Assembly (NCBI GenBank): GCA_030390025.1
Contig: CM059432.1
Coordinates: 50,346,001-50,410,000, forward strand
Reading direction: 5' to 3'
Source: Squalus acanthias
Lineage: Eukaryota
DNA: 64,000 nt
The stretch's first letter is position 1, and every line of letters starts with the position of its first letter. The notes below the pieces were generated by a model, which saw nothing but the letters and a program-made list of their open reading frames with translations, was not told the origin of the DNA and ran no database searches. Below are positions 1-64,000 of this stretch, one piece after another. The translations under genes were made by a program, and so were the position numbers.

Positions 1-442
1 AAACTGCACTCCAGCCTCCCTTATTTATACTGCGGAGGACCTCCCTCCGTGCTCTGAATCCCTGGACCAGGACTTCCAGGGAGGCATCCGAGAACCTGGT
101 CGCAGCCTTCTGGCACTGTGACTCCATCCTTCCTTGCACCCTCACAAAAGTTTTCGCTAGATAAGAATTAGCCATCTCTCCCAACCCCCTGTAAGCCTCC
201 TCCAACAACCTTCAACTGTGATGTGTGCAAGGCTCCTTTAAATATCTGAGCAGAAAACGAGTCATCGGTGACGTCATCAGACCCGCTCCAGTTAATTGGC
301 CGGGAAACCCACATGAATCTTTCAATTGATGCAATTCAGTTAAAAGCACAGTGCAGAACGTGCTGTTGAAAACTTCGTGATGGCGACCCGCTACGTGGCC
401 CGCATGCACCTGATCCGACTCTAAGGTAAAAAATTCCGGCCC
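1..442 (-). mobile_element. PIF/Harbinger transposon end with Myb/SANT-like gene exon 1 (runs off window start)
   Basis: Minus strand from ATG at 127 reads MESQCQKAATRFSDASLEVLVQGFRARREVL, matching the R-x-x-RFS-D-x-x-LE-x-LV motif of the Myb-like ORFs at 56428 and 54180. It ends in AAATTCCGGCCC (442) followed by TTA, a Harbinger-type TIR and target. Confidence 0.75.
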
Positions 443-939
443 TTAATTTCTTCTCAGCTTTTTGAGGTTGGGCAATGAAATTGTGAGAGTTTCATTACAC
501 CTCATAATTTGAGTGAATCTCATGCAAATTGGTCCAATGCTAAAGTCAGCAATTGTTTTTTACTCGTGCACTCTATTAGATGTGCTTGCCCAAACTGGTG
601 CTGCTGGAATTTGCCACTGACTTTTCGGAGTGTATTTGACTGTTTACTATTGGATCTAAAGTTTGTTATGAGTTTTTCTGGATATCTTTATCAACATTGT
701 CCTTGTTGCATTGCTTTCAGCTGATGTTTGGTGCTGTTTATTTGCATTATAAGACTGTTTTCAACTAATCCTTTTTCCACAAAAGTCTTGCAGTCAGCTG
801 CTATCTCACTTGCAACAAGCGAATTGTTCAGCATGGAAATTCTAAGGCACTCGTAGATTTGGAGGAGGAAAGGGATTTTCTGTGGAAGGTAGCTCGGCAG
901 GTCAAATTGCACTTGTGGCACTTGGCAACCACTTGCCAT

Positions 940-1135
940 CATGTCAGTATTCACATAGTTCAGACCCAGACACATCTGCCTTGACAGGCCAAAAGAGACC
1001 TGCCATCATCATCTATGCTTTTCAAGGTAGCAGGAACTGAGTTATGCCACCTCCATGATCTTGACCTTCAGACAGCTTCAGGCACAGCTGTCTTTGTGCC
1101 CTCTAGAACCTGCACCTTCTGGTCCTTTGCCAAAA
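940..1135 (+). pseudogene. Very decayed Harbinger transposase N-terminal fragment
   Basis: FKVAGTELCHLHDLDLQTASGTAVFV resembles FSKDVLTEICHLLQPQLQPQSRARTALPM at 57481-57711. Confidence 0.45.
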
Positions 1136-3659
1136 CCATCTCTTGTAACTGTGAACCCTCCTTTCCATTGCTCTGTGTCACTGGGGGTCTATTTTGTATC
1201 CCCAGTCACACAATATGAATGATCACGCTATGGCCACTGGAAGCTCGCAAGTGCATTGTGTGCATTTCGAGGTCAACAGCTCTCAACATTTTACAGGCAG
1301 GGCTCTGAACTACTGCTAAGCTTGGATTTGGAAAGATTAATTTACAGAGTGAAAGTAAACAGATAAAAACATCAAGGAATTGAATTAGATAAGGAGAGCT
1401 CTCTTCACTACAAATTTCTGGCACCAGTGGTTTAATACTCTTTTCACTTGATTATGTCCGTACATCCTTTACACACATCCTATAATTCAAACCTATAGTG
1501 CATATCCTTATGCTACTCTCTCTATTTAAAGTATCAACAAAGATTTTATTTACAAAATAAATTCCATAAATCACCAAGTGGAGATTACATAGTATTACAT
1601 TACACAGTATTTACAGCACAGAAACAGGCCATTCGGCCCAACAGGTCTCTGCCGGTCTTTATGCTCCACATGAGCCTCCTCCCACGTTACTTCATCTCAC
1701 CCGTAGAAACATATCAATATTAAAAAATTGTGGTGGTTATTATGACAAAATAATTTTAACTGTGATCCCTGCTTTGTGTGAAGTAAACTAAACTTTAATG
1801 TCTTCAGGCTAGGGGGGAGAAAAATTACTCAGGGTTCCCATCCCCAAATAAGTGCTGAAAAATGCATGAGTGACATCGCATGAAGTCAGCTTCAGTCTTG
1901 TCCCCTGTGGTTGAATATATCACTAACACTCAAGATCTACATGAAGTTTGAGACACATAGGTCAGGTACTGCAGAAATTCCAGGGCTCATGGAATACTGC
2001 AGAAGGATTACTTCGCTGCCTTTGGGAAAGAAGCAGAAAGAAAGGGGAGAACATTGAAAGAAAAAAACAGTTTCAACACCAGTTGTAGATGTAATTAAAA
2101 AGTTGTCCATTATCTAATCATATTACAGTGTCTGGGCCAGGTTGCTCCAATATCCATGAATACTACCATCTTACTTTATAATACACTCATATCTCGCCTT
2201 ATGCATACTGGGCTAAATTTGTTTTTTAAAATAAATCCTAATTGGTTTAATTTGTGTCAGTTAAGATTCAATACTTACCTCTAATAGGCACCAAAGCCTT
2301 GTGCAGAGGGGAAAGCTCAGTCATGGGAGCTTTCTAGATTAGCTGTAACATTGAAATTCACTCGAGATAATAGCATTATCAAACCTTGGCTCATGGTTTG
2401 AACACTGACAGTATGAAAGCCACTACCAGCATTTATTGCAGATTATTCCTGTCTCAGCAGCATTAAATTGCATATGGGATAATGCTGCTGACTCTATAAA
2501 ATGGATTTCTGCTACTGTTAAACAGAATTAACAATGGTATTTCATAAACTGGCAGCAAAAGTACATGTTGCTGAGCTTGCAGTAACGCTACACAGAATAC
2601 ATAATGAGGTTTTCATGTGAAACTGTAGCATAAACACTATTACTCTGTCAGAGACACGTAAATCTTATGTTGATTGGTCGAACAGTTTACTCAGGGAGAT
2701 CTGCAGGAGTGTTATAGTGAAGAACCTGTTACTGGCAAAGCCAAACCAGTGACAGGGGTTAGTCAAGCCAAGCTACCAGTAGAAAGAGCATTTTGATGAC
2801 TAGATTTGGAAATATCATCACAGCGCTACACAGTTGTGGGGTTATTGTCCTTTTATCATTAATAATAAATGAATAGCATTGATGCAGCGTTACTTTGAAA
2901 TAATTAATCGAGAAATCTAGCTTTCATTAGAAGTGTGCTCTGCACATGTTGGGGTAATTTTCTGAATGCACACCGGCAGCAAGAAACCTCGCCTACTGTC
3001 AGCGAATGTCAGAACATCACAGGCAATATGCACTGGTCTGGGGCAAGATTCTTCCCACACTTGGAAAATTTAAGCTTTTATGTGTTTTAAAAAATATACT
3101 GAAAACCAAGCGGGTTTATCTGATGGTAGGGAGGGGTCTGTACAAGGAGGTAAATGTTGAAAAGTCTGTCAGATCAAAACTGTGAGAGAAAGGTTTTGTG
3201 ATGATTCTGAGAGAGAGATAAAATTAGTTCAAGTAACATAATTTTTAAAAAGAACCTCTGCAGAAGTTATAAATGGCCCTTGGTCTTAAAACCATGTAAC
3301 ATGCATTTAACTTGGAAAGGGTGGGATTGCAATAGTCTTCGGCATTTTCTAACATCGAGTGCATTTGCTGCTGTTTTAAAGTTGGCATATTCTGAAAAAA
3401 ATGGTGAGGGACCCAGTCCAGGTGTTCAGTATATGTAGTTTAATATACCTCCAGTTTATTTTACATTAATACTTAATAATATTTGTTATTATTAATACAT
3501 GTTATTTGAGGCCAAAATAAAATGCGAGGTGCTTTCAATATTTACTGAAAATAAAAAAAGGATAATGATTACCACTAAGGAAGAATTAATATAAACCAAA
3601 TGAATATTAATAAAAAAATCTGCAAAACCATGTTACGTCAACATTTCAAGAATTTACAA

Positions 3660-4300
3660 CTGCTGTACAGCAGCATCCCCTGGACTGATCCAGGCTATTC
3701 TTTTCGCCTTCCGATAGAGGCATGTGCCTCATTATTTCTTTCAGCTGCAGGTATGGGATTCTGCCCTGCTGTGATCGGACAGACCTCCAGAGGATATCCT
3801 TTGTACCCAAGATCCATCCATTTGGAGCAAAACAACCTTGAAATGAAGGTGCGACTCGAGACTGGCTTGGGATCTACGTGCATGATGCAGTTCAGATGAT
3901 CACACACAATCTGCATTTTGATGGAGTGGGATATCTTCCTGTTCAGGAATGGCATGGCATTGTTACAAGGAGCCTGTATGGCTATGTGGGTTACAACAAT
4001 GAGGCCTTGCACTGTCGAGAATCCTACTACTCTGAAAAGGCAGATAGCTCTCTCCTTCTGATGTTCCTCATCCTTCAAAAAAGCGATGAAGTTGTTGGCC
4101 ATGGGCAAACGTTCCTCCTGGACCTGCTGGATGCGGTGGTGTGCTGCATACTGGCTGATATGATATTTGTTACCCACGAATCCCTACAAGGAGCCAGTGG
4201 CATAAAGGTTTAAGGCAGTGGCGACTTTCAACACCCCGGGCAGAGCCACGTCAGTTGTGGAGGAGGTTTGGAGGTCCTGCCTCCCTATTGAAATGTAAGG
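3660..4300 (-). pseudogene. Harbinger DDE transposase remnant (HARBI1-like)
   Basis: ORF 3695-4177 has GFSTVQGLIVVTHIAI, FLNRKISHSIKMQIVCDH, LGYKGYPL and AERNNEAH. These are degenerate forms of the Harbinger motifs G-x-IDCTH, NRKG-x-HS-x-N-x-Q-x-VCD, GD-x-GYP and YN-x-AH; the catalytic Asp residues are lost. Confidence 0.85.
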
Positions 4301-4825
4301 CCTAAGTCATGTGTTATACACTGTTGTTTTCTATGCAGATGGTTCCTTGAGTAGTCAGATGCTTTCTGAGCACATCTGTCTCTACCCCAAGGTGAAAAAT
4401 TCCTCTTTATCCTCCATCTCTCTCAGGGCAAGGGAAACCCCAAAAGAATGTCCATGCTATCCTTAAGTTGATGTTACCTATTTCAGGCAAATTGACTTAA
4501 ATGGCAAGTGTTCAGAAATTAAATTCAAACCAAAGGAAACAAATTTAAGATATAATCAAAGAAACTAACTATAGTGCAATGCAAAGAAGTCGAAGAACCA
4601 AAGACTCTTAGATCTCACAAGAGGTCATGCTGGACAGTTTAAGACTATTTTTGGTGATTGTGCAACTGCAGCAGTGTGTTCTGTTCCAGATTTTACAGCT
4701 GCCCAGCAATAACATGACATCAATGACACAACAGAATGTGCAGGGTAGGAAGGACATGCCCCCACAATATATATAATTACTGGCCCTGATCACGCTTGAC
4801 TGGCCCTGATCAGCTTTCCATCGCA

Positions 4826-6362
4826 TAAGAATTAGGAGCAGGAGTAGGCCATACGGCCCTTCAAGCCTGCTCCACCATTCAAGAAGATCATGACTGATCT
4901 TCGACCTCAAATCCACTTTCCCGCCTGATGCCCATATCCCTTGATTCCCCTAGAGTCCAAAAATCTATCTATCTCAGCCTTGAATATATTCAATCACTCA
5001 GCATCCACAGCCCTTTGGGGTAGAGAATTCCAAAGATTCGCAACCCTCTGAGTGAAGAAGTTCCTCCTCATCTCAGTCTTAAATGGCCGACCCCTTATCC
5101 TGAGACTATGCCCCCCTATTTCTAGACTCTCCAACCAGGGGAAACAACTTCTCAGCATCTACCCTGTCAATACCCCTCAGTTTCTTATATGTTTCAATGA
5201 GATCACCTCTCATTCTTCTAAACTCCAGAGAGTATAGGCCCAATCTACTCAATCTCTCCTCATAGGACAACCCTCTCATCCCAGGGATCAATCTAGTGAA
5301 CCTTTGTTGCACTGCCTCTAAGGCAAGCATGTCCTTCTTCAGATAAGGAGACCAAAACTGTGCACAGTACTCCAGGTGTGGTCTCACCAAAGCCCTGTAA
5401 AATTATAGTCCAACCCCCTTGTAATAAAGGCCAACCTGTCATTTGCCTTCCTAATTGCTTGCTGTACCTGCATGCTAACTTTCTGTGTTTCCTGTACGAG
5501 GACACCTAAATATCTCTGAACACCAACATTTAATAGTTTTTCACCAGTTAAAAAATATTCTGTTTTTCTATTCGTCCCACCAAAGTGAATAACCTCACAT
5601 TTCCCCACATTATACTCCATCTGCCACCTTATTGCCTACTCACTTAACCTGTCTATATCCCTTTGCAGGCTCTTTGTGTCCTCCTCACAGTTTACTTTCC
5701 CATCTAGCTTTGTATAATCAGCAAACTTGGATATATTACGCTCGGTCCCTTCATCTAAGTCATTAATATAGATTGTGAATAGCTTAGGCCCAAGCACTGA
5801 TCCTTGCGGCACTCCACTAGTTACAGCCTGCCAACTGGAAAATCACCCATTTATTCCTACTCTCTGTTTTCTGTCGGTTAACTAATCCTCTTTCCATGCT
5901 AATATATAACCCCCAACCCCATGAGCCTTTATCTTGCGTAGCAACCTTTTATGTGGCACCTTATTGAATTTTTGAAAATCCAAATATACTACATCCACTG
6001 GTTCCCTTTTATCGACACTGCTAGTTACATCCTCAAAAACTCTAATAAATTTGTCAAACGTGATTTCCCTTTCATAAAACCATGTTTACTCTGCCTAATT
6101 AAATTATGATTTTCTAAGTGCGCTGTTACCACTTCCTTGATAATGGATTCTAGCATTTTCCCGACGACTGATGTCAGGCTAACTGGCCTGTAGTTCGCTG
6201 TTTTCTCTCTCCCTCCTATAGTGGGTTACATTTGCTACCTTCCAATCCACTAGGACCATTCTAGAATCTAGGGAATTTTGGAAGATCACAACCAAAGCAT
6301 CCACTAAGTCTGCAACCCTAGGATGTGGACCATCAGGTCCTGGGGATTTGTTGGCTTTTATC
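4826..6362 (-). mobile_element. CR1 LINE, 5'-truncated (RT region to 3' UTR), frameshifted
   Basis: Minus-strand fragments KSPGPDG, KCEVIHFG and VRPHLEYCAQFWSP...RGDLIETYK; CR1 3' tail at about 4826-4900. Confidence 0.92.
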
Positions 6363-6489
6363 ACGGAGCAATGCAAGCCTTCTCCTCCCCCAGCACAGGC
6401 CCAGTTGGATATCCAAGGAAAGCACAAATTCCGCCCCCTGCCCCAACCCCTTAGGTCTTTCACCACCGCCCCCCACCCCCCCACCCATG

Positions 6490-6757
6490 TAGTGTTGCCA
6501 ACTTTTGTTGGACATATTTCAGGAGGTTTCATCACATGACCTCCCGCCTCCAACCACCACATCCAATCAAACAGCCTTTTTTCCCATCTCAAATAGTTAT
6601 ATAACTTATAAACAAAAGTGTTCAAAGAAAATGAATAAAACACATTTTTTTAAATGGCCGAAATATTGTTTCTCCCGGATTGCTCGCAGCAGCGTTCAGT
6701 AGGTTAATCATTGATTCCTGGAGACACCAGGACAATCCTGGAGGGTTGGCAACCATA
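6490..6757. mobile_element. Small non-autonomous DNA element with GTTGCCAAC terminal inverted repeats
   Basis: TAGTGTTGCCAAC at 6490 and GTTGGCAACCATA ending at 6757 are inverted copies. Confidence 0.55.
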
Positions 6758-7940
6758 ACCCCATGCCTGGCACGCAATAGCGCATGGGAACGGAATTTCA
6801 GCTGTTAAGTTCTACCACAAAAAAGAATATTAACGCTCTTTTCAAAAAGGAAATCAATATGGCTCTAAATGTGAAAACAGGAGAACTTGGTACTAAAAAC
6901 ATAAATAGGCCGATAATGTGGAGTGTGGAGCCTGAAGCAATGTCTCGCTCCTGGTGCAGGGGCTGTGTATAGTCAGGTGTAACCTTTTCGGAGTTTAATA
7001 GGCAAATATCTATAGCTCCCCTCCCCCTTTGAGATTTTCAGGGAGACCTGCTTGGTGCCTGGTGATATATGGGAATGATTAAACACAAGCAACTGTCTGC
7101 GCGACATAATTCTCTCCTGAGATATGATCATAAGACAGATTGATGTAGTGATGTAGGAAGAGGGCTACATCAGCATGGTCCTTCCAGAGGGAAAAGAAAA
7201 GAGGTCAGTCATAGCTCTTCAATATTTCAACAGCAGCATGCACGCACGAGCATGGAATCAGTGTACAATTAAAACTGTCTTGTAGCACCAAGATGCACTC
7301 ACACCGATGTGTGAATGCTGTAATTTATTTTTGTTCCTCTGCAGTTCAGCAATTAGAAACACGAACCAATTAAAGATGTTGCAAAAAAAAAAGCAAATTA
7401 AATTTAAGAGTTTCTGCCCCTTGACTGCCATTCATCAATGTCATTCTGTTTTACACATAATTTAGAGGATTCAAAAAGGGATGCACTCAGTGTCACCATT
7501 GACCCATGCGCTAGACAAAGCCAGCTTGCACTGCTTGGCCATCTGTGACACTGCACAAGGGTGATGCACTGAAGGTGATACAACAACCACAGGAGATGTA
7601 AAGGGCACCAACAGAGCCCAAGTGAACATCTGGTGCGATCTTCCCTGCAGTAGATGATATTTTTTTTTTTAAATGCTATCTTTAACGTGTTTTACTACAA
7701 AGACCTCTTCATACTAGAAAAGATGTTGAATTGAGTGCAGAGCTGGGTATCACTGGCATCCTCGCGCAATGCAGCAGCAGGCACCCTTGTCTGGATGCAA
7801 TAATATCATTTGTGGGTCTGGCGCAGTGTCTGTGAAGAAAACAAAACCAGGTTATACAAATTATAACTGGCACCCCTAGGATAGCACAGCTTGTCCCTGT
7901 TTGTTGGTATGCTTTATCGAAAGGAAGCTCACTTCTATCA

Positions 7941-8178
7941 TAACAACAACAACAACAACTTGTATTTATATAACGCCTTTAATGTAGTAAAACGTCCCAA
8001 GGCGCTTCACAGGAGTATTGTAAGACAAACAATTTGACACCAAGCCACATAAGGATAAATTAGGCCAGGTGACCAAAAGCTTGGTCAAAGAGGTAGGTTT
8101 TTAGGAGCGTCTTAAAGGAGCAAAGAGAGGTAGCAAGGTTTAGGAAGGGAATTCCAGAGCTTAGGGCCTAGGCAACAG
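7941..8178 (-). mobile_element. L2-type LINE 3' end
   Basis: (ACA)n followed by ACTTGTATTTATATA...CGTCCCAAGGCGCTTCACAGG; the same sequence recurs at 10135, 10298, 33580 and 42130. Confidence 0.75.
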
Positions 8179-10134
8179 CCAGATATGTGGTCATATGTGC
8201 GTGCACCAATTCATTGACATGAAAATGGTGGGTTCCTCATATGGAGCCAACTGCAGTGCGTACTTAATGGACTGAAGGTCTAAGAAAGTTTATGGGGCCG
8301 AATCTACTCGGCCGTTCCAGTGCACTCCTGCCAGAACTCTGGTGGCTGTCCAGTGGAAAAGAAATAAGCCAGGATCCAAATACAACAAGTCGTGCCTATG
8401 TTGAGATTTCCCACTCGGCCTTGTAAGGACTGGAGTTGCTGGCCAGTGATGCAAAGAGGGAAGAGCTGGGATAGGGGCTAAGACCAGTGGCAAAGCCTCC
8501 CTAAACTGGGAGTTTCCACTTCCCTGACCTGAGTGAGTCCCGGCAAAAGGCTGGCATGCCCAGTGAGATGAAGGGCACAGGTGGACCCCACTGAGGGCTC
8601 CAGGACAGCGAAACAGCCTGGATCCCCAAAGATGAGATACAGTTATTAAATATATTTTACTATCAGCTCCCTTTGTCAGGGGGTGCAGAATAGATAGGAC
8701 TGGGCGTCCTCTACCACCCCCCCACCCCCCCAGATGCTGACCAGGCACTGCAATTTTGAGCAGCATTAGGCTGGCAGGTGCCTGAGATATGCCCAGAGGC
8801 ATCAATCAACCCCATTCAAATGAAGTGCCCTCTCATGGACCCTGCATGCTCTGGTGAGGTCAGCATTGGAGGGCATAGCCAAGCATGATACCAACACATC
8901 TGCTGGAATCACAGCCCAATGACTTTTGGTGCCAACATTTCACACAGAGGTCGGCATTGTGATGCACAAAACCTGATTAAAATATCGGCAACTTGTATTT
9001 CTATAGCTCTCTTTACATACACAAAGAAACATCTTAGAGCACTTTACAAGATGGAAGACAAGGAGCAGATACCAAGTAGAAAGAGAAAAGAGAAAAAGAG
9101 GGTTTGGAAGTCAAAGAGAAAAGTCTTGAGGCTTGTGAAAGCACCCTGGAAGGTAACAAGGCGGAGGGACTGAGAGCGGTAGTTTCAAATCACAGAGATA
9201 TAGGCGGGGAAACGGAACAGAAGTGAGGGAGCGTGGTAGTGGGCGGGGGAGGGAGGAACCCAGAAAGCCCAGGGACACGGATGTCCTGCCGATATTAAAG
9301 GCAGGACTTCATTATCATTTTTTTCTTGTGTTTCCCACCAGGCAGCCGGCTAAATTGACAGGCTGGCCGGCTGCCGGGCGGGAAAACCAGCGGCAGGAGG
9401 CCACATTCGGAAACCATTGGGGACAGTCCCTAGCAATCAGGAGACATCAGAGCTGGGTGCAGAGGTACTCTATTGGCCACCGTAAAAATGGCAGCAGGCG
9501 TATACACAGCGGGTTGGGGATGCATTCCCTGATTTTAAATTTTTAATCCCCCCAGCCCCACAAAAGAACAAGGATTAAGCCAATGTTGGAGGAGCGGAGG
9601 GTGCAGGCAGGATCATACAGCTGGAGGACATAGTTGAGGTAGGAGGCTATGAGTCCACGGAGAGATTGGAAGGTGAATTGATGCTCAAAGTCAATTCATT
9701 GGGGAATGGAGCGTCACATGGTGCTTGGCAAGAACAGAGGTGATCAAGGTATGGGCTTTAGTGTGGGTGAGGATGCAGGCCAAAGTGCTTTGAATAAGTT
9801 ACAATTTGTGGAAGCAGATAGGGCAGAAAGGAGATCATTGGAGAAATCAAGGTAATAGAAGTGTAGATTCATGTCACAGCAGCAGAGGGGGAGAGGTAAC
9901 GGTAGAGACAGAGCAGGGTTTTATCCGCCTGGGAGATAATCTGCCAGACATCGCCCACATTTTATAGAACCCGCCAGATTTTCATTCCATTGAAATCATG
10001 TTTGGAGGTGAAAGAAAGTAATGTTAGTAAAGGATCTGCTGTGAGGGAGCAAACTCAAGGTTGAGCAGTACCTTACGATTCCACATCAAAAAACAAAATT
10101 GAGGCCACTGACATGAGCTGAATAGTGCGTAAGC

Positions 10135-11080
10135 ACAACAACAACAACTCGCATTTATATAGCATCTTTAATAGAGGAAAGCCTCCCAAAGCACCTCACT
10201 GAAGCGTAATCAGACAAAAATTGGCACAAGACAAGTAAGAAGATATCAGAACAAGTAACTTAAAAGCTTAGTCAAAGAGGTAAGTTTTGAGGGTTTTCAA
10301 CAACAACAATAATTTGCATTTATATAGCACCTTTAACATAGTAAAATGTCCCAAGGCACTTCACAGGAGCATTATCAAACAAAATTTGACACAGAGCCAC
10401 GGAGGGAGATATTAGGACAGGCGACCAAAAGCCTAATCAAAGAGGTAGGTTTTAGGAGCGTCTTAAAGTAGGAGAGAGAGGTAGAGAGGCAGAGAGGTTT
10501 AGGGACGGCATTCCAGAGTTTAGAGCCAGGCAGATGAAAGCATGGTCGCTAATGGTGGGGCGATTAAAATCGGGGATGCTCAAGAGGCCAGAATTGGAGG
10601 AGCGCAGAGATCTTGGAGAGTTGTAGGGCTGGAGGAGGTTACAGAGATAGGGAGGGGCATGGACATGGAGCAATTTGAAAACAAAGATGAGAATTTTAAA
10701 ATTGAAGCGTTGGTGAACTGGGAACTAATGTACGTCAGTGAGCATGGGGGTGATGGGTGAACGGGACTTGGTGCGAGTTAAAATATGGCAGCAGAGTTTC
10801 GGATGAGCTCAGGTTTATGGAGGGTGCAAGATGGGAGGCCAGCCAGCAGACCATTGGAATATTTGAGTCTGGAGGTAACAAAAGCTTGGATGAGAAAGCA
10901 TGGGTGGAAGTAGGCGGTCTTTGTGATGGAGGGGATATGGTGTCGGAAGTTCAGCTCAAAGTCAAATAGAACGCCGAGGTTGCAAACAGTTTGGTTCAGC
11001 CTGAGACAGTGGCCAGGGAGAGGGATGGAATCGGTGGAGAGGGCACGCAATTTGTGGTGGGAGCTGAAGACAAAGGCTTA
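10135..11080 (-). mobile_element. Two tandem L2 LINE 3' fragments
   Basis: Two (ACA)n tails at 10135 and 10298. Minus-strand peptides NLGVLFD, IQAFVTSRLKYSNGLLAGLP and APPYLCNLLQPY...RSLRSS are typical of the L2 ORF2 C-terminus. Confidence 0.85.
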
Positions 11081-11674
11081 GATGGCGCATCACGGGTGAT
11101 TGCACAGTCTAGTGCCCGCAGCAGGGAGCCATACTCTAAAGGGGACCTTAGAAAACTGCAGACCTGCAGCCTGTGATTTTCTATCTATTAAAATGAATGA
11201 ACAAAAGATTACAAATTGCATGCCCACAGATACATTATCTGTGAGTGCTGATTCCCACTGGGGGAGCGGGGGAGGGGGGCAGGGAGTTTGCAGAATCTAC
11301 TCTATCATGTTGAGTCACAATTGACTTTAATTTATGCCTGTCCGTGACCACTGATTTTTGACTGTAATCCAAGCTCTGACTGCTGAAGCCTAGCCACACA
11401 AAAAATTCCTTTCTTATAGTGCCAAGAGCAAGGTTCCAGGATGTGAATGGATCTTGCAACATCAGGCCAGTTATAGTATTGGGCACAAGAGGATAAAACT
11501 GAGCACATATGATCTTGCTGCCTCTACATGTGCACCCAAAGCAAGTTGATGCACAGGACCCCACAGTGATCAGCAAAATAATGTAATTTTTCATTTAAAC
11601 AGCAAGAGGGAGACAGTAAAAGGGAGACAGATATACACAGAATAGCAGATAGAAATGCATAAAGTAAGAGATAT

Positions 11675-11943
11675 GGGCTGGATTTTGTCTTGGGGTCGGG
11701 TTGGGGTCATGTCATTCACATTTCGTGTTCCCCCCCCCCGACTCCAGATTAATGTGGATGAATGATGCAATTTTCAATTAATTGGGCAATTGAGTTCCAG
11801 CATGTGGGAACCCCGTGACTGATTTTGTCAAAATTGGGTGGAGGCGGGATGGAGTCGGGATGGGGTCGGGACCCCCGACCCCGCAAATTTAACCCCCCAC
11901 ACGCCTCCAAACCCGACTCCATGGGTCATTCAAAATCCAGCCC
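11675..11943. mobile_element. Harbinger-type MITE
   Basis: TIRs GGGCTGGATTTTG (11675) and CAAAATCCAGCCC (11943), with GGGTCGG-like subterminal repeats. Confidence 0.75.
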
Positions 11944-12442
11944 TTGAGTGACAGTGAGATACAAACACACCTATAAGAGAGAAAGATAGAGAAGACGTTC
12001 ACTAATTGAGTGAACTGCTCAATTTTTTTCTTATGTGATATTTTGTTTGCTGTGATAACTCATCACTATATCAGGTGTTATATTATTGGTCGACTGATTA
12101 AACACTAAAATCTTAGTCAACTGCACAAGTTCAAGTTTAGTAAACATTGCTTTAAAATCTCTCTGATCCAAACTGCATTCACCACTGCTTCAGGTTGTGA
12201 ATCTGATCTGAAGCTAACTTTACCTTTTCAACAAGACTGCTGTCATGAGGTTGTTTTCTGAATTGGATTGAATATTTTTAATTTGATCCTTTAATCAGAT
12301 ATCAGCTATCAGACTGAGTTGGTAATGGCACAGCCCAATATGGAACTGAGCCATATAGACTGGTAAGATTCGAGATTCACTCCCTGGTCTGTGCAGAGTT
12401 GGCTGATCTCAGCCAGTTGATAGTGCTGTGACTGGCCCTGGG

Positions 12443-13768
12443 CTAGAGGGAGTGCAACGAAGGTTCACCAGACTGATTCATGGGATGAGGGGATTGTCCT
12501 ATGAGGAGAGATTGAGTAGACTAGGTCTATATTCTCCAGAGTTTAGAAGAATGAGAGGTGGGGCTGGATTTTATGAATGGAGACGTGTTGGAGGCGGGAC
12601 TGCTGCTTGCCAGGTTTCAGTCCTGCCTCCATCAGCTTCTGGCCAACCAGCGGGATCTTCTCGATTGACCTTGTTAAGCCTGCCCGGGGGGCTCAGCAGG
12701 CCAATTAGGGGGAAGTCAGTGACAGAGCACGTCAACGTATGACGTATCATCTGTCAAGAACTTTTGAAAGAAGAAATGTCATCGTTTGACAGCTCTATGA
12801 AGCTGTCAAACACTGACATTCTGTGTAGTTTGATGAGTCCTTGTGTTCAGGACTCATCAAACCTTTCTACTTTGCAGAAATCAGCTGGCTGTTGGATCGG
12901 AGGATGCAACAGCCAGTCTGTGATCTCTACAATGGAGATGTCGGGACTCCGGCTCCACAGCGGCTGAAGGCTGTAGTTAGAAACAAAGGTAAGTTAACAT
13001 TTTCTAACACTTTATACTCACCTCACATACTTACCACTCCACACTTGCACACATCACTCACCTCTACATCACACTTTCAGACCCCTCCAACCCCGCAGAC
13101 CTCCTACTCGCCTCCTACACCCTGGCGGGGTTCCCCCAGGTTGGGAAGCCCGCACTTCAGGACAGAAAATGGGGATAATCCTATTTTCTGCCTGTTAACT
13201 ACCTGTTAACAGGCAGTTAATAGGCTTTAATCCCTTCCCGCCTCCAAGGAGACGGGACCCTGGGCAGGACGGCTTCCCGCCTCCTGGCAAGAGGGCACGG
13301 AGGCGGGTTGGGGGTGGGTTTGCCCCCAAATTCTGCCACTTTCCTGGCAGTCCCGCTTCCATACCCGCCTCCTCGGTGATCTCATTGAAACATACAAAAT
13401 CCTTACAGGGCTTGACAGGGTTGATGCAGGGAGGATGTTTGCCCTGGCTGGGGAGTCTAGAACCAGGGGTCACAGTCTCAGAATAAGGGGTCGGCCATTC
13501 AGGACTGAGAGGAGGAGAAATTTCTTCACTCAGAGGGTGGTGAATCTTTGGAATTCTCTACCCCAGAGGGCTGTGGAGGCTCAGTCGTTGAGTATATTCA
13601 AGACAGAATTCAATAGATTTTTGAATATTAAGGGAATCAAGGGATATGGGGATAGTGCAGGAAAGTGGAGTTGAGGTAGAAGATCAGCCATGATCATACT
13701 GAATGGCGGAGCAGGCTCGAAGGGCCAAATGACCTACTCCTGTTCCTATTTCTAATGTTCTCATGTTC
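12443..13768 (+). mobile_element. CR1 3' fragment split by a MITE
   Basis: LEGVQRRFTRLI...EFRRMRG stops at 12560 and resumes at about 13375 as GDLIETYK...GKWS plus the 3' UTR. Confidence 0.9.
12561..13374. mobile_element. Harbinger-type MITE (family shared with 29926 and 48110), right TIR lost
   Basis: Starts GGGCTGGATTTT, interrupts CR1 coding sequence, and carries the internal TGACAGC/GCTGTCA palindrome and the CTGTTAAC repeats seen in the other copies. Confidence 0.8.
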
Positions 13769-13778
13769 TAAGGAGATA

Positions 13779-13917
13779 TTCTGATGAAAGGTCATCGACT
13801 CAAACCGTTAACTCTGTTTTTCTCTCTCCACAGATTCTGCCTTACCTGCCGAGTGTTTCCATCATTTTCTGTTTTTATTGCAAATTTCCAGCATCCGCAG
13901 TATTTTCCTTTTGTTTT
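13779..13917 (+). mobile_element. Penelope-like element terminal fragment with a damaged hammerhead motif
   Basis: Reverse-complement homolog of 43124-43254 and 58513-58646. CTGATGA is intact but GAAA is mutated. TAAGGAGA flanks both sides. Confidence 0.7.
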
Positions 13918-14289
13918 AAGGAGAGAAATAATCAGCCATAGATCCTGTTCCTGTTCACTATCCAGTGACCGCTCCTCCACCCAGCTGAAAATGATACGCA
14001 TGCAGTCACCTCTTTCGGTAAGTCCAGCGTGGCTGTGATGCTCCTTTCCTCATCTATGTGATTACGGTTGCAGCACAGAGGAGGCCATTTAGTCCAATTC
14101 CCTGCTCTTTTCCTGTACCCTATACAATATTTTTCTTCTTCAAATATTTTTCTAATTCTCCCTTAAATATTTTGAATGACTCGGCTTCAAAAGATACTTG
14201 TAATGTATTCTATATTCAAATAACCCTTCACATGAAATTTATTTTCTGACTTCCCCTTTTATAGTTCTCGTACTAATCGTAAACTTATG

Positions 14290-15182
14290 GGGGGAAAAAT
14301 TCAGTTGGTTGCGCCTCCCGTTAGCGCCTTAAGAGAGCGCTAATGGGGCGCAAAGCAGCTAGCGCCCGGGCGCAGCGATGTTTGCGCCGCTCGCGAACTT
14401 AACTAGACATTTTGCGGCGGCGCTAAACTTTATCGCCGCGATCTCCTGCGCCGGCAGATCATGACGTCACTCGAGTGCGCAACGCCCCGGTATCGCCCCG
14501 GAGCGGATATTGAGTGGCGCTCCCTGCCTTACCGCCTGACGCTAGCAACGACAGGTTGAGGGGAGCATTCTGCAGTCATGAAGGGAAAGGGGGAGCGCTA
14601 TTTAAAGGTGTCCGCTTCCTGCCTTTTATTGTTGGTGCCATTTTTGAACTACGCATTCTGAGAGAGAGAGGGAGAGACTTCTGGAGAGATTCAACGTTGT
14701 GTGAAGGAGTTTTGGGTACTGAGCAGCACTTTGCAGGTTCATTTTGATTTGCCATTCCTTGTATCGATTTAGCAGAGACTGTGGGGGCTGCACTCTGAGC
14801 TCTTTGCCTGGCACTCTCCATTGTTCTTTCCAGCACATTTGATGTGCAGGTCTCTCCAGGCCGAGATTCAAGGCTGCAATGAGCAGGATGTGGATGGAAA
14901 GCAAGATTAACCATCCCCTTTAAGAACTGGCCCATGCCATTGTGTGTGTGTTCCATTGCTGACTGACATTACATGAGCTTCGCCAGCGCTCTGAGGTAGC
15001 GCCTCGCTCCTCGGCCTTTGCGCCTTAAGACAGGTGTGAAGCGCCTGATTTAGCGCTGCAATCACCTCCAGGGGCGATAAAAGTCAAGTTTGCAGTCGGT
15101 GGCGATAATTAGTGCCAGGCGCTAATCTTTGCGCCCGGCCGATATTTGCGCCCCAAACGGGGCGCGACTGAATTTTTCCCCC
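14290..15182. mobile_element. Harbinger-type MITE, copy 1
   Basis: Perfect TIRs GGGGGAAAAATTCAGT / ACTGAATTTTTCCCCC with a 3-bp TSD ATG on both sides; a second copy lies at 20490-21381. Confidence 0.88.
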
Positions 15183-15220
15183 ATGGTCTCTTATTATTGA
15201 GTCACCAACCAATAGAAATA

Positions 15221-16096
15221 GAGGGAATATTGGGCGCTGTAGTGCCCATTTTTTAGGCACTACGCAACCTCCTAACGCTCTAAAATCACGTTCGAGGTGC
15301 GTAGTTCCGACGGGAAGTGCGCCGAAAGCCATCTTGGTAAAGGGGCTTGCAGTCCTCCACGTAATGACTGCCGGCAGCATGCAGAGCAGGCAGATTATGA
15401 TACCAGTCAGTGTGAAACACTGATCTGACGCGAGCACTGCCATTTTCAAACGCCATGCTCCAGCCTACGCCCTTTCTTAACCTTGCACAGCTGAACACAG
15501 GTTCAATGGCATGAAGGACCCCCCGCCAGCGCAACTTAAAGGGATCATGAACTACTTACAGGTTAGTTGCTGGATTATTTCTTCTGGCTGTTGGTGCAAT
15601 TGTACATGTTTTTGGAGCTTTCCTATACTTGGCTAAAGTTTGAATACTTAACAGGGAGTGGTCTGGCTGGTGCTGAAGTATTTTTTGGTCACTTAAAAGC
15701 TTGTGCTGAAACAAGTTGCTTCCAGACAACTCATACTTCCGGGTTTCCCATTCGGAATTCCTTCCCCACTCTCTTCATGGCCCTGAGTAAAAGTCGGGGC
15801 CATCATCCCCGCAGCAAATTGAATTTTACATTCTCATCATCACTTTCAAATCCCTCCAGCACCTCACCCCATCCTAACTTAGAGATCTCCTGTTCATTCA
15901 GCTACTGTGCTCCTGCACTATGAAATCCTTTGCAGATTTCCCTCCGCCTTGCTACCTCCCCTCTATTTTCAGGTTACAGATTCTGATGATGTACTATTCT
16001 ACTGCTAATGGTGCTGCCAATTATGGGATGAAAATAATGGGGTATATAATGGGCGGGCAGATTCGTGCCCATGTGGTGAAGATGAAAATTTACCCC
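15221..16096 (+). mobile_element. Non-autonomous Harbinger derivative
   Basis: The first ~400 bp match the reverse complement of 57990-58360 (e.g. AAAGGGATCAT...AACTACTTACAGGTTAGTTGCTG). It ends in AAAATTTACCCC. Confidence 0.65.
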
Positions 16097-16539
16097 AGCC
16101 ATAGTTCGAGAGGACCATCTGTCCTGGATATGGAAAGTGTTCTCCACATTGATGTTGTTGCCTTTATTCATAATACTACGTGCCTCTGAAATGTTAATTT
16201 ATGTAGTTTTACTAGAGGACATTTCAAAGGCAAAATGTTTTTTTTGTAGTTTAATGCCTGAAACATTTGTATAAGAGCTGGAAGTTTTCCCTGAAGATTT
16301 CAGTTCCCTGATTCACATTGCTTATTTTCAGTGTAGGCGGGGTAAGAGGAACTCTCTGATTGCGATCACTCATCAAATAGCTGTTCATCAGAAATTCTGT
16401 TACAAGATTCTGGAAGTGGCTACAGATACTTCGGACTTTTTATTGTTTTTGAAGGCATGTAAGTATTGCGTAAATCATGTATTCTGCAGATAGTTACTTG
16501 CTGTGTGTCATTTGCTTCTATATAGTAATCGAAGGTAGA

Positions 16540-16870
16540 CAGACAGAAGATGTTTCCACTCGTGGGGAAAACAAAAACTACGGGCCATAAATATAAGATA
16601 GTCACTAATAAATCCAATAAAGAATTCAGGATAAACTTCTTTACCCAGAGAGTGGTTAGAATGTGGAGCTTACTATCACGTGGAGTAGTTGAGTCAAATA
16701 GCATAGATGCCTTTAAGGGGAAGGGAGATAAGTACAAGTCAGAAAGAAATAAAAGGTTACGCTGATGGAGTTAGATGAAGAGGGGTGGGAGGAGGCTCAT
16801 GTGGGGCATAAACACCAACATAGACCAGTTAGGCCGAATGGCTTGTTTCTGTGCTGTACATTCTATGTAA
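16540..16870 (+). mobile_element. CR1 3' end fragment
   Basis: MFPLVGKTKTTGH...NFFTQRVVRMW plus the 3' UTR ending TTCTATGTAA. Confidence 0.85.
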
Positions 16871-17566
16871 TTTGTAAATAAATGTAACTCTTAACTTGAA
16901 CAATATGGTCTGACAGTGTGATATTTACTGCCTTTCCAACTAGAATAAAGAACACAATGAACAGTGGTCCACCTAGTCTCCAATGCAAAATACTACAGTA
17001 AAAAGGTAACTATTAATTGTGTAGCACGTTATCCCATTCATGTCGCCTATAAGATTGCAAATTTCAGTTCATTTCATTATATTTGATGGGAGAGCATCAG
17101 CACCTAGAGCAATGCCACATAGTACACAACATTTTAAGGATTCTGAGATGGACTTTTTGAATAAGTCTAGTATAAATGGATGAGACAGAGTAGAAAGAAA
17201 AAGATTGTTTCCAGTGGTTGAAGGGTATAGAACGAGAGCATAAAGCAATAAGACTAAATGTAAGAGATTTAGGATAGACAGCAGTAGAATTTTTTTTACA
17301 AATAAAGTTGTAAGGCTGCAGAGTTCACTACTGAAGCTAGTGAGTGGAGCAGGGACCATGACCTCCTATATTTACAGGGGGGCAGGAGGTGGGGGATGGT
17401 TGTAGCGACTGCGAAACCCGAAAGTACGGGTTTCCCAGAGGTACTGATAAATTTAACGGCAGGACCTGATTCAAGTGGTTTGATAGTATTGGTAGAGTGA
17501 GAGATATGCCGGGCCATAATGTTACAGATTGTGGTGGAATACAATTCTGCTGCTGCTGATGGCCCA

Positions 17567-18760
17567 CAGTGCCTCATGAATGCCCAGTTTTGAGCTACTA
17601 GATCTGTTCTGAATCTATCCCATTTCGCACGGTGGTAGTGCTACATAGCACGATGGATGGTGTCCTCAGCGCGAAGACGGGACTTCATCTCCACAAGGAC
17701 TGTGCGGTGGTCACTGCTACCAATGCTGTGATGGACAGATGCATCTGCGACAGGTAGATTGGTGAGGGCGAGGTCAAGTAGGTTTTTCCCTCGTGTTGGT
17801 TCTCTCACCACCTGCCGCAGACCCAGTCTGGCAGCTATGTCCTTCAGGACTCAGCCAGCTCAGTCAGTAGTGGTGCTACTGAGCCACTCCTGGTGATGGA
17901 CATTGAAGTCCCCCACCCAGAGTAAACTCTGTGCCCTTGCTACCCTCAGTGCTTCTTCCAAGTGGTGTTCAACATGGAGGAGTACTGATTCATCAGCTGA
18001 GGGAGGGTGGTAGGTGGTAATCAGCAGGAGTTTTCATTGCCCATGCTTGACCTGAACCCATGAGACTTCATGGGGTCCGGAGTCAATGTTGAGGACTCCC
18101 AGGGCCACTCCTTCCCGACTGTATACCACTGTGCTGCCACGTCTGGTGGGTCTGTCCTGCCGTGGGACAGGACATATCCAGGGATGGTGATGGAGGAGTC
18201 AGGGACATAGGCTGAAAGGTATGATTCTGTGAGTATGGCTATGTCAGGCTGTTGCTTGACTAGTCTGTGGGGCAGCTCTCCCAATTTTGCCACAAGTCCC
18301 CAGATGATGGTGAGGAGGACTTTGCAGGGTTGACAGTGCTAGATGTGCCATTGTTGTGTTCGAAGCTGGTGCCTTGGTTGATGCCGGGTAGTCCATCCGG
18401 TTTTATTCTTATTTTGGATTTTCGTAGCAGTTTGTTACAACTGAGTGGCTTGCTAGGCCATTTCAGTGGGCAGTTAAGAGTCAACCACATTGCTGTGGGT
18501 CTGGATTCACATATAGGCCAGTCTGGGTAATGGCGGCAGATTTCCTTTCCGAAAGGGCATTAGTGAGCCAGATGGATTTTTATGACAATCCGATAGTTTC
18601 ATGGTCATGGTCACCATTACTGATGTTAGCTTTTTATTCCAGATTTATTTAATTAACGATGTAAATTCCCCAGCTGTCGTGGTGGATTTGAATTCATATC
18701 TCCGGATCATTAGTCCAGGTCTCTGGATTACTGGTCCAGTAACAGAACCACTATGCTAAC
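17567..18760 (-). mobile_element. 5' part of a second LINE family: tRNA-like head followed by an AP-endonuclease domain
   Basis: The minus strand begins TAGCATAGTGGTT...TTCAAATCC (A/B-box-like, same head as 25597 and 31650). It then reads KLGELPHRLVKQQPDIAILTESYL...IPGYVL, followed by a GDFNVHH motif. Confidence 0.8.
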
Positions 18761-19126
18761 ATTCCATGCATCAGTTCTAAGATGGCTATTTGCTAACATT
18801 AAAAGTTTATTTTTTATCGATATCACTAGTCTATCACATGTTATCATTTGGACATTATTGTTGAGACTGATCTCTGCTTTTTGACAGCATAGTCATGAGA
18901 TTATTTTGCAAGCTATCGAACAATAAGGTGTCAGCTCAACATTTCTTAGCATCTAAAGGAATTGAGAGACTAACCTCTCATAAGCAGGGAACTTAATGGA
19001 AAATATCATTGTAGAGGAGATTCTGAGAGCGTCACAGTCCAACTCTCTCACCATAGCCATGATCCCTTTCCCCTATTCCACCACAGCAGCCGGGGCATTT
19101 ACATTGTTAATTAAATAAATCTGGAA

Positions 19127-21415
19127 TCCTCCCCGCATCCACCCGATCCAACCCCTTCACAATCTTATATGTTTCAATAAGATCGCCTCTCATTCTTCTG
19201 AACTCTAATGAGTAGAGTCCCAATCTACCCAACCTCTCCTCATATGTCCATCCCCTCATCCCCGGGATTAACCGAGTGAACCTTCTTTGTACTGACTCGA
19301 GAGCAAGTATGTCTTTTCTTAAGTATGGACACCAAAACTGTATGCAGTATTCCAGGTGCGGTCTCACCAATACCTTGTACAACTGAAGCAATACCTCCCT
19401 ATTTTTATATTCTATCCCCCTAGCAATGAAAGCCAACATTCCATTGGCCTTCTTAATCACTTGCTGCACCTGCATACTAACCTTTTGAGTTTCGTGCACC
19501 AAGACCCCCAGATCCCTTTGTACTTCAGTACTTTCCAGTTTCTTGCTATTAAGATAATAACTTGCTCTACTATTTTTCCTGCCAAAGTGCATAACCTCAC
19601 ACTTTCCAGTATTGTATTCCATCTGCCAAATCTCTGCCCACTTACTTAGCCTGTCTATGTCCCCTTGCAGATTTTTAATGTCCTCCTCACTCACTACTTT
19701 CCCTCCCATCTTAGCATCATCTGCAAACTTTGATATGTTACACTCGGTCCCCTCCTCCAAATTGTTAATATAGATTGTAAAGAGTTGGGGACCCAGCACT
19801 GACCCCTGCGGAACACCACTAGTTACTGATTGCCAGTCTGAGAATGAACCATTTATCCCAACTCTCTGCCTTCTGTTAGATAGCCAATCCTCTATCCATG
19901 CCAGAATATTACCCCCAATCCCGTGATTTTTTATCTTAAGCAATAATCTTTTGTGTGGCACCTTGTCAAATGCCTTTTGGAAGTCTAAATACACCACATC
20001 CACTGGTTCCCCTTTATCCACCCTGTATGTTACTTCCTCAAAGAACTCCAGCAAATTTGTCAAACATGACTTCACCTTCATAAAACCATGCTGACTTTGT
20101 CCTATTAAATTATGATTATCCAAATGTCCCGTTACTGTCTCCTTAATAATGGACTCCAAAATTTTACCTACCACAGATGTTAGGCTAACCTGTCTATAGT
20201 TTCCAGCCTTCTGTCTACTGCCCTTTTTAAATAAGGGTGTTACATTAGCAGTTTTCCAGTCTGCTGGGATCTTTGCTGAGTCCAGGGAGTTTTGGAAAAT
20301 TATTACCAATGCATCCACAATCCTTACCGCCACTTCCCTCAAGACCCTAGGATGTAGGCCATCAGGTCCAGGTGATTTATCTGCCTTGAGTCCCATTACT
20401 TTACCGAGTACCACTTCCTTAGTGCTTTTGATCGTGTTTAGCTCCTCCCCCCCATAGCCCCCTGTTTGTCCAGTGTTGGGATATTCTTAGGGGTAAAAAT
20501 TCAGTTGGTTGCGCCTCCCGTTAGCGCCTTAAGAGGGCGCTAATGGGGCGCAAAGCCGCTAACGCCCGGGCGCAGCGATGTTTGCGCCGCTCGAGAACTT
20601 AACTTGAGATTGTGCGGCGGCGCTAAAACTTACCGCTGCGACCACCTGCGCGCGCAGATTGTGACGTCATTCCATGGTGCAACGCCCTTGTGACGCCCCG
20701 TAGCGGAAATTGAGTGGCGCCCCCTGCCTTACCGCCTGGCGCTTCCAACGACCAGAAGACTGGAACGCTATCAATCGCTGTGGGGCTGGGGGGGGTGCTA
20801 TTTAAAGGGGGCCTCTTCCTGTCTTTTATTGTTGGTGGCATTTTTGAACTACGCATTCTGAGAGCGAGAGGGAGAGACTTCTGGAGAGATTCAATGTTGT
20901 GTGAAGGAGTTTGGGGTACTGAGCAGCACTTTGCAGGTTCATTTTGATTTGCCATTCCTTGTATCGATTTAGCAGAGACTGTGGGAGCTGCACTCTGAGC
21001 TCTTTGCCTGGTACTCTCCATTGTTCTTTCCAGCACATTTGATGTGCAAGTCTCTCCAGGCCGAGATTCAAGGCTGCAATGAACAGGATGTGGATGGAAA
21101 GCAAGATTAACCATCCCCTTTAAGAACTGGCCCATGCCATTGTGTGTGTGTTCCATTGCTGACTGACATTACATGAGCTTCGCCAGCGCTCTGAGGTAGC
21201 GCCTCACTCCTTGGCCTTTGCGCCTTAAGACAGGTGTGCAGCGCCAGCTTTAGCGCTCCACTCACCTCCCGGGGCGGTAAAAGTGACGTTTCCAGTCAGT
21301 GCCGATAATTAGCGCCAGGCGCTAATATTTGCATCCAGACGATATTTGCGCCCCAAATGGGGCGTGACCTAATTTCTACCCTTAGTGTCCTCTACTGTAA
21401 AGACTGATATAAAAT
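19127..21415 (-). mobile_element. CR1 LINE fragment with uninterrupted RT ORF (19107-20414), split by a MITE
   Basis: 435-aa ORF with [26 protein letters not shown] and SKFADD. CR1 sequence resumes at 21382-21415 after the MITE. Confidence 0.95.
20490..21381. mobile_element. Harbinger-type MITE, copy 2
   Basis: Colinear with 14290-15182. Inserted in CR1 with TTA on both sides; removing it restores ATATTCTTAGTGTCC. Confidence 0.88.
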
Positions 21416-22693
21416 AGTAAGATTTCCAAAATTTACAGATCCACAAAACCTAAGGAAAAAGGACTTTGGAACTACCTCAGAGTGATAAAAATGCATTTGG
21501 GCCGAACATAAGGAATTTAAGACCAAAAACCAAGTTTTGGCATTTTAAAAACATGTCTGGGCCTGTAAAGGGAGAAAAGGCTGTGAAGGAAGAAGGGTTC
21601 AACCTCTGTAAAGGCAGTTTTGGGTATTGCAGTTAATTGCATTGTCTGGGGAACCGGGATGACCTCACTCAAAGCCCCAGCAAGCATTAACATTTCGACA
21701 ACAGACCCTAGGAGAAGACAGTCCCACCCAAAACAACAGGTCCCATCAAAACCGTTTACAGAACCCATTAAAGACATGCATAAAGCAAATATTCTATAGA
21801 AGTCCTAGGCCCAGTCAAGAAACCCAAAACATGAGGACAATTCAAACTCTGATTAAACAACAGATCGACAGGATGGAGCTATCCTGAAACCACTTCACAC
21901 ATTTACAAAACCAGTTAACACGCTAGTAAAGTCGTTACTGTTAACGAGGTCTTACAATGACCGGGATTTGATTTGGTTTTGATAAGGCCACTTCAATTTA
22001 GTATAATTGAAGGCCCATCAAGCAGTTCAGCAGTTACATCAGTTACAAGTTCGAGTTCTCCAGTAACAACAGTTCAAGTTCAACAAAAGGCAGTTCTGCA
22101 GTTTTGGATTTCAATTGAAAGCCTCTTCTGCAAGAAGACAGTTACAGTTCTGCAAGAAGGCAGTTCCACAGCACAGAAGAAGACAGTTTAAACAGAGGCA
22201 GAGTTCAACAGAAACAGTTCAACCAAGAAGGCCAACAGCTCCAGAAGCAGGCCGACACACAAGAAGAGACCAGAGCGACCGCCTCAGAGACCATCGGACA
22301 CCTCGTGGCAACAAGGGCCTTACGAAACTTTTTACTCAAAAGACTCTAAACCCTAACTCTCAACTGTCAAGGATTTGTTTGGTGAGCATTATCCCTGGTT
22401 CTCCAGAGTCCAACCTAGCTAGTGAAGTGGGATTGGGAGGGGTGAAGTATTCTTCTAATGTTATTTCCCTCGCTTGTACCGAAGTGTTCCCCACTTTTAG
22501 AGTGATAAGAGTGTTGTCATTTGTGTTTTACCTTTTAATAAAGATTGAAGTTCTTTCATCAAACTCAGTTGTCTGCTGCACCTTTGTATCACAACCCCCA
22601 AATAAGTCCAAGGTCTAGAACCAAGGGAGTGGGAGCGATTCGAACCGCTCAGAAGTCAGAGGTAAAGCTGACACAAAAACACCACCCCCTACA
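21416..22693 (+). mobile_element. Solo LTR A
   Basis: Ends CACCACCCCCTACA, and its 3' ~330 bp closely match LTR C (48156-49607). AATAAA at 22537. The 5' end reads AGTAAG rather than TGTAAG, and there is no clear TSD. Confidence 0.78.
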
Positions 22694-23735
22694 AATCCTT
22701 TAATCATCTTAAATACTTCAATTAGATCACCTCTTGATCTTCCATATTTAAAGGAATACAAGGCTAGTCTATTCAACCTGGTCTCATAATTTAATCCCTT
22801 TAGCCCCGGTATCATTCTGGTGAATCTGCACTGCACCCCCTCCAGGGCCAATGCTTCCTAAGGTGTGGTGCCCAGAACTGAACGCAATACTCTAAATGAG
22901 GTCTAAGCAGATATCTGTACAGCTGTAACATAACTTCCATCCTTTGTATTCCAGCCCCCTTGAGATAAAGGCTAACATTCCATCAGACTTTTTAATTATT
23001 TTTTGGACCTGTCCACTAGCTTTTAGTGATTTCTGTACTTGGACCCCTAAATCTCTCTGCTCAGCCACAGTTCCTAGCTCCTCACCATTTAGAAAATACT
23101 CTGATCTATCTTTCTTCGGTCCAAAGTGGATGCCCTCACATTTTCCCACATTGAACTCCATCTGCCACCTAACTTAGTGTTGTCAGCAAACTTAGATATA
23201 TGGCTCTCTATTCCTTCACCCAAGTCATTTATAAATAACGTGAAAATCTGTGGCCCCAATACAGATCCTTGGGGGACACCGCTAGTCACATCCTGCCAAT
23301 TGGAGTTCATATGCATTATCCCTACTCTCTGTCTTCTACCTCCTAACCAATTCTCCATCTAAACCTATAGGTTGCCTTGAATTCCATGCGCTCTCATTTT
23401 TATTAACTGTCTCTCTTATGGGAACCTTATTGAAAGCGTTCTGGAAGTCCATATAGATAACATCCATAGATACTCCCTTATCACACCTCAAAAAATTTAA
23501 CTAGGTTCGTTAGACATAACTTACCCTTTACAAATCCATGCTGGCTCTCTCTGATCAGCTCATATATGTCCAAATGTTCAGTTACCTTGTCCCTAATAAC
23601 AGATTCTAGTAACTTTCCCATAACTGACGTTAGACTAATAGGTCTTTAATTTCCTAGTCTATCTCTCTTACCCTTCTTAAATTGTGGAGTGATATTGGCA
23701 ATTTTCCAATACAAGGGGACAATTCCTGAATCGAG
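22694..23735 (-). mobile_element. CR1 RT fragment (older copy)
   Basis: [16 protein letters not shown] and RGDLIEVFKMIKGF in broken frames. Confidence 0.88.
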
Positions 23736-23739
23736 ACAT

Positions 23740-24760
23740 CCTAAGAGGTACAGTTCTTTTGCTCTTAATGCAGGCATCTCCCAGGCTGCAGTGCCTGGTC
23801 TGCTGCTGGTGGCTCTTATATACTATTGTCCTCTCTTCATCCAAGTCCATGGTAAGGCCTCTGTCCATGGCAATAAGTGCAGCATGTGGCATGCTGTTAT
23901 AATTTTGCTGACCTTCACCGGGCGTATGGACCCTCCCCCAAATGGTCCAAATATCAGAAGAATTGCTCTCGCATCCCCAAATGTCTGTTCAGTGAGTGTC
24001 CTGGTTCATCCATGTGCCATGTTGTATTTGTGCTTTTCTAGGATATATGGGTTGTGCAGTAGTGTCATCAACCATGGTTATACAATGTAGCCCATATCTT
24101 GAGCAACAAGCCATCCATCCATCCTCCTTCAAAGAGCTATAGAGATACATAGACGTTACAACACAGAAACAGGCCATTTGTGCTGGCATTCAACTTCCAC
24201 GCGAGCTATGTGATGTTTTATTAATTCAGAATTAAAACAGCATGTATGCTTCATGGGAGGTGTGCATTGATGTGTATTATTTTTCTGGCAGTGGCCACTT
24301 ACGATTTGCACGTTGGTAGAACAACAGACCTTTCTATTTAGGTATACCATAGGATTGTCAGTAGGCACACAACTGGCAACATGCATACAAGTAATGATGT
24401 CCTGTATTTGGGGAAGTGAACAGTGTGGCAAAAATATAGCTGTCTCTGCTGCTACTCTAGCTGAAGTGTATGTAGGTGGGTGTGTGATACAAAAAGCATT
24501 CAGTTTCCCCTTAACACTGTGGATGACATAGCACCTGACCCTTGTAATGCCCTCTTTGGGCATCTGTAAGGTCACTGTAACTTAAAAATTTAGGGCAGTG
24601 GAGGCCTTTATTGCCAATGGTAGTGCATAGTATGATATGGATGGGAATGGTAGGCTGTCCACAGATTAATGTGGACCAGCCGGCGCAACTCAGTCACAGC
24701 CTTTGTGCTGAGGCTCATGGCTCATTTTACCAAACCTCCCCACCCCGACCTGGCGGAAAT
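23740..24760 (-). pseudogene. Harbinger transposase remnant
   Basis: LPQIQDIITCMHVA...VYLNRKVCCSTNVQIVSGH is homologous to the peptides at 3695 and 50606. Confidence 0.75.
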
Positions 24761-25596
24761 TGGGCAGAGGAGCAGTTAAAATGGGGCAGGTCAATTGGGA
24801 TTTTAACGCCACTGTATTTCTTTTCCAGTGTGTGCTTTTTTTCCCCAGCTCTCCCCTTCATTCCTTTATAAATGCTGTTCATCGGTAATAATCTTGCAGT
24901 TTTGACCAAGGGTCTGAAACTGAAATGTAAATGTTCTCCCAGCATTTGATACCTGAACTCCTGAGTCCTTCCAGCATTCAGTATTGTGCTTTTATATATA
25001 TATTTATATATATATATAACATATACAGTATATATAGTTTTCATTTAAGAAAGGCAGAATTAGGAAGTTGTGCAACGCCTTTCACATCCTAAGGATGTCC
25101 CATAGTCCTTCACAGCCAAATGAATTTGTATATTTGTAAACATCACTAAACTATGACTCCACACTTCCTCTCCAGCCCAGCAATTTAAAAACACAATAAT
25201 CATTTCATGCCAGCTCCAGCTGCAGTAAATTAAAAAAGGAAAATTTGAATTTGAATTCAATTTGAATCTGCAGGTGCTGAATGTAAGCAACACAACACAC
25301 ACTCAATGACATGCTGTACGGCAATACGTTTATTGTAAATTCAGCTTTAGACCTGTTTAGTAAGGAGTGATCTGAAAAACTTCTCACCCAATGCTTTGCT
25401 CTACCATTTCTCCTGTCCTGCCATTACACCGAGCTTTGTTATCAACTTGGAAGTGATGTGAGTCAGCCAGCATTAATAGTACAATGGATTCCTCTCATAG
25501 TAATCTCAGTGTGTTGGGTCTAATAAGCCTTCAGCAGTAACACGGTTCAGCACCAATAAAGTCTCTGATTTTCTCAAAGAAATACTTAGGAGGAAG

Positions 25597-25786
25597 GGTA
25601 GCGCAGTGGTTATGTTACTGGTGCAGTAATCCAGAGGCCTTCACTAATAATGTCGCAGTTTAGATCCCACCATGGTAGTTTGAAAATTTGAATTTAAAAG
25701 AAATATTTAAAAGACAATCTGGAAATATAAAACTGGTATCAGTAAACATGCTCATAATGTTGTTGGAGTGTCATAAAAGCCCAGTT
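25597..25786 (+). mobile_element. tRNA-headed SINE 5' part, interrupted by the CR1 (continues about 31522-31567)
   Basis: GGTAGCGCAGTGGTTATGTTACTGG...GATCCCACCATGG matches the head at 31650. The continuation AGGGAAGGAAAGCTGCTGTCCTTACC follows the CR1 tail. Confidence 0.7.
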
Positions 25787-26135
25787 GAAAAGAGCGGCCC
25801 GAGAGTGGACCTGAATTAAAGCAGCGGCGAGAGGATAATGAGCAGCCCGAGAGTGAACCTGAATTAAAGCAGCGGCAGCGCAAGGCTCCGATTCAAAAAC
25901 AACATCAAAGAGTGGCGTCACAGGATAGCAGGTAGGTGATTGGTTGGTGAGTATTACAGCTTTTTTTGCTCTCTAAGTTAGGGAAGGGGGTTAAATTAAG
26001 AACTGAGAAACTGTAACTTGCTAGTACTTATTAAATTAATAACTTAAACAAAATAAAATAATCAAACAATAAACCTAAAATATCGATTGAATAAAATCTT
26101 TAACTAATTAATTAATAAATAAAACAAGGTTAGAG

Positions 26136-27095
26136 ATGGCAGGGCAGGTGGTGTGTTGTAACTGCAGCATGTGGGAGTCTGTGGAGAGCATCGCGATCCC
26201 GAGCAACCACATCTGCAGTAAGTGTCTGCAACTCGAGGAACTTCGGCTCAGAATTGTTGAGCTGGAGTATGAGCTGCAGACATTGTGATGCACCAGGGAG
26301 CGGGAGAGTTAGCTGGACACTTTGTTCCAGGAGGCAGTCACACCCTTTAGGTTAAGTAGTATTTTAGAGTTCGTCAGTGGTCAGGGACAGGAGGGTGTGA
26401 CTGCGAGTCAGGAAGGTATGGGGACCCAGGATGTAGTGATGGAGGAGCCTCAGCCCTGGACCTTGTCCAACAAGTATGAGGTACTTTCTACCTGTATGGA
26501 TGAGGAAAAGGACTGCAGGGAGGATGGGCAAACTGACCACGGCACTGTGGTACAGGGGGCCATCCAAGTGGGGGGAGAAGGAAGGAATGTGGTAGTAGTA
26601 GGGGACAGTATAGTCAGGGGGATAGATACTGTTCTCTGCAGCCATGAAAGAGAGTCCCAAAGGCTGTGTTACCTGCCTGGTGCCAGGGTTCAGGATATCT
26701 CATCACGGCTGGAGAAGAACTTGGAGTGGGAGGGGGAGGATCCAGTTGTCGTGGTCCATGTAGGAACCAACGACATAGGTAGAACTATGAATGAGGTTCT
26801 GCTGAGGGAGTTTGAGGAGCTAGGGTCTAAATTAATAAGCAGAACCACAAGGGTAATAATCTTTGGATTACTACCTGAGCCACGCGCAAATTGGCATAGG
26901 GTCAAGCAGATCAGAGAGTTAAATGCGTGGCTCAAAGAGTGGTGTGGGAAAATGGGGTTTCAATTCAAGGGGCACTGGCACCAGTACTGGGGAAAGAGAG
27001 AGCTGTTCCGTCGGGATGGGCTCCACTTAAACCGGGCTGGGACCAGCGTCCTGGCGAACCGAATAACTAGGGCTGTAGATAGGGCTTTAAACTAA
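26136..27095 (+). pseudogene. CR1 ORF1: zinc finger/leucine zipper plus SGNH esterase domain
   Basis: The ATG at 26136 gives CCNC...CSKC and LEELRLRIVELEYEL, followed by an internal TGA near 26286. Downstream are the SGNH blocks GDSIVRG, HVGTND and DGLHLN. Confidence 0.9.
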
Positions 27096-29189
27096 AAAAG
27101 GGGTGGAGGGGAAATTTAGAAATCTAAAGAGAAAGGTCAAGGCAATAGAGCAGTGTAGCGATTTGGATAAAAATAAGCAGAGTGTGACAGGAAGGGACAG
27201 AGAGTTTAATGGTAGCAGTGCAGCAGAAAATAAGGTCAAAGCAGGGAATAATGGTAAAAAATTTATATTAAAGGCTCTTTATCTGAATGCACGAAGCATT
27301 CGTAACAAGATAGATGAACTAGTGGCACAAATAGAGATAAATGGGTTTGATCAAATAGCCATTACAGAGACATGGTTGCAAGGTGGCCAAGGTGGGGAAC
27401 TAAATGTTCCAGGGTACTTGACATTTTGAAAAGACAGGCAGAATGGAAAAGGAGGGGGAGTAGCCCTGATAATAAAGGATGACATAAGGACAGTAGCGAG
27501 AAAGGATCTCGGCTCAGAAGATCAGGAAGTAGAATCAGTATGGGTGGAGATAAGGAATAATAAGGGGCTGAAAACATTGGTACAAGCAGTATATAGGCCC
27601 CCTAACAGTAACTATAGCGTTGGACAGAACATTAATCAAGAAATAGTAGGAGCTTGCAACAAAGGTAATGCAATAATCTTGGGGGACTTTAAATCTTCAT
27701 ATAGACAGGACAAATCAAATTGGCAAAGGTAGTCTGGAGGCCGAGTTCATGGAATGCATTCGGGACAGTTTCCTAGAACAATATGTCATGGAATCAACCA
27801 GGGAACAGGCTATTTTAGATCTTGTATTGTGTAATGAGAGAGGGTTAATTAGCAATCTCATAGTAAAGGATCCTCTGGGGCAGAGTGATCATAATATGAT
27901 AGAATTTCACATTAATTTTGAGAGTGACTTGCCTAAGTCCGAAACTGGAGTCTTAAACTTAAATAAAGCCAATTACATAGGTATGAGGGGTGAGTTGGCG
28001 AAGGCAGATTGGAAAAATAGATTAAAAGGTATGGCGGCAGGTAAGCAGTGGCTAGCATTTAAAGAAATATTTCATAATTCTCAACAAAAATACATTCCAT
28101 TGAGAAACAAAAACACCATGGGAAAAGTGATCCAACCATGGCTCACTAAAGAAGGATAGCATTAGATTGAAAGAAGAAGCTTATAATGTTGCAAAGAATA
28201 ATAGTAAGCCTGAGGATTGGGAGAGTTTCAGAAACCAGCAAAGGTTTTCCAAAAAATTGATAAAAAGGGAAAAAATAGAATGAGAGAAAACTAGCAAGAA
28301 ATATAAAAGCAGATTGTAAGAGTTTCTACAGTATGTAAAAAGGAAAAGAGTAGCAAAAGTAAACGTTGATCCCTTAGAGGCTGAGACAGGAGCAATTATT
28401 ATGGGGATTAAGGAAATGGCAGAAATGTTAAACAAATATTTTGTATCTGTCTTCACAGCAGAAGACACAAAAAGCATACCAAAAATGGTAGGGAACCAAG
28501 GGTCTAATGAGGGTGAGGAACTTAACGTAATTAATATAAGTAGAGAAAAAGTACTCGAGAAACTAATGTGTCTAAAAGCTGACAAATCCCCTGGACCTGA
28601 CGGCCTACATCCTAGGGTTCTAAAAGAGGTGCCTGAAGAGATAGTGGATGCATTGGTTTTGATCTTCCAAAATTCCCTAGATTCTGGAATGGTCCCAGCG
28701 GATTGGAAGGTCACAAATGTAACACCGCTATTCAAGAAAGGAGGGAGAGAAAAAACAGAACTACAGGCCAGTTAGCCTGACATCAGTCGTCGGGAAAATG
28801 CTGGAATCCATTCTTAAGGAAGTGGTATCACTTAGAAAATCATAACATGAATTAGGCAGAGTCAACATGGTTTTATGAAAGGGAAAGTATGTTTGACAAA
28901 TTTATTAGAGTTTTTTGAGGATGTAACTAGCAGGGTAGATAAAGGGGAACCAGTGGATGAAGCATATTTGGGTTTCCAAAAGGCATTCGATAAGGTACCA
29001 CATAAAAGGTTGTTATACAAGATAAGGGCTCATGGGGTTGGGGGTAATATAGTAGCATAGATAGAGGATTGGTTAACGGACAGAAAACAGAGAGTAGGGT
29101 TAAACGGATCTTGTTCAGGTTGGCAGGCTGTAACTAGTGGGGTGCCGCAAGGATCAGTATTGGGGCCTCAGTTATTTACAATCTATATA

Positions 29190-29830
29190 TTTTTTTTAAT
29201 TCGTTTCTGGGATGTGGGCGTTGCTGGCAAGGCCAGCATTTATTGCCCATCCCTAATTGCCCTTGAGAAGGTGGTGGTGAGCCGCCTTCTTGAACCGCTG
29301 CAGTCCGTGTGGTGAAGGTACTCCCACAGTGCTGTTAGGGAGGGAGTTCCAGGATTTTGACCCAGCGATGATGAAGGATCGGCGATATACTTCTAAGTCA
29401 GGATGGTGTGTGACTTGGAGGGGAACTTGGAGGTGGTGGTGTTCCCATGCGCCTGCTGCCATTGTCCTTCTAGGTGGAAGAGGTCACGGGTTTGTGATGT
29501 GCTGCCGAAGAAGCCTTGGCGAGTTGCTGCAGTGCATCTTGTACATGGTATACACTGCAGCCACGGTACGCCACTGGTGGAGGGAGTGAATGTTTAAGGT
29601 GGTGGATGGGGTGCCAATCAAGCGGGCTGCTTTGTCCTGGATGGAGTCGAGCTTCTTGAGTGTTGTTGGAGCTGCACTCATCCAGGCAAGTGGAGAGTAT
29701 TCCATCACACTCCTGACTTGTGCTTTGTAGATGGTGGAAAGGCTTTGGGGAGTCAGGAGGTGAGACACTCGCCACAGAATACCTAGCCTCTGACCTGCTC
29801 TTGTTGCCACAGTATTTATGTGGCTGGTCC
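29190..29830 (-). mobile_element. 3' fragment of the second LINE family nested in the CR1 RT
   Basis: YKAQVRSVMEYSPLAW...HHHLLKGN and the tail GGGCAATAAATGCTGGCC, as at 40400-40978. It splits the CR1 FTIY/INDL motif. Confidence 0.88.
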
Positions 29831-29925
29831 ATTAATGACCTAGATGAAGGGACCGAGTGTAATGTATCCAAGTTTGCTGATGATACAATGCTAGCTGGGA
29901 CAGTAAGCTGTGAGGAGAACACCTA

Positions 29926-30687
29926 GGCCGCGATTTTGCAAATGGATGCAGCTTGGGAGCGGGTCAGCTGGTTTCCAGCTTCCATTCCCGCCCCCAACTA
30001 CATCCAGCCCACGGCCGGTTTTCTTAAAGGGACCACGCACAATGTTTCCTTGACAGCTCATTTCTCAGTGTTTGACAGCATTGAGGTGCTGCAAACACTG
30101 ACAATCACTGTACAAAGGTGAGATCTTTCACCCAGGCTCTCCAATGACTCCCTCCATAGGCTAAAACAGATGGCAGCTGGAGGTGAGGTTACAGAAGCGA
30201 TCTGTCACTTGTGAGAGAGGTTCTCCCAATGAGGTGGGACTAGACAGTCAATTCAAAACTTGCTACCTACAGAAAAGTGGAAATGCATTAAAAATGATTT
30301 TCCCAACATTTTCTTACCTCTGAAACTCACCAGTGCACCATTGGATCCTTCACACCACTTCTGCAGCTGTCATCAATGCAGAAACATTACAGCAGACTCA
30401 CAACACGCCACACTTACCTGGCGTGGTGTTCGGACATGGGGGAACCCGAGGCAGAAGCGGCAAAATTGAAAAAGAGCCTGTTAACAAGTATCAAGTACCT
30501 GTTAACAGCCAGGTAAGTGGCTATAATCCTCTTCCCGCCACTAGGTGTCGGGTCCATGCGCAAATCGGGGACCCGACACTTGGGAAGATTGATTGGAGGC
30601 GGGTTGACAGCGGGTTTCCAATCTTTGCAATTTTGACAGCGGTCCCGCCTCCAATCCCGCACGCTGAGGACCGGCAAAATTCTGGCC
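29926..30687. mobile_element. Harbinger-type MITE nested in CR1
   Basis: TIRs GGCCGCGATTTTGC / GCAAAATTCTGGCC; internal homology to the 12561 and 48110 copies. Confidence 0.8.
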
Positions 30688-31649
30688 AAAGAGTCTGCAA
30701 AGGGATATAGATAGACTAAGTGAGTGGGCAGTAAGGTGGCAGATGGAGTATAATGTAGGGAAATGTGAGCAACTTTCAAATGTTGGTGTTCAGAGAGATT
30801 TAGGTGTCCTCATGCAAGAAACACAGAAAGCTAGCGTGCAGGTACAGCAAGCAATAAGGAAGGCAAATGGCATGTTGGCCTTTATTGCAAGGGGGTTGGG
30901 ATATAAGAGTAAGGAAGTCTTGCTATAATTGTACAGGGCCTTGGTGAGACCACACCTGGAGTACTGTGCACAGTTTTGGTCTCCTTATCTAAGGAAGCAG
31001 ATACTTGCCTTGGAGGCGGTGCAACAAAGGTTCACTAGATTGATTCCTGGGATGAGAGGGCTGTCCTATGATGAGAGATTGTGTAGAATGGGCCTATACT
31101 CTCTGGAGTTTAGAAGAATGAGAGGTGATCTCATTGAAACATACAAGATTCTGAAGGAGAGTGACAGGGTAGCTGCTGAGAGGTTGTTTCCCCTGGCTGG
31201 AGAGTCTAGAACTAGGGGGCATAGTCTCAGGATAAGGGTTAGGCCATTTAAGACTGAGATGAGGAGGAATTTCTTCACTCAGAGGGTTGTGAATCTTTGG
31301 AATTCTCTGCCCCAGAGGGCTGTGAATGCTGAGTCTTTGTGTATATTCAAGGCTGAGATAGATAGATTTTTGGACTCTAGGGGAATCAAGGGATATGGAG
31401 ATCGGGCGGGAAAGTGGAGTTGAGGTCGATGATCAGCCATGATCTTATTGAATGGTGGAGCAGGCTTGAAGGGCCGTATGGCCTACTCCTGCTCTTATTT
31501 CTTAGGTTCTTATGTTCTTTCTTATTAATGCCCAGGGAAGGAAAGCTGCTGTCCTTACCCAAACTGGAATATATTATGGTAGAGCAAAGCATTGGGTGAG
31601 AAGTTTTTCAGATCACTCCTTACTAAACAGGTCTAAAGCTGAATTTAGG

Positions 31650-32240
31650 GTGCGGTAGCATAGTGGTTATGTTACTGCACTAGTAATCCAGAGGCCTGGA
31701 TTTTTGTCACGTATTTTTTTCCTTATTCATTCACAGGATGTGGGCATCACTGGCAACCCCAGCATTTATTGCCCATCCCTAATTGCCCTTAACTGAGTGG
31801 TTTGCTAGGCCATTTCAGAAGGCTGTTAAGAGTCAACCACATTGCTGTGGGTCTGGAGTCACATATAGGCCAGACCAGGTAAGGACAGCATTAATGATCT
31901 GGGGACACAAGTTCAAATCCCACCATGGCAGCTGGGGAATTTAAATTGAGTTAATAAATAAATCGGGAATAAAAAGCTAGTATCAGTAATGGTGACCATG
32001 TAACTACTAGATTGTTGTAAAAACCCATCTGGTTCACTAATCTCCTTTAGGGAAGGAAACCTGCTGTCCTTACCTGGTCTGGCCTATATGTGACTCCAGA
32101 CCCACAGCAATGTGGTTGACTCTAAGCAGCCCTCTGAAATGGCCTAGCAAACCACTCAGTTAAGGGCAATTAGGGATGGGCAATAAATGCTGGGGTTGCC
32201 AGCGATGCCCACATCCTGTGAATGAATAAGGAAAAAAATA
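31650..32240 (+). mobile_element. tRNA-headed SINE sharing head and tail with the second LINE family; contains an inverted copy of its own 3' end
   Basis: A-box-like TAGCATAGTGG and B-box-like GTTCAAATCCC. The body matches the reverse complement of 18440-18760, and the tail matches 40905-40975. Confidence 0.82.
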
Positions 32241-32659
32241 CTTGACATCAATATGGTTGACTCCTAATAGGCTTCTGAAATGGTCCTAGCAAGCCACTTA
32301 AGAAAAAATGCAGTCGTTCAAAAGGAAAGCCCACTTTCTCGGGGCAATTTGGGCAAGAAATGCCAACCTTGCCAGTGATGCCCATATCCTGGCAATGAAT
32401 TTTTAAAAATTCACAATAATTTCAGTCACTTTCCCTAATAAAAATATTAGAAAATGAAATCTCTCAAAATATTGTCTAATGTTGGGAGATTTTGATTACT
32501 TTGACTATTTGAAAGAAGCTGAAAATACTTGTGTGATAAGAATATTGTACAAAAGTTGAGATTTTAAAAAAATGAATGGAGATACAGTGAAATTCAAAGT
32601 GAAGTGACAGCTGCTTTATTTGAATGAAAAAAGTACTATAAGGACCACTTAGCCATCAT

Positions 32660-33039
32660 GGGCCAGAATTTGCGGTCTGAGGCATATGTCCGGAGTAGGT
32701 CTCCGACCCGATAAAAAAAATCTGCACTTACCTTCAGGTTCCCAGGCTTCGGAGACCTTGGGTCCTGGGCCTGCAGACGTATGCCTGCATAAAGGCCCAC
32801 AGATCCCAGGGAAGCAGGCGGTTCGGAAGCTTTACCAGGCGTAAGGGTTTTGTGGGCATTTGTTGGGCAGTAGATGGGTAAATAGCCCAACTCTGCGCCA
32901 GAAAAGTAATTTTTGGGTTGGTGCGGATGATCTGTCAAGGCAGCGCATGTGGATACCCGGAACTTGCAGGGACTTTCTGATGGCTTACGACGGCATACGC
33001 TGTGCGTACGCCATCATCGAGAGCGCAAAATCCGGGCCC
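32660..33039. mobile_element. Harbinger-type MITE
   Basis: Ends GGGCCAGAATTTGCG / CGCAAAATCCGGGCCC with a CpG-rich interior. Confidence 0.65.
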
Positions 33040-33994
33040 ATATGTTTGGTTCAGATGGTATCATATTTCCCTGAGGGCCCATGCATAATTGCCTAATTTT
33101 CACAAGAGTACGGAAGACTTTGGAGCATAGAAGAAGGCAGGGTTAATGCTCCACAGGCACTTTTTTTATATATAAACAAAAAATATTTCCATTTTATTTA
33201 CTGATTTTGCAATGTAAAAAAGTTGCCTTTTGTTTTTTATCTGACAGATCCTGTGTGTGGAACTGAGTTAAGTGATATGGAGGAGAAATCACTCATTTAC
33301 AAGATCAGTGGGTAACTCGCTGACACAAGGTAGATGGCGGGATCAGCCTCCAGGACCATCTCGTGGCGATCTCACATTTGGGAAGTGGGGATTCCGGGGA
33401 AGGGGAGACCTACACTTTCGTTGTGGGGTTTGGAGGAGCACTCCACAAAGAAAGTAAAAAAACATAATTGTTTGGGCCTCTTCTGACCCCAGATCCTCTT
33501 CCCGCTATCTTTACCTGGTGGGAAAGCCACAATGGCTTCCCCACTCAGGCTACCTGTTACAATTTCAGCCGGTATCATCATCAACAGCAACAATTTGCAT
33601 TTCTTTAGCACCTTTAAGGTAGAAAAACAGAGGTGTGAGGAAAACAGATCCTGAGCCAAAGAGGGAGAGATTAGGAAGGGGTGACCAAGATTGGTCAGAG
33701 TTGGGTTTTAAGGAGCAGATGAGATTTGAGAGGCAGATGGGTTCAGGGAGGGAATTCTAGAGCAGGAATGCTCCTTCTTCCCCACAAGGATACCTTGGAC
33801 CTCTTCTCTCTCAGGTTTCCTCCCTATCCTGTGATGAACTTTCTATGATATCAGCAAGGAAATAAAAAAATAAGTATAGTTTTTAACATTTAATCATGTA
33901 GAGAACATTTATTCATTAAGATAGTGAGGGATATATTTTTATTCCTTTGAAAAGCTGTGTGATTACTGATCATTCAAGGACTTGTCAAACAGTA

Positions 33995-34378
33995 AAAAAG
34001 AAAGACTTGCGCTTATATTGCGCCTTTCAGGAACTCAGGACGTCCCAAAGTGCGTTACAGCCAATGAAGTACTTTTGAAGTGTAGTCACTGTTGTAATTT
34101 AGGAAACGCGGCAGCCAATTTGCGCACAGCAAGCTCCCACAAACAGCAATGTGATAATGACTAGATAATCTGTTTTTGTGATGCTGATTGAGGGATAAAT
34201 ATTGGCCAGGACACTGGACATAGCTCCCCTGTTCTTCTTCGAAATAGAGCCATGGGATTTTTTACGTCCACCTGAGAGGGCAGACGGGGCCTCGGTTTAA
34301 CGTCTCATCCGAATGACGTCACCTCCGGCAGTGCAGCACTCCCTCAGTACTGCGCTGGAGTGTCAGCTTGGATTTTTG
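33995..34378 (-). mobile_element. Deu-domain SINE (SacSINE1/AmnSINE1-like), 5'-truncated
   Basis: CCACCTGAGAGGGCAGACGGGGCCTCGGTTTAACGTCTCATCCGAA...CAGTGCAGCACTCCCTCAGTACTGC was recognised from memory as the DeuSINE core. It has an L2-like tail. Confidence 0.7.
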
Positions 34379-34910
34379 TAGATCTCTGTGCAGGTTTCCA
34401 GTTGCCAGTTTGCAGAGTTTGGTCCCTGTACTTTTGAAAATAAATAAAAGGGAGTTGAAATTACTCAAAGACTGATAACAAAGGTGATTTCATCTTTTAG
34501 ATCACTGAGCTATGAAAAGAGATCAAGAAAATTTAAAACAAATGTAGCAAATTCTAGAAATGTGCAGCACATCTGAGACAGAAATAAAGGTTAACACTTC
34601 AGTTCTGATGAAGGGTCTCATCTGAAATGTTAATCTGATTTGCTCTTTTAGATATTATACATTCCAGCCTTTGCTATTTTTATTTTTATTTCCATCATTC
34701 ATAGATTTCAATTCCATGAAAATTATAATCTATTATAAGTGACAAAACATTAAGATTCTCATTAATTTTCTCCCTTGTACTACTTTTAGAAAAAGGTGAG
34801 AGTGATTAAGTAATGGTGTAATAATGATTAGAAAGTACTAACAAGCTATGCAGGGAACTTTCAACCGGGGAATGACTGTTTGCCTCCAAAAAATGAGCTT
34901 TAATGTACTG

Positions 34911-37900
34911 AAACATAGAAACATAGAAGATAGGAGCAGGAGTAGGCCATTCGGCCCCTCTAGCCTGCTCCGCCATTCAATGCGATCATGGCTGATCATC
35001 CAAATTCAGAACCCTGTCCCTGCTTTCTCCCCATATCCCTTGATCCCTTTAGCCTTAAGAAATATATCCAACTCCTTCTTGAATATATTTAATGAATTGG
35101 CTTCTACTGCCTTCTGTGGTAGAGAATTCCACAGGTCCACCACTCTCTGGGTGAAGAAATTCCTCCTCATTTCTGTCCTAAATGGCTTACCCCTTATCCT
35201 TAGACTGTGACCCCTGGTTCTGGACTCCCCGACCATCGGGAACATCCTTCCTGCATCTAGTCTGTCCAGTCCTGTCAGAATTTTATAAGTTTCAATGAGA
35301 TCCCCTCTCATTCTTCTAAACTCAATCGACCCAATCTCTCCTCATATGTCATTCCTGCCATCCCAGGTATCAGCCTGGTGAATCTTCGCTGAACTCCTTC
35401 CATGGCAAGAACCTCCTTCCTCAGATATGGCGACCAAAACTGCACACAATACTTATGATGTGGTCTCACCAAGGCCCTGTACAACTGCAGCAAGAAATCC
35501 TTATTCCTGTACTCAAACCCTCTCGCTACAAATGCCAACATACCATTTGCCTTCTTAACTGCCTGCTGCACCTGCATACTTACCTTCAGCAACTGGTGCA
35601 CAAGGACACCCAGGTCTCGTTGCACTTCCCCTTCTCCCAATCTATTGCCATTCAGATAATAATCTGCCTTCCTGTTTTTGACACTAAAGTGGATAACCTC
35701 GCATTTATCCACGTTATATTGCATCTGCCATGCTTCTGCCCAATCACCCAACCTGTCCAAATCATACTGGAGTTTCTCGGCATCCTCCTCACGGCACACA
35801 CGCCCACCCAGCTTTGTGTCGTCTGCAAACTTGGAGATATTACATCTAGTTCCCTTGTCTAGATCATTAATATATATTGTGAATAGCTGGGGTCCAAGGA
35901 CCGATCCCTGCAGTACCCCACTAGTCACTGCCTGCCACTCGGAAAAAGACCCGTTTATTCCAACTCTTTGCTTTCTGTCTGCCAACCAGTTCTCTATCCA
36001 AGTCAATACCTTGCCCCCAATCCCATGTGCCTTAACTTTATACGCTAATCTCTTATGCAGGACCTTATCGAAAGCCTTTTGAAAGTCCAAATACACCACA
36101 TCCACTGGTTCTCCCTTATCTATTTTACCAGTTACATCCTCAAAAAATTCCAGTAGATTAGTCAAGCACGATTTACCTTTTGTAAATCCATGTTGACTTT
36201 GTCCAATCCTGTCACTGTTTTCCAAGTGCTCTGCTATTACATCTTTTATAATGGACTCTAGCATTTTCCCCACTACCGATGTCTGTAATGTCCCGTTTTC
36301 TCTCTACCACCTTTTTTGAATAGTGGGGGTAACATTAGCTACCCTCCAATCCATGGGTATTGTTCCAGATTCCATCAAATGTTGGAAGATGATCAGCAAT
36401 GCATCTACTATTTCTAGGGCCACTTCCTTAAGTACCCTAGGATGTAGATTATCAGGCCCTGGGGATTTATCGGCCTTCAATCCCGTTAATTTCCCTAACA
36501 CCATTTCCCTACAAATACTGATTTCTTTCAGATCCTCCCTTTCATCAGACCCTATGTTCCCCAACATCTCTGGGAGGTTAATTGTGTCCTCCTTTGTGAA
36601 GACAGAACCAAAATATGTATTTAATTGCTCTGCCATTTCTTTGTTCCCCATTATAAATTCCCCTGATTCTGACTGCAAGGGACTGTAGAATTCGCAATAT
36701 ATCGCGATTTTATAAATAAGGAGAAAAACACATAGTTTCGTTCAAACAGCTTTTATTTCAGCAGAATGCTGTCAGGTTTTCAAAGTGGACACAAGCAGCT
36801 TGTAAAATGGCCGCCACGCCTCGTGGCAGAACATTCTAGACTTTTCGACAGGCAGACAAGATGGCGTTCCAATAAACATTTGTGCAAGATCGATTAAGAC
36901 TAAGCACATTTAAGATAATACACGAGACATCATGGGTTTGCAGTATACACATAAATACTGAAATTGGTCTCCCAGGTGCGAATAAGGGCTATTGTACCAA
37001 GTAATCAAGAACCCATCCAAAGACATTAATATGCAAAATCCCAACGACTCTACGATGAGAGAGCCGTTAGCGGGTAGTTACAGAGAACATGTGGGAGCCC
37101 CAAAACCCCTCCAGGGAGAACACCGACCGATTAAACAATGGGAGAAATATTAACAGGTACTCAGACAGTAACGAGTATCCCCGAAACCCATTTAAAAACG
37201 GAGATCACCCTAACAAAAGAAAAGACATTAAGGTTGGGCGGGAAAAGGAAGAATTTTGCACTATAACTGCAAGCTCCAACCGTCCATCTCTCTCTTATCC
37301 TCTTATTCGGTTGACTCTTATCCTGCTGGCGTTTATCCTCGTGGCTGCTCTTGACTCGACGTCTTGTTCCTGCTTGCCTCGTGTCTCTTTTAAAAGACTG
37401 TTGAACTTTACGAACTGCCCGGATCGGCCTCGTGGCTTGCCGCGAAGATCTGTGTGGAACTGGGCTGTGAAGCCTTGAAACGGGCGCACCATCCCGATAA
37501 GTCGGTAAACGGTGTTGGAACCGAAGGCCCGAGATGAGATGAGATGAGATGAGATGAGATGAGATGAGAAGAGAAGAAGACCATACGTATCGCCACGGTC
37601 AGTAAGCTCCGACCGCGCCTGTAGGTCGAATAGACACTTTCCTTGCCCAGGAAGACCATCTTTGAATTTTACAGAACAGCCAGGAAGACTATTCTTCGAA
37701 TTTTATCGCATCAGTGCGAGGGCACAGGAAGACTCTTTTTTGAGTAGAGTCGGAACTCCGAGGACAACACAGATCTTCATGACAGCAGACGTTCCAGCCT
37801 GCTAGCCGGAGCAGAAACGAGTAAACAAGTGGGGCACAGAGACCCCTGACCAACACGTGGGTGATCAGGTGCTGTGGTGGAAAAACATCCGATCAGAGTT

Positions 37901-39726
37901 TTCGGAATTCTCCGAGTTATCACGAGTGGTGAGCATGAGTCTCGATCCTACAAGTCTAGTTTAGAGTAGGTATTGATAGGGAAGGGTTTAAGTTTTAAGG
38001 ATAATTGTAATGTGTGCCCCCATTTACGATGTGTCGTTCGTTCCTTGTTTCCCTGAAATTAGTTACATAACTGCGTGTAAGATTGTACTGTCATTAATCT
38101 GTGCTTATGACATGTATTTTGTAATCTTGAATAATATGCAATAAAGATTTTCCATTTCGTACCATTCAACCGGGTCTACCTGAGTTTTCTCTCCATTACT
38201 GCTCTCGCATCTAAGTCCAGTGTCAGAACCGTAAGGGCGAGTGGGTCGAACCACTCACAGGTGTCTAGTGCTCCCAGACTGGCTGGAGACCAGAACAGGC
38301 AACAAGGCCTAAACTCGCACTAGCATCCAGGCTGCACAGAGCCACACGAATCCCACAGGTTCAGAGAAACCCTTACAGGACCTACGCTTGACTTCACCAA
38401 TCTTTTTCTCTTCACATATCTATAAAAGCTTTTACAGTCAGTTTTTATGTTCCCTGAAAGCTTCCTCTCATATTCTATTTTCCCCTTCTTAATTAATCCC
38501 TTTGTCCTCCTTTGTTGAATCCTAAACTGCTCCCAATCCTCAGGTTTACTGCTTTTTCTGGCCAATTTATATGTCCTCTCCTTGGATCTTATGCTATCCC
38601 TAATTTCCCTTGTTAGCCACGGTTGAGTCACCTTTTTTGTTTTATTCTTATGCCAAACTGGGATGAACAAATTCTGTAGTTCGTCCATGCGGTCTTTGAA
38701 TGTTTGCCATTGCCTATCCACCGTCAACCCTTTGAGTGACATTCCCCAATCAATCCTACCCAACTCGCGCCTCATACCATTGTCGTTTCCTTTATTTAAA
38801 TTCAGGACCCTAGTCTCTGAGTCAACTACTTCACTCTCCATCTTAATGAAGAATTCTATCATATTATGATCGCTCCTCCCCAAGGGGCTTCGTACAACAA
38901 GATTGCTAATTAATCCTTTCTCATTACATAATACCCAGTCTAAGATGGCCTGATCTCTGGCTGGTCCCTCGACATATTGGTCCAGGAAACCATCCCGTAA
39001 ACACTCCAGGAATTCCTCCTCCACAGTATTGTTACTAATTTGGTTAGCCCAATCTATATGTAGATTAAAGTCACCCATGAAGACTGCTGTGCCCTTATTA
39101 CACGCTTCTCTAATTTCCCTTTTAATGCCATCCCCAACCTCCGCATTACTGTTTGGAGGTCTATATACCACTCCCACTAATGTTTTCAGCCCCTTGGTAT
39201 TTCTCAGTTCTAAACATACAGATTCCACATCATCAGAGCTAATATCCTTCCTTACAATTGTGTTAATCCCCTCTTTAACCAGCAATGCTACCCCACCTCC
39301 CTTTCCTTTTTGGCTATCTTTCCTGAATATTGAATACCCCTGGATGTTGAGTTCCCAGCCTTGGTCACCCTGGAGCCATGTTTCCATAATCCCAATCAAA
39401 TCATATTCGTTTACCCCTATTTGCGCAGCTAATTCATCCACCTTGTTCCGAATGCTCCTCGCATTAAGACACAAAGCCTTCAGGCTTGTTTTTTTAACGC
39501 TCTTAGACCTATTAGAATTATTATTTACTGTGACTATGTTTGATTTAAACCGTTGATTTCTCTGACTGCCACTTTTGTTTTTCTCCTTCCTATCTTTTGC
39601 TTTTATCCTTGTTTCCCTTTCCTCTGTCTCCCTGCTCAGGTTCCCAACTCCCTGCCATTTTAGTTTAAACCCACCCCCAGAGCACTAGCAAACACTCCCC
39701 CTAGGACATCGGTCCTGGCCCTGCCC
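34911..39726 (-). mobile_element. CR1 LINE with almost complete ORF2, split by solo LTR B
   Basis: EN ORF 38320-39474, RT ORFs 36304-36678 and 35308-36273, C-terminus 35006-35311, and an (AACATAGA) tail at 34911. Confidence 0.95.
36684..38377 (+). mobile_element. Solo LTR B (1694 bp)
   Basis: TGTAG...TTACA termini with a 4-bp TSD GGAC (36680-83 and 38378-81). Removing it restores the CR1 sequence. AATAAA at 38140; internal (GAGAT)n at about 37531-37568. Confidence 0.88.
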
Positions 39727-39874
39727 ATCATGCCCGTTTCGCGCACAGAATGAGCAAGTCATCATTTTGAATTGAGCAATCAAAACTAGTCAAAGATACC
39801 ACTCTGGCCCCGATTAATGTTGTATGGTACCTACCTTTTGTACGAGATGATCTCCGCCACAGCCAGAAACAGAT

Positions 39875-40978
39875 GCATTTGACCAAGTGTGGCATCAAGG
39901 AGCCCTAGTAAATTTGAAGTTAATGGGAATCAGGGGGAAAACTCTCCACTGGCTGGAGTCATACCTAGCACAAAGGAAGATGGTTGTTGGAGGTCAATCA
40001 ACTCAGCCCCAGGATATCGCTGCTGGAGTTCCTCAGGGCAGTGTCCTAGGCCCAACCATCTTCAGCTGCTTCATCAATGACCTTCCCTCCATCATAAGGT
40101 CAGCAGTGGGGATGTTTGCTGATGATTGCACAGTGTTCAGTTCCATTCGCAACTCCTCAGATAATGAAGCAGTCCAAGCCCGCATGCAGCAAAACCTGGA
40201 TGACATTCAGGCTTGGGCTGATAAGTGGCAAGTAACATTCACGCCACACATGTGCCAGGCAATGACTATCTCCAACAAGAGACATTCAACCGCATTACTA
40301 TCGTCGAATCCCCCCACCATCAACATCCTAGGGGTCACCATTAACCAGAAACTTAACTGGACCAGCCACATAAATACTGAGGCAACAAGAGCAGATCAGA
40401 GGCTGGGTATTCTGCGGCGAGTGTCTCAACTCCTGACTCCCCAAAGCCTTTCCAACATCTACAAGGCACAAGTCAGGAGTGTGATGGAATAATCTCCACT
40501 TGCCTGGATGAGTGCAGCTCCAGCAACATCTCAAGAAGTTCACCACCATCCAAGACAAGGCAGCCCGCTTGATTGGCACCCCATCCACCACCTTAAAATA
40601 TTCACTTCCTCCACCACTGGTGCACCATGGCTGCAGTGTGTACCATCTACAAGATGCATTGCAGCAACTCACCAAGGCTTCTTCGGCAGCACCTCCCAAA
40701 CCCGCGACCTCAACCACCTAGAAGGACACCATCACCTCCAAGTTCCCCTCCAAGTCACACACCATCCTGACTTGGAAATATGTCGCCGTTCCTTCATCAT
40801 CACAGGGTCAAAATCCTGGAACTCCCTCCCTAACAACACTGTGGGAGTACCTTCACCACAAGGACTGCAGCGGTTCAAGAAGGCAGCTCACCACCACCTT
40901 CTCAAGGGCAATTAGGGAGGGGCAATAAATGCTGGCCTTGCCAGCGAAGCCCACATCCCATGAACGAATAAAACAAAA
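39875..40978 (+). mobile_element. Second LINE family, RT through 3' tail
   Basis: [35 protein letters not shown]; polyA-like end at about 40975. Confidence 0.9.
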
Positions 40979-42129
40979 TGCAGCTGTTGCTGGAAGGAAT
41001 TCATCAAATTAGCGTTCACCGAATGAGCCGGCAGCCTGTTCCACAGATCCACTTTCTCTGGGAAAAGCCCCGCCTCCTAACATCCAAACTAGTTCTGGTC
41101 TTACAGCACAATAGAAATCCAAATCCAACAGTGAGAGCTCATGGGTAATTAAGCCATTCCATTCTAACACACGGCCCAAGTTCCTGCTCTTTCTGAATTG
41201 AACTTCACTAGAAATTGGCTTTTCTAATTCACAAATATTATGACCATTTTCACATGAAGCCCCTTCTCAGTCAATTAATCACACCACTGCCAGGTAACCA
41301 GCATCATTATTTTTCAGTCTAAGTGGCAGCGGCATGGAAGCTGGTTTAAATGCAGGAATATCGCAATCGGCATTCGGCATTCATTTTAATGGCGACAGAG
41401 CTATGATAATTACCTTCTAACTGTTTTCGACGCACAAGTCCCAGGAAAATATGGAGCGGTGTGCTTAATGACGTAAATCACTCATACCATAATTTCCTCT
41501 TTCTTTTGCGTTGTTCAAGGGTCCCTACAATGTATATGCACCTTTACAATGGTTTGTCCCCAGGAAAATCTGGACCAATACTTTGACTTTGCTGCTGTCT
41601 CTGGTGCTGTCAACAGTTGCAAAAACGTAAAGGAAACTTGTTGTAAGACACGAACTTGAAGTTACAAAGGGAGCTACATTATTGAGGCACTTTTAAAAAT
41701 TAAACAATTACAACAAATGGAAACACCAAATTTGTGATAAATTCACCTCATGTATATTTACTACTGAGAAATAATATTACTATCTGCATAAAATCTACCG
41801 ATTGCTAGCATACAAAATCTAGCCCTCCGATATATAGGTATGAATGGGAGTCTGGGCAAATACTTGCTTTAAAAGAATGTGCTCGTTAACCATGTACAGG
41901 TCAACAATTTTCTACTAAAGTAAAAACATTCCACTGCTATGTAGGTATTTGTAATTTTTTTCCTCATTTTCATTTCAATAGAATTTAATTTAGATTTTAC
42001 TTTTCTTGCCTCATTTAACTCCTCCAAGTTCACTTGCAAATATACACGTCAAATTATATTGGATCAAAGAATGTTTTTTCCTTTAGAAGATTATTATGAA
42101 TTTTGCACATTCCGTTAGAAATTGCTTCA

Positions 42130-42385
42130 AACAACAACAACAACAACTTGCATTTATATAGCACCTTTAACGTCGCAAAACGTCCCAAGGTGCTTCACAG
42201 GAGCGTTATCTAACCAAATTTGACACCGAGCCACATAAGGAGATATTAGGACAGATGACCAAGAGGTAGGTTTTAAGAAGCGTCCTAAAGGAGGGAAGAG
42301 AGGTAGAGAGGCGGAGAGGTTTAGGGAGAGAATTCCAGAGCTTAGGGCCTCGGCAGCTGAAGGCATGGCCACTAATGGTTGAGCA
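42130..42385 (-). mobile_element. L2 3' end
   Basis: Same (ACA)n tail and body as the copies at 7941 and 10298. Confidence 0.78.
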
Positions 42386-43123
42386 AATGAGTTTACTAAT
42401 GGAATTACAGTAAAAAGAAAAGAAAATATAAATATAGTCCCTACGTATCAGTCTATATTTGTGTTACTGTCTAGTAAGATGTATAGGAAAGCATCAAACA
42501 AGAAAAGGGTCATTTGGCCCATTATGCCACTCCTTCCACAGACCATGTGTAATATACCCAACCATGAAATCGATCTCACATATTTAAGGCTAGAATTGCT
42601 ATCAGCGATGTTACCGTATGAAAGCTTAATATGTTAACCCATTTATATTATCCATGCCTGTCAGTATTTTAAAGACTTGGATTGTGTCCCCTCAATTGAC
42701 TTTTCTCCAGCGAAAGCAAGTCCATTTCTCAAAACTTTGAGTCCTATGTCTTGGAATATTCCCTTTCACTCCTGAATCTGTTCTTAAGAAATAAAATGCC
42801 CAAAACAGCACACAATACTCCAAATATAGCCTCATCACTAGTCTATACAAAGTTAGAATAGGTTGAAGAAATTTTCAATTGCCGGCCATCTGTTTCTTGT
42901 ACATTCACAGCAGGTCTGTTTGCATCTGTAAAAAGACAAGTTATGATGTTTTGGGTGTGTACCATTTTTGGCTTCAAGGTAGATCCTAGTATTTGATGGT
43001 TCTGTCAATAACAGGTTTGTTGACCAAAGCTTCACTTTGACAGTAAAGTTTCTGTGATTTATATTAGATTCGGTCTGTGATACTCAGAGACCAGAAGAAG
43101 CCTTGTTCCAAAGTATATATGAT

Positions 43124-43254
43124 AGCAAAATACTGCGGATGCTGGAAATCTGAAATAACAACAGAAAACGCTGGAAAAACTCAGCAGGCCAGGCAGCATC
43201 CGTGGAGAGAGAAAGAGAGTTAACGTTTCAGGTCGATGACCTTTCGTCAGAACT
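43124..43254 (-). mobile_element. Penelope-like element terminal fragment
   Basis: Near-identical to 58513-58646 and to the reverse complement of 13779-13917. Confidence 0.72.
43218..43254 (-). ncRNA. Minimal type I hammerhead ribozyme motif
   Basis: Minus strand AGUU-CUGACGA-A-AGGUC(AUC)GACCU-GAAAC-GUU/AACU: intact core, 5-bp helix II, 4-bp helix I and palindromic AACGUU helix III. Confidence 0.72.
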
Positions 43255-43628
43255 GTGAAGAGCCGGAAATCAAATTGCCTTGAGCATGTCCAGTTCTGTT
43301 CCAAGAATGTTCTAATAATCTAGGCTATACGTCTTCCTTAAATACATTAAAAATTCCTTATTCCTAACTATCCTTGTTCCCCTGAAAAGCCTCCCATCAA
43401 TCACGGTCTTTGTCTTAGCCTAACAGCAATCTTTTCTACGACCTCATCCGAGATAACATCCAATACCTGACTCTCCAAGCCTCCCTTAAAACTATCCTAT
43501 AAAACATAAGAAAACAAGAATGAATGGATGCCTCCTTACTCAAAATGCTCCAAGGACAGGCTTGACTAGACCAAGTTTCAATCTTTAGCTGCCTAATTAT
43601 TAATGGTACAATGTTTATATAGAAAGTC

Positions 43629-43687
43629 TTATTCTAAAATGGAAGCTTTATTCTAAAACGGAAGCTTTATTCCAAAATGGAAGTCTT
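43629..43687. repeat. About 19-bp tandem repeat, three copies
   Basis: TTATTCTAAAATGGAAGCT unit repeated with 1-2 mismatches. Confidence 0.7.
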
Positions 43688-43989
43688 CAAAAGTACTTCT
43701 CTTACACTTTCAGTTAATAATTAATAATCATATTCTATTTTATTTCCCTCTCCAGCGTTGCTAATATCTTCTGTTCCAATATACATTACTTTCATTTATC
43801 CTCATTAAATTCCATCTGCCATTCCTTAGCACATCTATTAATTGATTCAAGTCTCTTTGAATGCTGCTCATCTCTCTTATAATTGTCACTTGGCAACATA
43901 GCTTCATGTCATAAACAGATTTTATAATATTACGTAAGACTCTGCTTCTCCAAAGCATTTAGCCAGAGTGTAAACACTGGGGGGCTGCA

Positions 43990-46450
43990 GGGGGTCCAGA
44001 GAAATTCTTTACAGAATAGCACTAGAGTAAGAATGTTAGGTGGGATCAGACTAAGAGAGAATACAAGAAGGTCTAAGATAGGTTTACAGTGCATGTGTGT
44101 AAACACATGAAGTGTGGTAAATAAGGTTGGTGAGCTATAGGCACAAATAGCCACATGGGAATATGATGTCGTAGCGATAACGGAGACCTGGCTCAAAAAA
44201 GGCAGGATTGAGTACTAAATATTCCTGGATATAAGGTGTTCAAGAAAGATAGGGAAGGAAAGAAAGGAGGTGGGTGGCAGTCTTGATTAAGGAGAATATT
44301 ACAGTGCTGGAGAGAGAGGATGTCCTGGAGGGGTCAAGGACAGAATCTATTTGGTTAGAATTAAGAAACAACAGAGGTGCCATTACACTACTAGGTGTAT
44401 CCTATAGGCTACCAAATTGTGGGAAAGATATAGAGAAGCAAATTTGCAGGGAAATTACAGAAAGGTGTAAGAACTATAGAGTAGTGATAATGGGGGACTT
44501 CAATTATCCTAATACAGACTGGGATAGTAATAGTGTACAGGACAGAGAGGGGGAAGAATTTCTGAAGTGTGTTCAGGAGAACTTTATGATCAGTATATTT
44601 CCGGCCCAACGAGGAAGGAGGCATTGCTGGATCTGGTTCTGGGGAATGAGGTGGGTCAAGTGGAACAAGTGTCAGTAGGGGAACATTGAGGGAACAGTAG
44701 TCATAGTATCATAAGGTTTAGATTAGCTATGAAAAAGGATAAGGAGCAATCTAACTGGAGGAGGGCCAATTTCAGTGGGTTGAGAACGGATCTGGCCTGA
44801 GTAAATTGGAATCAAAGGTTGGCAGGCAAAACTTTATTCGAACAATGAGTTGCCTTTAAAGAGGAGATGGTACGGGTATAGTCGAGGTACATTCCCTCGA
44901 GGGGGAAAGGTAGGGCAACCAAAGCCAGAGCTCCCTGGATTATGAAAGAGATAAAGGTGGAAATTGAGGAGGTACTCGCCATAATCTTCCAATCCTCCTT
45001 AGATATGGGGAGTGGTGCCAGAAGACTGGAGAATTGCAAATGTTACACCCTTGTTCAAAAAAGGGTGTAAGGATAACCTAGCTACTACAGGCCAGTCAGT
45101 TTAACCTGGGTGGTGGGGAAGCTTTTAGAAACGATATTCCGGGACAAAATTAACAGTCACTTGGACAAGTGTGGATTAATTAAGGAAAGCCAGCACGGAT
45201 TTGTTAAAGGCAAATCATGTTTAACCAACTTGATCGAGTTTTTTGATGAGGTAACAGGGAGGGCAATGCGGTTGACGTGATGTACATAGACTTCCAAAAG
45301 GCGTTTGATAAAGTGTCACATAATAGGTTTGCCAGCAAAGTTGAAGCCCTTGGAATAAAGGGGACAGTGGCAGCATGGATACAGAATTGGCTAAGTGACA
45401 GGAAACAGAGAGTAGTGATGAATGGTTGTTTTTCGGACTGGAGGAAGGTATACAGTGGTGTTCCCCAAGGGTCGGTACTAGGACCACTGCTTTTCTTGAT
45501 ATATATTAATGACTTGGACTTGGGTGTACAGGGCACAATTTCAAAATTTGCAGATGACACAAAACTTGGAAGTATAGTGAACAGTGAGGAGGATAGTGAT
45601 AGACTTCAAGAGGACATGGACAGGCTGGTGGAATAGGCGGATACGTGGAAAATGAAATTTTACGCAGAAAAGTGCGAAGTGATACATTTTGGTCGGAAGA
45701 ATGAGGAGCCGTAATATAAACTAAAGGGTACAATTCTAAAGGGGTGCAGGAACAGAGAGACCTGGGGGTATATGTGCACAAATCGTTGAAGATGGCAGGG
45801 AAGGTTGAGAAAGCAGTTAAAAAAGCATATGGGGTCCTGGACTTCATAAATAGAGGCATAGAGTACAAAAGCAAGGAAGTTATGATGAACCTTTATAACT
45901 GGTTCGGCCTCAACTGGACTATTGTGTCTAATTCTGGGCACCATACCTTAGGAATGATTGAAGGCCTTAGAGAGGGTGCAGAAAAGATTTACAAGAATGT
46001 TTCCAGGGATGAGGGACTTCAGTTACGTGGATAGACTGGAGAAGCTAGGGCTGTTCTCCTTAGAGCAGAGAAGGTTGAGAGGAGATTTGATAGAGGTGTT
46101 CAAAATCATGAGGGGTCTGGACAGAGTAGATAGAGATAAACTGTTCCCATTGGCGGAAGGGTCGAGAACCAGAGGATACAGATTTAAGGTGATTGGCAGA
46201 AGAACGAAAGGTGACATGAGGAAAAAACATTTTATGCAGCGTTATGATCTGGAATGCACTGCCTGAAAGGGTGGTGGAGGCAGACTCAATCGTGGTTTTC
46301 AAAAGGGAATTGGATAAGTACCTGAAGGAAAAAAATTTGCACGGGGAAAGGGCAGGGGAGTGGGACTAGCTGAAATGCTCGTGCAAAGAGCCGGCATGGG
46401 CTCGACAGGCCGAATGGCCTCCTTCTGTGCTGTAACCATTCTATGTTATT
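43990..46450 (+). mobile_element. CR1 ORF2 remnant (EN, internal deletion, RT, 3' UTR)
   Basis: [31 protein letters not shown] and RGDLIEVFK, with many stops. Confidence 0.92.
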
Positions 46451-48109
46451 GCCCCTCCCCCCTTAACAGACAAGTATTTTCTTGATCAGCCCCTATGTGT
46501 TCTACTGCCAAGCCAATTTTCAATTCGGCCAAATCTTAAATTCTTGCTGTATAAATTTCCTTACATTTTTGCAACATTTGTGCATAGAGAACATTTTTGC
46601 TCCTAATTCTTTTAGTTCCTTTATACCACATGTTGAACTGATATATTTCTGTTAATATTATATTGTATATTTCTGAGCCAAAATGGATCAGGGATTAGAC
46701 CACAGTCTTCATTTGTGAAGACTGATATGGGTCTCTTTATCATTTCTGCAAATTCCTGTAATTATAATATCTTCCTCAATTCCTCAATGGGACTATGATT
46801 TTTGATGCACTGCAGTTTAATATCGCAGGGCTGATTTTTATTTCCCAGTGTAGAACGAGTGGAAGTTCGGCCTGGTGCGATTAGCAACCATCTCCTGGAC
46901 TTGGCCACATTTCCAGAATCCGCATAAATTGAAATAATATGGAGAAGCTGAAGGTGTGAAAAGCGCCTGAGATTGGTAACCCATCCATTAAGAGGTGGGA
47001 AATTCATGAGCTGCTTCAGGTCTTAAAGGACTGCAGCACCTTAAAGGGCATTACACTTTTGCTGCTGGAGGAGAAGAAATGAATGTCTGGAACTGAATGA
47101 TGTCGCAAGCAATCAAGGGAGTAGTAGGGTGCCCAGGTTTCCCGATGGGGCAGTGGATGTCTTGGTAAACCAAGTTCATCAAGAGAAAGTTCATTTTGTT
47201 TCTCATGGATGGGTGCCATGTCCCACAGTACACTGAAGAACAGCATAGTTGGCAGGACTTTGCCAACCATGTTAATGTTAGCAGCATGTACCCCAGGACG
47301 TGGCTGCATTGCTGAAAGCAATTCAATGACCTCACCAGATGAGCTAAGCTCGGACACCCCAGTTGCATCTCTCATTGTTTCAAGTGTGCAGATCATGACC
47401 ATATCCTCATCTCCTTCCAATCTATCTGGATCCTTAGAAGCTCTTTCTGCTTATCTTCACACTCTGAAAACTATTTTTCCAAATATCTTTCTCAGTCCCT
47501 GCAAATATTTCCCCTCCACGCCACAAGAAACAACTACTCCACAGTTGTCACAGACTATTCATCTGATCTCTGTGAAAAATAATAGCTGGCATGGACCTGT
47601 TGGACTGAATGGCCTGTTTCAGTGCTTTAAATACTATGTAATAAATGTAGGTGGAAAAATAAGTTAACATTTCATTTCCATTGTTGTCCAGAGAGGGTTA
47701 CTGTAATGGCGTTGCAGATTGGAATCTGAGGTCAGATGAATCGTCTGTGGCAATTGTAGAGTAATTGTTTCTTGTGGTGTGGAAGGTGTGTATTTGCAGG
47801 GATTGAGGAAGATAGTTGGCAAGACTGTTAATGCGGGGGGCATCAGACGGTCATTACATTATGGAGTTAGTAAACAGATGAAGCTGAAAGCTCTGGAGGC
47901 TGTTTGATGTTTCACCAGAGCAGCCTTCTCAGGAGCCTCCATATCATATGTGTCTCCCCCTTCAATAGGCGCAAGGCCCTTCACCCCTGGTAGTTCCAAT
48001 TGCAGTCCTAATTGCAAGGCAAAGCTGGGCAGCATATTGCAAAGCATGAGGATATGATTGGGCTGTATTGGAGGAAGCCCCACAGACCTGTTGAGGCATT
48101 GGAATCGTT

Positions 48110-50433
48110 GGGCTGGATTTTACCAGCCGTGAGGAGGCGGGTTTGGAGGCGGGACTGTAAGCTTCGCAAAATTCCCCAGAAACTCGTATAGAACCCTAAA
48201 AGGGGTGATTTTTGGATTTTTCCTACGAATTTGGGATGATGGGACATAAGTGAAGTGATTTGAGGTAAACCCTCAGTTTTGGACATTTTAAAGATCAGGG
48301 AAGAAAAACCTTGAGGAAAAATGACTTTTGAAAATGACTGGGAAAAAAAAAACCTTTGTGAAGGAGTGTGGCGAGGCAGTGGACAGCTTTTGGAGTCAAG
48401 CTGTCTGGAATTTGTTTCCACTGCAATCCAGGCAGGAGGAAGAACCTCACCCAAAACCTCACAACAGATCCAAAATTGAATAATTCAAGACACCTTTTGC
48501 ATATCCCAGGATGCCAGAAGCCTGTAAACAATAAAACATCTAGTACAGCCATTACTTCATCAAAAACCAATCAGCCAGGTATCTATAGGGACAAGATTTG
48601 GCGCGTAGATAAAGGCCCTGCCTAAATGGGAGACATCGGAAGCCATCAGGACAATTTAACACCAAGTTAAAACCAACAAAACTTAACAAGCCCGCAAAAC
48701 TAAGACAATGGAATGAACAGACCTCAACTGAAAACTAAATCACTTCAACACGAAACCAATTTAAGAAAGGGGTTTTGGCGCGAAAAAGACATAAGGGTCT
48801 GAACAGTATAATTGAGGGCCTAATCCCCCAAGAAACTCTCTCTCAGCTCTGTTCCAGTTGCAGCAAGTTCCAGCAAGACACTACCAGCCACACAACACGA
48901 GCAGGAGGAGGAGAGAAGCAGCAAGGCCACGAGGCAGACCCGGGGTGAGATCGGAGGCAAGGACAGACTAGGCCAGGCAAGGGCTAGAGCTGAGGCCACT
49001 GGGAGCGAGTCGGCATTGCTCAGCACACGGTCTAGCACTAGCAGCCACTAGCCAAGGTCACTGGAGGCTGGGAGCAAGTCGGCATCGCTCAACCCACGGT
49101 CCAGCCCCAGAAGGTACCGCCCCGACAGGCCTCCAACGCAACAAAACTCGACGACCAGACCACCATCGCAGATTTCACAGACCGGTACCACGTGGGGACG
49201 GCAGGCCCCAAAGGACAAAAAGAGAGTACCTCAAAATCGCAGTCAACTTACCTGGCTGGATTTCGCACTGTCAAAACCCCTGTTTGGTGAGCATTATCCC
49301 TGAACTCCTGAAACCAAAACCTAGCTAGATAGTGGGATTTTTGGGAGGGATAAGGGTTTTTGTATCTTGTCATTCTCCCTCGCCTGTACCGTGTGTTCTC
49401 CAACCTGTTTAAGTGTTAAGTGTGTTTTAAGTTTGTTACCTTTTCTTTTAATAAAAGTCAAAATTCTTTCATCGGAACCTGTTGTCTACTGCATCTTTGT
49501 TCACAACCCCCAAATAAGTCCAAGGTCCAGAACCAGGGGCGTGGGAGCGATTCGAACCGCTCGCTGAGTCAGAGGTGAGGCTGACCCCTACCACACCACC
49601 CCCTACAGGACTGCTGGGAAAATGGGAAAAATTGGGAGCGAGTCCCAACCCCGCTCCCAACCCACCTCCGAACCATCTTCCCGGGAGGCGAGTCCCCGAC
49701 TCGCGCAGGGACCCGTCTCCTAGCGGCGGGAAGGGGAATTAGAGCCAATTAACTGCCTGTTAACAGGTAGTTAACAGGCAGTTAAGAGGCTTTTCCCCAT
49801 TTTCCGCCTGCTGATGCGGCCTTCCCGACGTCGGGAAACCCCGCCAGGGTCAGCGAGGCGAGCTGTGGGTTTGCTGTAGTGTAAGTGTGTAAATGACAGC
49901 TGCAGAGATAGTGTGATGGGTGCAATGGTGCACAGGTAAGTATGACAGGTGAGAGAATGTAGTGAGAAATATTTTTATTCTGTTTATATGTATCTGCAGG
50001 TGACAAGATTTGATGTTTCTGTGAAGCCTCATCTGATCGGCAGAATTGACAGATGGCTTTTGCAATCTCATATGCAGCTGCCATCTGTTTTCTCCTAAGG
50101 AGAGAGTCATTGGTGAGCCTGAGTGCAAGGGCTCTCCTTTGGACAGTGATTGTCAGTGTTTGACAGCACCTCAATGCTGTCAAACACTGTCAAATCATCT
50201 GTCAAAAGATTATGGGGCCTGTCACTTGAACAAAACTGGCAGATGAAGCGTCATGCACTGAAGTCATCTGACACCGGCTTTCCCTTAATTGGCCGGCAAG
50301 CCCACAGGGCGGGCTTAACAAGGCCAATCAGGGGAAAATAGCGTCAGGTCGTCAGATGTCACTGGGGGCGGGACTAGAACCCGGAAACCAGCAGTCCCGC
50401 CCCCAACACGCCTCCTCAGGTAATATCCAGCCC
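48110..50433. mobile_element. Harbinger-type MITE containing solo LTR C
   Basis: TIRs GGGCTGGATTTTACC / GGTAATATCCAGCCC with flanks GTT and ATT (imperfect 3-bp TSD). Confidence 0.82.
48156..49607 (+). mobile_element. Solo LTR C (1452 bp)
   Basis: TGTAA...CTACA termini, TSD GGAC (48152-55 and 49608-11), AATAAA at 49450; homologous to LTR A. Confidence 0.9.
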
Positions 50434-51726
50434 ATTGTTTCAAGACTATCTCTTTGCTTGACAATGGCTCTCATAGACCTTATTGTTCAGTGTCTGTGGA
50501 TCCTGCAGAGGTTTCATCAGCTAGGCCTCCAATAGGTAGCATTCGTCTCCAAGGAGCCAACCTTACACTTGTTATTTAGAATCAAAACATATGGGGAAAG
50601 AAGGATCACCTTACAATGAAGGCAGCATGGCAGGAAAGCATGATGTTTTGCAGATGGTTACAAACTAGTTGCACGCTGATGGAGTGGAATTTCTTGCAAT
50701 TCAAGCAGACTACAATATCGTGTTGAGGAGCATGCAGGGCAACATGTGTGCAAACAAGGACATCCTGGAATTTTGGGAATCCTGCAATCCACATGAAAAC
50801 TAGGGCCCACTCCTGTCATTTCTGATGTCCATGGGGAAAATGAAGTAGGCGTTAGGTGTTATGTATGCAGTTTGGCTGATGTTATTGATGTCCCCCTTAA
50901 GGGCCTAGAAGGAGCCAGAGGCAAAAAATGGTTAATGACTGCAATAATCTTTACTGCAATAGGCTCTGTTGTGCTTGTCCTGGAGGTTAGCTACAGGTCA
51001 ACTAACAGCAGGTGACACAAATCTCTCATTGCCTCCCTAGAGAAACTTAGCCTCCTCGAGCATTGCTCTTCAGTTAATGCTCAGCATGGCTTTTAAGGGT
51101 GGATTTGAGCAGTTCTCCTCCAAAATCCTGCATCTCATGCAACTTCCCTGTTTCCTTTCTCTTCCTCCTCTTCCATCCAGATATGTCTTGCCGAGAGGGA
51201 CCTAAATATGCAAAGGGTAGACTGCTTGCAACAATGGCCTCACAGAAATCACTGCCGCAAATCACCTTCACACACAGATGCCTACAATTATCAACAAAAT
51301 GGTTTCTATTCAAAAATAAAATTCCAGCAGTACCATTAATCAGCTGCTGGGCCATTTAAATTTACCCCCTGAATTGTCCTAATGTCCACAGTTTGTTTAT
51401 GTCATGATCATGTCATTCAGCCTAGCATGAAGTTTCCACCTGCTTTGGACAGGAGTTCCCAGCGTCCACTCAAGACTCAAACAGAAAATTCAACGGAACA
51501 CAAGTAGGCAAGAATCAGGCGAGACTGAATTCCTACTTAATGCCCCATCTGCACCCAAAAATGGGGCATTACAAAGACCAAAATTGAGTCCATAATCTGG
51601 CAGACTTGGTGTTATCAAATTATGTCAAATGGATCACCAAGCACATTTGAAGACCAGGAAATGGCACCTTGTCATATAAACAAATAGCAGCTTAACTCTC
51701 AAGTCATCCAAAACTCATAATTCTCA

Positions 51727-52060
51727 TTTCTGTCTCAGGTTCCTTATCTCACTCTCCTTCTCCACACAATACATGATATTAAATTACTTGTTGGCCTCAC
51801 ACAAAATGACTCAAGCTGTTGTCTGGAGAATACATGTTTCTAAGATTTTTTTATTGTACTTCCTGCTGCTACAGATGTTCACTATGTAATGTGCTTGCAG
51901 CACTCAAGCACACAAAAATGCAAAGATTAAACGATAACCCAATTAAACCAGCATCCCATGCATCCAAAAAAGTACATAAATAGACAGGAAGTGTCAAAAC
52001 CATATTACCTCATTACCTTTACTTTAACGCAGTTATCTCTAAGGATAACAGCAGTGCTAA
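51727..52060 (+). repeat. Local direct duplication, copy 1 (copy 2 at 54489-54777)
   Basis: Long shared blocks such as CATGATATTAAATTACTTGTTGGCCTCACACAAAATGACTCAAG and GTTATCTCTAAGGATAACAGCAGTG. Confidence 0.9.
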
Positions 52061-52650
52061 TGAAAATTTATGTTCACATTTTTCATCCTACCCATTAGCC
52101 CGGAACATTACAATGTGTTGAACTTTGACAGCTGATTATTTTTAAGCTTTCGCTTAGTTCTTTACCTTGATTTTCTTGACCTACTTTATTCACTCGCCTG
52201 CATTCCATCCTCCACCCGCTGGGAGGAAAAACTACAATCAAATCGACAGCTTTGAGTGCCTCTGATTGCTCTCCTAACAGCTTCACATCTTAAAAGGGAC
52301 ATGGCCGTTCTGCTAAAGTGACGTTCGCATCATTTCACTAAGTTTGTAAATAAAATGCACAACGATGGCACTATGACATCATTGCATCATCAATCACATC
52401 TGCCACCAGTAACAATTTTATATTTGTTACTTACAATCAATACAAATTAGCCCAACAAAGTGAAAATTGCTTTGCAATGTTTTGCAATCCTGCAGGTCAT
52501 AGAGCAGACTTTCCCCATTTCTCAATAAGGGTTGCTGCAGTGGGAGCAAAATTTGGGAGCAAATTGTTCCCTGAAGTGAGTCTTCCAAACTTTTGAATGG
52601 ATGAGTTTTTTCTTTAAATCTCCTTTTTTCCCTACTGTGCTGAAAATAGA

Positions 52651-52805
52651 GGGGATGAAATTCAACTTCGATGGGGGCAGAAAACAAGCAGTAGTGAATC
52701 AGCCGGCCGTTATTCATCCCGCCCGAGTACCAGGCAGGGTGTGTAATGGACAGCCAATTTACTACTGCTTGTTTTGTGTCCGTGCCAAAGTTAAATTTCA
52801 CCCCC
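52651..52805. mobile_element. Fold-back MITE (~155 bp)
   Basis: GGGGATGAAATTCAACTT / AAGTTAAATTTCACCCCC termini plus inner arms AAAACAAGCAGTAGT / ACTACTGCTTGTTTT. Confidence 0.78.
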
Positions 52806-52847
52806 AGTGACTAGTGTGTAAATCATCTCAAGTCATCTAAAACTCAT

Positions 52848-54330
52848 AGGGGGAGAAATTCATGTGGCTTGCATCACACATTAGCGCCATGGCACTAAAA
52901 TGCCGTTGACAGCTGTAATAACAGCTGATGCCAGTTCCAGCGGCACACGCCATGTCGGTGGTGCCGGTAGCACTGCCGGTAACCTCACTCGCCAGGGAGC
53001 TCGCCATCATGGAGATTGTGACATCAGTGAGTGCGCATCGCTCATTGGACGTCCAATCTCCAACATTGGATTTAGCCACTTACCTTAATGGCAGCGCAGA
53101 ACAACGACAGGGAGAGCTGGCGTCTACAAGCAGAGAGCAGGCTGCAGTAGCAATATTTAAAGGCACCATCCCCAATCAGCTGTACCTAACAGGGATTTAC
53201 AGTTTCAGTGCCTATTTGCTACTTCCTGCAACTGAAACAGCTCTCTTTAGTTATTTCAAGTTTTTTTGGTGACAGGGATTGTTCATTCAAGTGCAGAAGT
53301 CACTCATTATTTGTTAAAGGCTTCTGCTCACAACAATTTCTCACAGTCATGGGGGCTGCGGGATTGCAGGATTACCCCAGTGGAGGATGAGGAGGAAGAG
53401 AATGAGGAGGAGGAGGAGGAGGAGGAGGATGAGGAGGAAGAGGAGGAGGAGGAGGAGGAAGAGGACGAGGAGAAGGAGGAACAGGAGAGAGGGCGGAGGC
53501 AGCGAGACAATTGGCCTTCTGGACGGGCTCATCAGACTCCGATTCACATGAATGAAACCCCAGATCCCTGTAGCTCACCACATCCCCATCATACATCCCT
53601 GTCTCATGGCGTATCACAGTGTCCTCCTGGGCGCAAAGGTGAAATGATAGAGACCACAAAATATTCCAAACACCATTAATAAATGTATCTATAAATATAT
53701 CACACATATGACATGAATTCTAACAACTAATGACCCTTGTGCCTGCCATAGTTGAATAGCTGTCATTGTGTGCAAGGTGTGAGATGTGGGTGTGAGTGTT
53801 GCTAGGTAGAGATTGCTGGTGGGTGAGTGCTGGGAGTGTGGTACATTGAGCAGTGTGTGAAGCTTGTGGTACAGATGGTGGTATGTAGCATTTGTTGAAA
53901 CCTTTACTCACCCTGACCACCAGTGTGAGCTCGTTAAACTTCCTCCTGCACAGGGTGTGGGACCTGGGGACCACAGTGCTGCCCGTGACGTGGTGTGCCA
54001 CCTCCCTCCACATAATCCAACAGACTTGTGGCGAGGGCCTCCTACCAGTTGGTACAGGACCGCCTGCCTTCTCTCCACCGCTAAAACCAATGCCTCCAAA
54101 GCTTCCTCGGAAAACCCCCGGGCTCTCTTCCTGGGGTGGCAATCTGCCATCAGCATTTGTAAATAAGTGCTTCTTCTCTTTGTCCTTCTTCTTATGGTTG
54201 TTGAGACAGCTGTACACACAACAATGCTGAGAATGAGGTGCTGCAGCATCAATAGGCCTCCCCTTTAAGTAGTGAAAAAAGCCTGTGGCAATCATTACTT
54301 GCATTTAGACTACACCCAAAATTGGTCCAT
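52848..54330. mobile_element. Internally deleted Harbinger: acidic transposase tail (+) and Myb exon 1 (-)
   Basis: 53360-53570 matches 59925-60075 with an expanded (GAG)n tract. The minus strand reads RKRARGFSEEALEALVLAVERRQAVLY...CRRKFNELT. Confidence 0.78.
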
Positions 54331-54488
54331 CTTTTCAGTGTAACGCCAATGAACTTAGACTAGAATCATGACTGCAAACATTTTAATGAGGAGTGAGGAC
54401 GAATTTTGTGTGCAGTCTAGATGATTTTCAACTGGCTCTACTTAACTATTTTTAGTCTAAACACCGTCCATTCCTTGACTATAACAAA

Positions 54489-54777
54489 TTTCTGTTTCAG
54501 GTTCCTTGTATCATCACTCTCACCCTCCCTCGCCACACAATGCATGATATTAAATTACTTGTTGGCCTCACACAAAATGACTCAAGTTATTGTCTGGACA
54601 ATACAAGTTTCTAAAAAATTTTATTGTACTTCCTGCTGCGACAGATGTTCACTATGTAATGGGCTTGCAGCATCCCATTCATCCAAAAAGTACATAAATA
54701 GACGTGAAGTGTCAAACCATATTATCTCATTACCTTTACTTTAATGTTGTTATCTCTAAGGATAACAGCAGTGTTAA
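54489..54777 (+). repeat. Local direct duplication, copy 2
   Basis: Matches 51727-52060 but lacks the ~50 bp present at about 51902-51950. Confidence 0.9.
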
Positions 54778-54789
54778 GGAATAATAATA

Positions 54790-56010
54790 TCCAGAATTAG
54801 ACGAGCGCAGAGATCTCGGAGGGTTGTAGGTGTCAAGGAGATTACAGAGATAGCGAGGGGAAAGGCCATGGAGGGATTTGAAAATAAGGATGAGAATTTT
54901 AAAATTGAGGCATTGCCAGACCTGGACCTCGAGCACAGAGGTGATGGGTGAATGGGACTTGGTGCGAGTTAGGACACGGGCAGCAGAGATTTGGATGAGC
55001 TAAAGTTGATGAAGAGTGCAAGGTGGAATGCCGGCCATCAGTGCATTGGAAAAGTCCAATCTAGAGGTAACAAAGGCATGGATGAGGGTTTCAGCAGCAG
55101 ATGAGCTGAGGCAGAGGCGGAGATGGGCAGTGTTATGGAGGTGGAAGTAGGTGGTCTTGGTGATGCAGAGGATACGTGGTTGGGACTCAGCTCAGAGTCA
55201 AATAAGATGCCAGGATTGTGAACGGTCTGATTCAGCCTCATACAATGGCTAGGGAGAACGATGGAGCTGGTGGCTAGGGAACGGAGACATTGGCCGGGAT
55301 TTTCCCGTTTCCCACCCGCACGGTGCGGGGGGACCCGGGCGATGTTCGGGTTTCCCGGCACGCTGTGGAACTCCACAGCGTACGTGCGACATAAAGGGTG
55401 GGTTGTCTGCCCAGAAGCCAGCCTGGTTGACAGGCTGGCTTCCAGTCGGGTGGGGAAAGCGGACCAGGTAGCGGCAGACGGTCCGATCCCCAACCCTGGG
55501 GCTGAGTCGCAATCCCGGGGGTGTTCCAAGCCCGGGGGGGGGAACGTCCAATCCCGACCCCGGAGCGGGGGTCCGATCCCCGACCCCAGGGGGGTGCGGG
55601 CTGCTGGTGGGGGATCTTGGGGAGCCAGGAGGAAGCAATCCTGCTCCTCCTGGCCCAGAAGGATTGCTCCCCGAAGCTGTGACCGCCTCATTGCAGCTAC
55701 CAGGAGTCCCGTGGCCCGGGATCCCCAGCCGCCTGCAATAAAACCTGCAAAGCAGGTTAAAGTAAAGGCTTCAGGCCTCATTTTAATAGCTAAAATACCA
55801 ACCCGCCTCCTGGCAGTGTGTTGGCTGCCCATCCCCTGTCCTGCATGAGTGAAAGGTGAAAGTGCGCAGGTTGGAGGTGGGCTGGGGTCGGGTTTTAGAT
55901 TTTTACAACTTTCACTTCCCACCCTTTTTCTCCTGTGAAAATTCTGGCCGCTGTCTTCCCAATATTTAATTGGAGGAAGTTTCTGCTCATCCAATACTGG
56001 ATATCGGACA
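54790..56010 (-). mobile_element. L2 LINE fragment split by a MITE
   Basis: FKILILIFKSLHGLSPRYL...RSLRSS; homologous to 10580-11040. Confidence 0.8.
55292..55949. mobile_element. GC-rich Harbinger-type MITE
   Basis: TIRs GGCCGGGATTTTC / GAAAATTCTGGCC; interrupts the L2. Confidence 0.72.
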
Positions 56011-56102
56011 ATATCCAATTCATGTTACTCTTCCTCCCACCTCAGTTACACTTCCAGCACCATAGATTATGATGTGGCAGCTAAATATCAAAAAAAATGA
56101 AT

Positions 56103-58360
56103 GGGACTAAATTGGATAGCCCCCGAAAATGGGTGTGGGGATTGTGATGCACGATTAGCCCACATCCTTTAAATGTGATGCAGGCAGCACACCAACTTTG
56201 TGCTGTCTGCTCATTTCCATGAGTGTAGCATGCAGCCAGTGCTAACCAGGTTGTTCATTGGCTGCACGCATCAGCAGGGGTCCCAAAATTGTTACTTGCT
56301 AGCACCAGTTAAAACTAGCCTGCACTGCTTAAAGCCAGTCTGCACCTCTTAAAGGGAAGGTGCATTGTGGTGGAGCAGGTGGTGGAAGTTGTTGTACAAC
56401 TCATTCTGATGTGGAAAAGACTCAATAATGGTGCAACATGGGAGAGAGCGGGCTCCATGGTTCTCAGACGCTGCACTGGAGGCCTTGGTGGAGGAGGTGG
56501 AAAGGAGTAGAGATGTCCTGTATCTGCAGGGGGCTAGGAGGCCCTCCAGACAAATGCTCAGAAGGCAGAGGGAGCAGATAGCCGTGTCGGTCAATGCTAG
56601 GAGTCAAGCCCCGAGGACCTGGATGCAGTGCCGAAAAAATTTCAGTGTCCTCACATGAGTGGTCAAGGTCAGTGAATTCATCTTGAAGTGCCATATCCCA
56701 CCAAATGCAGTACTAGCCTCAGCCACTGCTGAATGCACCACACCCCCATCACTCACCTACCAACAATCCCTATCAAGCAAGACTCCTACCTAACATTCAT
56801 AGCTTCACCTCACCTTCACACACTTAGCACTGCTGCAAGCCTCATGCCCACATCTCACAGCTTGCACACACTGCCAGCTATTCAACCATGGCAGCTACAT
56901 CACCCAAGCAGATTGCACGACACTCACTGACACACTTCCCTCTCTCTTGCAGGACAAGGGAGTGCACAGCAACCAGAGGCAACAGGACCTAACCGGCGGG
57001 GGACAGGTGTGCCTGTATGCCCTTACCCCCATGGAGGAGACGGTGCTCGCCATCATTGGAATGGCCATTGCTGAGGCCTTGGCCAGCGGCAGGACTGAAA
57101 CCATTGAAGATGGTTTCCTCATACCTAACCCTCCTTCTCACATCCCATTTCACCCTCATCCCACAATCTCTTCTGATTTACAAGCTGCAGATGGTGTAAG
57201 CATTCTTGCTTTACCCCCTTCCCCTCACCACAACCTTACCCTTGTGCCTTTCTCCGTTCATGATTCAAAGCCTATGTTTGTACACAAGCTGGAATTTGAA
57301 GGAGTGGAATCCCTTTAGGTTGTGATATGTCTCAGAGTTGGAATGCGGTGCCCGCAAAGCGAAGTGCATGCAGTCAATGGCACCCTGCACCATGAGCAAG
57401 CCTGCAATCCTAGCGAACCCGCCTGCTGCTCTCTGACAAGAGAGAATGAAATGTAGTCAGCTCTCTTTGAATATAGAACCTCAGTGACCTCCCTTATGCC
57501 ACCTTCCAGCCTGGAAGGACCATGATGCATAAAAGTTCATTGCCACGGTCACCTTCACAGCCATTGGCAATGCGGTCCTTGCCCTGCTCTGAGGTTGCAG
57601 TTGTGGCTGCAACAGGTGGCAGATTTCAGTGAGGACGTCCTTACTGAAGCGCAGACGTCTCACGAATTGTTCCTCATTGTAGTTCAGGTTGGAGAATTGT
57701 TCCCTGAACACCCTGGGTGGTTGTGGCCTCCTACTGTGAGCCCTTCTCCCCGTCCTCCTCTTCCCTCTTCCAGGAGCTTGTCCTGCTCTGCATGGCCTCT
57801 ATTCATTCTCCAAGTCATGCTGTATTCCAAGGGGAATTCCTACTAGTGCACCCATGTCTGGGAGCAACTGGCTTGTGCAGAAGCCTTGAAGTCAAGAAAA
57901 AGTCCTTCAGCCCCTGCCACACCACTCCCTGTAGACTTTAGCAACTTTAGAGAAAGTATCAAATGCTCATACAATCGTAGCAACAGCCAGCAGAAATCAA
58001 TCAGCAACTAACCTGTAAGTAGTTGATGATCCCTTTAAATAGCGCTGGTGGCGGTTCTTCCTGCTGTTGAACGCGTGTTCAGTTGTGCGAGTTTAAGAGA
58101 GGGCGTCAGCTGGAGCGTTGAACTCCAATCTGGCAGCGCTGGCGTCAAATCAACGATGCACGCTAATTGACATCATGATCTGCCTACTCTGCATACTTCC
58201 AGCAGATGTTAACTGTGCGCGCGCGCAACACCCTCACCAATATGCCGTCCCTGACGACTCACACCTGAAGTGTGCGCACACACCACAGACACCATTTTGG
58301 ATCTCTAAGGGCACTCATAGCACGCAAAAAACGGGCGCTATGGATCAGAATTTTGTGCCC
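56103..58360. mobile_element. Internally deleted Harbinger with convergent Myb gene (+) and transposase 5' part (-)
   Basis: Myb RERAPWFSDAALEALVEEVE...RTWMQCRKNF (56428) and transposase RRLRFSKDVLTEICHLL...FYASWSFQ (57481-57711). Ends AATTTTGTGCCC followed by TAA. Confidence 0.85.
56428..57112 (+). pseudogene. Harbinger Myb/SANT-like gene, exons 1-2
   Basis: Exon 56428-56667, GT..AG intron 56668-56952, exon 56953-57112 with TGGG motif; in-frame TGA at 56656. Confidence 0.78.
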
Positions 58361-58512
58361 TAAAACTTTCAAGAAAGGATTCACATAAAAACAAATCAGC
58401 AGTAGACCAATGCTGTACCATATATTACTTCCAGAAAAATTGCAGCTTCCAATTGTTCAACAGATACACCAGACAACTTTCATACATTGATCTGAACAAG
58501 GAGATTCTGTTA

Positions 58513-58646
58513 CAAAAAGAAAATACTGCAGATGCTGGAAATCTGAAATAAAAACAGAAAATGCTGGAGAAACTCAGCAGGTCAGGCAGCATCTGTGAAG
58601 AGAGAAACAGAGTTAACGTTTCAGGTCGATGACCTTTCGTCAGAAC
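58513..58646 (-). mobile_element. Penelope-like element terminal fragment
   Basis: Near-identical to 43124-43254. Confidence 0.72.
58612..58646 (-). ncRNA. Minimal type I hammerhead ribozyme motif
   Basis: GUU-CUGACGA-A-AGGUCAUCGACCU-GAAAC-GUU/AAC, with the same core as the 43218 copy. Confidence 0.68.
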
Positions 58647-59689
58647 AGATTCTGTTGACATTTATTGGCTGAAAAGATACTGTAATTCCACAATTACCTT
58701 ACTGTCCTACTGCTATTTGCAGTAAGGGATAGAACTCGATTCATAAACTTTGCTTTAAATATTCTGACTGCATTTGCAGTATCAGTGACACCATGATTGC
58801 TGGGCTAGTCTAATCAACATTTCCTATGATGGTGTCATCTTTCCCTTTTGTCACTTACGTGACTACTTCAAGTTACCATTTGCAAGCATCATTCTCTCTC
58901 TTTTTTTAGTACCTGAAAACACAGTTATGCAGTGTTCATTTTACTAGTTTAATGTTATTCTATTCACTTTCTTTCAGTGGGCTGCTTTTGTGTCATTGAA
59001 TAGACAGCTATTTGAGTTAAACTGTTTTGTTGTAAGGGCGAAGAGTTAATAAACCAAAGTGTCATTTCAACAAAAGGAAGAACTGCCTTCGAGGTGATAC
59101 CATGCCAACTCCTTTTTGATATGATTGCAGTGGATTTTTTTCCACATGACAACTTAAAGCAATGCTTTTCTAATGTCGCTGAACATAATTATACATCAAT
59201 GCAAAATGACCTAAACTATTACTAAACCTGTCATCATGATGTCAGAACACCATGTTTGAGCTTCAATGCAAATTGCACCTGACAGTATTTTTATTGTAAA
59301 GGAATAACTTCTGCATCCACAGCATTTATTTTTCTGGTGTGCGATGTATTCATTGTTGTTCGCCTGGTGTAACTGCTGCCTCTTCTATCTCACCATCAAA
59401 TTTTAAAGCTGAATGCCAGCGTTTGCTATTTCAAGGCCTTTCAATTTCTACATGTGACAAATGCATTTTTACTGTTCCTAAGATTATCTTGATTAAACAA
59501 TCATAGAAATAGTTTTATTCATGGCTGTTTTGTGTAAATATATATTGCATTTGTGGAATGTTGTTTGCCAGTTAGGCTTTTCAACAAGCTGCCTGTTTGT
59601 GTTACACAACAGTTTCCTTTTTGAAACTTTTGCCACTGTTAGTCCATACCACCTGTGACATGTGGGCCATGAAATTCAACCCCATATCA

Positions 59690-61640
59690 TCGGTAGTTTT
59701 GGCCTGGCATCAAGCAGATCATCGTGGTGGTCTGCTGCATCCTCCACAACTTGGCCATCATGTGGACACAGCCCTTGCCACCACAGAACATCATCGAGCA
59801 GACCATCGGCCTACTGAAGCAACGGTTCTGCTGCCTTGGCCGCTCGGGAGGAGCCCTCCAGTACTCGCCAGAGCGGGTGTCCCATTTCGTGGTGGTCTGC
59901 TGCATGCTTCACAACTTGGCCATCAGGGATTGCAGGACCACCTCAGGAGGAGGACAAGGGAAAGGATGAGGACGAGGATGAGGGAGAGAGGAGGCAGCCA
60001 GACAATCGGTCTTCCAGACGGGTGGTCCATGACTGGCTCATCAGACTCCAATTCGAATGAAACCCCAGATCCCCATCATACCATCCCTGTCGCAAGCCAT
60101 ATCACAGCGCTCTCCTGGGCACTAAGCTGAATTGAGAGACACCACAACAGATTCCAAATACAATTAATAAATTTATCTTTACACATATCACACATATTAC
60201 ATCAACACTATTAACTAATCACCCTTGTGCAATCCCTGAGTGCCTGTCGCTCGTGTGCCTTTTCCGACTCTAGTGCTTTTACGCAGTGCGCCCCCAGTGG
60301 CTGCGGCATGGCTGGTGGAAGGCTGCTGAGTTTCCGTGCGGGAGACTGTAGATGGCCTTGCAGGACAACCTCGACTAGCTCTGGACCTAAAAGGCCTGGC
60401 TGTAGACTGCACCACCTCGGCTTGTGCAGCAGCAGTCTGGGCTGGCTGGATGACAGGCAGCGACAAGGGCAATGGCGGAGTGGCAGTGGTGGGAGCAGAA
60501 ATGCTATCATCCTGAGAGAGGACAGCAGGTTCCTGCTCCACAGACCCACTGCCACTCCCCTGGGGCGGCACCTCAGCATTCCGAGCAATCTGTTGGAGCA
60601 CAGATTGCTGGCCTGCTGCAACACAGTGAAAGCCCGGGTCAGTGGTGGTAGACCCAGCCACAATGGCAGCAGTCAGAGCTTGGGTGGCATCATGCTGAGA
60701 CTGCATGAGAGCAGCCAGAGCTTGGATGCCACCAAGCAGAGACTGCATGAGAGCATGAGAACATGGGTCACTTCCGCCTGTGCTGCAATGAAAGCTGCGA
60801 CATCACTCATCATGCACGCCATCACGTCTGGGTCACCATGGTCTCTCTGGGAGTGTACCATCATTTGCAGACTGGAAATGATGGCCTCCATGCTCTGCAC
60901 AGAGCATTGTGCAATTTTGGTGGTGGACTCCTCCACGCTCCTTGCCATTGCCGAGAGGCTCTCTGGCAGCCTTGCCATTGCACCTATCATTTCCATGTGC
61001 ATGCCCATCACCCTTCTTCTAACAGCCTCCCCATCAAGGTCCTCATCTGAGTCCTGTGGAGCAGAACTCGCGCGCGAACACGTCCTCCCGGGAGCTGGCC
61101 CCCGAGTTACACTTTCCCCCTGGTCTTGCTGCAGCCCACTCGTCCCCGGTGCCTCACCCTGTGCAGATCCCGCTACTATACTCGCCTCTAAAGAATGCAA
61201 AGTGCCATTATCTGAGCTGGTGCTTGTGGGTGAGACATGCAGTGACGCGGTGTCTTCTTCCTCCACCTCTTCTCCCCGCTGCGGTGCCCTCAGGGACAGG
61301 CTGCTCGGGTGCTTGCTGATTATCTGAAAGCAGAAAGGCACAAGAGTCGGGTTAAGGTGAAGGGAGGGGGGCAGCAAGGCAAAAATGCATGCATACAGCA
61401 TGAGTAGCTTGAAAGTGAGAAAAGATTGTGGGCTGAGGGGGAAGTGGGATAATGAGAAGAAGGACTAGGAATGAACATACCGTTGTTGTCTCCAAGGGGG
61501 TCAACGTTGCCGGTGGCCACGGTGGACACAACCTGGTGCCCAATGATCTCCAGCACTCTACTCTCCAGCTGGCTCAGCTGTTCAATGTGGGCTTGGCCCC
61601 CGCCTGTCCGCTTCTGCTCCCTTCCGTTGTGAGCCACCTT
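59690..61640. mobile_element. Harbinger interior: transposase C-terminus (+) and Myb gene exons 2-3 (-), truncated by CR1
   Basis: IIEQTIGLLKQRFCCLGRSGGALQYSPERVSHFVVVCCMLHNLA on +. On -, VAHNGREQKRTGGG exon 61481-61640, intron 61324-61480 and a long frameshifted exon to 60215. Poly(A) signals for both strands lie at about 60165-60210. Confidence 0.85.
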
Positions 61641-64000
61641 GTCATAGAGTTATACAGCACAGAAAGAGGCCCTTCGGCCCATCGTGTCCGCGCCGGCCAT
61701 CAAGCCCTATCTATTCTAATCCCATTTTCCAGCACTTGGTCTGTAGCCTTGTATGCTATGGCGTTTCAAGTGCTCATCTAAATGCTTCTTGAAATTTGTG
61801 AGGGTTCCTGCCTCTACCACCCTTTCAAGCAGTGAGTTCCAGATTCCAACCACCCTCTGGGTGAAAAAGTTTTTCCTCAAATCCCCTCTAAACCACCTGC
61901 CCCTTAACTTGAAACTATGCCCCCTGGTTATTGACCCCTCTACTAAGAGGAAAAGTTCCTTTCTATCTACCCTATCTATGCCCCTCATAATTTTGTACAC
62001 CTCAATCAGGTCCCCCCCCTCAGCCTTCTCTGCTCTAAGGAAAACAACCCCAGCCTGTCCAGTCTCTCTTCATAGCTGAAGCCCTCCAGCCCAGGTAACA
62101 TCCTGGTAAATCTCCTCTGCACCCTCTCCAATGCAATCACATCCTTCCTATAGTGTGGCGACCAGAACTGCACACAGTATTCCAGCTGTGGCCTAACCTG
62201 CGTTTTGTACAGCTTCATCATAACCTCCCTGCTCTTACATTCTATGCCTCGGCTAATGAAGGCAAGTATCCCATATGCCATTTTAACCACCTTATCTATC
62301 TGACCTGCTGCCTTCAGGGATCTATGTACATGCACACCAAGGTCCCTCTGATCCTCTGTCCTTCCTCGGGTCCTACCATTCATTGTGTCTTCCCTTGCCT
62401 TGTTAGTCCTCCCAAAATGCATCACCTCACACTTTTCAGGGTTAAATTCCATTTGCCACTGTTCTGCCCATCTAACCAACCCGTCTATATCGTCCTGTAG
62501 CCTGAGGCTTCCCTCCTCGCTATTTACCACTCCACCAATTTTCGTGTCATCTGCGAACTTACTGATCATACCTCCTACATTCATATCTAAATCATTACAC
62601 TACAAACAGCAAAGGACCCAGCACCGATCCCTGCGGTACACCACTGGACACAGGCTTCCAGTCACAAAAACAACCTTCGACCATCACCGTCTGCCTCCTG
62701 CCACTAAGCCAATTTTGGATCCAATGTGCCAAATTGCCCTGGATCCCATGGGCTCTTACCTTCTTGACCAGTCTCCCATGTGGGACTTTGTCAAAAGCCT
62801 TACTGAAGTCCATGTAGACTACATCAACTGCACTACCCTCATCCACACACCTAGTCACCCCCTCGCAAAATTCAATCAAATTGGTTAGACATGATCTCCC
62901 CCTGACAAAGCCATGCTGACTATTCTTGATTAATCCTTGCCTCTCCAAGTGGAGACTAATTCTGTCCCTCAGAATTTTTTCCAATAATTTCCCTACCACT
63001 GATGTTTGGCTCACTGGCCTGTAATTCCCTGGTTTATCCCTACTACCCTTCTTGAATAATGGTACTATGTTAGCTGTTCTCCCCTGTGGCCAGAGAGGTT
63101 CTGAAAGTTTGTGTCAGAGCCCCTGCAATCTCCTCCCTTGCCTCACACAGCAGCCTGGGATACATCTCATCTGGGCCTGGGGATTTATTCACTTTTAAGC
63201 CCGTTAAAACCGCCAGTACCTCCTCCCTCTCAATACTAATTTGTTCAAGTATATCACAATCCCCCTGCCTGATTTCTATGCCTACATCGTCCTTCTCCAT
63301 AGTGAACACAGATGCAAAATATTCATTTAAAACCTCACCTACATCTTCCGGCTCATCACACAGATTGCCACTTTGGTCCGTAATGGGCCCTACTCTTTCC
63401 CTGGTTATCCTCTTGCTCTTAATATACTTATAAAACACCTTGGGATTTTCCTTTATTTTGCCTGCCAGTGTTTTTTCATGCCCCCTCTTCACTCTCCTAA
63501 TTTCTTTTTTAAGTACCCCCTTGCACTTTCTATACTCCTCTAGGGCTTCCACTGTTTTTAGTCCTTTGTATCTGCCAAAAGCCTCCCTTTTTTTCCTAAT
63601 CCATTCTTGTATATCCCTTGATATCCAGGGTTCCCTGTTCTTGTTGGTCCCCCCCTTGACCTGTACGGGAACATGTTGGCATTGTACTCTCTCTATTTCC
63701 TTTCTGAAAGACTCCCACTGCTCTGATGTGGATTTTCCTACAAAAAGCTGGTCCCAGTCCACTTTGGCCAGATCCTGCCTTATCATATTAAAATCACCCT
63801 TCCCCCAATTTAGAACCTTTATTTCCGATCCATCTTTGTCCTTTTCCATGACTACCTTAAATCTCACCAAATGATGGTCACTGTCACCAAAATGCTCTCC
63901 TACTGACACTTCTACTACTTGCCCGGCTACATTCCCTAGAATTAGGTCCAGCACCGCCCCCTCTCTTGTAGGACTTTCTACATGCTGGCTGAAAAAGCTC
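61641..64000 (-). mobile_element. CR1 ORF2 and 3' UTR (runs off window end)
   Basis: [35 protein letters not shown] and AGKWD across frameshifted ORFs. Confidence 0.95.

What the first reader, a model, noticed from the sequence alone, without database searches (positions are those of the whole stretch)
21416..49607. Three long, diverged solo LTRs share a 3' architecture ending in a covarying T-arm/B-box-like hairpin
Seen: LTRs A (21416-22693), B (36684-38377) and C (48156-49607) differ greatly over most of their length. All three keep the same ordered motifs: GGTGAGCAT (22381, 37928, 49286); AATAAA 155-215 bp later (22537, 38140, 49450); TAAGTCCA..GTC.AGAACC; then a hairpin. The hairpin is GAGCG-ATTCGAAC-CGCTC in A (22633-50) and C (49545-62) but GAGTG-GGTCGAAC-CACTC in B (38239-56), a compensatory C:G to T:A change around a fixed TCGAA loop. 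A and C add a second hairpin, GTCAG-N8-CTGAC, with different loops. Known: TTCGAA is the tRNA T-loop/Pol III B-box; foamy viruses have long LTRs, 4-bp TSDs and a splice donor upstream of the poly(A) signal. Inference: the U5 hairpin is a selected RNA structure or TFIIIC site of a possibly undescribed LTR retroelement/ERV lineage. The foamy-like affinity is only a hypothesis.
Basis: partly seen in the sequence, partly recalled or inferred. Interest (0 to 1): 0.72.

Follow-up and report, generated by a model that had tools for sequence, protein, structure and literature searches.

The report
Shark retrovirus LTR primer-site fold
These three repeats are leftover ends (LTRs) of a young, very abundant endogenous retrovirus group in what is likely a shark or ray genome, and their shared tail motifs likely persist because they fold the viral RNA around its tRNA primer site, much as in HIV and bird retroviruses.

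Summary
Observation confirmed; interpretation half right. A, B and C are solo LTRs of one endogenous retrovirus clade (about 19,000 U5-motif matches genome-wide). Paired-LTR relatives carry gag-TGA-pol-env and a primer site exactly complementary to the host's tRNA-Arg(TCG). It is not foamy: RT looks snakehead-retrovirus-like (hand count), yet Env looks like an F-type fusion protein (weak support). CCA-NN-GTC pairs with the primer-site edge and leader, and covaries across six lineages (cognate pairing best of 720). GAACY is conserved, predicted unpaired and complementary to the primer's T-arm. G-U pairs favour an RNA-strand structure. A TFIIIC site is not excluded (exact B-box on the minus strand), but there is no A-box and the loop register is not a T-arm. 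Most likely a retroviral PBS-segment with a primer-activation-like site: a known kind, in an apparently undescribed elasmobranch lineage. tRNA docking is inferred, not shown.

The parts
21416..22693 (+). Solo LTR A (1278 bp); 5' end AGTA, 3-bp flanking duplication; older subfamily
   Evidence: (best other copies 93-97% identical)
36684..38377 (+). Solo LTR B (1694 bp), TGTA...TACA, 4-bp TSD, inserted in a CR1-like repeat
48156..49607 (+). Solo LTR C (1452 bp), TGTA...TACA, 4-bp TSD, inserted in a CR1-like repeat
22002..22006 (+). TATA-like box of A (B: 37262-37266; C: 48807-48811); implies a long R region of about 530-870 nt (inferred)
   Evidence: start site not mapped
22381..22389 (+). Splice-donor/U1-site-like GGTGAGCAT in A (B: 37928-37936; C: 49286-49294)
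   Evidence: also in lineage D and as GGTAAGCAT in lineage G; use not shown
22537..22542 (+). Poly(A) signal of A (B: 38140-38145; C: 49450-49455)
22608..22615 (+). 5' arm of U5-leader helix P1 in A (CCA-NN-GTC); its partner lies at the primer-site 3' edge and leader of full elements
38217..38224 (+). 5' arm of helix P1 in B
49520..49527 (+). 5' arm of helix P1 in C
22618..22622 (+). GAACY linker in A (B: 38226-38230; C: 49530-49534): predicted single-stranded, complementary to tRNA T-arm GGUUC
22624..22690 (+). Predicted helix P2 in A: purine-rich 22624-22632 with the U5 end 22682-22690, enclosing both hairpins
22633..22650 (+). Hairpin 1 of A, 5-bp stem, 8-nt loop NNTCGAAC
38239..38256 (+). 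Hairpin 1 of B
49545..49562 (+). Hairpin 1 of C
22655..22672 (+). Hairpin 2 of A (C: 49568-49585); loop 7-10 nt across copies; a different stem sequence in lineage G

Best explanation
A, B and C are solo LTRs of one endogenous retrovirus clade primed by host tRNA-Arg(TCG), and their shared U5 motifs likely are the 5' half of a folded primer-binding-site RNA domain that is predicted to help the primer tRNA dock and start reverse transcription. Shown: relatives with paired LTRs have the primer site 3-5 nt after the LTR, then gag-TGA-pol-env. Shown by covariation and folding: U5 pairs over a long range with the primer-site edge and leader (P1 and outer helices); a purine-rich strand pairs with the U5 end (P2) and encloses one or two hairpins. 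Inferred: once the tRNA's last 18 nt bind the primer site, its freed T-arm strand (GGUUCGA, nt 52-58) pairs with the exposed GAACY linker beside P1, and perhaps first with the TCGAACC hairpin loop, like the HIV-1 primer activation signal or the avian U5-T-loop contact. Inferred: the donor-like motif in R binds U1 and helps silence the 5' poly(A) signal. The motifs are kept by selection during element replication; in solo LTRs they are likely inert and decay at CpGs.
For: The primer site equals the reverse complement of the last 18 nt of the genome's own tRNA-Arg(TCG) plus CCA. In 104 of 106 LTR-primer-site junctions (2 dropped: U5 interrupted by other DNA) from six lineages, the cognate U5-arm/leader duplex averages -27 to -41 kcal/mol; the cognate assignment ranks 1 of 720 pairings, and P1 columns swap among G-C, A-U, U-A and C-G. 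RNAalifold on 12 A/C/H junctions recovers P1, outer helices, P2 and hairpin 1; 8 of 47 pairs have two-sided changes. One locus has a matched 1-nt deletion on both arms (L053). The plus-strand duplex is more stable than the minus-strand one in 9 of 10 groups, with more G-U pairs in 8 of 10. GAACY is exact in 102 of 104 junctions, unpaired with probability 0.61-0.94 against segment means of 0.38-0.48, and pairs with the free tRNA strand in 10 of 10 representatives (-5.8 to -13.0 kcal/mol). Hairpin stems GAGCG/CGCTC, GAGTG/CACTC, GGGCG/CGTCC and GGTG/CACC surround a fixed TCGAAC; the two loop bases that vary match tRNA nt 59-60, already taken by the primer site. Precedent: passages of PMC11181671, PMC1865047, PMC3185550.
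Against: No experiment, and no RNA data. All lineages use the same tRNA and GGUUC is near-universal in tRNAs (recalled), so linker-tRNA covariation could not be tested; a 5-7 bp match may be a protein site instead. Hairpin 1 is missing in lineages E and F (0 of 3 loci) and in 1 of 2 D loci. Whole-domain fold z-scores are modest (-0.7 to -2.6), and U5 alone folds as well or better on the minus strand in 5 of 10 representatives. Only about six independent lineages; D-H have 1-3 loci each; no phylogeny-aware covariation statistic. The GAACY anchor windows were set by hand per group. In HIV-1 the signal is masked by pairing (PMC1865047), here it is predicted open.
Confidence: 0.68

Rival explanations
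1. The fold is real, but hairpin 1 and GAACY serve packaging or dimerisation (self-complementary UUCGAA loop as a kissing site) or bind Gag or a host protein, not the tRNA.
For: Loop is exposed (0.73-1.00 unpaired) and holds a 6-nt palindrome in A, C, H, B1, D and G.
Against: B2/B3 change the loop to GGTCGAAC (19 of 19 copies with the hairpin), which shortens the palindrome to 4 nt but keeps all 7 matches to tRNA nt 52-58.
Confidence: 0.15
2. The loop is a DNA B-box bound by TFIIIC on the minus strand, acting as an insulator or antisense Pol III element in thousands of LTRs.
For: Exact GTTCGANNC on the minus strand of A, B and C; 4,528 exact copies of the A/C version; the bases that vary are the B-box NN positions.
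Against: No exact A-box; 1-mismatch hits occur in 30% of random stretches. Does not explain stem covariation, the G-U stem of lineage G, or P1. Absent in E and F. Inserted copies decay freely at the CpG.
Confidence: 0.1
3. Hairpin 1 is incidental: shared by descent next to the constrained att and primer sites, its apparent compensation produced by CpG decay on both strands.
Against: A non-CpG A-U to G-C swap occurs in D and G (5 of 20 rows); the flanks have diverged while loop and pairing persist.
Confidence: 0.07

Closest known systems
Snakehead retrovirus (SnRV) and SnRV-like class III ERVs, including elephant-shark CmiERV lineage I (PMC4422223)
   Same: RT closest by hand count against the RT alignment in the supplement of PMC7947760 (62 of 110 columns); in-frame gag-pol stop (SnRV listed as readthrough in PMC13517186); large provirus; SnRV-like ERVs are known in cartilaginous fish.
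   Different: LTRs 1.3-1.7 kb; stop context TGA-CTAG rather than UAG-GGC; Env tail about 28 aa against 136; no ORF of 120 aa or more between env and the 3' LTR; Env has F-like features (SnRV Env not compared).
HIV-1 PBS-segment with primer activation signal; avian sarcoma virus U5-T-loop interaction
   Same: U5-leader stem enclosing U5 hairpin(s) and the primer site; a U5 motif complementary to the primer's T-arm 5' of the primer site.
   Different: Two candidate sites (linker and loop); predicted exposed rather than masked; targets tRNA nt 52-58; untested.
Lokiretroviruses (PMC7947760)
   Same: Dual RNase H; furin-type site, fusion peptide, long helix and membrane anchor in an F-like Env.
   Different: RT has LPQGF/QYVDDLL, not the Loki CPFGY or LPFGY type; 45 of 110 columns match Loki-Lch; Loki was found in 0 of 3 chondrichthyan genomes.
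Foamy viruses
   Same: Long LTR, 4-bp TSD, donor-like site upstream of the poly(A) signal.
   Different: Primer tRNA, gag-pol arrangement, Gag knuckle, RT (48 of 110 with FFV), no accessory ORF block.

Membership tests
Retroviridae (ERV) | Paired LTRs, 18-nt tRNA primer site, polypurine tract, gag-pro-pol-env, dual RNase H, short TSD | tested here: met
   TSD 4 bp in 10 of 15 distinct flank pairs, 3 bp in 2, 5 bp in 1, none in 2
Foamy viruses | tRNA-Lys1,2 primer (recalled) | tested here: not met
   primer site matches tRNA-Arg(TCG)
Foamy viruses | Pol made separately from Gag; Gag without Cys-His box (recalled) | tested here: not met
   pol follows gag in frame after one TGA in 4 of 4 B proviruses; zf-CCHC hit E 0.0036, below Pfam cut-off
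Foamy viruses | RT groups with spumaviruses; tas/bet region after env | tested here: not met
   hand count FFV 48 vs SnRV 62 of 110; PDB best hits are gammaretroviral RT 243 bits, foamy 218; no long ORF after env; no foamy row in my tree
SnRV-like clade (class III, clade Huo) | RT groups with SnRV | tested here: inconclusive
   closest of four references counted by hand (SnRV 62, FFV 48, WDSV 48, Loki-Lch 45 of 110); my tree has no SnRV row; it places the clade outside the gamma/epsilon-like and gypsy groups, beside frog and coelacanth Pols
SnRV-like clade (class III, clade Huo) | Gag-Pol by stop-codon readthrough | tested here: met
   arrangement met (PMC13517186); readthrough itself not measured
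SnRV-like clade (class III, clade Huo) | SnRV's long Env tail and accessory ORFs | tested here: not met
   against PMC12193657 passages; these are features of SnRV itself, not shown to define the clade
Lokiretroviruses | RT in the Loki clade | tested here: not met
   motif and hand-count comparison with supplement rows; no formal tree with Loki rows
Lokiretroviruses | Env similar to Mononegavirales F protein | tested here: inconclusive
   Atlas feature hits 0.92-0.94 to Baculo_F, Fusion_gly and Gypsy-env clusters; Fusion_gly E 0.076 in 1 of 16 rows; Baculo_F E 0.0011 in 1 of 16 relatives; no PDB hit; folds failed
Retroviral PBS-segment / primer activation signal | U5-leader stem enclosing the primer site | tested here: met
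   (computational)
Retroviral PBS-segment / primer activation signal | U5 motif pairs with the primer T-arm and promotes initiation | not testable with these tools
   complementarity only; the contact is pseudoknotted, so cofolding cannot show it
tRNA T-arm mimic / tRNA-derived element | 5-bp stem with 7-nt loop closed by G53-C61, within a tRNA-like fold | tested here: not met
   8-nt loop with shifted register (sequence); 0 hits
Type 2 Pol III promoter / TFIIIC site | B-box | tested here: met
   minus strand only, (consensus recalled)
Type 2 Pol III promoter / TFIIIC site | A-box 30-60 nt upstream | tested here: not met
   the real tRNA gene passes the same test
Described Dfam/Repbase family | Match to a named LTR entry | not testable with these tools

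The most novel reading that the evidence does not exclude
A young, widespread elasmobranch lineage of true (SnRV-side) retroviruses carries a Mononegavirales-type F envelope, thought to be the mark of lokiretroviruses, and docks its primer through two exposed anti-T-arm sites (linker and hairpin loop) held in a covarying junction, giving thousands of natural variants of a primer-activation element.
Probability: 0.3. Interest if true: 0.7.

Novelty: new variant of a known kind. Interest (0 to 1): 0.45.

Why it matters
Primer-activation contacts are argued mostly from HIV-1 and avian virus mutants and remain contested. A deep fish lineage with a covarying U5-leader stem and a conserved, exposed anti-T-arm motif would show the design is ancient and offers natural variants to probe. 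If the F-type Env holds, that envelope class is not confined to lokiretroviruses, which bears on where retroviral Env came from. The clade is also a major recent invader of this genome (at least 19,000 LTR-motif matches, LTR pairs 0.06-0.58% diverged). If the B-box reading held instead, it would have seeded thousands of TFIIIC sites.

Tried and rejected
Apparent C-family LTR pairs 7.9 and 14 kb apart are repeat units holding one solo LTR with identical flanks, not proviruses; the same for an A pair 3.9 kb apart. Target preference for GGAC: rejected, other copies have varied TSDs. Loki membership, my first guess from Env and 'NYNRIN-like' hit names: rejected after reading Loki RT rows. A D-armless tRNA-like fold on the minus strand: not favoured. 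Cofolding with the tRNA gave 0.00 for the linker contact because the contact is pseudoknotted; uninformative. Both Env structure predictions were too poor to search (pLDDT 36 and 34). Sequencing runs: no RNA holder listed; contigs gave no start, poly(A) site or splice. A search for long Gag-Pol relatives returned no SnRV record. 5 of 20 internal stretches held no relative of the element. The careful tree did not finish; the quick tree was used. Earlier scan findings: none by sequence or words. Hart 1996 (PMC190236) and Beerens 2002 (PMC1370257) are not held, so SnRV's primer tRNA and LTR structure were not seen.
Full report
1. Observation. Every motif is at the stated place. B and C are bounded by TGTA...TACA with 4-bp duplications and split CR1-like repeats; A has a changed first base and a 3-bp duplication. 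Outside the last 310-450 bp the three align at or little above shuffled level; A and C share 82% over the tail. ARAGORN and Rfam find nothing in the window.

2. What the elements are. The window lies in a 3.7-Gb genome. Each LTR has many relatives (40 best shown; 3,420, 1,742 and 4,506 first-look candidates for C, B, A). A U5 pattern that leaves out the hairpin matches 19,083 times against 136 for its control. B relatives occur as pairs mostly 10.6-11.1 kb apart. Four such elements have 4-bp TSDs, LTR pairs 0.06-0.58% diverged, a purine tract before the 3' LTR, and gag, one in-frame TGA (context TGA-CTAG, read in two of them), pol and env, with breaks in some copies. Pol has protease, RT (YVDD), tether, RNase H and integrase; Gag a weak CCHC hit. 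After the 5' LTR come 3-5 nt and an 18-nt site that is the exact complement of the genome's own tRNA-Arg(TCG) end. A 14-nt core of that site occurs 3,495 times, of which 426 are tRNA-like. A- and C-type LTRs use the same site. Env relatives with names come from six shark and skate genera and two frogs, so the host is likely an elasmobranch (inference).

3. Lineage. I took 86 of the first 100 listed primer-site matches (contig C1), 32 A/C-type loci and the B elements: 106 distinct junctions, of which 2 were dropped. They fall into ten groups in six lineages (A/C/H, B, D, E, F, G). In 15 of 20 internal stretches, RT, RNase H, integrase or Env match the B proteins (full-length RT 79-99%). A quick tree (69 rows, SH-aLRT only, midpoint root, no rows left out) joins all 12 own rows and one unnamed protein at 100, outside the gamma/epsilon-like and gypsy groups, unresolved beside frog, coelacanth and turtle Pols. 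It holds no named SnRV, foamy or Loki row. Counting by hand three RT blocks (110 columns) against the supplement of PMC7947760 gave SnRV 62, FFV 48, WDSV 48, Loki-Lch 45. So SnRV-like is the best label, unproven by tree. Env has a furin-type site, fusion-peptide-like stretch, long helix and membrane anchor; features point to F-type fusogens, but profile evidence is below cut-off and folds failed.

4. The RNA fold. NN changes in step on both sides, and D, E, F and G have different but paired arms. Cognate arm/leader duplexes beat swapped ones: rank 1 of 720 lineage pairings; best in 8 of 10 rows at group level, the two misses being neighbouring B groups. RNAalifold on 12 A/C/H junctions gives outer helices, P1, P2 and hairpin 1. 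P2 pairs a purine-rich strand with the U5 end in 10 of 10 representatives. The plus strand wins in 9 of 10 groups. Hairpin 1 on 20 rows: 96% paired, two-sided changes at 3 of 5 pairs, sliding controls 22-53% (the tool warns that its shuffles ignore relatedness, and the number of pairs with two-sided change was reached by 98 of 500 shuffles). In 30 loci chosen without the hairpin (several are duplicates), 21 have a perfect A/C or B stem and the rest one-sided changes or a deletion, as expected of decay after insertion.

5. Mechanism. The primer site takes tRNA nt 59-76 and leaves GGUUCGA free. Between P1 and P2 all six lineages keep GAACY (102 of 104 exact), predicted unpaired and complementary to GGUUC; in lineage E the match runs 11 pairs. 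The loop repeats the full complement TCGAACC, and only the two bases facing nt 59-60 vary. I infer a primer-activation-like contact (about 0.68 with the fold; the fold alone about 0.9). Because TTCGAA is self-complementary, the same letters also read as T-loop, as a minus-strand B-box and as a kissing loop; B2/B3's GG variant keeps tRNA complementarity and the B-box but shortens the palindrome, and there is no A-box. The donor-like motif lies in a long inferred R region; a G-to-A variant in lineage G keeps a donor consensus (consensus and U1 role recalled).

6. Literature seen. PMC7947760: text parts 1-2 of 4, passages, and supplement rows and parts 67-68 of 70 (cut when stored). PMC4422223: part 1 of 2. 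Passages only: PMC11181671, PMC1865047, PMC3185550, PMC12193657, PMC13517186, PMC4977317, PMC11089739, PMC8922424, PMC10435555, PMC12440569, bioRxiv 2023.10.26.564294 and 2024.03.17.585361 (bioRxiv supplements closed; the second may hold SnRV or fish Env data). PMC9040795: term search with no hits. SnRV-like ERVs in cartilaginous fish are known. Searches listed no paper on this clade's U5 structure or on an F-type Env in an SnRV-like ERV; subscription papers, Dfam and Repbase were not searchable.

7. Verdict. New variant of a known kind; interest 0.45, lifted by the clean long-range covariation and the possible F-type Env.

Noticed in passing
L022:1507-4056 (env of a B-type element); relatives P0123, P0124, P0143-P0177: Env has F-type fusogen features although RT is SnRV-like; relatives occur in six elasmobranch genera and two frogs. 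A weak Ig-like hint lies in the N-terminal part (below significance).
   Followed up: partly
L022:3069-3566 and the matching place in L023, L025, L028: A 166-codon open alternative frame overlaps env in 4 of 4 B elements; no Pfam hit. May only reflect their near identity.
   Followed up: no
L201, L203, L208; LTR pairs 6.5-6.8 kb apart on C1 and C3: Three lineages have elements that keep env but lack most of pol, suggesting repeated non-autonomous forms.
   Followed up: no
L001-L004, L006, L007, L013-L015, L017, L018: One C-type solo LTR with the same 3' flank recurs in 11 loci on several contigs: it has been amplified inside a larger repeat unit.
   Followed up: partly
L021:3690-3696: Gag-pol junction TGA-CTAG, the readthrough context known from alphaviruses and cellular genes (recalled), unlike the contexts listed for fish retroviruses in PMC13517186.
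   Followed up: partly
G000:C26:38.99-42.2 Mb (L060-L062): Long tandem arrays of a 1.62-kb unit holding intron-bearing tRNA-Arg(TCG) and tRNA-Ser(GCT) genes; 426 matches in all: an abundant supply of the primer tRNA.
   Followed up: no
L195, L199: A- or C-type 5' ends followed by B-type env or pol at 99-100% identity: nested insertion or recombination between lineages.
   Followed up: no
window 36680-36683 and 48152-48155: B and C both have the TSD GGAC; other copies do not, so likely chance.
   Followed up: yes
window 19107-20486, 35308-36303, 38320-39684, 62006-63113: Long CR1-like RT and endonuclease frames; the window is mostly nested LINE fragments, with a 171-nt spaced 191-bp inverted repeat at 31700-32252.
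   Followed up: no
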